Origin: Calditrichaceae bacterium
Lineage (GTDB): Bacteria > Calditrichota > Calditrichia > Calditrichales > JBFXGD01
Direction: 5' to 3'
Length of the DNA: 64,000 nucleotides
Assembly (NCBI GenBank): GCA_050173015.1
Contig: JBFXLE010000006.1
Coordinates: 1-64,000, forward strand
Below the pieces are notes generated by a model. The model did no database searches. It saw only the letters and a program-made list of their open reading frames with translations, and was not told where the DNA came from. The position numbers were made by a program, and so were the translations under genes. Positions 1 to 64,000 of this stretch are shown here, piece after piece. Position 1 is the stretch's first letter. Each line of letters starts with the position of its first letter.

Positions 1-152
1 GACTCCGCTAATTTTTTCCAACGATAATAATCTGTGGGATAAATTTCGTAATGTCGACATAAATCTGCAACCCGAACATTGGGCAAAGAACCTTCTTTTA
101 TGATCTTTAATTTCTGTTCCGGGGTGAAGCGTCTAACTGATTTTCTTGCCAT
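1..152 (-). CDS. IS3-family transposase OrfA (HTH), partial
   Basis: Manual translation: MARKSVRRFTPEQKLKIIKEGSLPNVRVADLCRHYEIYPTDYYRWKKLAE, the typical R.FTPEQK..I...V..LCR.Y.I....YYRWKK pattern. Not in the ORF track because it is truncated. Confidence 0.85.
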   Translation of the reverse strand, partial: MARKSVRRFTPEQKLKIIKEGSLPNVRVADLCRHYEIYPTDYYRWKKLAE

Positions 153-229
153 GATATTACTCCTTATAACAAGGTTTAAATCATAGCACTAAATCTTTTT
201 AAAATTCCAATTTTGACTGAACCAATACA
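1..229 (-). mobile_element. Left end of an IS3-family insertion sequence (continues beyond the window)
   Basis: The minus strand starts TGTATTGGTTCAGTCAAAATTGGAAT at 229, a TG-initiated end like IS3/IS150 IRs. It is followed by AGGAG and an OrfA-like HTH ORF. The end abuts a 5'-truncated gene at 230. Confidence 0.8.
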
Positions 230-667
230 TTTGGATTTGCTTATCCTGCTCTTACCTATAGCTCACAATATGGAGAAATATCAGACTCAGACGGCGAGTT
301 CTTTTATGGTGCTGGGATTAAAGCAGATGTTATATTAAAATTTGATAAGTCTAACCTATTTCTTAAATCAACTTTTAATATTTGTAGCTATCAAAATTTT
401 AAGAGTGAAGTTGGTTTTTATAATCTTTCATTTAATGCTTTTATAGATTACATATTCCATAATAAATTTTATGGTGGTATAGGATTAGGACTTCACGGTT
501 ATCCCGATCTGCCATCAAATGAAATAAATCAATCCTCTGTTTCAGGTAATTTGGGTTATTTCTTATTGGATGATTATTATTTTGATATGATTTACAACTT
601 TATGCTAGAAGACAATCAGATGCAAAACTTTAACGTTTGGTCTTTTTCAATCGGCTATAGATTTTAG
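230..667 (+). pseudogene. IS-disrupted outer-membrane beta-barrel gene, 3' part; paralog of 10296-10802
   Basis: Open frame with no start, FGFAYPALTYS...YGAGI...LKSTFNICSYQNF...FYNLSFNAFI...GIGLGLH...SIGYRF*, collinear with the 10296-10802 product. It begins exactly at the IS end. Confidence 0.85.
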
Positions 668-671
668 GAGA

Positions 672-948
672 ATGGAAATGAAAATATTTATATTCTTGCT
701 TTTGCTAATAAGTATTATATTTGGTCAGAAAATTACCAATTATGACATTATTGAAAGTTCAGATATTAGAATTTCACAAAACAATCCAAACGTTGAACCT
801 AATTTACCGGATAAACTTTCAAAAGTTGAAGGTGCTAGTTCTATATGGTCCGAATCAACTGATTTGTTTACTGTCAAGCGGATTTTATATTTATGAACTG
901 ACATCCGGTGAAAAAAGGTTTATTAAAAAGATGCTGCTGGCCAAATAA
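672..948 (+). pseudogene. Degenerate secreted protein with a T9SS/Por-type C-terminal sorting domain split across two frames
   Basis: One frame gives a signal peptide plus ISQNNPN (cf. LSQNYPNPFNP). A second frame ends SSGFYIYELTSGEKRFIKKMLLAK (cf. SGVYFYRL.AG....TKKMLLLK). Confidence 0.6.
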
Positions 949-1207
949 GAAAACCTGCCTTTTTTTGAGTGATTTGCGTGATCGGCTCGTAGAGACAGGT
1001 TTTCATTTATACCCCGCCATTACCGGCAGGGTTATATATTAATAATTTTTACAAAGAAATCAATAGCTGACAATTATCGTATGACCGCTGGTATGGGTAT
1101 TAAAATAAAACTTCATTTGTCCGGGGAGTTTCCATAGTACGGGACTTTAGGATTTCCGGCATGTTAGGTAGCTTTGTGTACTATGAATATCCTCTAAGAC
1201 TTTAACC

Positions 1208-1594
1208 ATGGGAGCTAAAATGAAACGTACAACTTTACTTCTGATCCTATCTGCATTTTTTCTAACCAACTGCGCGACAATGATGAAGGGATATTTTGAT
1301 AAGGTCGAAATCCAAAACGCGCCTGCCGATCTGGTGATTGTTGATCAAAATAATATTGAAATAAAAACATATGCCGATCATTCGGATACTTCTAAGGTAA
1401 AAATTGATCTGAGATCAAACACGGATCATATTTTAACCCTAAAATATAACGATCAGGAGAAAACCATCATGATGCACCGAAAAATAGGTTTTTTCTGGGG
1501 ATTTATTGATTTAATCAGCGGAGTGTATCCCATGTTTATCGATGCTTACACCGGGGCGTGGTGTCATTACGACCCCATTATTATAATTGATTAA
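1208..1594 (+). CDS. Small lipoprotein, unknown function
   Basis: Lipobox-like FLTNC after a hydrophobic stretch; C-terminal ID..TGAW motif seen in PEGA-like lipoproteins. Confidence 0.7.
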   Translation: MGAKMKRTTLLLILSAFFLTNCATMMKGYFDKVEIQNAPADLVIVDQNNIEIKTYADHSDTSKVKIDLRSNTDHILTLKYNDQEKTIMMHRKIGFFWGFIDLISGVYPMFIDAYTGAWCHYDPIIIID

Positions 1595-1768
1595 AAAATC
1601 AGTTGCAGATGCGGCGAAGTGAAATTTGGAATGGACAAACTGGATGTTGTATTTAAAAAAGTATTTCGTAAATTCAAAACATTACCATGATACCCGAACT
1701 GAGACACGTCATGATTTTCTATTAATTCAGAATAATCTGTACCGACTTATTAGCACAGTTTTTCGAAA

Positions 1769-2821
1769 ATGTCCAACAAAATTACAGGTATAAATATGAA
1801 GAGATGGATCTTTCTCATAATTACTATTGCTGCTGTTTCAGGATGTTCACAAAGAGAACCGTTACAATTCAGCGGTCAGACCATGGGTACAACATATCAC
1901 GTAAAAATTGCTGATAAGTCCGTTGGCCCGGATATGATTCAAAAGCTGCAACAGGAGGTTGACGCGCTTCTGATAGAAGTCAACCGGCAGATGTCCACCT
2001 ATAAACCGGAGAGTGAAATTTCACGTTTTAACAAATTTGAATCAACGGAACCCTTTGTTGTTTCCAGATCGTTTGTACGGGTTTTGCAAACTGCTGTTCA
2101 GATCAGCGGGGAATCCGGCGGCGCGTTCGATGTCACCGTGGCTCCGCTTGTCGATCTTTGGGGCTTCGGGAAAAAAGGCCGGCGCGACAGACCTCCTTCA
2201 GAGCAGGAAGTCGGAGTTGTAAAAAAACGGATAGGCATCAATTTGATAAAAATTATCAGTGATACGTTGATTTCCAAACTGAATCCGGAAACTGAACTTG
2301 ATTTGAGCGCGATTGCCAAAGGTTACGGAGTGGATGTGGTCGCAGACCTGCTTTCTGATAAAGGGTTCGAAAATTTCATGGTTGAGATCGGCGGCGAGGT
2401 GGTTGTTAAGGGACTGAACGGGGAAAATAAATGGAAAATTGGTGTTGATCGTCCAAAATATAATCAGGTTCCCGGCAGTGAACTGGAAGCTGTCATTCAT
2501 GTGAGCAATGCCGGAATGGCTACCAGCGGTGATTACCGGAATTATTTTGTTTCGGAAGACAAGGTTTATTCCCATACGATCGATCCTGTAACGGCCAGAC
2601 CAATCATCAATGGTGTCGCCTCCGCCACAGTGATTGCCCCGGATTGCATGTTAGCTGACGCCATGGCCACGGCCATCATGGTAATGGGTACTGAAAAAGG
2701 GCTGCAGTGGGTGGAGTCTAAAGCCAATGTGGAAGCGATGATTATTATAAGGGAAGAAGATCAGTTCAGGGAGATTTTGAGCTCCGGATTTAATCAATAT
2801 CTGAATGCCGGTGATCAATAA
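1769..2821 (+). CDS. apbE: FAD:protein FMN transferase (lipoprotein)
   Basis: TMGT, MSTY..SEISRFN, GAFDVTV.PLV.LWGFG, DLSAIAKGYGVD, ATSGDYRNY, HTIDP, ADAMATA motifs. Confidence 0.95.
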   Translation: MSNKITGINMKRWIFLIITIAAVSGCSQREPLQFSGQTMGTTYHVKIADKSVGPDMIQKLQQEVDALLIEVNRQMSTYKPESEISRFNKFESTEPFVVSRSFVRVLQTAVQISGESGGAFDVTVAPLVDLWGFGKKGRRDRPPSEQEVGVVKKRIGINLIKIISDTLISKLNPETELDLSAIAKGYGVDVVADLLSDKGFENFMVEIGGEVVVKGLNGENKWKIGVDRPKYNQVPGSELEAVIHVSNAGMATSGDYRNYFVSEDKVYSHTIDPVTARPIINGVASATVIAPDCMLADAMATAIMVMGTEKGLQWVESKANVEAMIIIREEDQFREILSSGFNQYLNAGDQ

Positions 2822-2851
2822 AAAAAGCCCTGCTCATGGGGCAGGGCCTTT
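2821..2851. terminator. Bidirectional intrinsic terminator
   Basis: A6-GCCCTGC-loop-GCAGGGC-CTTT between convergent genes. Confidence 0.75.
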
Positions 2852-2869
2852 AAATTTAACTTAATTCAG

Positions 2870-3142
2870 CTAATTAAATCGTTCCGGTTTAAAATCCAAT
2901 TTATCAATAAAGCGTGTTTTGCGGTTTGGATTACCCAATTTGGCTACATTTTCAAAACCGGGATCCTCTTTGGACGTGTAAAACTTGACACTTTCGGTAT
3001 CGCATGAGCCGCAGGCATCCACGCCTTCTATATGATTGCCGGCGCTGCAGGAGGTGTGAACTTCCTTCCCACCCATCAATTTTCCCAGTGAAAGCAGTAG
3101 GAGCGCGACGGCAAATATGATCGGAACCAATAAAAATTCCAT
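2870..3142 (-). CDS. NqrM/DUF539-like small membrane protein with Cys motif
   Basis: N-terminal TM helix, then G..K...SC....G...CGSC; lies next to apbE. Confidence 0.6.
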   Translation of the reverse strand: MEFLLVPIIFAVALLLLSLGKLMGGKEVHTSCSAGNHIEGVDACGSCDTESVKFYTSKEDPGFENVAKLGNPNRKTRFIDKLDFKPERFN

Positions 3143-3295
3143 TATGACCAGCCTTTCAGCATTTATCGTATCTTTATGATTGATACGTAATATTAGATGA
3201 TTAAATTTCCAAATACAAATAATTTTAACCTTAGAAATTTAACACGATCTGAGCTGAATTGTTTCATCGGCAAAAGTTGACAATAGGATTTTTTG

Positions 3296-3973
3296 TTATT
3301 CTAAAATATAATCAGCCAGCAACGGCCATCTTTTACTTTCAACGCGAAGCGTGTTTAAAACATCTTTCATGTAATCAGCAGATTCCCGCAGATCCGGCTT
3401 TAGATCTTCCGTTATTTGGATAAACTGCCAGGCCTCTTCTATCAATCCATCCCTTATTTCCCGGTTGTAAACCGTTTTCACGTCTCGATTCCCCAAAAAT
3501 CGAAGCGCATTTTCCCTAAAGCCTTTCCGTCCCATATGACCACAGCAGGGCCGCATAATTTCCAGAACATCGGCGTCATGCACGATACGTTTGTCAAGGC
3601 CCCAGTCACCTATACCGTGCTTCATAATCAACAGGCCTGTTTCTTTAGCGTCATTCGTGAGGTTGTTCGCCCTGAGATAATCGATACACAATTGGGCGCT
3701 GTCAGATTCCCAGAAATCCGGGCCGTTGCCTCTGCGTCCGGAGTCATGAAAGGCAACTGCAAACCTAACGCGCTCCGCGTCCGGGGCGAGATCCGTATTT
3801 CTGTAATAATACCGGCACATAAATTCAGAAAAAATCAACGCTCTGGCAATGTGCATCCTTCCGTGGATCAACTGAAAATCGAATTTTTTCTCATGCGCTT
3901 CATATAAGGGCAGAATATCGGTTTTTAAAACGGTAAGGAATTCCGGCCAGCTTGTTTTCAGAGTTTCTTCCAT
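3296..3973 (-). CDS. HD-superfamily metal-dependent phosphohydrolase
   Basis: HGRMHIAR, FHDSGR and HDADVLEIMR motifs. Confidence 0.8.
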   Translation of the reverse strand: MEETLKTSWPEFLTVLKTDILPLYEAHEKKFDFQLIHGRMHIARALIFSEFMCRYYYRNTDLAPDAERVRFAVAFHDSGRRGNGPDFWESDSAQLCIDYLRANNLTNDAKETGLLIMKHGIGDWGLDKRIVHDADVLEIMRPCCGHMGRKGFRENALRFLGNRDVKTVYNREIRDGLIEEAWQFIQITEDLKPDLRESADYMKDVLNTLRVESKRWPLLADYILE

Positions 3974-4217
3974 GATTTTTCCAATCCTGATTTAAAAGTT
4001 TAGTTAAAAAAGCGAAAACATAAAATTTATGACACGAAAATACGAAATGACAAATCAATTGATATAGTTTAAAAGAAGCATTGTTTTTAGTCAATGGTAA
4101 CGTTATATATTTTCCAGGAGATTTAAGATTGAACAACCAAAAATGATATATTTTTCCGGAAAGATTTAAGAACCTGAAACAAGGAAAGAAAATACGATGG
4201 TAATTCCTGTCTTTAGA

Positions 4218-5699
4218 TCACTCGGTTTCATCCTGGCCGGACAATGCAGCGTTTGCGATTCCCTTAAGCATTCCGGTAAATACCAGTTGATGAAACGGAT
4301 ACAACGCGTACCAATAGGCCCTTCCCGCCAATCCAACCGGATCAAATATGGCGGTCTGGCGGATAGTCGTTGATGAGTCGGCATCCGTCACATCGAATTC
4401 CAGCCATGCGCGTCCCGGCAGTTTCATCTCGGCAATCAGTCGCAACCGTCTGTTCGGTTCAAATAGTTCGACGCGCCAAAAATCCACCGTATCCCCAATC
4501 CGCAGATTTTTTGGATGGGGTCTTCCCCGTCTCATGCCAACGCCTCCCAAAAGCAGGTCCATGAAACCGCGTAACTGCCAAAGCCGGTTCCAGGAGTACC
4601 AGCCGGTTTCGCCGCCGATTCTCTCAATAGGTTTGAAGGCGGATTCAGAAGATGTATTGACCTTCACTATCCGGGAATCAACAAGCCGTGACCCAAACTG
4701 TACACCGCCCCACGAGGGCGACTCTCCCGCGGAGGATAAGGCATCGGACCAACGCGTTGCCGCGTAATCCTTTTCATCGCTGGCGAGCGCCCGGTGAACG
4801 CTTTCTTCCACACCAATCGGTTTCACGGGAAGGGTCTTTAGGGCGGAGTTGTCCCTGACCACCGTGGGATGGACAATGCTCTCGATGAGTTTGCGACCGA
4901 TACGGGCGTACAGCGGTGTGACCAGTCCCAGCCACAGACTGGACAGGTAAGGTGTCAGTACCGGCACGGGGATCATCCTAAGCTTCAGATTGCGTTGACG
5001 CGCGTATTCACGCATGATATCCGCGTAAGTTACCTGATCCGCGCCGCCGATCTCATATACGCGGTATTCAGAAACGGGAAGCTGAAGCGCGGACACAAGG
5101 TATTCCAGCAGATCATCGATCGCGATCGGCTGGGCGGGTACCTTAACCCAGCGTGGCGTGATCATGACCGGCAGTCTTTCCACCAGTGAGCGGATCATCT
5201 CAAAAGAAAGGCTGCCGGAACCAATGACGATTGACGCGCGAAACTCCAGTACAGGAACACCGGATTGACGCAGGATCTTGCCGACTTCCTGACGGCTTCG
5301 CAGATGGGCCGAAAGCTCTATCTCGTCGCTGCCCAATCCGCCGAGATAGATGATGCGTTTTACACCGGCTTCTTTGGCCGCCTGACCAAAATTCAGCGCG
5401 GCCTGTCGATCGGATTCTTCAAATGAGCTGTCGGAGCCCATGGAATGAATCAGGTAATAAGCCGTATCGATCCCCCGCATGGGTTGAGTGAGACTGGACC
5501 GGTCAAGCGCGTCACCGGGGAGCACTTCTGTGGAAGGTCCTAACAGCCGGCTGAGTACTTCCGGACGTCTGGCGAGGCAACGCACACGGTATCCACGATT
5601 TTCCAAAACTCCCAAAAGACGTCCGCCGACATATCCGCTGGCACCGGTGAGAAGAATAGATGGTTTCTTTGATAATCCTGTTTTATTCGTTGAGCTCGT
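4218..5699 (-). CDS. NAD(P)-binding SDR/epimerase with C-terminal DUF2867 (YbjT-like); start non-canonical or mutated
   Basis: The frame extends upstream of the listed TTG through ILLTGASGYVGG (Rossmann motif). The C-terminal part has IGG..GWY, DFWRVE, AEMKLPGRAWLEF and YWYAL.PFH. Confidence 0.85.
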   Translation of the reverse strand, partial: TSSTNKTGLSKKPSILLTGASGYVGGRLLGVLENRGYRVRCLARRPEVLSRLLGPSTEVLPGDALDRSSLTQPMRGIDTAYYLIHSMGSDSSFEESDRQAALNFGQAAKEAGVKRIIYLGGLGSDEIELSAHLRSRQEVGKILRQSGVPVLEFRASIVIGSGSLSFEMIRSLVERLPVMITPRWVKVPAQPIAIDDLLEYLVSALQLPVSEYRVYEIGGADQVTYADIMREYARQRNLKLRMIPVPVLTPYLSSLWLGLVTPLYARIGRKLIESIVHPTVVRDNSALKTLPVKPIGVEESVHRALASDEKDYAATRWSDALSSAGESPSWGGVQFGSRLVDSRIVKVNTSSESAFKPIERIGGETGWYSWNRLWQLRGFMDLLLGGVGMRRGRPHPKNLRIGDTVDFWRVELFEPNRRLRLIAEMKLPGRAWLEFDVTDADSSTTIRQTAIFDPVGLAGRAYWYALYPFHQLVFTGMLKGIANAALSGQDETE

Positions 5700-5800
5700 C
5701 GGTAATACCTCGTTTTTCTGTTGTTAACGTTTTATGCATCCTGATTTATCCGGCTTACCGGTCAGGCGCTCCGGGTCAATCGCCTGGTTTTTTGCGCACT

Positions 5801-6574
5801 TCAGGTTCGCTGTAGCAACCAAATGGCAAGAGTCGTTTCGTTTTCAAGGATCTCGCATTCCGATTCTTCCCACCTTACATATCGGGCAAATAATTCCGCC
5901 TTGTCAGGATGATTTTTTGTAAGGTCTCCGGCTCTCTTTCGTATCAGATCAGTATTTTTCTGATTGAACGCCTTCAGTTTAGCGACCGGAAAGATCTTCT
6001 CGCGTATCAGTTTGTCGCCATGATTTGTAAGCTGCCGGAGGGTTTCCTGATGTGGACGATAATGCCGGTAACCGGGTCTGTCCAGCCGAGGCGCGCGGCT
6101 AAGAAATCCATCATCGATCACCATGTAGCCGCCTGGACGAACCGCTGTCCTTAGCTTTCCGACGCATTCTTCAAAATCACCCAGAATGCTGCCGACGGAA
6201 GCAAAGATTACGACATCATAGGAGGCGTTTTTCTTCAGCACATCGCGCATATCACCGATTTCAAACTTGCACCGATCGGCGGCGGCTGAATTTTTCGCGT
6301 TTTTTTTCGCTTCCTCCAGAAAAGGGGGAAATATATCAATACCCCGTATCCGGAAATTCAACTGCTCCGCAAGCGGTATGGAAACGGAACCTTTGCCGCA
6401 CCCCAGATCCAACACTTCGGTTGAATGCGCGGGCAGATTAAGAGGTTTTAACAGTTCGATTACTTCCTCCGGCCAGGTACCCAATATACGGAGGTCGGCA
6501 AGGAGTTCGGCAAAATAGGGTAAAATTTCTTGCGATACTCCGAGCGCTTCGGCGAGTTTCTCCTTATCAGCCAT
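5801..6574 (-). CDS. Class I SAM-dependent methyltransferase
   Basis: VLDLGCGKG motif I, GIDIF, GDMR, YDVVI, RPGGYMVI. Start reassigned to ATG 6574, preceded by GGGAG. Confidence 0.9.
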   Translation of the reverse strand: MADKEKLAEALGVSQEILPYFAELLADLRILGTWPEEVIELLKPLNLPAHSTEVLDLGCGKGSVSIPLAEQLNFRIRGIDIFPPFLEEAKKNAKNSAAADRCKFEIGDMRDVLKKNASYDVVIFASVGSILGDFEECVGKLRTAVRPGGYMVIDDGFLSRAPRLDRPGYRHYRPHQETLRQLTNHGDKLIREKIFPVAKLKAFNQKNTDLIRKRAGDLTKNHPDKAELFARYVRWEESECEILENETTLAIWLLQRT

Positions 6575-6706
6575 CTTCCGACTCCCTAATCTTGTCTGAT
6601 TACAGATGAGACGCCTTATATCATCGCGTCTTCCTGAAAATTTTGATAGAAACAACAGGAGACCCAAATTATTACAGTTTGGACCTCTATTTACCCGAGG
6701 CGATTA

Positions 6707-6922
6707 TTACCTCATACATTTCGATACAAAGGGTGAGGTTTCACCGCGGCGCATAAAATGACCGCAAGGCCCCTCGCCGGGATATTCTAAAAACCATGAT
6801 TCATGTTCGTTTTCCTCATTGAGTATCGCCAGCGACAGTTCATAGATCCGGTGATCCTTTCCCGCCGTTAGATTGCAGATATTGGTGTAGCCTCGAACGG
6901 CTCAGCGCCCGGCTTCCACAAA
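6707..6922 (-). pseudogene. C-terminal fragment of a DPS-like (DPSL) ferritin-superfamily gene
   Basis: Manual translation FVEAGR*AVRGYTNICNLTAGKDHRIYELSLAILNEENEHESWFLEYPGEGPCGHFMRRGETSPFVSK matches the DPSL pattern EAERCA...C..T.GKD.RTY.L...IL.EE.EHE.WF.E...PSGHF.R. It has an internal TGA and no N-terminal half. Confidence 0.8.
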
Positions 6923-7223
6923 TTAATCTGAAGAATCCCGGTATAAATAATTGAGTTTTAAGGGTCATAGCGTTATAACCCGGGAAACAGGAGAAATAAT
7001 TCTTAGTATTATTTTACCGTTATAACTAAGGATTGTCGCGCTTGCTGAGCTGGCCGGAAAATAACATCGGCCCGGCCTCAGTTTGACGAATGGTTCTATG
7101 AGGCGGCGGGAAAGAGATGGGTTGCTCATAACCATTTCGTCGCACTTTTGTGTGTGTTAATGTGAAACTATTGAGCTATGCCGATGTCTGACCGTCGATT
7201 TTATCCAAGATGACTAATCAATT

Positions 7224-9653
7224 TTATAGTTTCAGACGTCTGAGACGGAGCGAATTTGTAATCACTGACACAGAGCTAAAACTCATTGCCGCGGCGGCAA
7301 TAATGGGGGATAGAAGAATCCCCAGGAACGGATATAATATTCCCGCGGCAACAGGAACACCCGCCGAGTTATAAATGAAAGCAAAGAACAAATTCTGCCG
7401 GATGTTGCGCATAGTGGACCGGCTTAATCGTATCGCCCTGACGATACCCCGTAAATCGCCTTTAACTAAAGTGACACCGGCGCTTTCCATCGCGACATCG
7501 GTACCCGTTCCCATTGCGATACCGACATTTGCCTGCGCCAACGCCGGAGCATCGTTGATTCCGTCACCGGCCATGGCAACGATACGACCTTCTTCCTGAA
7601 GCTGTTTAACGACTTCGGCTTTTTGTTCGGGCAATACTTCGGCATAAACCTGATCAATCTCCAGTTCATCCGCGACTGCTTTCGCGGTTGAATGACTATC
7701 ACCGGTGAGCATCACTATCATAATACCTTCTTTATGTAAAAGTCGGATCGCCTCGGGTGTTGAATCCTTGATTGGATCGGCGACACCGATTAACCCCGCC
7801 GCCTTGTGATTAATAGCCACCAGCATAACCGTTTTACCTTCGGCGCGTTTTCTGTTTGCCTGCTGAGGCAACTCTCCCGCATCAATGCCCAGACTTTCCA
7901 GCAGTTTTATGTTGCCAATTGCCACTTCCTGTCCGTCAACCTCGCCCGTGACACCCTTTCCGGTAATGGACCGGAATTTATCGGTCTTAATCAGTTGAAG
8001 CCCTCTTTCTTCTGCTCCGTCTACAATAGCGCCTGCCAGCGGATGTTCGCTGGCGCGTTCCAGGCTCGCGGAGAGTCGCAGTACTTCTTCCTCGGTAAAT
8101 CCTTCTTCTGCCTGCACCGCGACCAGTTTTGGTTTGCCCTCAGTCAGTGTCCCGGTCTTGTCAACTACCAGAGTATTGACTTTTTCCATAATCTCAAGTG
8201 CTTCGGCATTCTTTATTAACACCCCGGCCATCGCGCCGCGAGCTGTTCCCACCATGATAGAAATGGGGGTGGCAAGACCCAAAGCGCACGGGCAGGCAAT
8301 GATGAGTACCGCGACGGCATTAACAACCGCATGGGCCATGCGCGGTTCCGGTCCCGCAAGCCACCAGACTATGAAAGTGATTACCGCGATACCAACAACA
8401 GCAGGCACAAAAAAGCCAGCCACCACATCGGCAAGTTTTTGAATCGGTGCCCGTGAGCGTTGCGCCTCGGCGACCATCCTGATGATTTGGGCCAGTAACG
8501 TGTCGGAACCAACATTTTCTGCCCGCATTAATAGGCTGCCTGTACCATTGACTGTCGCGCCGATCAGTTTCTTACCCGATGATTTTGCAATGGGAATGGG
8601 TTCTCCGGTGACCATTGATTCATCAACGTTACTTTCGCCATCGGTAACCATTCCATCCACAGGAATTTTTTCACCGGGCCGAACACGTAAAATATCTCCG
8701 GGCTGTACCTGCTCCAGAGGAATATCTTCTTCCGTACCATCCTTTCGCACGATTCGCGCAGTTTTCGGAGCGAGGCCAAGCAACATCCGGATGGCCGCAT
8801 TCGTCTGTGAGCGGGCGCGCAATTCAAGTACCTGCCCCAGAAGCACCAATGCTGTGATTACTGCCGCGGCTTCAAAGTAAACATCTACCAATCCACCATC
8901 CATTTTCATAATGGGCGGGAAAATTTGCGGGAACAGCAAGGCCACGACACTGTATATCCACGCCACTGAAACCCCGAGCGCAATCAAAGTAAACATATTA
9001 AGATTCCATGTACGAACGGATTGCCAGCCCCTAACAAAAAAGGGCCAACCGCCCCACAAAACAACCGGCGTCGCTAACACAAACTCAATCCATTGAATCA
9101 TTTGCATGGAGAGTCCAGCCGGTAACCATTTGGGCATCAAATCAGCAGTCATTGCCAATATGAATACCGGGAGCGCAAGCGCGGCACTGACCCAAAAACG
9201 ACGGCTCATGTCGATGAGTTCTTCATTTTTTTCTTCAGTTTCTACCAACACCGGTTCCAGCGACATGCCACATTTGGGACAACTACCCGGATGATCTTGT
9301 AATATTTCGGGATGCATTGGACAGGTGTATTCGGTCTTAGTCGCGGTTACAGTTATTCCCAAAGGCTCCAGCGCCATACCACATTTTGGGCAATTACCGG
9401 CTTCCCGTTGTCGAATATCAGGGTGCATAGGGCAGGTATAGATAGTTGACCGGTTGTCTTTTTCATGAACGGGCAGAGTCGCGCCGGCCGAATATAATTC
9501 CGGGCGTTCCCTGAACTTACGCAGGCACTGTTCACCGCAGAAATAATATTTTTTATCATCAAAATCATCAAAGAATTTTGAGTTGCTCGATACGATCATA
9601 TTACAGACCGGATCTTTTAGCTGCCCTGTTTCTGTATTAATTTTGATACTCAT
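7224..9653 (-). CDS. copA: Cu(I)/Ag(I)-translocating P1B-type ATPase with N-terminal YHS and two YTCPMHP metal-binding domains
   Basis: DPVC..YYFC...C (YHS), YTCPMHP x2 with [42 protein letters not shown]. Confidence 0.95.
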
Positions 9654-9773
9654 GTCAATGTCTCCTTTTTATCACGCTAACGGACAGTGTTGACCGGCGC
9701 CCTTCAAAAAATTAAATATTTAAGATATAAGAGGCGGGTTGGTGTGAAGAAGATGGTCGTTTCCGGCTTATTG

Positions 9774-10244
9774 TTAGTTAAGAGTTATTTCCAATGTGAC
9801 TCCGGGGTAATTTCCCAATAAAAAGACAGTTAATTTGTATCCACCACTATCAATATAATGCCCGTCCGGGTCTTTAAATTCCCCTGAATATTCAAATGTT
9901 TTTGATTCACCGGTCCCGAGCGAGAAACGGCTTACTGCCGGCAGGAAAATTACCGGATAATACATAATGGTGTTGTTCGATCGATCCGTTAACCTGAATC
10001 CAAACTGCTGGAGATTTGGAAAAATATAATTTTTCTGCCCCGGAACGATATATTTAACTTCAAATTGTATTTGCAGCGTGTCCCCCGAATCAAAACTCGC
10101 CCGGGGAATAGTAAGGGTGAAGAGACTTCCGTCCTTCTGGATGGATTTATGCGTTTCAGAATTGTTAAATGATAAATCAGTTGCCAAATTGCAAGCACTA
10201 ATAAAAAGCAGACAGATGACCGGAAAAACATACTTATATTTCAT
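9774..10244 (-). CDS. Lipoprotein with a BsuPI-like Ig domain
   Basis: Lipobox FISAC; FTLTI...GDTLQIQFEV...F...QQFGF...L..GESKTF...G.Y.L pattern. Confidence 0.6.
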   Translation of the reverse strand: MKYKYVFPVICLLFISACNLATDLSFNNSETHKSIQKDGSLFTLTIPRASFDSGDTLQIQFEVKYIVPGQKNYIFPNLQQFGFRLTDRSNNTIMYYPVIFLPAVSRFSLGTGESKTFEYSGEFKDPDGHYIDSGGYKLTVFLLGNYPGVTLEITLN

Positions 10245-10295
10245 CCTCTATCCCTCTAAGGCAAATTGAATTTATATAAAATACAAAGACTTATT

Positions 10296-10802
10296 TTAAA
10301 ACCGATAACCGATAGTGACAGAGGAGATGATGTCGTTTTGCATTTCCTCATTCATGAGCATATAATTCATTATAAAATCCACATAGATACTTTTCTTTAC
10401 AAATAGTCCGAAATTACCGGCGATGGAAGCCTGATCGAAATCTGCCGGCAACTCCACATAATCATGCAGGCCAAAACCAATACCGTAGTAATATTTATTC
10501 TTGGATAAGCGATTGATAAAAGTATTAAATGATAAATTGTAAAAATCGGCCATTTTATTCGTGAAATTTTGATAACTGCTAATCCCGAAAGATGATTTTA
10601 ACAGAAGTTGATTATGAATTTCGTTGACAAAAATATCAACCGATATACCGACACCGTATAAAACAGATTCTTTTTCGGAAGAAATGTTCTCATACCCCCG
10701 GGAATATGAAAACGCGGGATAAGACAGTCCAAACATAAATTCCTGCGCGGGCAGAGATTTGGCGGAAAAAATGATCAGTAATAAAATTAGATATATTTTC
10801 AC
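10296..10802 (-). CDS. Small outer-membrane beta-barrel protein
   Basis: Signal peptide, alternating aromatic strands, C-terminal IGYRF signature. Confidence 0.75.
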   Translation of the reverse strand: MKIYLILLLIIFSAKSLPAQEFMFGLSYPAFSYSRGYENISSEKESVLYGVGISVDIFVNEIHNQLLLKSSFGISSYQNFTNKMADFYNLSFNTFINRLSKNKYYYGIGFGLHDYVELPADFDQASIAGNFGLFVKKSIYVDFIMNYMLMNEEMQNDIISSVTIGYRF

Positions 10803-10899
10803 TGTTAATTCCCCCCAAAATGTTAAACAGTGATATGAAAATCAAAAAAATAATCTCGGCAAATATCAAACCGGTTAGTTGTGTCAAATCATCCGCGTT

Positions 10900-11724
10900 C
10901 TACAAAAAAAGCTCCGTTAAGGTATAGGTATCAAAAAAGTCAAACATTCCAACCAGTTCGCCATTTTCGCTCGTATTGATCACATCATATGCTGATATCG
11001 ACCGTTTGATGAGTCCTTCTTTACTGATATAATCTTCGATGGATATGTCATAATCGATAAATCCGTCATTGTCGAAATCATAATACCATTGTATCCGGTA
11101 ACACTCAAAAGAACCCATATCTAAATTCAGGATGGTTTGCCCGGTGACCTGTTTTTCAATTTTAAACGGGAAATTTGATTCCCTGTAATTCCATCTGGTT
11201 CCGGTTTGTAAAGGGTATTTTAAAGTGAGCGCGGGCGGTTCCTCAAAGATGATGGAATCAGACACTATTTTTGTGAGTGGTAATTGCTGCAGCAGGACTT
11301 TACTAAACTCTTCTAACCCGGAAAAATGCTGATTTTTGAATGACAAATTGGTGTAGAGTGTCCTCTTTGGAAGGATTAGTGCTCCCACACCCGCATTTTC
11401 ATAGGCGATAATATAAAGTTCGTCCGGTTTGACCTGATAATATTGTTTAGATCCGTCGGTGTAGAGAACGATCGTTTCTATGGAATCCCGCAGAATGGCA
11501 GATCCTGTAATTTCCGATATGATGAGCGTTGTGTCACTGATCCCGTAAATTTGATCCAGGCTATCCGAGTCAAAATTGATTGTTTGCATAATTCTCTGAT
11601 ACACCCATTTTGAGCCAGTGGTGGTCGGATATTCAAAATTTAAATTATCATTTGAATCATCGTCGCAACCTATAAAATTTGTGATGAGCAGAAGTATGAT
11701 GAAGTAAATAGATACTTTTTTCAT
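10900..11724 (-). CDS. Lipoprotein, unknown function
   Basis: Lipobox FIGC; YP...GSKWVY, LKYPLQTG.RW and G.FECYRI, a beta-rich pattern. Confidence 0.7.
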   Translation of the reverse strand: MKKVSIYFIILLLITNFIGCDDDSNDNLNFEYPTTTGSKWVYQRIMQTINFDSDSLDQIYGISDTTLIISEITGSAILRDSIETIVLYTDGSKQYYQVKPDELYIIAYENAGVGALILPKRTLYTNLSFKNQHFSGLEEFSKVLLQQLPLTKIVSDSIIFEEPPALTLKYPLQTGTRWNYRESNFPFKIEKQVTGQTILNLDMGSFECYRIQWYYDFDNDGFIDYDISIEDYISKEGLIKRSISAYDVINTSENGELVGMFDFFDTYTLTELFL

Positions 11725-11856
11725 AAGATTCCTCCAATCAATACGGAATTCTTTTAAAGCAATGATGAAAAGTTTCTGTCACAATTCAAAAAATCTGATT
11801 ATTCAAAATCGAATTGTAGTTTTATATAATAGAGATTGCTCTTACACTATAATTTT

Positions 11857-11942
11857 AGAAAAAGTAACGAAATCAATATAGGTCATGCATAAATGGATGT
11901 CCAGCAAAAAAAAATCTGCTGCCCGCGAAACGGAGACAGGGT
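11857..11942 (+). repeat. Direct repeat copy 1 (~86 bp) flanking the TA module
   Basis: AGAAAAAGTAACGAAATCAATATAGGTCATGC...ATGGATGTCCAGCAAAAAAAA(A)TCTGCTGCCCGCGAAACGGAG..AGGGT; near-identical to 12812-12896. Confidence 0.95.
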
Positions 11943-11959
11943 AAGGATAGTTTTCCATT

Positions 11960-12301
11960 TTAGTGTTTGTAAAGTGAATTCTTTTCTTCTGTTGATTTCG
12001 ATTCAATCCAATCGTGTATATTTCCTTTTTTTCGAACCATATTTATTTCTAAATTTACATCTAATATCTCTGCCAATTTTACTAATGTCTTTAAAGTGTA
12101 ATTATTTTTCCCGTTCAGTAATTTTGTAATATACGCCTGTGAAGAATTCATTTTTTCAGCAAGATCTTTTTTGGACCAATTCAGTTCCATAAGTCTGATA
12201 CTGATTTGTTCAGTAATATCCAATATTTGCCCTTCCAGCATATAGGAATCATTCTTAGCGTGTTTCTCTATTTTGTTTTTAAGCCAGCTTTTATTTTTCA
12301 T
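11960..12301 (-). CDS. XRE-HTH antitoxin (HigA-like)
   Basis: WSKKDLAEKMNSSQAYITKLLNGKNNYTLKTLVKLAEIL HTH; overlaps the toxin gene end. Confidence 0.85.
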   Translation of the reverse strand: MKNKSWLKNKIEKHAKNDSYMLEGQILDITEQISIRLMELNWSKKDLAEKMNSSQAYITKLLNGKNNYTLKTLVKLAEILDVNLEINMVRKKGNIHDWIESKSTEEKNSLYKH

Positions 12302-12725
12302 CCTGTTTAAATACCTTTAATCTGTTATTATTATATAGTCGAAGTACGATATCTTTTATTTTTTCTGCTTTGTCTATTTCCTTTTTAGGAGTTTTCCCTT
12401 TTTCTTTTTTAAATCCATGGGTTAAAACGAATGTTTTGGGAGATTTACCGGGCAAAATAAAACACAATAACCTATGTGAATCAGATTTGAATTCATAGAT
12501 TCCATTAGTACCGGTCAAACTCCTAAATTTTTCTTTATTAAAAATATGACCTCTGTCCAACATAAATTCAATTAGTTTAATTATTTTCAATTCATCTTGT
12601 ACACTTAAATCTGAGATGTATCTCTCAGGGACATCGTCCCCTCTTTCGTTGATAAAAGAATAGATAACAACAGCATTACCTGCTCCAAGTAGTTTCACCC
12701 CTGACTTCAATTTTGTCTTGGCCAT
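12291..12725 (-). CDS. RelE/ParE-superfamily toxin (HigB/Gp49-like)
   Basis: KFRSL....GIYEFK....RLLCF......VLTHGFKK...KTPKKEI..A motifs; toxin precedes antitoxin. Confidence 0.85.
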   Translation of the reverse strand: MAKTKLKSGVKLLGAGNAVVIYSFINERGDDVPERYISDLSVQDELKIIKLIEFMLDRGHIFNKEKFRSLTGTNGIYEFKSDSHRLLCFILPGKSPKTFVLTHGFKKEKGKTPKKEIDKAEKIKDIVLRLYNNNRLKVFKQDEK

Positions 12726-12728
12726 AAA

Positions 12729-12754
12729 TTAACTTATAGGTTAAGTGATGTCAA
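12729..12754 (-). promoter_or_regulatory. TA promoter: -35 TTGACA plus near-palindromic operator
   Basis: Minus strand TTGACAtcacTTAACCTATAAGTTAAtttATG; no Shine-Dalgarno sequence before the ATG. Confidence 0.65.
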
Positions 12755-12811
12755 TATATTTGTTCTAATGTTGTTTTTGTGGGCTGCAATATTTTTGATC
12801 GAAAATACTCG

Positions 12812-12896
12812 AGAAAAAGTAACGAAATCAATATAGGTCATGCGTTTATGGATGTCCAGCAAAAAAAATCTGCTGCCCGCGAAACGGAGTTAGGGT
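12812..12896 (+). repeat. Direct repeat copy 2 flanking the TA module
   Basis: Near-identical to 11857-11942. Confidence 0.95.
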
Positions 12897-12995
12897 GAAT
12901 CCGCTTTTATCGGCCGGCCGGTATGTCTGATAACATAATATATGAATGGAGATCCGATGTATCGATATCATCTCTCTACATAAAGATTCTTATCG

Positions 12996-14249
12996 TTACA
13001 ACCATTTTGCCCTTCTAAAAGGTTTTGGTACAGGATTGCTGCCTTCCCATACAACCTGACGGAAATCATCGGGGTCGGTATTTCCTTCGGTATTAAGAAG
13101 TAAAATTCGTGAATCCGGTCCCAAATCAAGGTGCTTTCGCAAAGGCAGGTATTCGGGTAATGACATCATAAACATTAACGCTCCGAGTGTTACTGCGCCT
13201 GATTCACCGGAAACTATAAAAGGATCGCCATTTAGCGGGACTCCATAAACGCGCATTCCTTTTGCCGCCACATAATCCGGACAGGTTACAAATACATCCG
13301 CGAAGTCTTTTAGAATTTTCCAGGCAAGGGGGCTGGGATCTCCACATGCCAACCCTGCCATCATGGTATTTAATTTTCCATCAAAACTATGGGGCTCACC
13401 ATCAGAGATTTTTGCCGATTGATACAGGCAGGCCGCGTTGGTAGGTTCCACAATAACAAATTTTGGAGAATCAGAGCCAAAAATCTGTCGGTAATAGCCA
13501 ATTGTTGCTGCCGCTAAAGCGCCTACCCCCGCCTGCATAAAAATATGAGTCGGTTTGCTAATCCCCTGTGCCGCCAATTGTTCCTGTGTTTCAGAAAACA
13601 TGGTGGTATATCCCTGCATCACCCATTTAGGAATATCTTCGTAACCATCCCATGATGTATCGGAAATTACCTGCCAGTCATTCTTGAGTGCATCCTTGGT
13701 GACCCGGCGTACGGCATCATCATAAGTGCCGTCGATAATTATAACTTTCGCGCCATTCCTTTCAATGGCCTGAATGCGGGGGGCGGTTGTGTGTTTATGT
13801 ACATAAATAATTGAATCATATCCCAGCTGCCGCGCGGACCAGGCAATACCCATTCCATGATTTCCGTCTGTAGCCGCGGCAATAGTGATCTTGCCCAGTT
13901 TCTTCCTTATTTTTTCGGACATCAATTCGGACAGAGTCATTTCAGTATGATCCATGTTTAATCGCTTTTTGAGAAAACGATAGATTGCAAATGAACCGCC
14001 TAATACTTTAAATGAATTTAAATTTAACCGCAGTGATTCATCTTTTACCCAAATTCCGCCGAGACTCTGCATTAACGCAAGATGGGGCAAACTTTTTAGC
14101 GGTGTAATTCGGTACTCCGGAATCTGATGATGGAAATTACGCGCGGAGTGGGAAATACCGGGCGGAAAGATTTCATTAATAATTGTATCCCGCGCAGTAT
14201 TCTGATTGTTTTTGTTTTTATACCATTCCAGAGGTTTAATTACATCCAT
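12996..14249 (-). CDS. dpaL: Diaminopropionate ammonia-lyase (PLP-dependent)
   Basis: KDES.R..LNSFK.LGG, ATDGNHG, SDTSW.GY, QAGVG, MAGLACG, SGESGA, TEG.TDP. Start set at ATG 14249 after GGAG. Confidence 0.9.
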   Translation of the reverse strand: MDVIKPLEWYKNKNNQNTARDTIINEIFPPGISHSARNFHHQIPEYRITPLKSLPHLALMQSLGGIWVKDESLRLNLNSFKVLGGSFAIYRFLKKRLNMDHTEMTLSELMSEKIRKKLGKITIAAATDGNHGMGIAWSARQLGYDSIIYVHKHTTAPRIQAIERNGAKVIIIDGTYDDAVRRVTKDALKNDWQVISDTSWDGYEDIPKWVMQGYTTMFSETQEQLAAQGISKPTHIFMQAGVGALAAATIGYYRQIFGSDSPKFVIVEPTNAACLYQSAKISDGEPHSFDGKLNTMMAGLACGDPSPLAWKILKDFADVFVTCPDYVAAKGMRVYGVPLNGDPFIVSGESGAVTLGALMFMMSLPEYLPLRKHLDLGPDSRILLLNTEGNTDPDDFRQVVWEGSNPVPKPFRRAKWL

Positions 14250-14447
14250 TAGAAACTCCGTTCTCGTCATCAAAAATTTTATATTAAAAAAATATGCAAA
14301 CAAACTTCTAATACAAATATCACGATTATCTTGATATCTCACAAACATCTTTAGGGTAAATAAGCATGTCATCTTAACCCTTACCCGTTATTAAAAAAGT
14401 AAATCGTTGAAAATAATATTGACAGGAAATAATTGGGAGAACGCAAC

Positions 14448-14864
14448 CTAAGGGTTGCGTTCTCCGGCTGCTTCCGGTTGATACAGAATTTTTTTAACTT
14501 TCAATTTTCTTGTTCCTACCGGAACTTTCCATTCGATCACATCACCAATTTTATAACCAATAAGCGCGGTACCAATCGGCGCGAGAATTGATATTTTGTT
14601 TTTGCTGATATCCGCTGCTTTTGGATAGACCAGTTTGTAGATTAATTCTTCACCCGAATCCATATCTTTAAGACAAACTTCCGAATTCATCGTAATAACA
14701 TTAGGGGGTATTTGGTCCTCGGGAACCACGGTTCCGCGTTCTAATTCATCCGATAAATTCTTCAGAAATTCGCTGTCTCGCGGAGATAAATTTTTAGAAG
14801 ATTTAATCAGCAAGGTTAATCCCTTGAGATCGGATTCAGTAATAAAAATTTTACGTTTTGCCAT
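14448..14864 (-). CDS. rnk: Nucleoside diphosphate kinase regulator (GreA/GreB-like C-terminal domain)
   Basis: IFITE.D...L, VITMNS.V, LVYP..AD....ISILAPIGTALIG, ILYQPEAAG. Confidence 0.9.
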   Translation of the reverse strand: MAKRKIFITESDLKGLTLLIKSSKNLSPRDSEFLKNLSDELERGTVVPEDQIPPNVITMNSEVCLKDMDSGEELIYKLVYPKAADISKNKISILAPIGTALIGYKIGDVIEWKVPVGTRKLKVKKILYQPEAAGERNP

Positions 14865-14898
14865 AATGGATCCTTTATTGTTAAAAATTAAACAAATT

Positions 14899-15512
14899 CA
14901 ATAGTGTCCGGTTAAACTAAAAATAAATTAAACAAAACAGGCTTGATAACCCTATCTCTTGTAAATTACTTTTGTTGTAAGTAATTTAAAACATAAGGGT
15001 TACCAAGCCATGACATATAATACAACAATCCCCGGTTAAATGATAGAATTAATTTCACGACCTGAACTCCAATCTATCATTCAGGCAGTAAAACAGTAAA
15101 GCACTCTACATTATCCGAGGCCAATAATAAACGTTCATACGTCATTTACAAAGAGCTGTTTTTCAGCCTTATAAATGGAGTCAAAATTATTGCGTATGTT
15201 TATAATTACGTTGGGTAATAGAAATCTTTTTAGAACTATTCACAAAATCTTAAATTCAAGCATTTCTTTTGGATAAGTTCCGGTGCCATATTTACACAAA
15301 TATGGGCAGCTACGCGCGACTGCTTATTAGTTAACCTGGGTAAGTTTTTGAATAAATCAAAAATGACTGGTCAGAAAAAAAGCCGACTGATTCAGATCAA
15401 TTTGTTTGAACGAAAACCGCTTACTAAAATTTTCAAAGAACCAAAATTTGAACTACCAAACAGGTTGTAAAGTAATCAAACCTGGTTATTCAGTTTTAAC
15501 CGGACGCCAATA
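14899..15512 (+). mobile_element. Internally deleted, decayed IS4-family element (DUF4372-type transposase)
   Basis: Imperfect terminal IRs CAATAGTGTCCGGTTAAA / TTTAACCGGACGCCAATA (14 of 18 match). 5' remnant from ATG 15010 reads MTYNTTIPG*MIELISRPELQSII. 3' remnant with frameshifts reads Y..RWVIEIF...QNLK...TQIWAA...LIQINLFERK. Confidence 0.8.
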
Positions 15513-15720
15513 ATGCAAATCCTGTAAGAATTCTTTTCATACTTTTATCAAAATTAATTAAAATAGTTCCCTGAAATCGTGACGCGTGTAACTTTATTTT
15601 TTAGGCATCGCCGGGATACTTTTTTTTGTTGTTCAAAACTATTTTGATGCTAAAGTTTACACCGATAAAGCGGTACCTATATAAGTGGGGGGGGTACTTC
15701 AAAGACCCGCGCGCGGGGCT

Positions 15721-15909
15721 CTGAGCCCGGACGTTGACTCTCTGAGCTCCAATCGTGACTCTTTTTGCTCCGGCATTGCCTCTTTTTGCCTCAATCGCCG
15801 GGTTCGGAGCTCCGATGTTGACTCTCCGAGCCCCAAATTTGACTCTCAGAGCTCAAAACTTCAATCTCTGAGCTCGGGTGTTGGTCCTTTTTGCTCCAGT
15901 CGCGGAAGA
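15721..15909 (+). repeat. Degenerate tandem array of ~9 x 21-bp units
   Basis: CTGAGCCCGGACGTTGACTCT / CTGAGCTCCAATCGTGACTCT / TTTTGCTCCGGCATTGCCTCT / ... / CGGAGCTCCGATGTTGACTCT / CCGAGCCCCAAATTTGACTCT / CAGAGCTCAAAACTTCAATCT / CTGAGCTCGGGTGTTGGTCCT. Confidence 0.85.
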
Positions 15910-16020
15910 GTATTCGTTTCCGTGTGTTTTGGATCAAAAAGATAATAATTTTTTTATAGTAACCTATAAATGTGTTTCGTATTTTTAAGGTTAATAATTT
16001 AATCAACACGGACTGTTATA

Positions 16021-18615
16021 ATGAATCTTATCTCGAAGATTAAACCGAAATCACTTTTCTATTCTCTTAATCATTTGGAAACTGTCAATGAATATCAGGC
16101 GTACCGGCAGGTTTTTTACGCCAAGGAGATTGTTGATCTTTACGCCAATTTTGTCTTTTATAATAAGTTGTTTGATGAAGAGAATTGGAGCGAAAACATC
16201 ACCGCGAGTTTGAACTTTCGTGATTATATGATAACGAAAGAAATCAAAAGCTTTGAAGCGCCTTTGAATGTTTCAAAAGATGACAATATCGCGGTCGCTT
16301 CCTTTAAAATAATTGAAGATTGTAAACCGGATGAATGGCATCCCGGGGAATATTCCTGTGAAGTTGTTTATGAAGATGAAGTATTGATCTCGGATAAATT
16401 TTACATCGATGACGTGCATACTCAAAAATTTAAGCCGGAATCATTTTGCGAAATTTCATCACTTAAACTTTTTACCGCCGGTTCGGAAGCCGAAGAATCA
16501 GATGATCGGAGAGTGTATTTGTCCCGGTTCTTTTTCAAATCCACCAGATATATTTGGGCGGAACTTGAGATCATCAATCTTCTGCCGCAAACCTGGCAGG
16601 GGGAGTTTGTCTTTAGTTTTTACAATGATATAAGAGAGCTGGTGAGACAGGAACGGGTTATCGCCACGATCGATCATGAAGACCCAAAGAGCGTCAACAT
16701 CATCATGGCGGGCGCGGGTTCCGATACGGAAATCACCTGGGCAGAAGATAATTATACCATCGAAATCGTTTTCTTAAACGAACTGATCGCTTCCGCCTTT
16801 TTCGAAGTTGGCGATACCAATTCAAGCAGCTCCCTGAAAACCTATATTCCCTCAAAAGAAAATCTTTCATCGAAAAGAGTTACAAAGATCGGCGGCGAGG
16901 CTCAAATTTTTGCTGAAATTGATAATCTGGTGGGGCTGCATCATATCAAACAAAAACTGCATGACCATTTTGGCTATGTCAAATATCTGAAGCTCAGGAA
17001 AGAAAAAGGTTTGAGTCCGCTGGAAGATATCAACCTGAATTTTGTATTCGCGGGCAATCCCGGGACAGGTAAAACCAAGGTGGCTCAGTTACTGGGTAAA
17101 ATTTACAGAGAGCTTGGTTTGCTTTCAAAAAACACCGTATATGAGGTTGACAGATCGGATCTTGTGGGACGATATGTGGGTGATACCGCTCCCCTTACCA
17201 AAGAAGTCATCGAAAAAGCGCGCGGCGGGATATTATTTATCGATGAGGCATATGCCTTGTGGCGAGATGATGATAAGGATTTTGGGCGCGAATCAATTGA
17301 AATCCTGGTCAAAGAACTCTCTGACGGGCCGGGAGATCTGGCGGTGATCGTCGCGGGCTACCCGAAAGAAATGAAAGATTTTCTGGAATCTAACACGGGT
17401 TTGAAATCCCGTTTTAATTTTACCTTTGAGTTTCCCGACTATACACCGGATGAACTCATGTCAATCGCGAAGTTAATGATTGCCGGGAAATCATTATTTA
17501 TGACCGGTAAGGCTGAAGAAATTCTTTATAAAATGGTTGTCGAAGAATACAGGAAACGGGACAAACATTTTGGAAACGCGCGATTTATTAATTCAGTCAT
17601 TGAAGAAGCTCAGGTAAATCTTGGCCTGCGTATTGTAAGGTCAGGCGCGGCGGGCGATTTTTCCAATACTGAATTATCAACGGTAACAGAAGATGACATC
17701 AGCAGAATCAAACAAAGTGAAGGTTCAAAATTTGTAGATCTTCCCATCAATGAAGAGTTGTTGAAAGATGCCTTAAACAGACTTAACAAGCTTGTCGGAC
17801 TGGAAAATGTTAAAAATAAGATTCGCGAGCTTGTAAAATTGGCCCGGTTCTATAAAGAGAGCCAAAAGGCTTTGCTAAACTCCCTGTCACTGCATAATGT
17901 TTTTATCGGTAATCCGGGAACGGGCAAAACCACCATTGCCAGGATTATCGCGGATATTTACAAGGCATTAGGGCTGCTGGAACGCGGACATCTGGTGGAG
18001 TGTTCGCGTGATTCCCTGGTCGCCGGATATGTCGGCCAGACGGCTTTGCAAACCAGATCCATGCTTGAAGAATCGGTGGGAGGGGTTTTGTTTATCGATG
18101 AAGCGTATTCTCTCACCCAGGGGAACGGCGCAAATGATTTTGGGCATGAAGCCATCGAAGTGATTCTAAAATTTATGGAAGATAACAGAGGCGCGTTCGG
18201 TATAATTGCCGCTGGTTACACTCAGGAGATGATAAAATTTCTTGAGACCAATCCCGGCTTACGCTCTCGGTTTGATAATATTATTGAGTTCGATGATTTG
18301 TCCGCAAGCGATCTGCTATTGGTTGCTGAGAAAATGCTTGCCGAACAAAACATGAAATTTGAAAAAAAAGCAAAAACGCATCTTCAGAAATTTTTTGAAT
18401 TCCATTACGCGGAACGGGATAAGTTTTTTGGAAACGCCCGGTTTGTCAGAAAGGTGGTTGACAGCGCTATTCGCAATCAACATCTGCGTTTGTCTGAGAT
18501 GACGCCGGATAAACGAGGTGATAAAACTATAAAAACCATCACATTTGATGATGTTGATGACTTTCTTCCGGAAAAAGATTTTGTCACCAGAAACAGGAGA
18601 AAAATAGGTTTTTAA
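16021..18615 (+). CDS. AAA+ ATPase with two CbbX/SpoVK/EccA-type modules and a duplicated beta-rich N-terminal region
   Basis: Two copies each of GNPGTGKT, LV..YVG.T pore loop, LFIDEAY, GL.SRF and FGNARF; ends in RKIGF. Confidence 0.92.
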   Translation: MNLISKIKPKSLFYSLNHLETVNEYQAYRQVFYAKEIVDLYANFVFYNKLFDEENWSENITASLNFRDYMITKEIKSFEAPLNVSKDDNIAVASFKIIEDCKPDEWHPGEYSCEVVYEDEVLISDKFYIDDVHTQKFKPESFCEISSLKLFTAGSEAEESDDRRVYLSRFFFKSTRYIWAELEIINLLPQTWQGEFVFSFYNDIRELVRQERVIATIDHEDPKSVNIIMAGAGSDTEITWAEDNYTIEIVFLNELIASAFFEVGDTNSSSSLKTYIPSKENLSSKRVTKIGGEAQIFAEIDNLVGLHHIKQKLHDHFGYVKYLKLRKEKGLSPLEDINLNFVFAGNPGTGKTKVAQLLGKIYRELGLLSKNTVYEVDRSDLVGRYVGDTAPLTKEVIEKARGGILFIDEAYALWRDDDKDFGRESIEILVKELSDGPGDLAVIVAGYPKEMKDFLESNTGLKSRFNFTFEFPDYTPDELMSIAKLMIAGKSLFMTGKAEEILYKMVVEEYRKRDKHFGNARFINSVIEEAQVNLGLRIVRSGAAGDFSNTELSTVTEDDISRIKQSEGSKFVDLPINEELLKDALNRLNKLVGLENVKNKIRELVKLARFYKESQKALLNSLSLHNVFIGNPGTGKTTIARIIADIYKALGLLERGHLVECSRDSLVAGYVGQTALQTRSMLEESVGGVLFIDEAYSLTQGNGANDFGHEAIEVILKFMEDNRGAFGIIAAGYTQEMIKFLETNPGLRSRFDNIIEFDDLSASDLLLVAEKMLAEQNMKFEKKAKTHLQKFFEFHYAERDKFFGNARFVRKVVDSAIRNQHLRLSEMTPDKRGDKTIKTITFDDVDDFLPEKDFVTRNRRKIGF

Positions 18616-18686
18616 ATAAATTCTGCTATTCACAACGAAGCGGCCTGTTATTCATAGCTCTTCGTTAAAACTCAACAGGAAGACAA

Positions 18687-20420
18687 ATGAAAATTCGTGA
18701 TTTAGAATGGTGGATTGTCGGAGTATTGGGTATCATCGCTTTTTTTCTTGCCATGATAGGTTTTAATATCATGTTTACCCATGCCGGTATTGAAAGAAAC
18801 ATGTTGGATCTTGCTTTCCAGTCAATGAAAATCTTCGGGATGGAATTTGTAGATGAATTCGCGTCTCCTCTTCCGATTCAGCTCGAAATCGCCAGGTGGC
18901 TGGCTCCGCTGGTGGTGCTGTACACCGCGGCAAAAGCGGTCATTTATTTTGTCCGGAGAGAATTTAGGTCACTGCTTATTAAATTTAATCATGACCATAT
19001 TATTATTACATCTCTGAATGACAAATCAAGATACTTAATTAATGATTTATTGGCAAAGAACGAAAGGGTAATTGTAGTCGCCTCTATTGATTCTCCGAGA
19101 AAGCTGGATCTCATTGAAAAAGACGGTGCCATATTAATAGAAGGCAGTATATCGGATCAGAGATTTCTTAAAAATATCGCGGCGCATAAAGCAAAGTATA
19201 TGATGTTTATCGAGGAAAATGATGAGAAAAACATTTCATCGGCTATTTCGGTCTATCAATATCTCGAAAAAAATGGTAAAGACAAAATACAAACATTGTT
19301 TGTGCATGTGGCCGATGATCTAAAGTTAAATGAGCTCAAAGAGCTGAACTTTTTTGAAGAGTTTGCAAGCGGGACAAATATCAAAGAAGTGTGTGATATC
19401 CGAATTTTCTCGATGAATGAACGAACTTCGCGGATACTGTTCAATAAATATTCGCCCGATATATTTACACCCGTACACAGTCCTGATGCCAAACAGTTGC
19501 ATGTGGCGTTGTTCGGATCGAATGATTTAACTCAAAGCATGGTCATACGGCTCGCGAGATTGGGCTGGTACGCGAATCTCAAGAATCTAAAAATTACTCT
19601 TTTCCATGAAGGTGACCGGATTGTAAATAAACTAAAAAATAGCTTTCCGGCCATCAATCAACTGATAGATCTTGATTTGATCGACGCTCCCTTAGATATG
19701 TTTGATATCAAGACATTTGACAGCATACACAGCAAACATCCCTTTTCGTCGGTATATATCCTTTGTAAAGATGATACGCTTTCCTCCTATATTTTAAACA
19801 AGCTTTCAAAAACAAAGTCCGAAAATAAAATGGACGTCATCCTTGGTCTGATGAATCCGGACGGAATATTGAATAAATGGTACACCGGAAAAATGCTGGA
19901 AAAAATAAATCTTCATAAATTTAATCTAATTGAAGAATCGTTCACCAAAAACGCCATTATCTCCGAAGAAATTGATAAACTCGCGATGATTATACATCAG
20001 GATTATTTAAGCAAACTGAAGAAAAGAGATCCCGCGAAACTTTCTCACCGGGACTGGGGCTCCCTGCCTGTGGATTTTAAAAATCAAAATCGCGAACAAG
20101 CCGATCATTTATATGTTAAGCTGAGGGCGATGAATTGTGAAGCCCTGCCGCCCGACGGGGAAAAGGGAAAACCTGTCTCAATTTCGAATAATTCACCGTT
20201 TATGGAACTGCTCGCGGAGATGGAGCATGACAGATGGCAGGCGCATATGCTCCTGAACGGTTGGACGTATAACAAATCCCGCGATGATTTGAAAAAATAT
20301 CACACCGATCTCGTTCCATACAATCAGCTAAGCGAAGAAGTAAAGGACTGGGATCGCAATGCCATCGGAAATATACCTGTATTACTTTCTAAGTTAGGAC
20401 TGGTAATAAGGGAAATTTAA
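18687..20420 (+). CDS. 2TM channel-like protein with RCK/TrkA-N-like domains and a C-terminal RyR domain
   Basis: TM1, pore-like helix, TM2 (LEIARWLAP), Rossmann-like HIIIT...LIEG.ISD..FL, and RyR motifs LAMIIHQDY, W.SLP...K.QNR.QADH...KL, LAEMEHDRW...NGW.Y, H.DLVPY..L.EE.K.WD. Confidence 0.85.
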   Translation: MKIRDLEWWIVGVLGIIAFFLAMIGFNIMFTHAGIERNMLDLAFQSMKIFGMEFVDEFASPLPIQLEIARWLAPLVVLYTAAKAVIYFVRREFRSLLIKFNHDHIIITSLNDKSRYLINDLLAKNERVIVVASIDSPRKLDLIEKDGAILIEGSISDQRFLKNIAAHKAKYMMFIEENDEKNISSAISVYQYLEKNGKDKIQTLFVHVADDLKLNELKELNFFEEFASGTNIKEVCDIRIFSMNERTSRILFNKYSPDIFTPVHSPDAKQLHVALFGSNDLTQSMVIRLARLGWYANLKNLKITLFHEGDRIVNKLKNSFPAINQLIDLDLIDAPLDMFDIKTFDSIHSKHPFSSVYILCKDDTLSSYILNKLSKTKSENKMDVILGLMNPDGILNKWYTGKMLEKINLHKFNLIEESFTKNAIISEEIDKLAMIIHQDYLSKLKKRDPAKLSHRDWGSLPVDFKNQNREQADHLYVKLRAMNCEALPPDGEKGKPVSISNNSPFMELLAEMEHDRWQAHMLLNGWTYNKSRDDLKKYHTDLVPYNQLSEEVKDWDRNAIGNIPVLLSKLGLVIREI

Positions 20421-20438
20421 TCAGGGAGGATGTGAACG

Positions 20439-23400
20439 ATGGAAAAATCAATCTTTAATCTATACAAAAACAGAGAAGTCAGAGTATTTATCTCTTCCAC
20501 CTTCCGTGACATGATGGCCGAGCGGGAATATCTTGTAAAAAAAGTATTCCCGGAGCTTCGAAAAAAATACTTGGATCGGGGAGTGACCATTACGGAGATA
20601 GATTTACGCTGGGGTGTTCTCGAGGAAGAAGCGGAAAATGGAAAAGTAATCGATATCTGTCTCACGGAGATTGATAACAGCCGCCCCTACTTTATAGGCA
20701 TCCTCGGTGAAAGATACGGCTGGATCCCCGATCACTCGGAATATGAAAAACATAAAAAAATAATCGAAAACTTCAGTTGGGTGGTAAAGGACATTGAGAG
20801 CAACTTAAGCATCACTGAAATGGAAATTCAGTATGGCGTTATAAGAAATCCGGAGATGATTGAAAGATCGGCGTTTTTTCTGCGGGACAGTCATAACGAA
20901 TCTTCAGTCGCTTATAGAGAAACACCCGGTTCCGAAGAAGAAAAGAAGCTTAAAATCCTGAAAAATTTAATTGAGAACAACCGGGAAATAGAGAGTTCCG
21001 CATTTAATGACGTCGCTGAATTGGGGAAAAGAGTATTTGAACATCTTAGCAGGATTATTGAAGCGGATTTTCCACTTCTTGATGAGCAGACAAAAAAGAT
21101 TTTACCGCAGCTCAATTTTATCAACGCGCGGCGAAAAGTATATATCAGAGAAGAAAAATATTTTAATTTAATAACCGACCATGTCGAAAGATCATCTTCA
21201 CCCATCGTCATAACGGGGAAAACCGGCGCGGGGGCGTCATCACTTCTCGCGAATTACCTTGTGGAGCATGCTGAAAAAAATCCGGATGATTTATTGCTTT
21301 ATAATTTTAGTAACGCTTCGGAAAATTCATCAAATCACATCCGGGTGCTCAAGCGATTTTGTGAGGAACTGTCCGGGGGAGAAATCAAGTTAGATGAGAT
21401 TGACGAAAACAGCAGCGAACAGCTAAAAAATTATCTGGATGAATTGCTTGAGCAAAAAGCACCGCAAAAAGTTCTGATTGTTATTGACGGCCTGGATGAA
21501 TTTGATAATGATGATAATTCACTTCTGTTGAATTGGCTGCCGTATAGTTTCGATGATAACGTAAAGATCATTTTGTCCTGCGGCGCGGGCGCTTCGCTGG
21601 AGAGACTAAAGAAGAGAAGATATGAAGTGGTTTATATCACCGAACCGGGCAAAGAAACCAGAGAAAAATTTATTAATGATTATCTTTCGGAATACAGCAA
21701 AAAATTACCGTTGAAGTATGTGAATGAGATTGTTAATGATGATATTTCTGAACTACCCCTGACCCTAAAATCTTTTCTCGATGAATTGCGGCAGTTCGGC
21801 CTGCATGAAGAACTGGACAATCAGATAAAATATTATACTACCGCCAATGGGCCGGTTGAATTCTTTGACAGAATTCTGAAGCGTCTGGAAACGGATTTTG
21901 AAGACAGTCAAAAAGGCCTAATTGAAGATATTTTTACACTTCTGTACACGTCAAAAACAGGATTAACGGAGACGGAGATACTTGAAATACTCGAAATCCC
22001 ACCTCTTTACTGGACACCTGTTTATAACGCCATTGAGAGCAATATTCTGAATCTGAACGGACAGCTGCGGATCGGGCATAAGTATCTGTCCGACGCGGTC
22101 AAACAACGTTATTTAAAATCTTCTGAAAACCAGAAAAAAATAAGCGGAAAGATCATCAATTATTTTATCGAAGATATCCGTGACTCACGGGCGGTTCAGG
22201 AAGTGGCGCACCAGTATATGTCATTGGGAAATAAAAAAGGGTTGTACGATTTTCTTTCGGCTATGGAAACGGTGATCAGTATTTTTGTCAGCCGGGATAA
22301 TGAGTTATTGTTGTCACAATACTGGGCCTGGTTATATCCCGAATTTAATCCGGGGGACATCTATTCACCGGTTCAGATCATAAAATTTATCGAAGCCAAA
22401 GAATATAATTTTAAAGAAGCTATCACGGTTATTACGGTATTCGGGTTGCTGTTTAAAAACCTGGGAATTTTGGATGTTGCCCAAGATTATTTTGAAACCG
22501 TTTATGTGTGGAGCAAAAAAAAGCTTGATGAAAGCGATGATCTCATAAGATCTTCACTGGCCCGTCTTGTAATAACAAATCTTGATTTAAACAAAATAGA
22601 ACCGGCGGAAAAATACGCAAGAGAAGCGGTCTCCCTTTGTGATAAATATCTTGCCAAAGAAGACAGTAATTATATCGCGGCTTATTCCAATCTCGGATTG
22701 GTTTTGTCCGCAAAAGAAAAATATTCCGATGCCATTGAAATATACAAGGGACTCCTGGATACAATTGATAAGGATAAAACAAAGACAGATAAGGCGAAGC
22801 TGAGTATTCTCAATAATCTCGCAACGGCCTATTTTAATAATAATCTGATTGATGAATCAATTAAGATTTCTAAGGAGATCATCCGTACCGGTGAGGAGAT
22901 GTATGGCTCAGATCATGCCGAAAACATTATTCCGCTTAGCAATTTAGCTTTTATTTATTCTCAGATCGGTAAACATAAGGAAGCGCATGAATATTTTAAC
23001 AAAAGTATTGAGATCTGCACAAAAACGTATGGAGAATCGCATCCGGAAACCATAAGCATCCTGTTCAATTTTATCGGCGTGCTTCTTTCCGATGGGAATT
23101 ATGATCTGGCGGGTTCATATTTAGATAATATCGAAACGATTCTGAAGCGGGAAAATATAAAAGGCGAAAAATTCGGTCAGCTGCTGCATTTGCGGGCACA
23201 ATTGTATAATTCAAAGGATGACTCCAAAAAAGCGATTAGCTTTGAAAAAGAGGCATTAAAAATATTCACGGAAGAATTTGGTATTGACCACAAAAATACG
23301 ATAAACAGTCTTCAAAATCTTTCCGGATATTATTTGGAAGCTGATCAACTTGCTGAAGCTGAAGAGATAATCAGAAACACCGAAAATATTCTGCTGGATA

Positions 23401-25820
23401 AATCCGGGGAAAAGGATGTTCGTCTCGCTGAAGTGTATAACTTATATGGCGGATTGTACAAAAAAAAGGGAGAATTAGAATTAGCCGAAGAATATTTGGG
23501 TAAAGGCCTGGAATTAAGAATTGATATTCTTGGTGAAACGCATAAGGATACCATCAAGAATTTTCAAAATTATGCCGTAATCTTAATTACAAATAATAAA
23601 GCGGATCAGGCGAAGAAGGTTGTTGAGTATAATTTAAAATTAAGCGAGGACAGGTTTGGAAAAGATTCAATAAGATATTGTGAAAGCCTGGAATTGATGA
23701 ATGAGATTCTATCCAGGCAAAAAGAATTTGACGCGCTCGAATCAAATTTACTGCATATCTATGAATTTTACGGGAAAACCTATGGGCAAAATCACCGGAG
23801 CACCTATAACACTCTGATCAGGCTTATTAATGTAAAAAAAGAGTTGGGACATAAAGAGCAGGTTTTGGCAATTACTCCGAAAGCGATTGAAATTGCCGAA
23901 AATATTTGGGATGAAGATGATATCAATTATCAAAATTTGCTTTTAGATACCGGTATGAATTTCTCCAATTTAAAAGAGTATGATAAGGCCATCACATTAT
24001 TCAATAAATTATACAAAATACAAATCAGAAATTTCGGCAAACTTGACAGCCGGACCTTACTGACTTTTAATAACATAGCAGGGGCTAAAAAACTAAGCGG
24101 CGACATGGATGGCGCCAGGCGCGATTATGAAGAATTGATTGATTCAATCGGGAAAAGCAAGACTCCGTACAATGACGAAATACTAACCTGTTTCAGTAAC
24201 TATGCCAGAATTAACTATGAACTCGGGGATCTGGATAAAGCGGAAACAAACTACCGAAGTTGTTTTGAGAATGCATTGAAGATTCATGGTTTTACGCATG
24301 AGACCACCCTGGACCATTTATATTATTTAGGGCAATTTTATATTAATACGGATCGTCATGATAAGGCCGAGACCTTATATAGAAGCTATATGGAAAACCT
24401 GACATCAACAGATGAAAAAACAGAAAAAGCGCTCATCGAAGTATTAAAAATGTTGCTCAACCTGATTACACCCAGAAGGGATCATGAAGCGCTTGAGCCG
24501 CTGTTGATCAAGCGCGCCGGATTGTCCAAAAAAATTTATGGGATAAACTCTGTCCAAACCGTAAGAGTTTTACTCGTTCTTTCCGTTAATTATCAGCTTA
24601 AAAAAGATTATCAAAACAGTGTCGCTATTCTCAACAGGATAGCGAGAGAATGTGAACCGGAAACGCTTTATGGTTCAGGTGATGAATATGTCTCGATATA
24701 CAATGATTTAATCTCATTCTATAATGAATCGAATTCTGAGAAAAAGGAAGAAGCGCCCGTTGATGAAAGCTGGAAAGAAAAAACGGATCAAAATAAAAAA
24801 CTAATTGAACAAGCGGAAAGCGAAGGCGAGCACCGCCGGATATTGGAAATATTGGCGGATAATATCGAACTGTACGAAACGCATCAGGGGCCTGAACATC
24901 CTGATACGGTCTTTTGTAAGCGTGATTACGCGAATAAACTCATGGAGATTGACCAGTTTGAATACGCGAACAAAATTCTTGAGGAAGTCCTGCGCATATT
25001 AAAAAACACTTTGGGCGTTAATCATGTGGAATATACTTTAACGCTCTATTCACTTGCCAAAGCACAAAAAGGGCTGGGTAAATTTGACGATGCTCTCACG
25101 GGTTTGAAAAAAGTGAAAGATCAGGTTGCCGCGGGTCTGGAAAGCAATCACCCGTTTTTGTATGAGATCAACAAAAAAATTGCCGACACCTATTTTGTGA
25201 TGTTTAAAAATGAAGAGGCGTTAAAGGCATTTGATACTCTTTTGAAATCGGTTTCTGAAGACAATGGAGTGGAGAGGGCATATATCATACTGCAGATCGG
25301 ACAATTATATATACGGCTGGAAATGTATGATGATGCTATAAAATATCTGGGCGAAGCAGAACAATTTTATGACAGTCAGTTTAAAGAAAATAATCCTTAT
25401 TCAATAATGATTCCGGATCTGATGGCCTTTATATATTGGAAAAAAGAGGAGCTTGACGCCGCGGAAAAGTATTATTGCCGGGCGGTGGACAACGCCGGAA
25501 AAATGCTCCCGCCCGAACATCCGGCGTATATAAAAACCATAAAAACGATCGCGCTTTTTTATTTTAACAATAATAGATTCAGCGAATCATTGACCTATCA
25601 CAATGAATTGTTGAATAATTATATTCAGACTTATTCCGGGAAAGATCAAATTGTTGTCGAACAAAAATTAACCGTCGCGCTGATATATCATAATCTGGAG
25701 ATGCATAGAGAAGCGGTTGGTTTGTTAAAGGAAGCCATCGATGCCGAACCGGAAGTTTTATCGGAAAACGCTCAAAAGATGATGATGAATTTGTATAATT
25801 TTTATTCGAAAGGTGATTGA
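20439..25820 (+). CDS. DUF4062 (TIR-like) - STAND/NACHT-like NTPase - long TPR array (nephrocystin-3-like architecture)
   Basis: RVFISSTFRDM..ERE.L....FPEL, IDLRWGV, CL.EID..RPYFIGILGERYGW, SITEMEI.YG (DUF4062). P-loop GKTGAGAS, Walker B LIVIDGLDE. Many G..H..T TPR units. Confidence 0.9.
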   Translation: MEKSIFNLYKNREVRVFISSTFRDMMAEREYLVKKVFPELRKKYLDRGVTITEIDLRWGVLEEEAENGKVIDICLTEIDNSRPYFIGILGERYGWIPDHSEYEKHKKIIENFSWVVKDIESNLSITEMEIQYGVIRNPEMIERSAFFLRDSHNESSVAYRETPGSEEEKKLKILKNLIENNREIESSAFNDVAELGKRVFEHLSRIIEADFPLLDEQTKKILPQLNFINARRKVYIREEKYFNLITDHVERSSSPIVITGKTGAGASSLLANYLVEHAEKNPDDLLLYNFSNASENSSNHIRVLKRFCEELSGGEIKLDEIDENSSEQLKNYLDELLEQKAPQKVLIVIDGLDEFDNDDNSLLLNWLPYSFDDNVKIILSCGAGASLERLKKRRYEVVYITEPGKETREKFINDYLSEYSKKLPLKYVNEIVNDDISELPLTLKSFLDELRQFGLHEELDNQIKYYTTANGPVEFFDRILKRLETDFEDSQKGLIEDIFTLLYTSKTGLTETEILEILEIPPLYWTPVYNAIESNILNLNGQLRIGHKYLSDAVKQRYLKSSENQKKISGKIINYFIEDIRDSRAVQEVAHQYMSLGNKKGLYDFLSAMETVISIFVSRDNELLLSQYWAWLYPEFNPGDIYSPVQIIKFIEAKEYNFKEAITVITVFGLLFKNLGILDVAQDYFETVYVWSKKKLDESDDLIRSSLARLVITNLDLNKIEPAEKYAREAVSLCDKYLAKEDSNYIAAYSNLGLVLSAKEKYSDAIEIYKGLLDTIDKDKTKTDKAKLSILNNLATAYFNNNLIDESIKISKEIIRTGEEMYGSDHAENIIPLSNLAFIYSQIGKHKEAHEYFNKSIEICTKTYGESHPETISILFNFIGVLLSDGNYDLAGSYLDNIETILKRENIKGEKFGQLLHLRAQLYNSKDDSKKAISFEKEALKIFTEEFGIDHKNTINSLQNLSGYYLEADQLAEAEEIIRNTENILLDKSGEKDVRLAEVYNLYGGLYKKKGELELAEEYLGKGLELRIDILGETHKDTIKNFQNYAVILITNNKADQAKKVVEYNLKLSEDRFGKDSIRYCESLELMNEILSRQKEFDALESNLLHIYEFYGKTYGQNHRSTYNTLIRLINVKKELGHKEQVLAITPKAIEIAENIWDEDDINYQNLLLDTGMNFSNLKEYDKAITLFNKLYKIQIRNFGKLDSRTLLTFNNIAGAKKLSGDMDGARRDYEELIDSIGKSKTPYNDEILTCFSNYARINYELGDLDKAETNYRSCFENALKIHGFTHETTLDHLYYLGQFYINTDRHDKAETLYRSYMENLTSTDEKTEKALIEVLKMLLNLITPRRDHEALEPLLIKRAGLSKKIYGINSVQTVRVLLVLSVNYQLKKDYQNSVAILNRIARECEPETLYGSGDEYVSIYNDLISFYNESNSEKKEEAPVDESWKEKTDQNKKLIEQAESEGEHRRILEILADNIELYETHQGPEHPDTVFCKRDYANKLMEIDQFEYANKILEEVLRILKNTLGVNHVEYTLTLYSLAKAQKGLGKFDDALTGLKKVKDQVAAGLESNHPFLYEINKKIADTYFVMFKNEEALKAFDTLLKSVSEDNGVERAYIILQIGQLYIRLEMYDDAIKYLGEAEQFYDSQFKENNPYSIMIPDLMAFIYWKKEELDAAEKYYCRAVDNAGKMLPPEHPAYIKTIKTIALFYFNNNRFSESLTYHNELLNNYIQTYSGKDQIVVEQKLTVALIYHNLEMHREAVGLLKEAIDAEPEVLSENAQKMMMNLYNFYSKGD

Positions 25821-25851
25821 GTATTCGGTTAAAAAATACTCGTAAACTATT

Positions 25852-28791
25852 ATGCCAGAGAATATTGACAAGACAATACGCATTGATGATTCAGATTCGG
25901 AAACTAAGCCGGATAATACCATCCGGATAGACGAGAGCAGCCCGCGGGAGGTGGATCAGACGATTAGAATGGATTATGATTCAGTCATTAAATCCGGTCT
26001 GGGCGGGGGTATTTCGGCAAAGGCAAGCCGGCATAATTTGTATGAATTGAACGGTAAAGAATTCCGTGTATTAAGAAAAATTTCTGAATCCACTTCCGAG
26101 GCTCAAATATTTTTAGTCGAAAGAGAGGGAGAACAGTATATTCTTAAATATTATTATCCCTTCATCAAACCCAAGCAGGAAGTAATCCATAAATTAAGGT
26201 CTTTGTCACATCCGGATATCATCTCCGTTTTGGATTTTGGCTATCATGATGAGCGGTTTTTTGAGATATTGACTTACGCTGATCAGGGGTCACTTGCTGA
26301 CCATATCCCGATCAAAAATATCAAAAAAATTAAGAAGTATGTGACGGAAATTTCAAACGCCTTAAAATTTTGTCATGACAACGGGATCATTCATCGGGAT
26401 ATAAAACCTTCAAACATATTCCTGAAGGATAAAAGTAAAAACGATGTGCTTGTGGGTGATTTCGGGATCGCGTCGATTGTCAGTGATGGCGAAGAATTAA
26501 GAAGGACAACCACCTTCCAGACGCCGGTGTACGCGGCGCCGGAATTTAAATTATCGTTAAGGGGCGAAACGATCATCACTAAAGCGGTTGATTATTACGC
26601 GCTCGGGATATCCGTCTGGGAGATGTACAGCGGGGTCATACCGCCGGACGGAATGGATGATCTGGAATTTCTGCGTGAAATGTTTGAGGGTGAACCCCCT
26701 CTGCCGGCAGATATGAATGAGGAAATTGCCAATCTCATCAAGGGATTAACGGTTCGGAATTATAAAAAAAGATGGGGATATGAGGAAGTCGGCAAATGGC
26801 TGAAAGGTGAATATGTTGAAATACATACCGAAATTAACGATGAATCCGGGGCTGTATTCGATTTCGGTGAGGATGATAAGGGAAAGACGCTTGTCGCCGG
26901 CAATCCGCAGGAATTAGCCAAACTGATTTATCGGTATCCCGATTTAGGGAGAAAGCATCTATACCGGGGCACCATAAAAGACTGGCTGAAAAAAACCGGT
27001 AATCAAAGATTGTTGATTGAAGTTGCTGATATCACCGAATATATTTATAAGGATGATGAGAAAACTGGTACAAATTACGCGGTATATATTCTTGATAAAA
27101 ACTTTCCGTTTTATTCACTTTCCAATAAACCGCTCAGAACAAAAAAGGAACTGGTTGATGAATTAAGACTAAACTGGAAAGTTTACACACCGGAACTTAA
27201 GGATCCCAATCATAAATTATATCTGTATCTTCAGTCAAAAATCGCGCGTGATGATGTCGAAAAATTTAGAGAATGCTATAAACAAAAAAAAGATGAATAC
27301 GCATTCTATAACATACTGTACACTCTTGAGTTTTCCTATGACAAGAATGCTCCGTTCGCTATCTTTACAAGGGGGGTTCTAAAAACACTCATTAGATCAC
27401 TGGAAGAATTATCCGGGTATTTTTTGAAAAATTGTTCAACAAGAAAGTCATTGTTTCTCAGCGCCGATTTCTGGGTTTGGCTTGAGTTCAAAGACCGGGA
27501 AATAGTATCCACCCTTCAAGAACTATTCAAAGAAGAAGACGGAGCGAGTAAAAATCTTCTTGGCCAGCTGCCTTATCTGATTTCACCGGATTCAGGGTAT
27601 AAAGGATTAAAGGGGAATGAAATATTTCCTTTTCAGGATTTCGGTAAAGAATTCTATGAAAATTTTGAAGCGTATAAAAAGATATTCAAGAATGAGGAAA
27701 GCGAGATATTTTATTATCTAAAGTCGAAAAACCTACCCGGTGAGATATCTTTTATACAAAAATGTTTTAATCCCGACAACAAGCCGACTCCATTTAATGA
27801 AAATCTGGCGATGATTAAAATCATCAAGGGATTTGAGTATGATTTGCCTTATGTGAATAAGAGTGATTACTTTTTTTCCCCCGATGAATTAATGGCCTCT
27901 CTGAAAGGCTCTTCCAGGATTAAAGAGGAACTATCGGATCAGGCTTCCTTTCTAAACATGTGGTTATCTGTGTTTTTCCACGAACAGCCGCTAAGTGATG
28001 ACAGAAAATTTTACATCTATTACCGGGATGATTTTGATAAACAGCTTGAAAAATATTTAGTTTTTATCAAAAAACTTCACAAAAAAAATGAAATTTCCGG
28101 GCGGTATGAAACCGCGAAGAATAAAGTAAAAAGTATCCAGAATAAATACAGCGGGATTGGCTCAAACCGGACGATAAAAAATATTTTCTATTATGGCTTG
28201 CCCTTGATTCCGGCTGTTTTGCTGGTATTATATTCGATATTTGCGGACGATAATCCACTGCCTTCAAATATCTTTAACGTGAGTCAGTGGTATTTTTTAC
28301 CGGTTGCTATTCTGGTAACAGGTTATTTGTTCAAAATCATGCATGATAATAATGAAATGGAATTGAGCACCGGATGTGTTGGCGGACCGGTGCTCGGATT
28401 AATTGTCGCGGTGATCATATATTATGTTTTTCTTGTTATCCTATCCGTTCCTTTACTGCTGGTGATAACTTTGGGAATCGCGTTTTATTTCTTATTCAAA
28501 AAATTGTACTATCTGATAAATGAGTATTCGGAAGCCCTGAATATTGAGAAATCCTATGTGGATATGGATGGCATTAATGATCTGGTTTATTCATACACTT
28601 TTAAGAAAAGAAATGAAATATCCATTTATGAATCTGAAGGATTAAAAGAAGCGCATAGCTATACAAAATCAACAAGGCTAAGAGTCTGGGCAACAGTTTT
28701 AATACCGACATTAGTTCTTGCCGCGATCGTGTTATTGCTTGTTTATTATAGCCCGGAATTAAACTTATTAAAAATATTAAAAGGTCAGTGA
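25852..28791 (+). CDS. Hanks-type Ser/Thr kinase with N-terminal Thr repeats and C-terminal TM helices
   Basis: ILKYY, HPDI, HRDIKPSNIF, DFG, TPVYAAPE, DYYALG; several hydrophobic helices near the C-terminus. Confidence 0.92.
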   Translation: MPENIDKTIRIDDSDSETKPDNTIRIDESSPREVDQTIRMDYDSVIKSGLGGGISAKASRHNLYELNGKEFRVLRKISESTSEAQIFLVEREGEQYILKYYYPFIKPKQEVIHKLRSLSHPDIISVLDFGYHDERFFEILTYADQGSLADHIPIKNIKKIKKYVTEISNALKFCHDNGIIHRDIKPSNIFLKDKSKNDVLVGDFGIASIVSDGEELRRTTTFQTPVYAAPEFKLSLRGETIITKAVDYYALGISVWEMYSGVIPPDGMDDLEFLREMFEGEPPLPADMNEEIANLIKGLTVRNYKKRWGYEEVGKWLKGEYVEIHTEINDESGAVFDFGEDDKGKTLVAGNPQELAKLIYRYPDLGRKHLYRGTIKDWLKKTGNQRLLIEVADITEYIYKDDEKTGTNYAVYILDKNFPFYSLSNKPLRTKKELVDELRLNWKVYTPELKDPNHKLYLYLQSKIARDDVEKFRECYKQKKDEYAFYNILYTLEFSYDKNAPFAIFTRGVLKTLIRSLEELSGYFLKNCSTRKSLFLSADFWVWLEFKDREIVSTLQELFKEEDGASKNLLGQLPYLISPDSGYKGLKGNEIFPFQDFGKEFYENFEAYKKIFKNEESEIFYYLKSKNLPGEISFIQKCFNPDNKPTPFNENLAMIKIIKGFEYDLPYVNKSDYFFSPDELMASLKGSSRIKEELSDQASFLNMWLSVFFHEQPLSDDRKFYIYYRDDFDKQLEKYLVFIKKLHKKNEISGRYETAKNKVKSIQNKYSGIGSNRTIKNIFYYGLPLIPAVLLVLYSIFADDNPLPSNIFNVSQWYFLPVAILVTGYLFKIMHDNNEMELSTGCVGGPVLGLIVAVIIYYVFLVILSVPLLLVITLGIAFYFLFKKLYYLINEYSEALNIEKSYVDMDGINDLVYSYTFKKRNEISIYESEGLKEAHSYTKSTRLRVWATVLIPTLVLAAIVLLLVYYSPELNLLKILKGQ

Positions 28792-31295
28792 TGTCGTTAG
28801 TCTGCAGTAAATGTAAAGCCGAGAACCGAGCCAGCGCTAAATATTGCAAAGCTTGCGGTAGAGCGATTAAAAAGCAAATTGATTCCTGCTTAGAGGATGT
28901 CATTGGTCGGGATGATATAAAAGCGACTTTGGACCGGGTTGTTAAGTCAATCACCCAATTCAAAAAGGGCTGGAACGGCGAAGTCGAATTTAATAAAAAT
29001 ATGATTATTACCGGAAACCCGGGCACCGGAAAAACGAGTTTGGTTCATTCGATCGCCAATATGTTTTTTAATGAAAACATAACCGCTAAAGGGAAGCCTG
29101 TTATTGTTGACGCTTCAGAGTTCGAACAATTTATTTCTGATATCGAAACTGAATATGCAAAAGCAAAGGACGGAATTCTGTTTATTGATAATTTTCATAA
29201 ATTGGTTGACGGTACCAATAATTTGGGTCCTGTTAATGTTGATAAACTGGTCTACAAAATGGGACAGGATGGCGCCAATCCAATCGTTATTGTTGCCGGA
29301 AATCAATCAGAAATCGATAACTATTTTATGAATAACGCGTCGGCAAAAAACCGGTTTGAACACATTTTTAAACTATATGATTTTACTTCCGCCGAACTGT
29401 ATAATATTTGTAAACAGCGCATTGAAAAAGTGGGATTGCGGTTAAACGAGAAATCGGCGAATAAACTTTCATGGTTATTTAAATATAAAGTTAAGACAAA
29501 AGACGCCACGTTTGGAAACGCTCACTATGCCTTAAACGTTGCCGAAGATATTACTTTAGCCTACTATCATCGAATTTCATTCGGAGCCAAAGATGATAAG
29601 ATCATTGTTGACGCGGATATAACAGAAAATGTGCCAAAACAGAAAACATTAAACGAAATATTTTCTGAACTCGACTCATATATTGGATTGGAAAAAGTTA
29701 AAGCCGCGATTCGTGACATTGCTCAACAAATAAAAAATCAACGGAAATTAGAGGCCAAAGGTAATAAAGAAAACCTGCATTTTGGATTTCACATGGTGCT
29801 CACCGGTAATCCCGGCACCGGTAAAACGATGATTGTTCGGAAACTGGGAGAAGTTCTCTCGGCGATCAATTATCTTGACCGCGGCCATGTGGTTGAGGTG
29901 GATAAAAGTAAGCTGGTTGGCCAGTTTATCGGATCGACTCCTCAGATCGTCCAAAAAAAATGCGATGAGGCCATGGGTGGAATACTTTTTATCGATGAAG
30001 CCTATGCGTTGGCTCCTAAAGCGGGAAACTCGAATCAGTTTGGACAGGAAGCAATTGATACCCTGCTTAAACGAATGGAAGATGATAGGGACAAATTTGT
30101 TGTTGTCGCCGCCGGATACAGAAATGAGATGCAGCATTTTATCAACGCCAATCCCGGACTGAGAAGCAGATTTGACAGATTCATTCATCTTGAAGATTAC
30201 AAACCCGATGAGCTTGTTGAGATATTTAAATTCCTGTTAAACAATACTAATTACACGATGTCACCGGAGGCAAACGCGAAGCTCCCGGAAGTCATCAACG
30301 CACTTTATGAAAAAAGAGAAAAAATTTTCGGTAACGGCAGAGAAGTACGAAAATTGTTGGAAGAAACAATCATAAACTTATCTGGAAGAGTTTCCTGTCT
30401 TAGCCATCAGGAGCAGACATACGAAGCAATCACCCAAATACAGCCGATTGACTTTCCGATACAGATAGATAAGAATGATAATCTTGATGATATATTTAAA
30501 GAGTTGAATTCCCTGGTCGGGCTGCAAAACATTAAGAGTGAGTTTGAAAAATTAGTCGCTTATATCCGGGTAGAGAAGAAGCGAAAGGAGCTGGGCGGTG
30601 AATACCGCGGCTTAAGCAGCCACTTTGTATTTATGGGAAATCCCGGTACCGGAAAAACAACGGTAGCGAGGTTGCTCGGCAAAATATTCAAGTCGCTCGG
30701 ACTTCTGTCAAAAGGGCATCTCGTTGAGGTTGACAGGTCAGGACTTGTGGCGCAGTATGTCGGTCAAACATCCGCCAAAACCAATGAAGTGATTGATTCA
30801 GCGATGGGTGGCGTGCTTTTTATTGATGAAGCATATTCCTTAATCGTCAATGAATCAAAAAACGATTTTGGTCAACAGGCGATCCAGACTTTACTAAAAA
30901 GAATGGAAGATGATGCTGATCGGTTTGTGGTTATCGCGGCAGGTTATCCCGATGAAATGGATCAACTGATAAACTCGAATCCAGGACTGAATTCGCGATT
31001 TAAAAAGAAAATACAATTCCCTGATTATAATCCGGATGAACTTTTTAAGATTTTTAAACTAATGATGGATAAAAAAGAATTGCGCCTGACGGATGAAGCG
31101 GTTGAAAAAGCAAAGAATTTATTTGTTCAATTATATGAATCACGGGGGGAAAATTTTGGAAACGGGCGAACGGTCAGAAATATTTTTGAAGCAACCTTAG
31201 AAAATCAAAGTTTTAGGGTCGCGCGCTTATTAAACTCACCCGATTTGGAAAAAGATACACTATATAGGATTGAAGCGGAGGATATTCGGTTTTGA
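28788..31295 (+). CDS. Zn-ribbon plus three CbbX/SpoVK-type AAA+ modules (first degenerate)
   Basis: CSKC...CKACG; three GNPGTGKT; Walker B LFIDNFH, LFIDEAY, LFIDEAY; FGNA/FGNGR. Start overlaps the kinase stop (GTGA). Confidence 0.92.
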   Translation: MMSLVCSKCKAENRASAKYCKACGRAIKKQIDSCLEDVIGRDDIKATLDRVVKSITQFKKGWNGEVEFNKNMIITGNPGTGKTSLVHSIANMFFNENITAKGKPVIVDASEFEQFISDIETEYAKAKDGILFIDNFHKLVDGTNNLGPVNVDKLVYKMGQDGANPIVIVAGNQSEIDNYFMNNASAKNRFEHIFKLYDFTSAELYNICKQRIEKVGLRLNEKSANKLSWLFKYKVKTKDATFGNAHYALNVAEDITLAYYHRISFGAKDDKIIVDADITENVPKQKTLNEIFSELDSYIGLEKVKAAIRDIAQQIKNQRKLEAKGNKENLHFGFHMVLTGNPGTGKTMIVRKLGEVLSAINYLDRGHVVEVDKSKLVGQFIGSTPQIVQKKCDEAMGGILFIDEAYALAPKAGNSNQFGQEAIDTLLKRMEDDRDKFVVVAAGYRNEMQHFINANPGLRSRFDRFIHLEDYKPDELVEIFKFLLNNTNYTMSPEANAKLPEVINALYEKREKIFGNGREVRKLLEETIINLSGRVSCLSHQEQTYEAITQIQPIDFPIQIDKNDNLDDIFKELNSLVGLQNIKSEFEKLVAYIRVEKKRKELGGEYRGLSSHFVFMGNPGTGKTTVARLLGKIFKSLGLLSKGHLVEVDRSGLVAQYVGQTSAKTNEVIDSAMGGVLFIDEAYSLIVNESKNDFGQQAIQTLLKRMEDDADRFVVIAAGYPDEMDQLINSNPGLNSRFKKKIQFPDYNPDELFKIFKLMMDKKELRLTDEAVEKAKNLFVQLYESRGENFGNGRTVRNIFEATLENQSFRVARLLNSPDLEKDTLYRIEAEDIRF

Positions 31296-31825
31296 TTTGT
31301 CCATATTGTTTAAAGGATATTGACGATGATGCCGCATACTGCGATCAATGCGGCGGAGAGTTGTTTGTCTGTCCGGTATGCGGAAAAACAGGCAGGCAAA
31401 TCGTTTGTGAAGATGATCATGTAAAATATGTTTCGGTAAGCGGTAACAAGAAGTTCGCGACAGAAAACTTCTTTAGAACAGAAAGACTAGAGAAAGTACC
31501 GTCACCGAATTTAAGCAACGATATTCCCGGACTCATTTTGACCAACAAAAAGATCGGAATTGAGCTCAAATTAGTAAACAATGATATCATAGGAAGGAGA
31601 AGTGATAAATTTTCCGGTATCTTAGGGAATTATAAACAGATATCAGGCAGCCATGCCAGAGTGAATTTTAGTTCAGATAGCGGATGGAGTATCACCGATT
31701 TAAATTCATCGAACGGCACAACATATCAAGATAAAAAGTTGATCCCGTTTCAATCGGTAAAGTTACAAAACGAAACATTTATCATTCTCGCGAATATTGA
31801 GTTTTATATTCTAATTAAAAATTAA
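31292..31825 (+). CDS. Double Zn-ribbon plus FHA-domain protein
   Basis: CPYC..CDQCG..CPVCG; FHA residues GR, SGSHA, DLNSSNGT. Start overlaps the upstream stop (TTGA). Confidence 0.9.
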   Translation: MICPYCLKDIDDDAAYCDQCGGELFVCPVCGKTGRQIVCEDDHVKYVSVSGNKKFATENFFRTERLEKVPSPNLSNDIPGLILTNKKIGIELKLVNNDIIGRRSDKFSGILGNYKQISGSHARVNFSSDSGWSITDLNSSNGTTYQDKKLIPFQSVKLQNETFIILANIEFYILIKN

Positions 31826-31971
31826 ATTTCGGTCTGCCCAAAAGGTATGGTTCTTTCCGGTTTTTGTATGACGTGACTGTAAGCGCGACAAAGGATGATA
31901 ATCCTGTGATTGTTACTTTTAAATCACAAAGATCGCAAACCGAAGGACCGGCGTGGGAGTGAACGGGTTAT

Positions 31972-32199
31972 CTATTTTGATGAAGGCTCTTTTGACGACT
32001 GTTCTTCCTGTTTCTTCCCGGCCTTTGTCTCGACTATCTGAATAACGGCTTTTTTCCTGTCATTGTCATAGAATGAATCGGTGGCGCCCAACATGGTGGT
32101 GGTGAGACTGCCTCCCCCTCTTCTTAATCTCCGGGAAATAATGATAAAAATGGATATCACGGCAATCAGGGAAAACAGAATCAGTAATAATTCTATCAT
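31972..32199 (-). CDS. Small single-TM protein
   Basis: Hydrophobic N-terminal helix followed by RRLRR. Confidence 0.6.
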   Translation of the reverse strand: MIELLLILFSLIAVISIFIIISRRLRRGGGSLTTTMLGATDSFYDNDRKKAVIQIVETKAGKKQEEQSSKEPSSK

Positions 32200-32322
32200 A
32201 TTCTTCTCGCCGAATCTATCATACAGAATCATATATATTTAAAGATCATTTCGCGCTGATCAACTTCAGAATGAGCAATCAATGTCCTGATCTATCCGTA
32301 CGACCCAGCTTGCTCAAACTTT

Positions 32323-34146
32323 TTAATACGTCTCCACCGGCGCCATTGACAGATTTTTTATTTCCAGGATGAGAAGCTGGATGGTTTTCATATTCGCGTC
32401 CAATTCATTCAAAATATGTGTTTTTGTCTCTTCAAAAACATCTTTTACGTCACTAAAAAGGGTGTGATAATAGTCAGCGCCCTCCTGAAGATTATTCGCG
32501 AATGTTAACAGATACTTTTCCTGTTTTTCAGACATGGAAACCCTGGTTTCGTCAATTTTGTTTTTAAGATAATCAATATAGATTTTTAGTTCTTTTATAA
32601 ACATATTCGGACGATCTGTCCGCGTGATCACATTTGTTCTTCCGTAGATATGATCTGTGATTTCCTTCAGGCTCATAATTTTTGAGAAGTACGCCATGTT
32701 CGGGCCGGGACACACCGAAACTCCCGGGCCTTCGATTTTGGTGTCTAAATTATGTACAAGCAGGGCAGATGTGCCCAGTCCCACGCAAATGCATGATTTA
32801 TCCGTGATGTCTTTGAATCTTTTTTGGTATTCCTCCGGAGATACTCCTTCGTCATCCAGTTCCTTTAATTTTAAAAATTGATACTGACGCGATGCCGTAC
32901 AAATGGATTGTTCGGTGAACTCTTTATTGATCGCGGCATGTTTATTGGGACAAGAACTGCCGGGTTTTCCTTTAGCGATCAGAGAAAATTTTTCAAGATC
33001 CTTAGTGTTGCCTTTAAGGCTATTAAACGGAACGCCTAAGGGGGAAATATTACTTAAGTAGAGATCATTTTCTTTGGCGTCGCTTAATTTGTCCAAAGTG
33101 GAATCGTCAACGGTTGTCGCTTCCGGCACCAGAAGAAACGGAGTGCCCCAGCCCACTGAATCGACCTGATAATGATCAAGCAGAAAATGATGTTCTTCGG
33201 CAGTTCCGACACCACCCTGGGCGGTTATTTTCATTGGTAATTCTTTTTCGGGAACCTGGCGATTTTTACCGGAGAGCGCCCGCGCCATGATGTCATGAAT
33301 GGTTTTTTTCAGTTCTTGTTTTTTGTCCCGGAATTCCGCTAAGATGGGACCCAAAAGATATCCGTCGGTGGCAAACGCGTGCCCGCCGCAGTTCAGTCCC
33401 GATTCAATTCTGAATTCTGATACCCACAGGCCTTTTTTGGCCAGAAATTTACCCTGAATAAAAGCGGATCTGTAGTCGCTTACTTTTAAAACAATTCTCT
33501 TTTTGATTGCCCCGTTTTGATCAGGATAGAAATCTTCAAACTGTTCCAAATAGCCGTAAAGCCCCGGATTCATTCCGGCGGAAAAGATTACGGAAGAATT
33601 TAAATCACTATTGGCATACCCCCTAAGCGCGGCATGGGCGTCATTGTATTCCGCGGGAAGTTTTTTATCTTTGATGTAATTTTCCTTATCGAGTTTGGTC
33701 ATAATATTTACATCGATACTGCCTTTTGACAAGTGTTCATTTATCCAATTTCTAAATTCATTCAAATTCAAATATTTTGCGGTTAAACTCCTGAATTCCT
33801 GTTTTATTTCGGAACTGTCCGGCAGCATGTTGAAGTATTCTTTTATCTCATGGCTTTTGTCGGCCGCGGCATTCTTTAGTTCTTCGAATTTTTCTTCAAC
33901 CAATGAATTTATCAGATTAAGATAGGAGGTAATTCTTTTTGCCCTGAAGTCATCTGTTTTGTTGGTGATCTCATCATAAGGGAGTTGATGCTTGCCGCAG
34001 TACATTTTTCTTAACTTTTCAAGAAGAATGTCATCGACCAGAGAAATGACAGAATCCATTCCGTATGGGGAGACCTTTAACGGTGTATCGATGGTGAATC
34101 CGATTCCCATAACGGGTATATGAAATGAATGTGTTTTTGTCTTCAT
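32323..34146 (-). CDS. Conserved hypothetical protein, possible FMN-dependent TIM-barrel oxidoreductase with Cys motifs
   Basis: ESGLNCGGH, AQGGVG and GWGTPFL resemble the EAGGH / AAGGI / MGTRF motifs of nitronate monooxygenase/FabK; extra Cys in SCP, ICTASR, CICVGL, VCPGP. Confidence 0.55.
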   Translation of the reverse strand: MKTKTHSFHIPVMGIGFTIDTPLKVSPYGMDSVISLVDDILLEKLRKMYCGKHQLPYDEITNKTDDFRAKRITSYLNLINSLVEEKFEELKNAAADKSHEIKEYFNMLPDSSEIKQEFRSLTAKYLNLNEFRNWINEHLSKGSIDVNIMTKLDKENYIKDKKLPAEYNDAHAALRGYANSDLNSSVIFSAGMNPGLYGYLEQFEDFYPDQNGAIKKRIVLKVSDYRSAFIQGKFLAKKGLWVSEFRIESGLNCGGHAFATDGYLLGPILAEFRDKKQELKKTIHDIMARALSGKNRQVPEKELPMKITAQGGVGTAEEHHFLLDHYQVDSVGWGTPFLLVPEATTVDDSTLDKLSDAKENDLYLSNISPLGVPFNSLKGNTKDLEKFSLIAKGKPGSSCPNKHAAINKEFTEQSICTASRQYQFLKLKELDDEGVSPEEYQKRFKDITDKSCICVGLGTSALLVHNLDTKIEGPGVSVCPGPNMAYFSKIMSLKEITDHIYGRTNVITRTDRPNMFIKELKIYIDYLKNKIDETRVSMSEKQEKYLLTFANNLQEGADYYHTLFSDVKDVFEETKTHILNELDANMKTIQLLILEIKNLSMAPVETY

Positions 34147-34227
34147 ATATTAAAACCTCTAATTTAATCTGAATCCATGCGGCATCGCACAAGCTGTTCT
34201 TTATTAAATCTTGTTGGATATCCGCGT

Positions 34228-34713
34228 TTATAAATCCTTTGTCATTGCTCCTAAATTTATTTTTTCAGCTTTTGTAAAGGTAATATCTCGTACAAATTTC
34301 ATGTCGCCCCATAAATACTTATGGCCCCTCATCCCTTTGGTTGGCTTCATTCTTCTCATTAGCCGGTTTAATTCGATCTCTGTCGCTTCTCTTTTTTCTC
34401 CAAGCTTCCCGTATAGTTTAATCGCCGGATGACAATTGAAGTTTCCATTAAATAAAGATTTTATCCAAAACCAACTGTTGCTGTTCACCGCCAGGACACA
34501 AATGTTTTTATTTGTTTTTGCGTGATCAGGCAGTTTTGAAGGATATTTCTCAAAATAAAATCCTGTTTGATTATTATTTAAAAACAAGGAACCGATTGGC
34601 GTTACCGTCGGATTGTTCTCAGAATCGACCGACGCGATGGAAACATGAAAGTTTGAACTAAAACTTTTATTAAAATGAGATTTTATTGTTTTCCATTCGA
34701 TTTTTATATTCAT
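34228..34713 (-). CDS. Pyridoxamine 5'-phosphate oxidase-like FMN-binding protein
   Basis: SIASVD..N.P.VTPIGSL, N.NICVLAV, IKLYG split-barrel pattern. Confidence 0.75.
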   Translation of the reverse strand: MNIKIEWKTIKSHFNKSFSSNFHVSIASVDSENNPTVTPIGSLFLNNNQTGFYFEKYPSKLPDHAKTNKNICVLAVNSNSWFWIKSLFNGNFNCHPAIKLYGKLGEKREATEIELNRLMRRMKPTKGMRGHKYLWGDMKFVRDITFTKAEKINLGAMTKDL

Positions 34714-35022
34714 ATTTCGCTTGATGCCTGAAAGCTAAACGGGTACATCCCCTTAATGGATTTTCACCGGGCCACAAAATTTATATTCAATTTCTGTAAA
34801 CCTTTTACAATTTCAGTAACCCCATTCTAATAAATCATCAGCGGGAATACAAATTAAATTCTTCTGAAAAATTATGAAGACGTACCTAAAAGGGAAGCGA
34901 TTGGAAATATAAACTTATTTTTATCAAGGCTGAAGTATGATAAAAATCAATTAAATATATCTTCTTGAAAGATAAAGTTTTTAATCAGGATTGCACCATA
35001 ACAGCTTTAAGATAGAGTGAAT

Positions 35023-37410
35023 TTATCGATTATTTCCGATGATTTGATCTTTAGAGTGATTAATAAATCCCATTTTTTTGAGCAAGGCAATAAATCTTTT
35101 ATCGGTCCGAACAGAATCGTATAAAGGATCGATATTGATTAAAATTAATTCTTCAGTCCTTTGTTGGTAGGCTTTTTCAAGCCATGCGAAAGCCTGGTCC
35201 AGATCGCCAAGACTAATATATACCATTGCGATCAGGTCAGGGCGAACGTAATCTCCTCGCGCTTGTTGGGTTAACAACTTTTCTAGAATCATTCGGGCTT
35301 CCTTAGTCAATCCCGCCGCGGCATAGGCTTGTCCTAAATACGCAATATCATTTTTACGGTCGCTATATTTTACAGAGATTTTAAAAATTTCTATTGCTTT
35401 AGATGTCTCTCCAAGATACTGGTATGATGAAGCCTGCAGTTGATTTGCAGGGATGAAGTGTGGATGAATTTCAATAATTTTTCGGGTCTCCTCTATCGTT
35501 TGTCTATATTGGCGTCCGTAGTAATAGGGTAATATCGCTGTCATCTGAATGCTAATTGAGCGTGGATCGAGCAGCTTGGCTTGATTTAATTCATAGATAG
35601 CCTCTTTAAAGCGACTCAGAACAAGTAGATAAATACCATAGTGATGATGGGATGTTGCTGAACTTGGATTGAGCTCAATGGCTCGTTTGAATTCTTTTCC
35701 GGCGGTTAACCAGTCCCAATCATAAAATGCTCTAACCGATGCAATGGCGGAATGAGCTTCCGCAAGTGAATTGTTCAATTCAATGGCCTTAATTGCGGCT
35801 TCCATTGCTTTGGGCATCGCTTCTTCAGGAGGAAGATATATATTAGAGAGCTGGTGATATGAATTCGATAATCCAGCGTATGCTTCAGCGAAGTCGGGAT
35901 CAATTTCGATAGCATGACTGAAGTATTGAAGCGCTTTTCGATTACCACCTTCTGTAAAGTGCCTTAGCTCAGCACGCCCTTTTAGATACAATGTATAGGC
36001 TTCAAAATTATTTGTGGGCTGGTTTGTTAATTGTCGTTTTTCATCATCCAAAAGTTCTGTACTTAACGAATTGGCAACCTGAAAAGCAACATCGCTTTGT
36101 ACAGCAAAAATATCCCCAAGATTTCGGTCATAATTTTTAGACCATTGGTATTCCTGGGTATTAACGTCGATAAGTTGGAAGGTAATTCTCAGCCGATTAT
36201 CTGCTTTCCGAACACTCCCTTCGATGATATGAGTTACTTTTAATTCAGATCCAATTTCCGCAATACTTTTTTTTGAATTCTTATATTGCATAACGGAAGT
36301 TTGGGCAATTACTCTGATGGCTCTAATCTTTGATAAATTGTTAATGACTTCTTCGGTCATTCCCTCAACAAAATAATTATCATCTCTATCTTGGCTGATA
36401 TCAGTCAAAGGCAGCACGGCTATTCTAATTTTATTCGAAAAAAGCTGTTTAGAAGAATCATCATTTGAACTCTGCCAGAGAGAAATCATTAATACACCAA
36501 CAATTATACAAAAAATCACTATAGCTGTATTAAGAACTTTTCTTTTATTCAGAACAAATTGTCCTGAAGGACGGGGAATCTCTTTCCTGTCTTCTCTAAG
36601 ATGCTTCCGTAATGCTTCTAAATCCGCTAGAAAATCATCAATGTGCTGATACCTGATATTTAGGTCTTTAGCCAGGGCCTTAGATACAATTCGCTGTAAT
36701 TCATCTGAAATTCCCTCTCTATAACGTGCGAGAGGTTCTGGATTTTCATGTAAGATCGAGAACGTAACTGCTGCAGTATATGCACCATCGAATGGTGTCC
36801 GGCCTGTAATCATTTCATATAACACGACTCCTGTAGAATAAATATCTGACCGCGCATCTATATCGGCGCTTTGAAATTGTTCAGGGGACATGTATTGGAT
36901 GCTTCCAAAAGTTGAAGATTTTTTTGTCAGTTTCGTCGCCCCTTCAATCTTTGCTAATCCAAAATCAGCAATTTTTGCGAGTCCATCTGAGTCGAGTAAA
37001 ATATTCGATGGCTTTATATCCCTGTGGGTAATTCCAGCTGAATGTGCTTTTTTAAGCCCCGAGCAAATTTGACAACAAATATCAATTGTTTTTTCTAGAG
37101 AAAGTTTTTGTCGATCTAATAGTTGCCTTAGTGACGTTCCTGCAACGTATTCCATGGCAATAAAGTTTTTTTTGTCTATTTCACCAACATCAAAAACGGT
37201 TATGATGTTTGGGTGATTCAGACATGCCGCCGCCATCGCTTCGCGCTTAAATCGATTGGTGAGTTCAGTGTCTTCAATGAAATTAGTAGTCAAGAATTTA
37301 AGTGCAACCTTTCGGGAGAGTTTTGTGTCTTCTGCAAGATATACCACACCCATTTCGCCTTCGCCGAGCTTTTCGATGATTTTGTAATGGAGTAAATTTT
37401 GCCCAATCAT
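35023..37410 (-). CDS. Ser/Thr kinase - TM - TolB-like - TPR protein
   Basis: GEGEMGVVY, VALK, HRDIKPSN, DFG, YMSPE; IAVLPL.....D.YF.EGMTEE; EGSVRK; TPRs; C-terminal DP.YD..R.D.RF. Confidence 0.92.
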   Translation of the reverse strand: MIGQNLLHYKIIEKLGEGEMGVVYLAEDTKLSRKVALKFLTTNFIEDTELTNRFKREAMAAACLNHPNIITVFDVGEIDKKNFIAMEYVAGTSLRQLLDRQKLSLEKTIDICCQICSGLKKAHSAGITHRDIKPSNILLDSDGLAKIADFGLAKIEGATKLTKKSSTFGSIQYMSPEQFQSADIDARSDIYSTGVVLYEMITGRTPFDGAYTAAVTFSILHENPEPLARYREGISDELQRIVSKALAKDLNIRYQHIDDFLADLEALRKHLREDRKEIPRPSGQFVLNKRKVLNTAIVIFCIIVGVLMISLWQSSNDDSSKQLFSNKIRIAVLPLTDISQDRDDNYFVEGMTEEVINNLSKIRAIRVIAQTSVMQYKNSKKSIAEIGSELKVTHIIEGSVRKADNRLRITFQLIDVNTQEYQWSKNYDRNLGDIFAVQSDVAFQVANSLSTELLDDEKRQLTNQPTNNFEAYTLYLKGRAELRHFTEGGNRKALQYFSHAIEIDPDFAEAYAGLSNSYHQLSNIYLPPEEAMPKAMEAAIKAIELNNSLAEAHSAIASVRAFYDWDWLTAGKEFKRAIELNPSSATSHHHYGIYLLVLSRFKEAIYELNQAKLLDPRSISIQMTAILPYYYGRQYRQTIEETRKIIEIHPHFIPANQLQASSYQYLGETSKAIEIFKISVKYSDRKNDIAYLGQAYAAAGLTKEARMILEKLLTQQARGDYVRPDLIAMVYISLGDLDQAFAWLEKAYQQRTEELILINIDPLYDSVRTDKRFIALLKKMGFINHSKDQIIGNNR

Positions 37411-37851
37411 TTTTTACTACTTTCTTCTATCGCTGCCAAGAAAGATAGTTTGCTGAGGAGGGATCGATGTTGATCATAAGACGGTATAGATTATAGGTCA
37501 GGTTCTAAATTGATGTACCTAACCTTTTCTGTTTAACATTAAACAAATCTCATAATATAATTTATTCCTTTTTTTTTAATGGTTCTATTTTGATGCAGAC
37601 CATTATTAATTTCGATGTCCGGAATTTAGAATAAAACCTTTTCTCTTTTAACCGGCGATAAACATGAAATATCGATGAACGAAGTTTTTGCTATTTAAAC
37701 TATATCATTATTTTTAATGAATTGAAGTTAAATTTTCTATCATTAAATCCGTTAACCGGCTATACGAGTGATCATGAAATACTTGTTTTTTGTGGTGGAT
37801 TTTATAAATTGACACGCTGGTCATTTATAACAAATTTAGGATAATGAGCCA

Positions 37852-38892
37852 ATGACACAGGATCTGAATCTACTCGAAAAAGAGTTAATGGCGCAAAATA
37901 TAGAGGTTCGCAGAAATGAACCGATCGCGCCGTACACAACCATGAAAGTCGGGGGCAACGCCCTGTTATTTGTGGAAGCGGCAGACAGCAGGATGCTGGA
38001 AACATCCATTATGCGCGCTCATGCTCTTGGGGTAAAGTATCTTGTTATCGGAAAAGGCAGCAATATCATCGTTTCGGATGACGGATTTGATGGTCTCGTT
38101 ATCTATAATAATACGTCATCCTGGAAGATCCTTGATGAAAACACCTCGGCGGATAGAAAAAAACATGTTCCGAGCAGATTTGACCCTCTCGATCCGTCTA
38201 TGAATTCGAACAGCGCTCTGAGCTATAATGAAGACAACGCGCCGGACAGAATCGTTCGCGCAGATTCCGGCCTTAAACTGTATCTTTTTATGAAAACGCT
38301 GTTTGAAGAAGGCATCACCGGTCTGCAATGGTTTGCCGGAATACCCGGAACGGTTGGCGGGGCGATATATATGAACATGCACGGCGGAAATCATTATTTT
38401 GGTGATCTGGTGGAAAAAGCGGCTGTGACCGACGGCAAAGAAACAAAAATCGTTGATCACGACTATTTTCAGTTTGACTATGACCGGAGTATTTTGCATG
38501 AGACAAGGGAAGTGGTCTTATGGGCGGATCTCCGGCTGAAAGCCGGTGAAGTGGAAAAGGCACGGGAACTGGCGAAAAACTGGTCTAAGGAGAAGTCTAA
38601 TCAGCCCTGGCGTTCGGCGGGATGTATCTTTCGTAATCTGAGCGAAGAGGATCGGATTGACCTTGATTTACCGACTTCCTCAATGGGGTATGTGATTGAT
38701 CAGGTGTTACATCTGAAAGGCGAGCGAAAGGGTGACGCGGTGATTTCCGAAAGTCATGCCGCCTTTATAGAAAATCTCGGAGATGCCCGCGCTTCGGATA
38801 TCGCGGCGCTGATCGGCCTCGTCAGGGAGAAAGCCCGGGAAAAATTGGGCATAGAATTAAAAACAGAAGTTGAATTAATCGGAAAATTTTAA
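37852..38892 (+). CDS. murB: UDP-N-acetylenolpyruvoylglucosamine reductase
   Basis: TTMKVGG.A, IGKGSN, GIPGTVGGA..MN, QP..SAGCIFRN, S..HA.FI.N, L..EV. Confidence 0.92.
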   Translation: MTQDLNLLEKELMAQNIEVRRNEPIAPYTTMKVGGNALLFVEAADSRMLETSIMRAHALGVKYLVIGKGSNIIVSDDGFDGLVIYNNTSSWKILDENTSADRKKHVPSRFDPLDPSMNSNSALSYNEDNAPDRIVRADSGLKLYLFMKTLFEEGITGLQWFAGIPGTVGGAIYMNMHGGNHYFGDLVEKAAVTDGKETKIVDHDYFQFDYDRSILHETREVVLWADLRLKAGEVEKARELAKNWSKEKSNQPWRSAGCIFRNLSEEDRIDLDLPTSSMGYVIDQVLHLKGERKGDAVISESHAAFIENLGDARASDIAALIGLVREKAREKLGIELKTEVELIGKF

Positions 38893-38901
38893 AGGTATAA
38901 C

Positions 38902-40161
38902 ATGTCTAAATTTATTATCGAGGGCGGTAACCCTCTGAACGGTGAAATAAAAGTGGCGGGTAACAAGAACGCGGCGTTGCCCATCATCGCGGCTGCCGCG
39001 CTAACGGATGAAGATTGCATTATAGAAAACTTACCGGCTATCCGTGATGTGGATGTAATGCTTGAAATTCTGGCGGATTTGGGAAAAAGCGTAGAGAGAA
39101 CGGCGCCGAATGTTTATAAAATCAGTGGCGCGATTGCCAAAACCAGGGTTAACGACGCGCTTGCCAATAAATTGCGCGCTTCCATTCTTTATCTGAGTGT
39201 GATTCTGGCAAAGACCGGTGAGGTGGAAATGGTGCCTCCGGGCGGTTGTATTATTGGCCGGAGAAATGTGGACAGCCATTTTGATGTCATTGAATCATTC
39301 GGGGCTACTCTGGAATTCGATGAAAAAAACTATAAAGCGAATTTATCATCTCCACGGGCGCCGTATATATTCCTGAAAGAGGCCTCGGTCACGGCAACAG
39401 AAAACGCCATGCTGCTCGCCGCTTCTGTCACGGGGGAAACCACCATAGAAAACGCGGCCAGTGAACCGCATGTATCCGATTTGGCGGATGTGCTGAAAAA
39501 GATGGGCGCGGGAATCAGCGGCAGGGGAACTAACCGGCTTAGCATTTCCGGTAAAGAGAAACTGAGCGGATTCAGACACCGGATTATGCCGGATCATATC
39601 GAAGCGGGCACTTTGGCGATCGCCGCCGCGGCGACAAAAGGGGAAATGATTATTCACGACGCCTATCGTGAACATCTGCGGATGACCTATCATTATATGA
39701 AGCAGATGAATATTGATTTGGAGTTTCTTGATCATCAGACGCTAAAAGTGCGGCCATCCGATCCCGTCTCCCAGGCTAAAAAGATTCAGGTGGGTTTATG
39801 GCCGGGATTCCCGACCGATTTGATGAGCCCGATGATCGTTTTGGCGACCCAGGCAAAAGGGACAACACTTTGTCATGACTGGATGTTTGAAGGGCGAATG
39901 TTTTTTGTGGATAAACTGATCATCATGGGGGCGCAGATTGTGCAGTGTGATCCGCATCGTGTGCTGGTTTCCGGTCCGACCATGTTGCGCGGCCAGGAGC
40001 TTAGCAGTCCGGATATCCGCGCCGGTATCGCTCTGGTGATCGCCGCGTTGACAGCCAGAGGTATGAGCCGGATAGACCGGGTTGAGTTGGTTGACAGGGG
40101 GTACGAAGATATTGCCGCCCGTTTGAACAAGCTGGGTGCGAGTATTAAGCGAGAACAATAA
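38902..40161 (+). CDS. murA: UDP-N-acetylglucosamine 1-carboxyvinyltransferase
   Basis: GNKNAALP, LRAS, PGGC.IG.R (active Cys), SVTATEN, PGFPTDL, DIRAG, RGYE. Confidence 0.95.
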   Translation: MSKFIIEGGNPLNGEIKVAGNKNAALPIIAAAALTDEDCIIENLPAIRDVDVMLEILADLGKSVERTAPNVYKISGAIAKTRVNDALANKLRASILYLSVILAKTGEVEMVPPGGCIIGRRNVDSHFDVIESFGATLEFDEKNYKANLSSPRAPYIFLKEASVTATENAMLLAASVTGETTIENAASEPHVSDLADVLKKMGAGISGRGTNRLSISGKEKLSGFRHRIMPDHIEAGTLAIAAAATKGEMIIHDAYREHLRMTYHYMKQMNIDLEFLDHQTLKVRPSDPVSQAKKIQVGLWPGFPTDLMSPMIVLATQAKGTTLCHDWMFEGRMFFVDKLIIMGAQIVQCDPHRVLVSGPTMLRGQELSSPDIRAGIALVIAALTARGMSRIDRVELVDRGYEDIAARLNKLGASIKREQ

Positions 40162-40217
40162 AAATAAGGATCAATCCGGGCGGAAAAATGACCGGATTGA
40201 TCGCTTGTATTACCGGA

Positions 40218-41066
40218 TTAAAATTCTTCCACTTCAAGTTGGTTATTTATTAACTTTTCGAGTGTGGTATCCACATCCGGATTGTCCACAAAATAGCATT
40301 TGATATTATTCGCTTTTAATTCTTCAATAAGTCTCGGGCCGGCAGTTCGAGTGAATACCGCCGAGCACCCCTCTAATGTTTTAATCAGATCTGTGTGTGA
40401 ATGATGGCTGTGCCCGTGATCATGATGATGACCCTGACCATGTCCTTGTTCATGATCGTGTTCGTGATGAGGGTGATCATCATGCTTCATCAAATTTTCA
40501 ACCATAGTACGATCAGTTATTTTATTTCCGTTTATGGTTACAATCAAAAAATGTTTGGTTCTCCCCATGTGGCCGGTGATCGTTTTGCCATTGTTGGTGC
40601 TGAAAGCAATCTTAGTCTGTCCCATATTATCTCCTTTTGATAGATATTCACTTCTTCTTGGATAATGTTTTTGATGATTATTTCCTAACCCAGCTCCCCG
40701 CCCGCAGTTTGGGCAGCAGGGGGATTTAGAGCCCCTGAATTCAACTCGGCAGAAAGGGCATTTGCTATATATTACATCGGAAGCGCTATCCGAATTATTG
40801 AAATAGATTGATTTTTGATTTAGAAGCGCGTCGGCTATTTTTCGAAGGGATTTGTTTAGTATCCGGCCGAATGTTTGTCTTGAAACACCCATGATCTCCG
40901 CGGCATCCTGATGATATAGCCCTTCGTGATAAGCAAGCCGGAATGCTTCGATTTCGTCCGTGTTCAGCTCTACTTTTTCCATAACGGCAGCATCAGAACC
41001 GACAGGCGCCATGGGCAGCAGTTCATGCATCGAATGAATTTTTCTGCATTTATGTGGTCGAGCCAT
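40218..41066 (-). CDS. DUF134 HTH regulator in frame with a His-rich NifB/NifX-family protein (internal start at 40625)
   Basis: MARP.K.R, DE.EA.RL...EGL....AA..MGVSRQTFGRIL, CPFC/CPNC; then AAAGGAGATAATATG-GQTKIAF...HMGR...F with a His-rich loop. Confidence 0.85.
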   Translation of the reverse strand: MARPHKCRKIHSMHELLPMAPVGSDAAVMEKVELNTDEIEAFRLAYHEGLYHQDAAEIMGVSRQTFGRILNKSLRKIADALLNQKSIYFNNSDSASDVIYSKCPFCRVEFRGSKSPCCPNCGRGAGLGNNHQKHYPRRSEYLSKGDNMGQTKIAFSTNNGKTITGHMGRTKHFLIVTINGNKITDRTMVENLMKHDDHPHHEHDHEQGHGQGHHHDHGHSHHSHTDLIKTLEGCSAVFTRTAGPRLIEELKANNIKCYFVDNPDVDTTLEKLINNQLEVEEF

Positions 41067-41077
41067 ATTTTTCCTTA

Positions 41078-41099
41078 ATTATGAGCATATGCCCATAAT
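41078..41099. promoter_or_regulatory. Palindromic operator upstream of the DUF134 gene
   Basis: ATTATGAGCATATGCCCATAAT, a 22-bp palindrome with one mismatch, 11 bp before the ATG. Confidence 0.7.
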
Positions 41100-41212
41100 A
41101 TAAAAATTGTAAATACAAAATCAAACTTATTTTTTGGCAGTTGATGTCTTTCCGTTTTATTTTAAGTTTAATTTTTTCAGGAAATGTTTATATTAGATGA
41201 TTATTTACCGCT

Positions 41213-42223
41213 TTGACTTTGGAAAAAACAATGAGATCAGGCTCTAAAACGTTTCTGCTTATAATCTTTATATTCGCGATTCTGACGTTATTGCTTTCGC
41301 CGTTGATCGGAAGCAGTCCGGTTAATTTTTTGGAAGCCTTTAAGGATCCGTCCTCTGTGAGCGCGCGTATCCTAATGTCGATACGGATGCCGAGAATCGC
41401 GTTTGCTTTTCTGGTGGGCGCGGGGTTGTCCATTGTGGGCGCTGTTTTTCAGGCTCTTCTTCGTAATGATCTGGCGACACCATACACACTTGGTGTATCG
41501 AGCGGCGGAGCATTCGGCGCGGTTGTCGCCATTAAAAGCGGAATCATTTTCAATATCTTTATATTTTCATCCGTTGGTCTTTTTTCAATTGCCGGCAGTC
41601 TTCTCAGTATTTTGATTATTTACCTGATTGCCAGCGGAGACAGGGAATTATCTACTTACACCCTTATTCTCGCCGGGGTTACCATAAGTTTGTTTTTCTC
41701 GGCATTTACGCTTTTTATACACTATATTGCCGATTTTACGGAAACCTACCGGATGGTGCACTGGCTGATGGGGGCTTTGGATGTGACGGACTGGAATTAT
41801 CCTCTGGCAATTTTAATTGTTCTGACGATTGTGTTTGGATATGCATATGTAAACCGTCGCGCTTTTAATCTGATCCTGGCGGGGAATGAGCTGGCTCTCA
41901 GCAAAGGCGTTCAGGTCGATCGACTACAAAAATGGAGTTTTTTTCTTGCGTCGATCCTTGTGGGGATTATTGTATCGATCGCCGGACCGATCGGGTTTGT
42001 GGGATTAATCATTCCTCATGTCCTGAGGCTTTTGACCGGGCCGGATCACCGTACATTGTTTCCGGGAACGATACTTCTTGGCGGCAGTTTTCTGGTATGG
42101 TGCGATACGCTGGCGCGGACGATTATCGCTCCGGCTGAACTGCCTGTGGGAATAATCACTTCCATACTGGGCGGGCCGTTCTTTATTTATCTGCTGATTC
42201 GTAAGAAATCAGAAAGAGTTTAA
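41213..42223 (+). CDS. FecCD/BtuC-family iron-siderophore or B12 ABC permease
   Basis: RMPR, GA.FQALLRN.LA.PY.LGVSSG, G.IGFVGLIIPH, ELPVGIIT...GGPFF. Confidence 0.92.
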   Translation: MTLEKTMRSGSKTFLLIIFIFAILTLLLSPLIGSSPVNFLEAFKDPSSVSARILMSIRMPRIAFAFLVGAGLSIVGAVFQALLRNDLATPYTLGVSSGGAFGAVVAIKSGIIFNIFIFSSVGLFSIAGSLLSILIIYLIASGDRELSTYTLILAGVTISLFFSAFTLFIHYIADFTETYRMVHWLMGALDVTDWNYPLAILIVLTIVFGYAYVNRRAFNLILAGNELALSKGVQVDRLQKWSFFLASILVGIIVSIAGPIGFVGLIIPHVLRLLTGPDHRTLFPGTILLGGSFLVWCDTLARTIIAPAELPVGIITSILGGPFFIYLLIRKKSERV

Positions 42224-42341
42224 GAGCGAAGATAAGAGAAAAAAGATCTAAGAAAAGAACATCCGGGAAACGGGCAGAAGTTCCGGCCATAAATCATCTT
42301 CCAACTGATTCAATACAGAATACAAGCTCTTCTCTCTTTTC

Positions 42342-43040
42342 TCTTAACTCTTAACTCTTAACTCTTTTCTCTTAACGCTCTTTAATTCTTACTTCCTACT
42401 TCCTACTTTCCACTTTTCTTCTTCTCCCTACTTTTTGAATGGCCAAAAAGTAGCAAAAAGCCCTTGCGAATTTTAACTCGTGTTTCATTTATCTATTTTT
42501 AAATTTATTGCACTCGAACAGAAAATTCACCCCAAAGAATCTTTATTTTTCATCCTTCCAGGGTAGCCAAAGATGCCTGCGGCATGACATACGGGTAGAT
42601 TAACCGGATTCACCGCGGTTAACTATGACATCGCCTGCCCGGATTCGGCCGCCCCTACTCTTAACTCTTTTCTCTTTTTTCTTTTATCTTTTATCTTTTT
42701 TCTTACTTCTCACTTCCTACTTCTCACTTCTTACTTCCTACTTCTTCTAACCCACCCCGGGCCTGATAAATCATGCCCTTCCCATCCCTTATGCATGAGG
42801 GAGGGGATCGAGGGGAGGGTCAGTATCCTGCTGAACAGAAAATTCGCCCCAAAGAATCTTTTTTTTACATCCTTCCAGGGTAGCCAAAGATGCCTGCGGC
42901 ATGACATACGGGTAGATTAACCGGTTTCATCGCGAATGCCTATGACATCGCCTGCCCGGATTCGGCCGCCCCTACTCTTAACTCTTTTCTCTTTTTTCTT
43001 TTATCTTTTTTCTTACTTCTTACTTCTTACTTCTTACTTC
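42342..43040. repeat. Composite repeat region: two ~210-bp direct copies (starting 42516 and 42833) plus pyrimidine-rich heptamer runs
   Basis: GAACAGAAAATTC.CCCCAAAGAATC...CATCCTTCCAGGGTAGCCAAAGATGCCTGCGGCATGACATACGGGTAGATTAACCGG...GGATTCGGCCGCCCCTACTCTTAACTC appears twice; runs of (CTTAACT)n, (CTTCTTA)n and (CTTCCTA)n. Confidence 0.9.
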
Positions 43041-43932
43041 CCTCTTCCCCGCAATAGTCAAATTTATACAGTTCCCCGTCCTTGTCTTCGAGGTAATAGA
43101 GCCGGCAGTCAGTCGATGCGGCAAATTTTTCACTCGTCATATTAAGATGACCTAAACCATTCGCATTATCATTCACCACATAAATCTCTGCTTTTGTATA
43201 TGGATAACTGTAAATTCCGGAGATTTTTCGGGCCATTTTGAGTAAGTCCGGGTCTTTTGTATTTTCCGGAACGGCGATATTTAACAAAACCTGGTATGGT
43301 TTTGGTGTTTTTAGAGAAACCAGCCAGCCGTAATCCAGAACGGGAACGGGGATTTCATTATCGCCGATCGCCGGAAGATGCGCTTTTGTGAATAGTTCCT
43401 GTGTGGCAGGTTTCATCACCCTTATTTCTATGTCACCCTGATACACCACTTCCTGATATGCTTCTCCAATATTTCGGGCCTGGGCTTTCGCGCTGCTTTC
43501 TGATATGTAATATTTTTCGGGCAGGATCAGATAAATGGTGCGGTACAATTCCGTTTTGTCAAAGTATAATTCACTCTGAAACGCAGGAAGAGTACTGTCC
43601 GCAAAGGCTGCCGCCATGCGGGTGTGACTCAGTGAGCGCGGTCCGATAAGATCACTTCGAATCCAGCCGTGAATATGATTTTCTGTGGATATTTCATACC
43701 ATCCGTGGACATTTCGGTGAATCCTTACTTCATCACCGTCATTTAGTGTGTTCACCACTTCAGATCGTGTATTGCCCTGCGCGCGCAGATTTACTTTTTC
43801 TTTTAGAACATATCCGGTTCTTAAAGAACCCGCGGCTGAGCTTTTATCCCCGGGTAATTCTTTTCGGACAGGCTGGGGGCTGCAGGCGATCATCGCATAC
43901 AGTAATACAATTACGGTTATTAATCTATACAT
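43027..43932 (-). CDS. SH3b-domain lipoprotein
   Basis: Lipobox MIAC; VNLRA......VV..L..G..V......GWYEI......GWI. Confidence 0.8.
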   Translation of the reverse strand: MYRLITVIVLLYAMIACSPQPVRKELPGDKSSAAGSLRTGYVLKEKVNLRAQGNTRSEVVNTLNDGDEVRIHRNVHGWYEISTENHIHGWIRSDLIGPRSLSHTRMAAAFADSTLPAFQSELYFDKTELYRTIYLILPEKYYISESSAKAQARNIGEAYQEVVYQGDIEIRVMKPATQELFTKAHLPAIGDNEIPVPVLDYGWLVSLKTPKPYQVLLNIAVPENTKDPDLLKMARKISGIYSYPYTKAEIYVVNDNANGLGHLNMTSEKFAASTDCRLYYLEDKDGELYKFDYCGEEGSKK

Positions 43933-44019
43933 TGGTAACTCCGGAAAATATCATAAATATTGATTTAAAGTTGGCAAAATTAAGCAATCAGAGGGCATTT
44001 TACAAATTTTATAAGACGC

Positions 44020-44937
44020 TCAGAACAGGTCTTCCATATATTGATAATCCATAAGCGCATTGGCGACAGTCGGGCTTTCAGGAAGGATGTATCGTGAGAT
44101 CCGTTCCCTAACGCCATCCGGAATCTCCGTTCTGGATAATACGAAACAGGTTATTTTACCGGAAGCGGTACTGGTTGAAATATCGAATTTTAATAACAAT
44201 TTATGATAAATTTCCTCACTAAAGGACCTGTTTGGATTGATAATATCTTTGATGAAAAAACCATATTCTCCTGACAATCTTAAAAAATGACGGGTAATAT
44301 ATCCATAGTGTGTGCAGCCCAAAAATATACTGATAGCCGATTCGGGCCGCGTCTGGGAATGTATCTTCGTGTATAGTTGATGAATGATCGAATCAATTCG
44401 TTGACCCTCGGCGTCATTTTCGATTTCGGAGGCGAGCGTTCCCGCCGAAATCGGGTATATTTTCTCCGAAGGGTGATTATAAATTCCAGAATCTATCGTT
44501 GTGGGAGCGGCTGGCACGTAGACCGGGATACCGGGATATTCCTCAAGATATTTATCCACGATCCGCCTACCCGTCGCGCTGATCCTGTAAACATGAGGAG
44601 GATTTGTTTGAGAATAAGCCGTATGAGGATAAATCGCCGACAAAGTGTTGCAGGCGATGGCGGTGAGGGCGGGAGAGAATCGCTTCTCCACAGCTTGAAG
44701 AACACGGTCAAATGCCCCTGCTTTCTGCTTCATACCGGTCATTTTATTATATCCGGTATCGTCAGCATAGAGCGCGTTTACAAAAAGCAGGTTTATATCA
44801 GGCAGATAACGGGAAGATTTCTTGAGCAAATTGAAAAAATTGGCCATAACGGAGAGTCCTCCCAGGCCGGAATCAATAAATACAAGATTGATCGCATTTG
44901 ATTTCATAATCCGGACGTCGTTAAATCTACCGCTCAT
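44020..44937 (-). CDS. murI: Glutamate racemase-like (Asp/Glu racemase)
   Basis: DSGLGGLSV, IACNT and LGCTHY with both catalytic Cys; divergent elsewhere. Confidence 0.7.
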   Translation of the reverse strand: MSGRFNDVRIMKSNAINLVFIDSGLGGLSVMANFFNLLKKSSRYLPDINLLFVNALYADDTGYNKMTGMKQKAGAFDRVLQAVEKRFSPALTAIACNTLSAIYPHTAYSQTNPPHVYRISATGRRIVDKYLEEYPGIPVYVPAAPTTIDSGIYNHPSEKIYPISAGTLASEIENDAEGQRIDSIIHQLYTKIHSQTRPESAISIFLGCTHYGYITRHFLRLSGEYGFFIKDIINPNRSFSEEIYHKLLLKFDISTSTASGKITCFVLSRTEIPDGVRERISRYILPESPTVANALMDYQYMEDLF

Positions 44938-44991
44938 AATGTAGCATGAAGCGGAATATCAATCAACAGAAGTTCAAAATGATAAAAATTT

Positions 44992-45312
44992 TCAGGATCC
45001 CCGCTGCGCCAGAAAATTTGAAATCGCCATTTCTTTTTCCGCCTCTTCAATCATATTTTTCTGAACATAAAGTCGGGAAAGAGCCGTATGCGCGAGGGGA
45101 TCATGCTTATTAATTTCGATCCATTTTTGTACCACAGGTATCGCTTCATCTACTTTTCCGGAGCGGTTATAACATTCCGCGAGCGCGCTGTAGGCGGATT
45201 CATATTTCTCGTCTATATTAATCGCCCGCCGGAAAAAATTAATAGCGGCGTCAAATTCCTGTTTTGCAAAATGCGCGAGACCGGCATTAAAACACTCTTG
45301 TTTTGTCAACAT
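44992..45312 (-). CDS. Small TPR protein
   Basis: TPR helices; start at MLTKQ after GGAG. Confidence 0.8.
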   Translation of the reverse strand: MLTKQECFNAGLAHFAKQEFDAAINFFRRAINIDEKYESAYSALAECYNRSGKVDEAIPVVQKWIEINKHDPLAHTALSRLYVQKNMIEEAEKEMAISNFLAQRGS

Positions 45313-45529
45313 TTCTCCAATCGATTTATTATTTGTATGAGTAACGCAGGGAGGGGTATAAATATTTACAAAAATTAAAGATTGTTGTCTGTTCAGTCCT
45401 GAATTAATCAAAAAACTACGCTTTAATTTTTGATTTTATCAATGATTTGTTAAATTTGAGTCTCAATACGGATAAAGTTGCGAACAAAATTGATTTACAC
45501 GGTATAAATATCAAAAATGACGCGTTAAA

Positions 45530-46375
45530 ATGGTTAAATCGTCAGAAGTGAAAGACACAATCCTGGATATCGTTAAACGGGCGCTTGCCGAAGACATCGG
45601 TGACGGTGATGTAACATCAGCCTGCACTGTTCCGGAGAATACCCGCGCCGCCGGACGAATGATTGCAAAAGAAGCGGGTGTTGTTGCCGGTCTTGAAGTC
45701 GCGGGAACGGTTTTTGCCGCCGTAGATAAAATGATCAATTTTGTTCCTGTTATTCAGGACGGAGCGGTTGTGGCGAAGGGCGATTTGATTGCCCGTATCA
45801 ACGGGCCGGCGCGTTCGATACTTGAGGCGGAGAGGGTGGCGCTTAATTTTCTGCAGCGAATGTCGGGTATAGCGACCTTGACGAATAAATTTGTAAAAGC
45901 TGTTGAGGGCACCTCCGCGGTTATTCTTGATACGAGAAAGACCGCCCCTGGTCTGCGGTTGACTGATAAATGGGCGGTACGACTGGGAGGCGGACAGAAT
46001 CACCGTATCGGTTTGTATGATATGGTCATGATCAAAGATAATCATATCGCGGCTGTCGGGAGTATTACAAAAGCGGTCGCCCAGGTGAAAGAAAAGGATG
46101 AACGAAAACGATCCATAGAAGTGGAAGTTAAAAATCTTAAAGAACTAAGAGAAGCGCTTGGTCTGAAAATTGACCGGATTATGCTTGATAATATGTCATT
46201 GGAAGTGATGAAGCAAGCGGTAAAACTAACCGATGGCAGAATTCCGCTTGAAGCGTCCGGCAATGTCAACCCGGATACGGTTGCCGGGATTGCGGCCACA
46301 GGTGTGGATTACATTTCTGTCGGAATGCTGACCCACTCGGTCAAAGCGCTGGATATTAGTCTTTTATTGGATTAG
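45530..46375 (+). CDS. nadC: Quinolinate phosphoribosyltransferase
   Basis: ED...GDVT, ERVALN, DTRKT.PG, HR.GL.D..MIKDNH, EVEV, MLDN, EASG. Confidence 0.97.
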   Translation: MVKSSEVKDTILDIVKRALAEDIGDGDVTSACTVPENTRAAGRMIAKEAGVVAGLEVAGTVFAAVDKMINFVPVIQDGAVVAKGDLIARINGPARSILEAERVALNFLQRMSGIATLTNKFVKAVEGTSAVILDTRKTAPGLRLTDKWAVRLGGGQNHRIGLYDMVMIKDNHIAAVGSITKAVAQVKEKDERKRSIEVEVKNLKELREALGLKIDRIMLDNMSLEVMKQAVKLTDGRIPLEASGNVNPDTVAGIAATGVDYISVGMLTHSVKALDISLLLD

Positions 46376-46396
46376 TCAATTTTTGGAGGAAAATCA

Positions 46397-47437
46397 ATGT
46401 CTGTTGATCAGATATATAATGAAATGAAAGAGCGGCTGTCAAAGGTCCTTCCGGATGGTGAGTTAAAATACAAAGCGCAATTGGTTTATGAGATAAACCG
46501 TCTGAAAAAAGAGAAAAACGCCGTAATCCTGGGACATAATTATATGGAGCCTGCTCTGTTTTATTTCGTCCCGGATATCAAGGGCGATTCACTTGAGCTC
46601 AGCCGAAAAGCGGCAGAAGTGAAGGAAGATACAATTGTATTCTGTGGCGTCCGTTTCATGGCCGAAACGGCGAAAATTCTGAGTCCCGAAAAAACGGTTT
46701 TGCTGCCGGCGAAAAAAGCGGGTTGTTCTCTGGCGGAGAGCATCACCGCGGAAGATGTCAGAAAACTGAAGCAGAAATTCCCCGGTGTTCCGGTTGTGAC
46801 CTATGTGAACAGTTACGCGGATGTTAAGGCGGAAAGCGATATTTGCTGTACTTCAGGGAACGCGGCGGCCGTAGTGGAGTCTCTCGGAACAGATACGGTT
46901 ATTTTTCTTCCGGACGAATATCTTGCAAAAAATGTTGCCAGGGACACCGGAAAGCATATCATTTTCCCGTCCGTTCTGCCTGGAGATAAAATCGGTGGTG
47001 AATCCGGGCTGGATTACCAGATGATCGGCTGGAAAGGGCGTTGTGAAGTGCACGAGAAATTCACGACGGAAGATATAGACACTGTCAGGAAACAATTTTC
47101 GGATGTGGTTATTCTAGCTCACCCTGAGTGCAGTCCGGAAGTCACCGGAGCGGCCGATTTCTCCGGAAGCACATCAGCTATGATTCGTTTTGTTAGGGAA
47201 TCATCCGCCCCGCATTATCTTCTGCTGACCGAATGTTCCATGGGGGATAATATCGCGGCGGCAAATCCGGACAAAGACATGCTTCGTTTGTGCAGTGTCC
47301 GCTGTCCTCATATGAATGAAATTACATTGGAAGATACTTTAGACTCTCTGAAATACAACCGGTATCAAATAGAAGTGCCGGAAGAAATCCGTGTGAAAGC
47401 CGCCCTGGCGGTTGAACGAATGATCCGGATCGGTTAA
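46397..47437 (+). CDS. nadA: Quinolinate synthase
   Basis: HNY, GDSL, CGV.FMAE, AGCSLA, YVNS, C.VH, HPEC, CPHM. Confidence 0.97.
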   Translation: MSVDQIYNEMKERLSKVLPDGELKYKAQLVYEINRLKKEKNAVILGHNYMEPALFYFVPDIKGDSLELSRKAAEVKEDTIVFCGVRFMAETAKILSPEKTVLLPAKKAGCSLAESITAEDVRKLKQKFPGVPVVTYVNSYADVKAESDICCTSGNAAAVVESLGTDTVIFLPDEYLAKNVARDTGKHIIFPSVLPGDKIGGESGLDYQMIGWKGRCEVHEKFTTEDIDTVRKQFSDVVILAHPECSPEVTGAADFSGSTSAMIRFVRESSAPHYLLLTECSMGDNIAAANPDKDMLRLCSVRCPHMNEITLEDTLDSLKYNRYQIEVPEEIRVKAALAVERMIRIG

Positions 47438-47450
47438 GGAAAATCAATTT

Positions 47451-49019
47451 ATGAGTATTTGCTATGAATCGGAAGTTCTGGTTATCGGAAGCGGCATAGC
47501 GGGAAGTATCGCTGCCCTTGAATTAGCTGAAAAAGGTGTCGAAGTCGTCCTGGTCACGAGGGCATCGGAGCCATCTGACTCTAATACTTACTACGCGCAG
47601 GGCGGTATCGTTTACCGCGGCATAAATGACACGCCCGATTCATTAATCAGGGACATTAATAATGCCGGCGGTAATCACTGCAATCCGCGGGCGGTCACGA
47701 TTCTGGCAAAAGATGGCCCGGAGCTCGTGCGGCAGCTTCTGATGGAGAAATACGGCGTTGAGTTTGATAAAACAGATAAAGGTGAATTATCTCTGGTGAA
47801 TGAAGGTGGACATTCGGTCGCGCGGATCGTTCACGCCAGTGACGCCACCGGAAAAGTCATCGAAATAGCTCTGGCGAATGCCGTCAAAGATCACCCTAAA
47901 ATAAAACTGCTCACCAGGCATACGGCGGTGGATCTGCTGACGCCTCACCATCATTCAATAGACAGTCTCGCCGTGTATGAACCGCGATCCTGTATCGGCG
48001 CATACGTGCTTGAGCAGGATTCAGGCCGGGTTGTACGTTGCATGGCTAAAAAAACCATTGTCGCGACCGGCGGACTCGGGCAGATATACCTTAGAACCAC
48101 CAATCCGGCCGGGGCGCGCGGTGACGGGGTTGCCATGGCATACCGGAGCGGAGCAAGAGTTATAAACAGCGAATTTATACAGTTTCACCCCACCACATTT
48201 TTTCACCGAAACGCGCCCTTGTATCTGATTTCTGAAGCTGTCCGCGGCGCGGGAGCGCGTCTTGTAAATGCTGATGGTAAGCCGTTCATGCAGAAGTATG
48301 AACCAAAATGGAAGGATTTGGCGCCCAGGGATCTTGTCGCGCGCAGTATTCACCAGGAAATGCTTCTGCAGGGAGTACCGAATGTATATCTTGACCTGGC
48401 ATCCTATCTGCCGCCCGCAAAAATAAAAAAAGAATTTCCGAATATTTATAAGAATTGTATTGAATATGGTGTGGATATATCCAAAGACCTTGTACCGGTT
48501 GTTCCGGCTGCCCATTACGCATGCGGTGGTATATGGGTGGATGAGTGGGGGCTGACTACAATTGATAACTGTTATGCGGTAGGTGAGATCGCATGCACAG
48601 GTGTCCACGGAGCGAACCGTCTGGCCAGTACTTCTCTCTTGGAAGGTCTCGTGTGGGGTAAACGCGCGGCCGATCATATCAGTCAAAATCTGAAAAACAC
48701 ACCATCGCCTGATCCATTGAATATTCCGGCCTGGCAGGATGCCGGTCTTGAAGTTCCGGATCCCGCTTTGATAAGTCAGGATCTCTCATATATTAAAAAC
48801 ATCATGTGGAATTATGTAGGTCTGATAAGAACCACAAAGCGTCTGGAAAGAGCGCTGCGCGACCTGCGCGATCTTGAAAACGAAATCGAAGAATTTTATC
48901 GTGTCACACGTGTGACGGACAGCCTTATCGGTCTTCGCAACGTAGTGCGTACCGCAATTATTGTCACTTCAGCCGCCTGGGAGAACAAACGGAGCGTCGG
49001 TTGTCATTATCGTGAATAA
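47451..49019 (+). CDS. nadB: L-aspartate oxidase
   Basis: GSGIAG, AQGGI, EGGHS..RI.H, QFHPT, SEAVRG, HY.CGG, HGANRLAS.SLLE. Confidence 0.96.
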   Translation: MSICYESEVLVIGSGIAGSIAALELAEKGVEVVLVTRASEPSDSNTYYAQGGIVYRGINDTPDSLIRDINNAGGNHCNPRAVTILAKDGPELVRQLLMEKYGVEFDKTDKGELSLVNEGGHSVARIVHASDATGKVIEIALANAVKDHPKIKLLTRHTAVDLLTPHHHSIDSLAVYEPRSCIGAYVLEQDSGRVVRCMAKKTIVATGGLGQIYLRTTNPAGARGDGVAMAYRSGARVINSEFIQFHPTTFFHRNAPLYLISEAVRGAGARLVNADGKPFMQKYEPKWKDLAPRDLVARSIHQEMLLQGVPNVYLDLASYLPPAKIKKEFPNIYKNCIEYGVDISKDLVPVVPAAHYACGGIWVDEWGLTTIDNCYAVGEIACTGVHGANRLASTSLLEGLVWGKRAADHISQNLKNTPSPDPLNIPAWQDAGLEVPDPALISQDLSYIKNIMWNYVGLIRTTKRLERALRDLRDLENEIEEFYRVTRVTDSLIGLRNVVRTAIIVTSAAWENKRSVGCHYRE

Positions 49020-49048
49020 CCTGTTTGAAATCACACTATAAAAAGAGT

Positions 49049-49561
49049 TTAGTTCACACGCGAAGCCACTGCGAGATAGAGTGAATCTCCCTGTGTATAA
49101 CTCATAAGCTCTTTTTGCTCACCCTGAAAAAATGCCTGTAGTTTACCAAAATCAGGCTGATAGCTGTTCTTAATCCAGCTGATGCCATAAGCGGCCCAAC
49201 GGTTGGCATCCATGCGGGCGGCTCTCTGTACCAGACTTCGCGTAATTGGGGCTCCTGTTTCGGGATGTGTAAGTCTGGCTACACCGATGGTAATAATGCT
49301 GTTATTGTTCGCAAAATACGCCTGACGTATAAATTCTTCTCTGAGCTCCGCATCCGCAGAATGCGCCATAATTTGTTGTTGAAGCTCCGATAGCTGATCA
49401 AACTGTATATCAGCCAGATCGGGTGGTGTAAAAAACGCTTCTGATTGCGCCCCGGCATTTGCCTGCTCTTCAATCATTTCCTGTTCGACTTTTTTTTCGC
49501 TTTTACATGTGACCAGGAAGGATAAAATCAGCATTGAAACGATTAGATAAAGCCACTTCAT
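49049..49561 (-). CDS. Lipoprotein, unknown function
   Basis: Lipobox-like LVTC after a hydrophobic stretch. Confidence 0.65.
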   Translation of the reverse strand: MKWLYLIVSMLILSFLVTCKSEKKVEQEMIEEQANAGAQSEAFFTPPDLADIQFDQLSELQQQIMAHSADAELREEFIRQAYFANNNSIITIGVARLTHPETGAPITRSLVQRAARMDANRWAAYGISWIKNSYQPDFGKLQAFFQGEQKELMSYTQGDSLYLAVASRVN

Positions 49562-49720
49562 GGTATGTTTCCTTTCTCATCCGGTGTATGTTATGGATGC
49601 CATGTGAATCAGGTCATATGTTTGATTTTAGATATGCCGGAATTAAATAGCAAGAAGTAAAGAATTTTTGCCTGTGATCCGCGGATTGATTGTCAATATT
49701 TATAATTACTGGTTTTAGGG

Positions 49721-49738
49721 AATGCATGAATATTAATT
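49721..49738. promoter_or_regulatory. Candidate ARG box
   Basis: AATGCATGAATATTAATT resembles the TG(A/C)AT-N4-AT(T/G)CA consensus; it lies upstream of argR in AT-rich DNA. Confidence 0.4.
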
Positions 49739-49911
49739 ATAAGTATATCACAACAGGGATAATAAAAGTTTTAGTTGTAATATTTATTAGAAATAACTAA
49801 ATTTAATTACTTTTATTTGCTTCAAGATTGTTTTCAAAAAAGTTAAAAAAATCTGTCCGGTGTAACCGGATAAATATATTAGTGATAATAAATAAAACCG
49901 GGTACACGCGA

Positions 49912-50355
49912 ATGTCAAATAAAAACTTACGTCAGGCAAAAATTAAAGAAATAATTTCCACGCGGGACATATCAAGCCAGGAAGAATTAGGCGATGAATT
50001 AAAAAGACAGGGCCATGAAACAACCCAGGCAACGCTTTCGAGAGATCTGCATGAAATAGGTATTGTAAGGGTACCCTCCGAGAGAGGGTTTAAATACGTA
50101 TTTCATCAGGAAGATACTGCTCATAATTTGAGACAGCTCATCGGAATGGAGATCGTCAATATCTTGTTTAATGAATCAACGGTAGTGATAAAAACCATGC
50201 CGGGCAGGGCGCAGGGGGTAGCCATATACCTTGACAGAATAAAAGACAGCCATATTATTGGTACGGTAGCGGGAGACGACTCTATCGTAATTATCCCTGA
50301 TTCACATAATAATATTCCTATTCTTTTGCAAAAAGTAAGGGCGATTATGGAGTAA
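49912..50355 (+). CDS. argR: Arginine repressor
   Basis: RQ..I..II, SQEEL, TQATLSRD, KT.PG.A, GTVAGDD. Confidence 0.95.
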   Translation: MSNKNLRQAKIKEIISTRDISSQEELGDELKRQGHETTQATLSRDLHEIGIVRVPSERGFKYVFHQEDTAHNLRQLIGMEIVNILFNESTVVIKTMPGRAQGVAIYLDRIKDSHIIGTVAGDDSIVIIPDSHNNIPILLQKVRAIME

Positions 50356-50532
50356 TCCGGGCCAGATTACCCCGGCAAAATCAATAACGGCCGATAGAAA
50401 CAAGTTTAAACCGGATTCTGCATTCCCCATACCTCTTGTGAAATCGTTCAATTTGCTTAACTATTTATTATTTTCTAAATTAGCCTGTTTTTAATTAAGG
50501 TGTATTAAGGCCCGTTTACGGAACAGAGTATA

Positions 50533-53166
50533 ATGAAAAATATTACGGTTGATACCGTATTAAAAAATAAAATATTACCGTTTGTCACCAAGCCTGCCCG
50601 ATATGTGGGCAATGAACTGAACATTGTCCAAAAGGACGCTGATTCGGTTGATGTCCGGGTGGCTTTGGCATTCCCTGAAGTGTATGAGATTGCAATGTCG
50701 TATATCGGTTTTGAAATCTTATATCATGTTTTGAACAGCCGCGAAAATATCTGGGCCGAAAGGGTTTACGCTCCCTGGCCTGATATGAATGCGATGTTAA
50801 ATGAAAACAAATTATCTTTATACAGTCTTGAATCCTTTACGCCTCTTAAAGAGTTTGATATTATCGGATTTACTTTTCAGTATGAACTAACATTTACTAA
50901 TGTATTGAATATGCTGAATCTCAGCAATATAGCTATTCGATCCGAAGACAGGGATGAAAATGATCCGATAATACTGGCGGGAGGACCCAGCGGGTCGAAT
51001 CCGGAGCCGATGGCTGATTTTATCGATGCTTATCTGATCGGGGATGGAGAAGAGGGTTTTGTTGAAATTTGCAACCTGGTCGGCGAGGCGCGAAAAGAGA
51101 AAAAATCACGGTCTGAAATACTTGAAAAACTCGCCCAAATCAGAGGCGTGTATGTTCCGTCTTTCTATGAAGCATCATATGACAATGGGACTTTCTCATC
51201 CATCAGAAGGACTACGGAGAAGGTACCGGATCGAATTTTGACAAGAATTTTATCTGAATTAAAACCGGAATATTATCCGGACAAGCCAATTGTACCTTTG
51301 ATTGAGGTAACACATAACCGGTTATCCGTTGAAGTTATGCGCGGATGTACCGAAGGATGCCGTTTTTGCAACGCGGGAATGACCTACCGCCCCACCAGGG
51401 AAAGAAGCAAAGAGGATATCGTCAGCCAGACGCAAAAAATGATCGCCAGTACCGGACATGATGAAATATCCTTTCTATCCCTTTCTATTTCAGATTATTC
51501 AGATCTGAAAGGTTTGATGCAGGCTGAACAGCAGGTTCTCGATGGTTTAAACGTCAATGTCTCATTCCCTTCCATGAGACTTGATAAATTCGATGATGAG
51601 ATCGCGGAATTTGCATCCCGTGTCCGAAAATCAGGTTTTACATTTGCTCCCGAAGCGGGGAGCGCGCGTTTACGCAGAGCGATCAATAAAAATATTACAG
51701 ATGAACATTTGTTTGATTCTGTTCATATTGCGCTGCGAAACGGCTGGAAAGTACTAAAATTTTATTTCATGATTGGCTTGCCAACCGAAACAAAGGAGGA
51801 TATCGAAGCTTTAGCCGATTTAATTGAAAAAGTTGTGGAAATCAGTAAGTCTTACGGCAGGATACAGTTCAATGTGTCCGTTTCGCCGTTTTCTCCAAAA
51901 CCGCATACACCATTTCAATGGGAAAAACAGGATACCAGAACTGAATTCCTTGAAAAGATTAACATTTTAAGAAAACGTTTTGCCCGGTTCAGGCAGGTGA
52001 AGTTTTCATGGCGTGATCCGGAAGTTTCGTTGGTGGAATGTGTGTTGGGGCGCGGAGACAGACGGGTAGCGAAAGCTATCCAAAACGCATGGGAAATGGG
52101 AGCGATTTTTGACGGATGGTCCGATCATTTCAATTTTGATATTTGGACAAAAGCGTTTGAGATGGCCGGTCTCAATCTCGGGCAGTATTCACGGGAGTTA
52201 GATATTGATCAACCAGTCCCCTGGGATCATATCGACAAAGGAGTTACGAAAAATTATCTGCTCAGAGAGCGACTGAATGCCTATGACGAAAAAAATAAGT
52301 TCGATTGCAAGGAAGGGACATGCTACGGCTGCGGAATTCAAAGAAAAGGGGGCTTCAGAGAATTCGCCGATTGTTATACGCAGCTGAAACTGCATGAAAA
52401 AGCTCCGGAAAATGAACTTATGGTGACTCATCCGCAAGAAATTCCCAAAAAGGAAATCTCAGCTCCGGAAGAGAGCGAAGCAGCCGTCGGAAAAAAGATT
52501 CGGATCAGGTATCAAAAAACCGAATATGCCAGATACTTATCACATCTGGATTTAGTTCGCATCTTTGGCCGGGCCTGCAGGAGAGCGGAAATACCACTGA
52601 TGTATAGTCAGGGTTTTAATCCGCATCCAAAGTTGTCTTTCGGGCCACCGCTTTCCCTGGGTTATACGAGCAATGCCGAGTATATGGATCTGGAAATAGA
52701 GGAAACATATGCCGAAAATTTGAAAGATACGCTGAATCCGTTTTTACCCGGCGGTTTGAAAATTATTGATTCAATGCTTATCAGGGGAAAGGTTGAAACT
52801 CTTGCCTCGGTAATAAACAGCGCGGAGTATGAGATCGATATTAGTGATATGGAATTTGAGCAGGTGAAGTTTGAAGAATCATTAAAAAATTTGCTTGACG
52901 CTGTTCAGATTGAAGTTGAACGCGAGGTTAAAGGAAAACGTAAAATCATTGATATCCGACCGTTTATCGTTTCCATAAAGCGTTCAGAAAAATCCATACT
53001 GGTGAAAACAAGAAACATTGAAATGAGAACCGTACGTATGAAGGAACTGCTGGATCAGTTGTTTCAGTACGGCAATATCGATGTAAAAAAGTTCCATGTC
53101 CATCGCAGGGAGCAGCTAATTCTTCAAGGAGAATCGGAGAGAAATCCGATAGAAGTGCTTGCCTGA
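50533..53166 (+). CDS. B12-binding-type radical SAM protein (TIGR03960-like) fused to a TIGR03936/DUF2344-like domain
   Basis: KPARY.GNE.N, RGCTEGCRFC, TFAPEAG, YFMIGLP.E, PKPHTPFQW; C-terminal YLSHLD, SQGFNPHPK.SFG.PL. Confidence 0.9.
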   Translation: MKNITVDTVLKNKILPFVTKPARYVGNELNIVQKDADSVDVRVALAFPEVYEIAMSYIGFEILYHVLNSRENIWAERVYAPWPDMNAMLNENKLSLYSLESFTPLKEFDIIGFTFQYELTFTNVLNMLNLSNIAIRSEDRDENDPIILAGGPSGSNPEPMADFIDAYLIGDGEEGFVEICNLVGEARKEKKSRSEILEKLAQIRGVYVPSFYEASYDNGTFSSIRRTTEKVPDRILTRILSELKPEYYPDKPIVPLIEVTHNRLSVEVMRGCTEGCRFCNAGMTYRPTRERSKEDIVSQTQKMIASTGHDEISFLSLSISDYSDLKGLMQAEQQVLDGLNVNVSFPSMRLDKFDDEIAEFASRVRKSGFTFAPEAGSARLRRAINKNITDEHLFDSVHIALRNGWKVLKFYFMIGLPTETKEDIEALADLIEKVVEISKSYGRIQFNVSVSPFSPKPHTPFQWEKQDTRTEFLEKINILRKRFARFRQVKFSWRDPEVSLVECVLGRGDRRVAKAIQNAWEMGAIFDGWSDHFNFDIWTKAFEMAGLNLGQYSRELDIDQPVPWDHIDKGVTKNYLLRERLNAYDEKNKFDCKEGTCYGCGIQRKGGFREFADCYTQLKLHEKAPENELMVTHPQEIPKKEISAPEESEAAVGKKIRIRYQKTEYARYLSHLDLVRIFGRACRRAEIPLMYSQGFNPHPKLSFGPPLSLGYTSNAEYMDLEIEETYAENLKDTLNPFLPGGLKIIDSMLIRGKVETLASVINSAEYEIDISDMEFEQVKFEESLKNLLDAVQIEVEREVKGKRKIIDIRPFIVSIKRSEKSILVKTRNIEMRTVRMKELLDQLFQYGNIDVKKFHVHRREQLILQGESERNPIEVLA

Positions 53167-53339
53167 AAAATCTGGTATCCTGTTATTTCCCTCTTTTTTT
53201 CTAAAAAAAGTTATGTGCCGGTGATATATGTCCCAAACTTCACCTGGAATATTGATTAAATTTGATCAAATTATTCCCGGGAAGCCTGAATCAGATCCTA
53301 AAGACTAAGGTCTTAGTGAACAGAGGAAAATGTGCTATT

Positions 53340-54881
53340 ATGACAAAAGAAATTATTATAAACGCGACGAATGAAGAAACGCGGATTGCCATACTTGAAG
53401 ATTCAAAACTGGTTGAGTTGTTTGTTGAGAGGCCGGAATATGAACGAATGGTGGGTGATATATATAAAGGATCTGTAAGCCGTGTACTGCCAGGTATGCA
53501 GGCAGCCTTTATAGATATCGGGCATGAACAAAATGCTTTTTTGCATTTTTCGGATATCTCCGCCTCCTATCAGGACTATTTTATTGACTATGATGAAGAA
53601 GATGAAAATAATTCAAAACCAGCAAAGAAGAAGAAAAAAGGAAACGGCGGTTTTAGCGTTGAAAAGCAATTAAAAAAAGGCCAGGACATCCTGGTGCAGA
53701 TTATCAAGGAGCCCATCGGTACAAAGGGTTGCCGTGTTACAAGTGACATCACGCTTCCGGGGCGCTATCTGGTTTTAATACCGAATCAGAAACAGATTGG
53801 TGTTTCACGGAAAATCAGTAATCAAAAAGAACGAAAGCGTCTTCGTGAAATAGCAAGACAGATTTTGCCGGGCAACTTCGGTCTGATTATTCGGACGGTG
53901 GCGGAGAGCAAAAGCGACCGTGAAATTAAAAAAGATCTTAATAAATTGCTGTCCACCTGGAAAAAGCTTGAGAAAAAAATAAAAAACCAGAACGCGCCGA
54001 CATTAATTTATAAAGATATGGCAATGGCTTCGAGCATTATCCGGGATCTGTTCACAGCCGATGTGGATCAGGTTAAGGTGGATTCCAGAAAGCTGATGCG
54101 GGAAATTCTGGCGTATGTAAAGTACGTAGCGCCTCAGTTGAGCCATAAGGTGACTTATTACGCGGAAAAAACACCGATCTTCGATAAGTTCGGAATCGAG
54201 GCTGAAATCGATAAACTCACCGATAATAAGGCCTGGCTAAAAAATGGTGGATATCTCATTATACAGCAGACGGAAGCGCTTGTGGCGATTGATGTAAACA
54301 GCGGTAAATTTATCGGCCGGAAAGATCATGAGACGAATTCGTTAAAAATCAACATGGAAGCAACGAGAGAAATTGCCCGTCAGGCACGGTTAAGAGATCT
54401 CGGAGGGTTGATTGTTATCGATCTGATTGACGTTTTGGAGGAAGAGAACAAGCGCAAGATTTATATGGAACTCAAAAAAGAATTCGCAAAGGATCGATCC
54501 ATTACAAAAATTGAAGAAATGAGCCGCTTTGGTCTGATAGAAATGACAAGACAGCGTGTGCGGCCAAGCGTCATCCATTCGATCAATGAAGCATGTCCGG
54601 TGTGCAAGGGGAGTGGTCTTATTCCAACCCTGAATACAATTGTGAGCAAAATCGAGAGATGGATTCAAAGATACCGCGCCAGTGGAGGAGACCGTCGGGT
54701 TACGCTGCATGTGACTCCGGATGTTCACCGCTATCTGGTTACCGGGAGATATAACCGGCGCTTGAAGCTCATGTGGAAGTACTGGATGAAAATAAACGTG
54801 ACCAAAGACGAAAAATTAAAAGTTGGTGAATTTGCCTTTTATGACAGATTAAATAAATCGTCCATAGATATCAAAAAATAA
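53340..54881 (+). CDS. Rne/Rng family ribonuclease (RNase E/G)
   Basis: GDIYKG.V..VLPGMQAAFIDIG, KEPIGTKG.R, IDVNSG, LRDLGG.IVID.ID, CPVC.G.G. Confidence 0.95.
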   Translation: MTKEIIINATNEETRIAILEDSKLVELFVERPEYERMVGDIYKGSVSRVLPGMQAAFIDIGHEQNAFLHFSDISASYQDYFIDYDEEDENNSKPAKKKKKGNGGFSVEKQLKKGQDILVQIIKEPIGTKGCRVTSDITLPGRYLVLIPNQKQIGVSRKISNQKERKRLREIARQILPGNFGLIIRTVAESKSDREIKKDLNKLLSTWKKLEKKIKNQNAPTLIYKDMAMASSIIRDLFTADVDQVKVDSRKLMREILAYVKYVAPQLSHKVTYYAEKTPIFDKFGIEAEIDKLTDNKAWLKNGGYLIIQQTEALVAIDVNSGKFIGRKDHETNSLKINMEATREIARQARLRDLGGLIVIDLIDVLEEENKRKIYMELKKEFAKDRSITKIEEMSRFGLIEMTRQRVRPSVIHSINEACPVCKGSGLIPTLNTIVSKIERWIQRYRASGGDRRVTLHVTPDVHRYLVTGRYNRRLKLMWKYWMKINVTKDEKLKVGEFAFYDRLNKSSIDIKK

Positions 54882-54882
54882 C

Positions 54883-54911
54883 TTGACAATGTTTGACACA
54901 AGAGTTAAATT
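54883..54911 (+). promoter_or_regulatory. Sigma70-type promoter for rplU-rpmA
   Basis: TTGACA-17 bp-TAAATT. Confidence 0.65.
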
Positions 54912-54950
54912 TGATGCTCAATTTTTTGTATCCAAGCTAGGGGAGATAGA

Positions 54951-55331
54951 ATGTACGCGATTGTTGAAATTGCTGGAAAGCAATATCGTGTTGAGAAGGA
55001 TAAAAGAGTAAAAGTACCTTTACAGCACGCTGAAAACGGTGATCAGGTTGAGTTTGAAAAAGTACTCATCTATAATGATGAAAAAGGCGAAGTTCAGATC
55101 GGTAAACCAACTGTAAAAGATATAAAGGTGTCTGCTACGGTTGTTGAACACGGTCGTGAGAAAAAAGTCATCGTTTTTAAGAAAAAACGCCGTAAGGGTT
55201 ATCAGAAGAAGAATGGTCATCGCCAGGATTTTTCGATGATTAAAATAGACGCAATCGGAAAGGTTAAGGCAGCAAAAGCAAAAACTGCAAAGGCCAAAGC
55301 CGATGTAAAAGAAGAAGTAAAGGAGGCGTAA
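54951..55331 (+). CDS. rplU: 50S ribosomal protein L21
   Basis: [23 protein letters not shown]....GHRQ. Confidence 0.98.
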
Positions 55332-55332
55332 A

Positions 55333-55590
55333 ATGGCACATAAGAAAGGTGTGGGTAGCTCCCGGAATGGACGTGATAGTCAGGCCAAACGCCTCGGAGT
55401 TAAAGCATTTGGCGGTGAATTTGTCACAGCCGGTTCTATCATCATTCGTCAACGCGGAACAAGAATTCATCCCGGTAATAATGTCGGGTTGGGCGGAGAT
55501 GATACAATATTCGCCAAAATAGACGGTTTTGTAAAATTTGAACGGAAAGATCGCGATCGCAAAAAGGTCAGTGTCTATCCGGAAGCATAG
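55333..55590 (+). CDS. rpmA: 50S ribosomal protein L27
   Basis: [34 protein letters not shown]. Confidence 0.98.
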
Positions 55591-55612
55591 CGCGAAATTT
55601 TTTGAAAACATT

Positions 55613-55644
55613 AAGGCCGGTAAAATTTTTTACCGGCCTTTTTT
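55613..55644 (+). terminator. Intrinsic terminator after rpmA
   Basis: AAGGCCGGTAAAA-TT-TTTTACCGGCCTT followed by further Ts. Confidence 0.9.
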
Positions 55645-55749
55645 GTTTATTGAACAATCATTCTGTCATAATTAATTTTGTATCCTGAATAAACACCACG
55701 CATCAAATAAAACTATAATGATTCACTACTAAATTCCGGAGAAGAAAAA

Positions 55750-55926
55750 GTGGGAAATACTGAGCGGATAATCAGAATCGTTGCCGGACTGATACTTATA
55801 TCACTGGCTTTTATCGGACCCAAAACACAACTTGGATGGATAGGACTGCTGCCATTGTTAACAGGACTTTCAAGTTTTTGTCCGGGAAAACTCGCGGTGA
55901 CCCGCGTATTCAGAAAAAAACAATAA
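55750..55926 (+). CDS. DUF2892/YgaP-like small membrane protein, possibly degenerate
   Basis: Manual translation VGNTERIIRIVAGLILISLAFIGPKTQLGWIGLLPLLTGLSSFCPGKLAVTRVFRKKQ; GGAG upstream; absent from the ORF track. Confidence 0.7.
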   Translation: MGNTERIIRIVAGLILISLAFIGPKTQLGWIGLLPLLTGLSSFCPGKLAVTRVFRKKQ

Positions 55927-56131
55927 ATTTTTTTGTAAAGATCCCCCCCAAGATTAGCGCGGGTGGCTTAGGCCGCCTGCGCTTTTCGTTTTTATATCCT
56001 TCTGGTTCCCGGATCGGCCTGCATCCGAACTAATATCTTTCGTACTGATAAGCTCTTAATTAATTATCTAAGGCATGACTTGAATTGAACATCCGGATCA
56101 TTTAGATTCATAAAAAAGAAAGGATAGCTTC

Positions 56132-57040
56132 TTGAGACTGATTATATTTCTGCAATTTTTACTCTTTTCATTACTCTGCGGACAAAATTTTGAAGAATTG
56201 GCGCGTATCGGAGGCGAAGGCAGGGAACCGGGAAAATTTAATAAACCCCTGGCCGTCAGTGTATCAAAGGACGGTACCGTTTATGTTGTGGATACCGGTA
56301 ACAACAGAATTCAGTTATTTGATCTGAAGGGGGAATTGATTAAAACGGTAGGCGGATTCGGTTTTCAAAACGATCAGTTTGATACACCGACGGATATATG
56401 GACCCGCTCACTGATCAATATTTATGTGGCTGATTATAACAATCAGAGATTGCAAAGATATGACAGAAATATGAATTTTATTTCCACATTTACAAATAAT
56501 CGATCCTATTCCAATGAATTTCAATTTTTCGAGATCAGCAGCATCGCTGTCAGTTCTCAGAATGATCTGTTAGTGCTTGACCGCGGTGACAATAAAATCA
56601 TAAAATTCAATCGTGACAGCAGGCCCGAGCGATCATTCGGATCCTACGAATCAGGGAAGGGCGAATTACGGCAGCCTGAACAACTTGATATACTGCCGGA
56701 TAACCGCCTGATAGTGACAGATACGGGTCGAAGGTCAATTATTCAATTTGACAATTTCGGAAATTTCCTGGGAGAGATTAAACATAAAGAATTCAAAATT
56801 CCGAGAGGTCTCGCGGTTTCCGACAAAGGGAGGATTTTTCTTGCAGATCCGGGAGCCGGAAAAGTCTTTGTGATATCAGACGATTATAAAAGTATAACCG
56901 AGATCAAAAACATATCCGGATTACCATTAAAACATCCGCAGGATGTAGCAGTCTGGCGTGGATCCGGCGTAGATGTCAAGAGCCAGACTCTCTATATTAT
57001 TGATGAAAATGAACTTGTAATCGGAACCCTGACTGATTAG
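56132..57040 (+). CDS. Secreted NHL-repeat beta-propeller
   Basis: G.F..P..V......VYVVDTGNNRIQ.FD repeated about six times; signal peptide. Confidence 0.9.
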   Translation: MRLIIFLQFLLFSLLCGQNFEELARIGGEGREPGKFNKPLAVSVSKDGTVYVVDTGNNRIQLFDLKGELIKTVGGFGFQNDQFDTPTDIWTRSLINIYVADYNNQRLQRYDRNMNFISTFTNNRSYSNEFQFFEISSIAVSSQNDLLVLDRGDNKIIKFNRDSRPERSFGSYESGKGELRQPEQLDILPDNRLIVTDTGRRSIIQFDNFGNFLGEIKHKEFKIPRGLAVSDKGRIFLADPGAGKVFVISDDYKSITEIKNISGLPLKHPQDVAVWRGSGVDVKSQTLYIIDENELVIGTLTD

Positions 57041-60000
57041 TGAAGCAGCAATCTCAATTTCCCCGGATACTTTTAGCGCTTGTTCTGGCAGGAACATGCT
57101 TTCTGTTCGAAAAGCCCACTCTTGCTCAAACATATATTCCGTCATATCGATGGCAAGTGGACAGTTTGATTGTTATTGATCAGTCTGACTTCGTTTTTGC
57201 TTTTCCGGAAACTCATCGTCCGCTGCTGCAATCCCTGAGGATTTATAAAAATAGTGTTTTGCTTCGTGAAGAAATGGATTACAGAGTCTATGAAGAGAGT
57301 CTCATCCGTTTTTTCCCACCGCCATCAGACAGCGACACGCTTATTATAAATTATAAACGCCGGCCATTGGATCTGAAAAAAAAATATTATCTCTTTGAAA
57401 AGGATACACTTCGGCAACAAGCGCCCGGCGATTCACTCATCGCGCAAAAAGAAACGGTCCGGTTGAGAGAAATCAAATTTGAAAATCCATTCACTGATTT
57501 CACTCCGGGGTTAAATAAAAGCGGAAGTATTATGCGTGGTGTTAAGATCGGAACAAATCAGGATCTCACATTAAACTCCGGACTTAATCTCGAACTCTCC
57601 GGCCAGTTAACAGATAATGTGGAAATTATCGCGGCGCTTACGGATGAATCGACTCCCATTCAGCCGGAGGGTAATACTCAGACTCTCGATGAAGTGGATA
57701 AAGTGTTCGTTGAATTCAGAAGTCCGCACATTGGCGGCACGGTGGGCGATTTGAATCTGACCTATGAAAATACTCAATTTGCCAACCTTTCGAGAAAATT
57801 GCAGGGTATCACATTAAACGGCACATACGATGCCCATATCGCCGGAGCGACGATAGCGACCACGCGCGGATATTTTAACCGGAACTCACTGATTGGCCGG
57901 GAAGGTAATCAGGGACCATATCAACTGACCGGTAAAAACGGTGAAAGAGAAATCATTGTGCTGGCCGGGACCGAAAGAGTGTGGGTTGACGGCCAGAAGA
58001 TGACCAGGGGAGAGAGCAACGATTATGTGATTGAGTACGGTAATGGTCAGGTCACTTTTACTAACAGACGCATGATTACGGGTGATTCTAGAATAGAAGT
58101 CGATTTTGAATATTTTCCGGCTACACAAGATTACAGCCGGAATGTATACAGCGGAATGATTGGCGGGGCTGCCGCGGAAGGGAAGCTGAACTACCGATTC
58201 CAGTATTACCGGGAATTTGACGATAAAGACCGGGTTCTTGAAGAGGGCGGTACACTTACGGAAGAGGAAAAAGAAATTCTGCGTCAGTCCGGGGATGATC
58301 CGTTAGAGGCTTATACCACCGGGGTGACTCAGGTCGCAGACAGCGCCGGTTCCTATATAAAGGTGGATACTTTAATCAATAACGAATCGTATTCATATTA
58401 TAAATATGTCGGTAGTAAAGCCGGGAATTTCAGTGTAATCTTTTCGCTGGTCGGGAGCAAGAAAGGTGATTATTCACGTGATCGTTTGGGGGTTTACAGA
58501 TGGGTGGGAATTGGAAAAGGGGAATATTTACCGCGCCGTTTTCTTCCCTTACCTGCCTCGCATAATCTAGCCGACGCGAAGATCAGTTGGAATCCCGGAA
58601 AGCATTTCAGCTTGAATGCGGAATACGCGCTGAGTCAGCTTGATAAAAATACATTCTCTTCTCTTGATGATAATAATAACACAGGCAATGCTCTCAATGT
58701 TAAGAGTGAGTTAAATGGGATCCCGGTTAACATCGGATCGGCCCGGCTGGGTGTGATGGATCTATCACTGGATACGCGTTTTATAGACGACACCTTTGAA
58801 TCGGTTGACCGTTTTAACGAACCCGATTATCAACGATACTGGAATTTAGGCACGGCTTCCGGCCAGTCATCGGAAGAGCGGAGTTATCAGCTTAATGGTA
58901 ATTATCGTCCCATGAAAACCCTGAAACTGACAGGAAACGCCGGAATTCTTGATAAAACCGATTTTTCATCAAAAAGATACATGGGAAGGCTGAATTTTGA
59001 AGATAAACATCTATTTACCGGAAACGCCAAATACGAATTTGTAGGCAGCGAAACGGGAAGCGGTCTGACAAAAGACGATTGGGTAAGGTATGAGGGGGAT
59101 ATTAAAAAGGATATCTGGAAAATACAGCCGACTCTCCTTTATAATTATGAACAGCGTCAAACCGATAAAAACGGGACCTTAACCGGGTTTGAATTTGATG
59201 ATTACGGAATCCGTTTTGGGTTGATCGAAATGCGGTATGTCAGCGGATATGTTCAATACAACATGAGGGAAGACGCTGTTTATGATATTGAAGACAGAGG
59301 CAAATTGCTTCCGCAGTCAACAACCGCGACGCGCCGCTTTCGGATTGATTTACAGAACTATGAAGAGACATCCGCGAGTCTCGAAATTGTTCAGCGCGAC
59401 AAAGATTATAAACCATTTTTTGAAAACATCAAAGTGGATACTCTCAAATTGCAGTATGCCGATGCTTCTGTTCAGGATACCACCTGGCAGGACCGGGAGA
59501 CCAATCTGATTGATTTTAACCTGACGCACTCACGATGGAAAAAAGCGGTCAATTTTTCGATGCAGTACAAAATTTCGACTGAGCAAACGGCATTAAAAGA
59601 AAAAATATATCTCGATGTGGGAGAAGGCGATGGCAATTTAAGATATGACGAGGCGCTTGACGAATACGTGCCGGATCCCGACGGTAATTACAATCTCTAC
59701 ATTGTCCCTTCCGATAAATTCGAACCGGTTACCAATTTACAAACGGCTTTCCGGGTAACCTATGATCCTTCAAAATTCTGGAGAAGATCAACAGGTAATT
59801 TGATTAAAATTTTATCCAATGTCAGTGGTGAGAGTTATTTCCGCGTGGAAGAAGAAACCCGGGAATCAGATTTGACTTCCATATATACGCTTAATTTATC
59901 CGATTTCCAGGGAGATCAGACGATTCGCGGGAGCATTATTTATAATCAGGATCTATATCTCATGCGTCGTAACAGGGATTTATCTTTCCGGCTAAGGTAC

Positions 60001-60591
60001 CGTTACAGAGATGACCGTTCTAATCAATATCTCGATCCCGGTGAAAATGAGGATCAGCTTCTCATCGAACGGGGAATCAGGGCGGACTGGAGAATCATAT
60101 CAGACCTGAAGAGCCAGACAGAATTCAGTCAGAAACTCACAACAAGAGAAAGCCGGTCCAACACATTCCGAAACAGGGATATATTTGGCTGGTATGTGAA
60201 TCAGAAATTTTCTTATCGACCGACTGATCGTTGGGAATTTGGTATAGAGCCGGAATATGGCAGGGAGCATAATTATGTCACAACTTATCCGCTTGTTTTG
60301 TGGTTTGGGGTTCTTAGAAACAGGATTAACTATTCCATCCCGGCAAAAGGAAGGATAAGCGCGGAATATGAATATCAGACCGTAAACACGCTCGATAATC
60401 CTCTTAATCTCTCCGTACCTTATGAGATGGCAAACGGCAAAAAAGAAGGCATATCTAAAAAATGGCAGCTGAGAGCGGAATACACAGTGGCAAAGAATAT
60501 CGTCTTTACACTTTTCTATAACGGGCGCGATGACGCGAGCGCGAAGAATATCATCCACACAGGACAGGCTGAAATCCGGGCATTTTTTTAG
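57040..60591 (+). CDS. Large outer-membrane protein, unknown function
   Basis: Signal peptide, beta-strand rich, C-terminal Phe; block AGTERVWVDG..M.RG..NDYVI.Y..G.VTF. Confidence 0.7.
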   Translation: MKQQSQFPRILLALVLAGTCFLFEKPTLAQTYIPSYRWQVDSLIVIDQSDFVFAFPETHRPLLQSLRIYKNSVLLREEMDYRVYEESLIRFFPPPSDSDTLIINYKRRPLDLKKKYYLFEKDTLRQQAPGDSLIAQKETVRLREIKFENPFTDFTPGLNKSGSIMRGVKIGTNQDLTLNSGLNLELSGQLTDNVEIIAALTDESTPIQPEGNTQTLDEVDKVFVEFRSPHIGGTVGDLNLTYENTQFANLSRKLQGITLNGTYDAHIAGATIATTRGYFNRNSLIGREGNQGPYQLTGKNGEREIIVLAGTERVWVDGQKMTRGESNDYVIEYGNGQVTFTNRRMITGDSRIEVDFEYFPATQDYSRNVYSGMIGGAAAEGKLNYRFQYYREFDDKDRVLEEGGTLTEEEKEILRQSGDDPLEAYTTGVTQVADSAGSYIKVDTLINNESYSYYKYVGSKAGNFSVIFSLVGSKKGDYSRDRLGVYRWVGIGKGEYLPRRFLPLPASHNLADAKISWNPGKHFSLNAEYALSQLDKNTFSSLDDNNNTGNALNVKSELNGIPVNIGSARLGVMDLSLDTRFIDDTFESVDRFNEPDYQRYWNLGTASGQSSEERSYQLNGNYRPMKTLKLTGNAGILDKTDFSSKRYMGRLNFEDKHLFTGNAKYEFVGSETGSGLTKDDWVRYEGDIKKDIWKIQPTLLYNYEQRQTDKNGTLTGFEFDDYGIRFGLIEMRYVSGYVQYNMREDAVYDIEDRGKLLPQSTTATRRFRIDLQNYEETSASLEIVQRDKDYKPFFENIKVDTLKLQYADASVQDTTWQDRETNLIDFNLTHSRWKKAVNFSMQYKISTEQTALKEKIYLDVGEGDGNLRYDEALDEYVPDPDGNYNLYIVPSDKFEPVTNLQTAFRVTYDPSKFWRRSTGNLIKILSNVSGESYFRVEEETRESDLTSIYTLNLSDFQGDQTIRGSIIYNQDLYLMRRNRDLSFRLRYRYRDDRSNQYLDPGENEDQLLIERGIRADWRIISDLKSQTEFSQKLTTRESRSNTFRNRDIFGWYVNQKFSYRPTDRWEFGIEPEYGREHNYVTTYPLVLWFGVLRNRINYSIPAKGRISAEYEYQTVNTLDNPLNLSVPYEMANGKKEGISKKWQLRAEYTVAKNIVFTLFYNGRDDASAKNIIHTGQAEIRAFF

Positions 60592-60772
60592 GCAGAAGTT
60601 GTATGGCCTTAATTTTTTAAATGTTTTCTGCCGCGATTAAATGCGGGAATTGATCGACAGGTACCAGTCAGCAATAAATTCACAGAAATTTCAATTTCCA
60701 AAATCCCAAACAAATGAAAGATTACCGATATTCAAACTCTTTTTTCTTTTGTCTTTTATCTTTTATCTTAAC

Positions 60773-60812
60773 ATTCTTACTTCTTACTTCTTACTTCCTA
60801 CTTCCTACTCTT
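60773..60812. repeat. Pyrimidine-rich heptamer run (CTTCTTA/CTTCCTA)
   Basis: TTCTTACTTCTTACTTCTTACTTCCTACTTCCTACT, the same family as at 42342-43040. Confidence 0.8.
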
Positions 60813-60924
60813 CCTCCTTTCCCTGTCGATAAAAGTTGATTTTTTGAAATTAATTCTTTAGCCTAACAGTTGTAAAAACTTTATTGATTTAAAGGTCTAT
60901 CTTATAAAATCCTTAGGAGTAAAA

Positions 60925-62160
60925 ATGAGCGCAAAAATCACTCAAAAAGAACTTGAAACATGGGCGGATTATCTGCTGGATTATTCGCTGGGAGGCGTGC
61001 AAAAAGAAGATGTCATAATGATAAAAGGGGAGCATATCACCTGGCCGCTCATGTCGGTATTACAAGATAAGATTTTCGCGGCGGGAGGGATTGCCGATAT
61101 AAATATTGTTCCTCCGGATAATGACCGGGGCAAGGTGTGGGGAGCATCGATGGCGCGTCACGGCTCTGTCGAACAAATCAAGCGTGTCCCTGCATGGCAT
61201 CAAGACCGTTACAACGCCATGACAAAATACATAGAAATTCTTGGCGCTGAGAATCCCGCTCTCTATTCCGGAGTACCCGATGAAACAGGCAAGGCCATAA
61301 TGCGCGTGGATGAACCGATAAAAAACATTCGTCTGATAAAACCGTGGGTTCTGACATTATTCCCGACGCAGGGATTTGCGGATATGGAGGGTATGTCTCT
61401 GGAAAAATATACCCGGGTGGTGGTAAATGCCTCCATGGTTGATCCGCGACTTCTGGATAATGTGGAAGAAGATATTTATCAATTGATGAACCGCAGCGCA
61501 AAAATCCGGATTGAGACAGAACATCCGCATACAGGAAAAATGCTGGAACTTAAGATGGATATAAATAAACGCAACGTCATCAAATGTACCGGTAAACGAA
61601 ATTTCCCTGACGGTGAAGTGTTTACAAGCCCCAACGCGCCTACCGTTGAAGGCGAGATCTTTGTTGACCTGCCGGTCTCATACGGCGGCACGACAATCCA
61701 GGGAATCCATCTCAAATTTGAAGGCGGAAAAATTGTTGATTATAAATCGGATAAGGGATTTGAAAACCTGAAAAAAATTATTGAAACGGATGAAGGTTCA
61801 CACCGTCTCGGTGAAGTCGCTTTAGGGATGAACAACGGTATCGAAGAGGTTCTAAAACACCCCTTATTTGTAGAGAAGGTCGGTGGGACATTGCACATCG
61901 CGATCGGGGCGAGTTATCCCGAGTGCTATGTTGGTGATCCCTCATCCGACGCGGGGAAATCTGAAGCGGATTCCTTTTTTAAACAGGGGATTCTAAACCG
62001 GTCGGCGCAGCATGTGGATATAGTGACAGATTTTCGTCCGGGTGGCTCAGGACGCGCTGTTTATCTGGATGATGTTAAACTGGAAATCCGTGATAATATC
62101 TGGGTGGTTCCGGAACAGCACAAAATAACCCGGAAATCGGAATCTGATTCAAAGTGGTAA
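60925..62160 (+). CDS. M29-family aminopeptidase (AmpS/AmpT-like)
   Basis: NFPDGEVFTSP, F..GKIV, ETDEG...LGEVALG, LF.EK.GGT.HIAIG.SY, S..HVD. Confidence 0.9.
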   Translation: MSAKITQKELETWADYLLDYSLGGVQKEDVIMIKGEHITWPLMSVLQDKIFAAGGIADINIVPPDNDRGKVWGASMARHGSVEQIKRVPAWHQDRYNAMTKYIEILGAENPALYSGVPDETGKAIMRVDEPIKNIRLIKPWVLTLFPTQGFADMEGMSLEKYTRVVVNASMVDPRLLDNVEEDIYQLMNRSAKIRIETEHPHTGKMLELKMDINKRNVIKCTGKRNFPDGEVFTSPNAPTVEGEIFVDLPVSYGGTTIQGIHLKFEGGKIVDYKSDKGFENLKKIIETDEGSHRLGEVALGMNNGIEEVLKHPLFVEKVGGTLHIAIGASYPECYVGDPSSDAGKSEADSFFKQGILNRSAQHVDIVTDFRPGGSGRAVYLDDVKLEIRDNIWVVPEQHKITRKSESDSKW

Positions 62161-62177
62161 AATCCGGTTTCATAAAT

Positions 62178-62215
62178 AAAAAAAGAGACGCCAAAAAACG
62201 CGTCTCTTTTTTTTT
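62178..62215. terminator. Bidirectional intrinsic terminator
   Basis: A7-GAGACGC-loop-GCGTCTC-T9 between convergent genes. Confidence 0.9.
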
Positions 62216-62228
62216 GCCCGATTTAATA

Positions 62229-63155
62229 TTAGTGTTCGAGAAATCTCTCCGCATCTAGAGCGGCCATACATCCCGATCCGGCAGCTGTAATTGCCTGGCG
62301 ATAGTATTTATCCTGAACATCGCCGCACGCAAAGACACCGGGAATATTAGTTTTGGTTGTACCGGGCTCGGTTAAGAGGTAGCCGACTTCATCGTGTTTA
62401 ATCTGATCCTTAAAAATTTGGGTGTTGGGGGTATGTCCGATTGCCATAAACACACCATCAACTTTCATCTCTGATGTTTTGCCGTTTACTGAATCCTTGA
62501 GTCTCACACCGGTCACAAATTCATCGCCCAAAATCTCATCGATGACTTTATTTAAGGCAAATTCTATTTTTGGATTATCTTCCGCCTTTTTCACCATGAT
62601 TTTTGATGCGCGGAATTCATCACGGCGATGCACAACAGTGACTTTTTTAGCAAACTTGGTGAGGAAAGTCGCTTCCTCCATGGCTGAGTCGCCACCGCCC
62701 ATTACGATGATCTCTTTATCTTTAAAGAAGAAACCGTCGCAGGTGGCGCATGCCGAAACACCGCGGCCCATTAATCTTTTTTCGGAATCGAGACCTAATA
62801 ATTTAGCGGAAGCTCCCGTTGAAATAATTACCGCATCGGCGGAATATGTGTTGCCCTCACCTTCAATGATGAAGGGGCGTTTGGAGAAATCGACTTTGGT
62901 AGCCATTTCAAATTTTGTTTCGGCGCCGAATTTCTGAGCCTGCGCGCGCATATCTTCCATAAGTTTTGGGCCCATGATGCCTTCGGGAAATCCGGGGAAG
63001 TTTTCAACGTCAGTTGTTATGGTCAGCTGGCCGCCCGGTTGTTGTCCTTCAAGCACAAGCGGTTTCAGATCGGCTCTTGCGTTGTATATGGCGGCAGTTA
63101 ATCCCGCGGGACCGGAACCAATAATAATGACTTTATAGTGTTTCATCTCAGACAT
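62229..63155 (-). CDS. trxB: Thioredoxin reductase
   Basis: GSGPAG, GGQL, ENFPGF, CATCDG, GGGDSA.EEA, HRRD, GDV.D..YRQA.TAAG.GC. Confidence 0.97.
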
Positions 63156-63420
63156 GCTTCACTCCTTTAAATATTTTCATGTTCCGCTGACAATCGGTAA
63201 TATTTGTCGGTTGTTTAAAATATAACCACACTCAATTCTAATTGCCATAAATGTTTGCTCTCTTTTCTGTTTACCTTTTGATGCAAAATTTTTATATGAG
63301 TTACAATGTCATTTTCAGACACTTTTTAGATGTATTATATCCGAAAAAATTGCCGGAATGATCTGAATATTTTAAATTGATATGAATACTTTATTACAGA
63401 GTGATACAGGAGAATCCGGA

Positions 63421-64000
63421 ATGAATTTCTTAAAAAGTCACAAGACTGTTCTGTTATTTGTTTTGCTGATTCTGTTTTCTTGCGGGGTAAAAGATTCCGG
63501 TAATGTTAAAAGACCCGAATCAACGGTTGTTCACCCGGATTGGAGTTATAATAAAACCGTCTATGAAGTCAATATCCGGCAATTTTCCGAAAGCGGGACC
63601 TTCAAAGCCTTTGAACAACGATTACCCGAGCTGAAAGAGCTTGGCGTAGGGATTGTCTGGCTGATGCCGGTTCACCCGATTGGCGAGAAGAGTCGTAAGG
63701 GGAGTCTTGGATCATATTATTCGGTTCGGGATTATTACAAAGTCAATCCGGAATTTGGAACAGAGGATGATTTTAAAAGCCTGGTAAACAAGATTCATGA
63801 ACTGGGGATGTATGTTATTATCGACTGGGTAGCAAATCATACTGCGTGGGATAATTCATTGGTTGATGAACATCCTGACTGGTTCACAAGGGATGAAAAT
63901 AACAATCTTGTTTCGCCGGTGCCCGACTGGAGTGATGTAGTTGACCTTAATTATGAAAATAAAGAACTATGGGCCTATATGACCGATGCTCTAAAATTTT
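63421..64000 (+). CDS. GH13 alpha-amylase-family lipoprotein, partial
   Basis: Manual translation MNFLKSHK...LFSC...VYEVNIRQFS..GTF...LKELGV.IVWLMP.HPIG...GSYY...DY..VNPEFGT..DF..LV...H..GM.VI.DWVANHT; runs off the window end. Confidence 0.93.
   Translation, partial: MNFLKSHKTVLLFVLLILFSCGVKDSGNVKRPESTVVHPDWSYNKTVYEVNIRQFSESGTFKAFEQRLPELKELGVGIVWLMPVHPIGEKSRKGSLGSYYSVRDYYKVNPEFGTEDDFKSLVNKIHELGMYVIIDWVANHTAWDNSLVDEHPDWFTRDENNNLVSPVPDWSDVVDLNYENKELWAYMTDALKF

Follow-up and report, generated by a model that had tools for sequence, protein, structure and literature searches.

The balance of evidence leans modestly towards reading a six-gene cluster of a Calditrichaceae bacterium as a composite. 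At its centre stand two genes, g2 and g3, which would form a Thoeris-like or Avs-like defence pair. To these are joined an optional gene, g1, and a separable module, g4-g5-g6. The pair is probably an undescribed phage-defence system that has spread horizontally. The cluster lies in a window of 64,000 nucleotides (contig JBFXLE010000006.1, positions 1 to 64,000), the whole stretch of DNA that was analysed.

All six genes are on the forward strand. The first, g1 (16021..18615), codes for a CbbX/SpoVK/EccA-type AAA+ ATPase of 864 amino acid residues. It is followed by g2 (18687..20420; 577 residues), a channel-like membrane protein, and by g3 (20439..25820; 1793 residues), a DUF4062(NIR)-STAND-TPR protein. 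Next come g4 (25852..28791; 979 residues), a membrane Ser/Thr kinase; g5 (28788..31295; 835 residues), with three tandem AAA+ units; and g6 (31292..31825; 177 residues), with a Zn-ribbon and an FHA domain. The listing of open reading frames gives gaps of 71, 18 and 31 nucleotides between g1 and g2, g2 and g3, and g3 and g4. Two 4-nucleotide overlaps follow: GTGA, where g4 stops and g5 starts, and TTGA, where g5 stops and g6 starts. The second codon of g5 is an in-frame ATG. An earlier note on this DNA had described the same co-oriented genes, gaps and overlaps, as well as domains that Pfam confirms for all six proteins. Its title named five kinds of protein for the six genes; AAA+ occurs twice, in g1 and g5.

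The g3 protein has the tripartite layout of Avs-type proteins, with an N-terminal effector, a central STAND NTPase and a C-terminal repeat sensor in one chain. The DUF4062 (NIR) domain spans residues 12-169, the STAND NTPase residues ~234-420 and the TPR array residues ~723-1793. Pfam finds DUF4062 (E 2.8e-15; 15-100), NPHP3_N/NACHT (251-418) and TPR_12 (E 2.1e-78) in 11 stretches. No TIR family of Pfam matches g3, the head being DUF4062 (PF13271). This head matches the crystal chain of the human TEP1 NIR domain (11gz_A, E 8.5e-27), and the two have an S-I/V-T-E-M-E motif in common. The partner NIR domains carry the glutamate of the TEME motif, E129 in g3, without exception (14 of 14); the catalytic residue of TEP1 is E1008 in TEP1's own numbering.

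Two features of g3 count against its role in a defence pair. The Walker A motif reads GKTGAGAS (Walker B is VIDGLDE), with alanine in place of the lysine that STAND sensors normally need. The same replacement is found in the partner STAND proteins of loci L003, L009 and L011, and 11 other partner STANDs have the canonical G..G.GK[ST]. Furthermore, no Avs family model in PADLOC-DB v2.0.0, a library of 2023, matches g3, the only match being mad8 (E 4.5e-4).

The g2 protein is predicted to be channel-like, which is supported by its fold and by a tetramer model. Pfam finds TrkA_N (E 1.8e-5) and RyR (E 8.7e-13), and a hydropathy scan gives two N-terminal transmembrane helices. In the AF2 model (pLDDT 88.3, pTM 0.82), residues 1-100 are arranged as TM1, a short helix, a loop and TM2. 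Residues 105-420 make up two RCK/Rossmann lobes, and residues 427-577 (coded by 19965..20417) a RyR domain of the Repeat12 type. Foldseek matches the model to the tandem-RCK channels CASTOR/DMI1, GsuK, TrkA and Slo1 (E 8.5e-9 to 1e-6), over both RCK lobes in each case and over the pore too for GsuK and Slo1. The tail matches Repeat12 of RyR3 over 188 columns. A phmmer search of the PDB aligns the RyR domain to repeats of RyR1-3 and to a RyR protein of B. thetaiotaomicron (E 1e-13 to 3.1e-28).

When modelled as a tetramer, the g2 pore (residues 1-105) scores 0.55, compared with 0.00 for the best of 3 controls. The runs have at least 75% contact agreement and a partner pLDDT of at least 77. The calibration of the 0.55 mark used two copies only: of 30 proteins solved as one-chain pairs, 20 attain it, as does 1 of 23 single-chain proteins. 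The pass may also stem from likeness to, or memory of, solved K+ channel tetramers. In its RCK lobes, and in this pore model, g2 resembles GsuK, CASTOR/DMI1, Slo1/BK and the TrkA ring; solved entries of GsuK are titled as NAD- and ADP-bound. It differs from the tandem-RCK channels in sequence (8-13% identity), in its RyR domain, which only g2 has, and in having no TVGYG-like K+ selectivity filter. The corresponding loop reads KIFGMEF and varies among 38 relatives, which also counts against the proposed pair.

The RyR domain of g2 has a pocket formed by H514, W517, H539 and D556. Among 83 members of the family, H514, W517 and D556 are kept in 82-83 and H539 in 74. The channel family is not a small one, with 727 clusters at 50% identity matching at E<=1e-30. 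One point against the pair is that the pocket residues are equally conserved in RyR-RCK proteins without a TIR/NIR neighbour. Its ligand may be a common adenine nucleotide.

That the conserved core of the cluster is g2 together with g3, a channel-like protein with a DUF4062-STAND-TPR protein, is supported by comparison of loci. Relatives of g2 came from 6 loci on genome contigs and from metagenome contigs, of which 80 of 90 were kept. They were clustered at 80% identity, and TIR/NIR neighbours were found with custom HMMs, with a Pfam check on subsets. In the close clade, a DUF4062- or TIR-STAND gene lies directly downstream on the same strand in 12 of 16 clusters, with gaps of -13 to 104 nucleotides, and a TIR/NIR-STAND gene is nearby in 2 more. 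In a distant clade of full-length proteins (22-30% identity), 9 of 23 clusters are directly beside a TIR gene and two more have one nearby. The partners there are mostly TIR_2/ThsB_TIR-WD40 proteins of ~1100 residues, and once a TIR-RHS protein. RyR proteins of other architecture show such adjacency in 0 of 17 clusters of the same scan. Against the pair, no TIR/NIR gene appears in the available sequence of 12 of the 23 distant and 2 of the 16 close clusters, several of which have short flanks. On the whole, the comparison of loci supports part of the earlier proposal, in that a TPR-STAND sensor with a TIR-like head and a channel-like membrane protein belong to one conserved unit; the fold and the tetramer model support the channel reading.

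True TIR_2/ThsB_TIR partners are found at orthologous or distant loci (L004, L017, L036, L042, L052, L053, L059 and L079). At L004 and L017, the head of the partner is TIR_2 instead of DUF4062 and the channel is retained. Such a swap is in keeping with NAD chemistry common to both heads more than with a single, fixed contact between proteins. At L006, the two genes form a bare insert amid housekeeping genes.

A patchy distribution, which the earlier note had proposed to look for, is what the searches give for g2. It is present in 2 of 41 relatives, namely its own genome and one of the same genus, and absent from 39 of 40 relatives. Matches occur in 11 of 401 sampled Bacteroidota genomes (E<=1e-10), five of them spanning nearly the whole protein, and among these 401 a close match is found in the centre genome only. 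Across phyla, g2 is spread at ~60% identity through Calditrichaceae, Chlorobiota, Bacteroidales, Marinilabiliales and Melioribacteraceae.

The proposed mechanism starts with g3, which would be an NLR-type sensor whose TPR array recognises an invader protein. Upon sensing, its STAND module would oligomerise and its N-terminal DUF4062 (NIR, TIR-like) domains would cleave NAD+. The membrane effector would be g2: four subunits would form a 2-TM pore, the two RCK lobes and the RyR domain of each would make up a cytosolic ring, and the pore would open via the RyR and/or RCK pockets. The signal sensed there may be a product derived from NAD, either ADP-ribose or one of its cyclic isomers, or else NAD+ loss as such. 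Once open, the channel would let ions leak, and the infected cell would stop growing. In the most specific form of the model, the product of the TIR/DUF4062 enzyme directly gates the RyR-domain channel, which would be the host side of such a pathway in bacteria. This form is tentative, and rather more doubtful than the composite as such. DUF4062 has no known cyclic signal, and a second effector is not required, both of which weigh against the pair.

An example of a known system with a similar plan is Thoeris type X, which, according to its preprint (bioRxiv 10.64898/2025.12.03.692087), consists of a ThsB TIR protein and an ion-channel effector, ThsK. In both cases, a TIR-family NAD-processing protein is encoded beside a membrane or ion-channel effector, and distant relatives of g2 adjoin ThsB_TIR/TIR_2 proteins. 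The difference is that the enzyme here is a DUF4062 domain on an Avs-like STAND-TPR protein. As the preprint describes its survey, Avs TIRs were removed and PF13271 was not among the TIR Pfams. Its main text mentions neither RyR, TrkA nor RCK.

Another relative is an Avs2 of Pseudomonas chlororaphis, reported with a DUF4062 ('NIR') head (bioRxiv 10.64898/2026.09.04.749371). An NADase role of DUF4062 has been reported for an Avs2, Swarozyc, Vulcan, Vesta and TEP1. The NIR-headed Avs2 is described with the DUF4062-STAND-TPR order of g3 and, like it, with a conserved glutamate, and degradation of NAD+ is reported for the domain. As described, NIR-Avs2, Swarozyc, Vulcan, Vesta and Evangelion act singly or with other partners, and g3 differs from NIR-Avs2 in matching no Avs model of PADLOC and in its missing Walker A lysine. 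The main texts of the DUF4062 papers on NIR-Avs2 and related systems mention neither RyR nor TrkA.

Phage RyR domains are closest to the tail of g2. They are reported to bind the TIR-made signals 2'/3'-cADPR and cADPR via residues equivalent to the g2 pocket (PMC13232231; 10.64898/2026.06.04.730250), and the same two preprints of 2026 note their likeness to animal ryanodine receptors. In RyDEP, a His/Asp pair is described as the catalytic dyad that cleaves cADPR isomers (PMC13232231). RyDEP and RyR Tad belong to the PF02026 family, as does g2, and the spacing of H514/W517/H539/D556 is that of H75/W78/H100/D117 in RyDEP and H129/W132/H154/D171 in RyR Tad. The phage proteins are described as small soluble dimers with an anti-defence function, which destroy the signal by cleavage or soak it up as sponges. 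By contrast, g2 belongs to the host and sits in the membrane, and its RyR domain shares one chain with a pore and two RCK lobes.

The earlier note did not recognise the combination as a named system. PADLOC indeed names no system for the six proteins, giving domain-level matches only, which is a further point against a defence pair. The parts are less new: DUF4062-STAND-TPR proteins and TIR with ion-channel Thoeris (type X) are already known from the preprints. The searched literature contains no host RyR-channel partner, nor a host protein that uses a RyR domain as receiver.

Conserved gene order ties a RyR-tailed, RCK-ringed channel to TIR or TIR-like NADase sensors, and does so in two clades that diverged deeply. 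A functional link would mean a new effector class for Thoeris/Avs-type immunity, and the 'effector' head of an Avs-like protein could feed a second effector. It would also offer a simple bacterial test system for gating of RyR Repeat12 channels by ADP-ribose derivatives. If the product gates the channel directly, DUF4062 would not only drain NAD but also produce a signal. Whether cADPR-type molecules act directly on ryanodine receptors has long been debated, and such a channel would be both a prokaryotic precedent for this action and a tractable model of it.

The first alternative to the composite is a single integrated system, in which the kinase, the FHA protein and the two AAA+ proteins act on the STAND-channel complex by switching or resetting it or by taking it apart. 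The earlier note had proposed a kinase-FHA-AAA+ arm of this kind. The tight packing and the translational overlaps of g4/g5 and g5/g6 speak for it. The missing Walker A lysine of g3 could mean dependence on outside ATPases, and the repeats of the g4 tail could be FHA docking sites. Nevertheless, the other genomes make such a system unlikely.

The kinase domain of g4 (Pkinase, E 7.7e-36; residues ~70-315) has HRD, DFG and APE motifs. Its N-tail carries three KTIR-type repeats (residues 7-41), which are conserved in kinase N-tails, and a hydropathy scan places about four transmembrane helices at its C-terminus (775-965). An unnamed middle domain is common to ~1000-residue kinases of Bacteroidota. 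Pfam finds three AAA units in g5, which share the CbbX/SpoVK/EccA type with g1; the protein exceeds the NCBIfam cut-offs for EccA, CbbX and SpoVK, with scores that are summed over three tandem domains and hence inflated. In g6, a Zn-ribbon (residues 3-33) precedes the FHA domain (100-165; E 2.5e-10). Threonine-phosphorylation circuits with FHA or AAA+ partners are known from secretion systems, as in PpkA/Fha1/PppA of T6SS and EccA of T7SS. The trio resembles them in its Ser/Thr kinase, FHA and AAA+ proteins, and in a PP2C gene at L108. It differs in the C-terminal membrane anchor and KTIR repeats of g4, and T6SS/T7SS core domains are absent from the 20 neighbouring open reading frames scanned with Pfam.

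A search of 401 Bacteroidota genomes with the C-terminal part of g4 gives matches in 6, of which 5 are full-length. At 4 of 4 evaluable loci (L108, L109, L111 and L112), the kinase, multi-AAA+ and Zn-ribbon-FHA genes follow in the same order. None of these genomes is among the g2 matches, and the neighbours of the trio are double-zinc-ribbon proteins, with PP2C once. The sequence comparison thus marks g4-g5-g6 as a separable module. Conversely, most g2-g3 pairs have no trio, and the C-terminal part of g4 is found in 0 of 5 genomes that hold g2 relatives, three of which have a minimal g2-STAND pair. A kinase follows g2-g3 in only one other lineage, the divergent L021, where g1, g2, two STAND genes and a kinase stand in order up to the end of the locus (identity to the window 47% for g2 and 59% for the kinase domain). 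This order speaks for integration. As an integral part, however, the arm is not supported. In the composite reading, the trio would be a recurrent phospho-threonine module joined to g2-g3 in this lineage and in L021, either as a neighbouring system or as an added regulatory layer. With its KTIR repeats, it would be a second uncharacterised module worth a study of its own.

The N-terminus of g1 (residues 1-272) consists of two beta-sandwich domains, followed by two AAA + AAA_lid_6 units (Pfam), each with Walker A GNPGTGKT (AF2 model, pLDDT 84.8). In structure comparison, the N-domain has a generic Ig-like fold (Z ~10). It is present in 17 of 401 sampled Bacteroidota genomes, and no TIR/NIR gene was found within ~8 kb at 12 fetched loci. 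Genes like g1 adjoin g2-g3 at L012, L018 and L021, which with the window makes four lineages; L012 has a canonical Walker A yet carries g1, which counts against the integrated system. Sequence comparison places g1 in a widespread, mostly stand-alone AAA+ family, from which it may have been drawn as an optional helper. Any cross-talk of the pair with g1 or g4-g6 is inferred.

A less probable alternative is that g3 defends alone by depleting NAD+, like the NIR-type Avs2, and that g2 is a modulator. It could buffer or hydrolyse stray ADP-ribose-type products, or it could soften the NAD crash as a valve for ion homeostasis. The DUF4062 systems are published as single NADase effectors. In addition, g2 retains the His/Asp pair described as the dyad of RyDEP, and RyR proteins also occur without TIR neighbours. 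However, it would be odd for a simple buffer to be built on a pore and a two-RCK ring. The pairing spans both clades and TIR, DUF4062, TPR, WD40 and RHS forms of the partner, and the preprint on type X names the ion channel of its tested TIR pair as the effector.

It is also conceivable, with a very small probability, that the oligomerised STAND protein docks on the channel ring and gates it directly, without a small-molecule signal, NAD cleavage being a parallel arm. In many STAND systems, partners become active through induced proximity, and the two genes keep a tightly conserved order and spacing, with gaps as low as -13 nucleotides. One conserved docking surface is hard to reconcile with the free swapping of partner domains (DUF4062 or TIR; TPR, WD40 or RHS; a P-loop motif in some and none found in others), and the conserved nucleotide pocket of g2 points to a ligand.

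The surroundings of the cluster bear on the immune role. Between 14870 and 16020 there is no long open reading frame and no Pfam match. At 86%, positions 15388..15461 match two further contigs of this genome, C31 and C32, at their ends, as would be expected for the end of a repeated element. The IS4 remnant of the earlier note stands to this extent; the match assigns no IS family. The toxin-antitoxin cassette reported nearby is present, as HTH_3 (11960-12301) and Gp49/HigB-like (12291-12725) reading frames. The other flank genes code for a metal ATPase, a PLP enzyme, a GreA-like protein, MurA/MurB-type enzymes and another kinase. With a single toxin-antitoxin pair, the flanks are no clear defence island, and this too counts against a defence pair. 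Least probable of all is a non-immune pair, in which the NLR-like sensor and a nucleotide-gated channel would respond to a stress or developmental cue from within the cell: the flanks, the lack of a PADLOC system and the searched phages and plasmids, which match g2-g3 in the RyR domain only, are in its favour, but the patchy cross-phylum spread and absence from nearly all relatives fit a transferred accessory module, and both partner domain families are reported to have proven anti-phage members.

The conserved core of the cluster is two genes, g2 and g3. They belong to a run of six genes on the + strand: g1 (16021-18615), with two AAA + AAA_lid_6 units; g2 (18687-20420), with TrkA_N and RyR domains and two N-terminal TM helices; g3 (20439-25820), with DUF4062, NPHP3_N/NACHT and a long TPR array; g4 (25852-28791), with a Pkinase domain and about four C-terminal TM helices; g5 (28788-31295), with three AAA units; and g6 (31292-31825), with a zinc ribbon and an FHA domain. 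Domains are assigned by Pfam and TM helices by a hydropathy scan. The earlier note placed six open reading frames at these coordinates, and ORF calling reproduces them, together with the gaps of 71, 18 and 31 nt and the 4-nt overlaps between g4 and g5 (GTGA) and between g5 and g6 (TTGA). All the domains that it named are recovered with Pfam. The second codon of g5 is an in-frame ATG.

Evidence for the two-gene core is provided by the surroundings of g2 relatives, namely 6 loci from genome contigs and 80 kept out of 90 from metagenome contigs. The ORFs called in each locus were searched with segments of the six window proteins and, in addition, with profiles for TIR and NIR (the DUF4062, TIR-like NADase domain), built from Pfam-checked sequences. 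Loci were clustered by the channel protein, with a cut-off of 80% identity. In the close clade, whose members are 47-95% identical to g2, a TIR or NIR gene is directly adjacent in 12 of 16 clusters and only nearby in 2. The distant full-length clade (19-30%) has 9 adjacent and 2 only nearby in 23 clusters. Other architectures (RCK2-RyR or RyR only), found by the same scan and serving as an internal control, have none adjacent and none nearby in 17 clusters.

In the close clade, the adjacent partner is a DUF4062- or TIR-STAND gene, immediately downstream and on the same strand. The clusters lacking a partner are L008, which has no downstream sequence, and L020, which has 1.7 kb and none in it. 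Distant-clade channel genes lie next to genes for TIR_2/ThsB_TIR-WD40 proteins (each about 1100 aa long) or, alternatively, a TIR-RHS protein, and the pattern G....GK[ST] finds no P-loop in these partners. The head of the partner alternates between DUF4062 and true TIR_2 (TIR_2 in L004 and L017), and its sensor between TPR, WD40 and RHS. Some loci have two sensors: L017 carries a TIR-STAND and a NIR-STAND protein, and L021 a NIR-STAND-TPR and a NIR-STAND-WD40 protein. In L006, the pair is inserted on its own, flanked by genes for pseudouridine synthase on one side and for a class II aminoacyl-tRNA synthetase on the other, the latter followed by sigma-54.

Two further proteins are found beside channel homologues. 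A multi-TM-like protein of 657-709 aa lies directly downstream of distant homologues (L027:9616-11646, L029:9662-11791, L031:9538-11634, L032:9713-11686, L052:6357-8417 and L088:9701-11785). Identity among its copies is 31-57%, and the one copy tested with Pfam matches no family. It may be a third component of a distant sub-clade. A protein of about 370 aa is encoded opposite the channel gene's strand at L014:9933-11042 (-), L016:2395-2928 (-), where it is cut short, and L030:4778-5887 (-); it matches the TIR profile weakly (E 1e-6 to 1e-7).

The pair is patchy in its distribution. The g2 family as a whole comprises at least 727 clusters. Of 41 relatives, only two have g2, both within the window's genus and one of them the window's own genome. 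Of 401 sampled Bacteroidota genomes, 11 give a g2 match at E<=1e-10; five matches extend over nearly the full length, and the centre genome alone has a close one. Relatives about 60% identical to g2 are found in records from Chlorobiota, Bacteroidales, Marinilabiliales and Melioribacteraceae. The nearest named relative, a Calditrichaceae MAG, has the same gene order and a g2 that is 92% identical. In plasmid and phage collections, g2 finds nothing beyond short matches to its RyR domain, over 10-33% of its length.

A search with the DUF4062 domain of g3 hits the human TEP1 NIR domain (crystal chain) at E 8.5e-27, and the match takes in the S-I/V-T-E-M-E motif. One glutamate of this motif, E129 in g3, is the same in all 14 partner NIR domains; the catalytic residue reported for TEP1 is E1008, which may correspond to E129. 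Preprints from 2026 describe DUF4062 as a TIR-like NADase with the products ADP-ribose and nicotinamide, giving as examples Pseudomonas Avs2, Swarozyc, Vulcan, Vesta, Evangelion and TEP1. Avs2 is described as having the same DUF4062-STAND-TPR layout as g3 (10.64898/2026.09.04.749371). By itself, g3 is thus a new member of a described kind.

The Walker A segment of g3 (aa 260-268, window 21216-21242) reads GKTGAGAS, with alanine at the position of the canonical lysine. This form is shared by the window, L003, L009 and L011, and 11 other partner STANDs, those of L006 and L012 among them, have GK[ST]. An alanine-type sensor would either work without canonical NTP binding or depend on another ATPase.

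The g2 protein was modelled with AF2 from a 38-row alignment (pLDDT 88.3, pTM 0.82). The predicted layout is TM1 (aa 6-32), a short helix (39-51), a loop and TM2 (64-100), followed by a cytosolic part with two Rossmann/RCK lobes (105-420) and a helical RyR domain (427-577). The best PDB matches by Foldseek are tandem-RCK gating rings and channels, including CASTOR/DMI1, GsuK, TrkA and Slo1, while the tail matches RyR3 Repeat12. Some PDB entries for GsuK name NAD and ADP as ligands in their titles. Modelled as a tetramer from four copies, aa 1-105 score 0.55, compared with 0.00 for the best control; in the calibration, made with two copies, 20 of 30 proteins whose structures are one-chain pairs attained the mark, as did 1 of 23 whose structures are single chains. 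Contacts agree between runs to at least 75% and fall within the pore helix and the loop (residues 35-71), and the partner pLDDT is at least 77. The tetramer may owe its pass to the predictor's familiarity with solved K+ channels. A TVGYG-type filter is absent from g2, and the loop reads FGMEF and is variable among relatives.

The RyR repeat of g2 aligns with RyR1-3 and with a RyR protein of B. thetaiotaomicron. Its residues H514/W517/H539/D556 have a spacing identical to that of H75/W78/H100/D117 in RyDEP and of H129/W132/H154/D171 in RyR Tad, two phage anti-defence proteins. These residues are reported to bind 2'/3'-cADPR in both (PMC13232231; 10.64898/2026.06.04.730250), and H75 and D117 of RyDEP additionally to catalyse its cleavage (PMC13232231). 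The four positions are conserved in 74-83 of 83 g2-family members. Because this set includes proteins without TIR neighbours, the pocket is a family trait and no proof of a link to TIR.

We read the pair as an Avs-like NIR sensor with a putative Thoeris-like membrane effector that carries a RyR receiver domain. The most likely mechanism, which we hold with moderate confidence, is that g3 senses an invader and cleaves NAD+, and that g2 registers the product or the loss of NAD+ and opens a pore. In this model, the TPR array of g3 would sense an invader protein, the STAND module would assemble, and the NIR heads would cleave NAD+. An NAD-derived product or NAD+ loss would then be registered by g2 in its RyR and/or RCK pockets, after which the pore would open. 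Several observations speak against this reading: the reports on DUF4062 so far have it only as a terminal NAD+ depleter, the RyR pocket is conserved to the same degree in proteins that lack TIR neighbours, and the window's lineage lacks the Walker A lysine.

The surroundings and the PADLOC result also speak against it. The neighbouring ORFs scanned contain no clear defence island. PADLOC gives only domain-level matches for the AAA+ genes (IetA/DolB/TRIP13) and the kinase (mad6/PD-T4-6), and none for g2 and g6. It names no system; the earlier note did not recognise the combination as a named one.

Among the closest known systems is Thoeris, for which Yirmiya et al. define types I-XI (10.64898/2025.12.03.692087). 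Type X is described there as a TIR protein with an "ion channel" effector, ThsK, and an unknown signal; the main text of that study does not use "RyR", "TrkA" or "RCK". In the screen as described there, Avs TIRs were removed and PF13271 was not included. Our literature search found no paper joining a RyR domain with TrkA. It found PF02026 together with TIR only in the RyDEP paper, and Thoeris together with RyR only in the phage RyDEP and RyR Tad papers and one unrelated review. What appears to be new is the variant, an Avs-like NIR sensor next to a putative membrane effector with a RyR receiver; the kinds to which the two belong are known.

The kinase, AAA+ and FHA genes (g4-g5-g6) attached to the pair form an unrelated and likewise uncharacterised trio. 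The C-terminal 649 aa of g4 have a match in 6 of 401 Bacteroidota genomes, 5 over full length, and 7-20 kb were fetched around these five; L110 ends at a contig end. All 4 evaluable loci have the order kinase, multi-AAA+ (1385-2502 aa), Zn-ribbon-FHA. These genomes do not overlap with the Bacteroidota genomes matching g2, and the C-terminal part of g4 was not found in 5 genomes with g2 relatives. The trio thus counts as a separable module, found behind the pair only in the window's lineage and in L021, a locus that ends within the kinase. The earlier interpretation is partly supported: the sensor and the channel-like protein do form a conserved unit, but the kinase-FHA-AAA+ arm is not integral to it.

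All kinase homologues (L108-L112 and L021) have N-tails with 2-6 repeated [DE]-K-T-[IV]-R-type motifs, and g4 has three (K/N/Q)-T-I-R-(I/M)-D repeats at aa 7-41 (window 25870-25974). The FHA protein could plausibly dock on these motifs through phospho-threonine, and they are possibly sites of autophosphorylation. Double-zinc-ribbon proteins lie upstream in the trio loci, and a PP2C gene lies downstream in L108. In the stand-alone trios, the AAA+ genes are very large (L108:4811-8968, L112:13075-17253, L109:12342-19049 and L111:12046-19554), and BLAST alignments tile their products as chains of CbbX/SpoVK-type AAA units.

The N-terminal 272 aa of g1 are predicted to form two beta-sandwich domains, with only generic structural matches (Z ~10). 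This domain and the middle domain of g4 match only unnamed clusters in the ESM Atlas (feature scores 0.76-0.84), which are leads only. The g1 N-domain is present in 17 of 401 Bacteroidota genomes, mostly in proteins of about 870-920 aa. No TIR or NIR gene lies within about 8 kb of it in 12 fetched loci, whose contexts vary; yet g1-like genes flank g2-g3 upstream in L012 and L021 and downstream of the STAND gene in L018. This makes g1 an optional, recruited helper. In the Marinilabiliales genome G043, a bare g2-g3 pair lies on C1 (L089/L006) and a g1-like AAA+ gene on C4 (L135). The idea that g1 broke away from the long ATPases of the trios was rejected: its AAA pair resembles each of theirs (38-43%) and g5 (38%) about equally, and no orthology is shown.

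The toxin-antitoxin cassette noted near the cluster is borne out: at 11960-12725 (-), a HigA-like HTH_3 gene overlaps a Gp49/HigB-like gene, a probable toxin-antitoxin pair. The proposed IS4 remnant comes down to 74 nt that recur, with an 86% match, at the ends of two other contigs; its identity as IS4 is not supported, two ORF fragments giving no Pfam match. The intergenic stretch upstream of g1 (15600-15900) is low-complexity and repeat-rich, and contains a 21-nt tandem repeat of 2.7 copies (15818-15873). Between 14400 and 32600, a scan finds 63 promoter-like sites against 54 +/- 7.1 expected and 26 terminator-like sites against 15.9 +/- 4.6, which is uninformative, and lists none on the + strand from g6 to the next gene.

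The GC content of the cluster is 0.37-0.42, compared with 0.35-0.51 elsewhere in the window, and GC across the window gives no clear island signal. Two ORFs (607 and 161 aa), neither of which matches a Pfam family, separate g6 from a second Ser/Thr kinase gene at 35023-37410 (-), 3 kb downstream and on the opposite strand, whose product is fused to TPR repeats. Positions 4001-10000 have a GC content of 0.48-0.51, compared with 0.35-0.44 for most of the window, and include a heavy-metal P-type ATPase gene (7224-9653).
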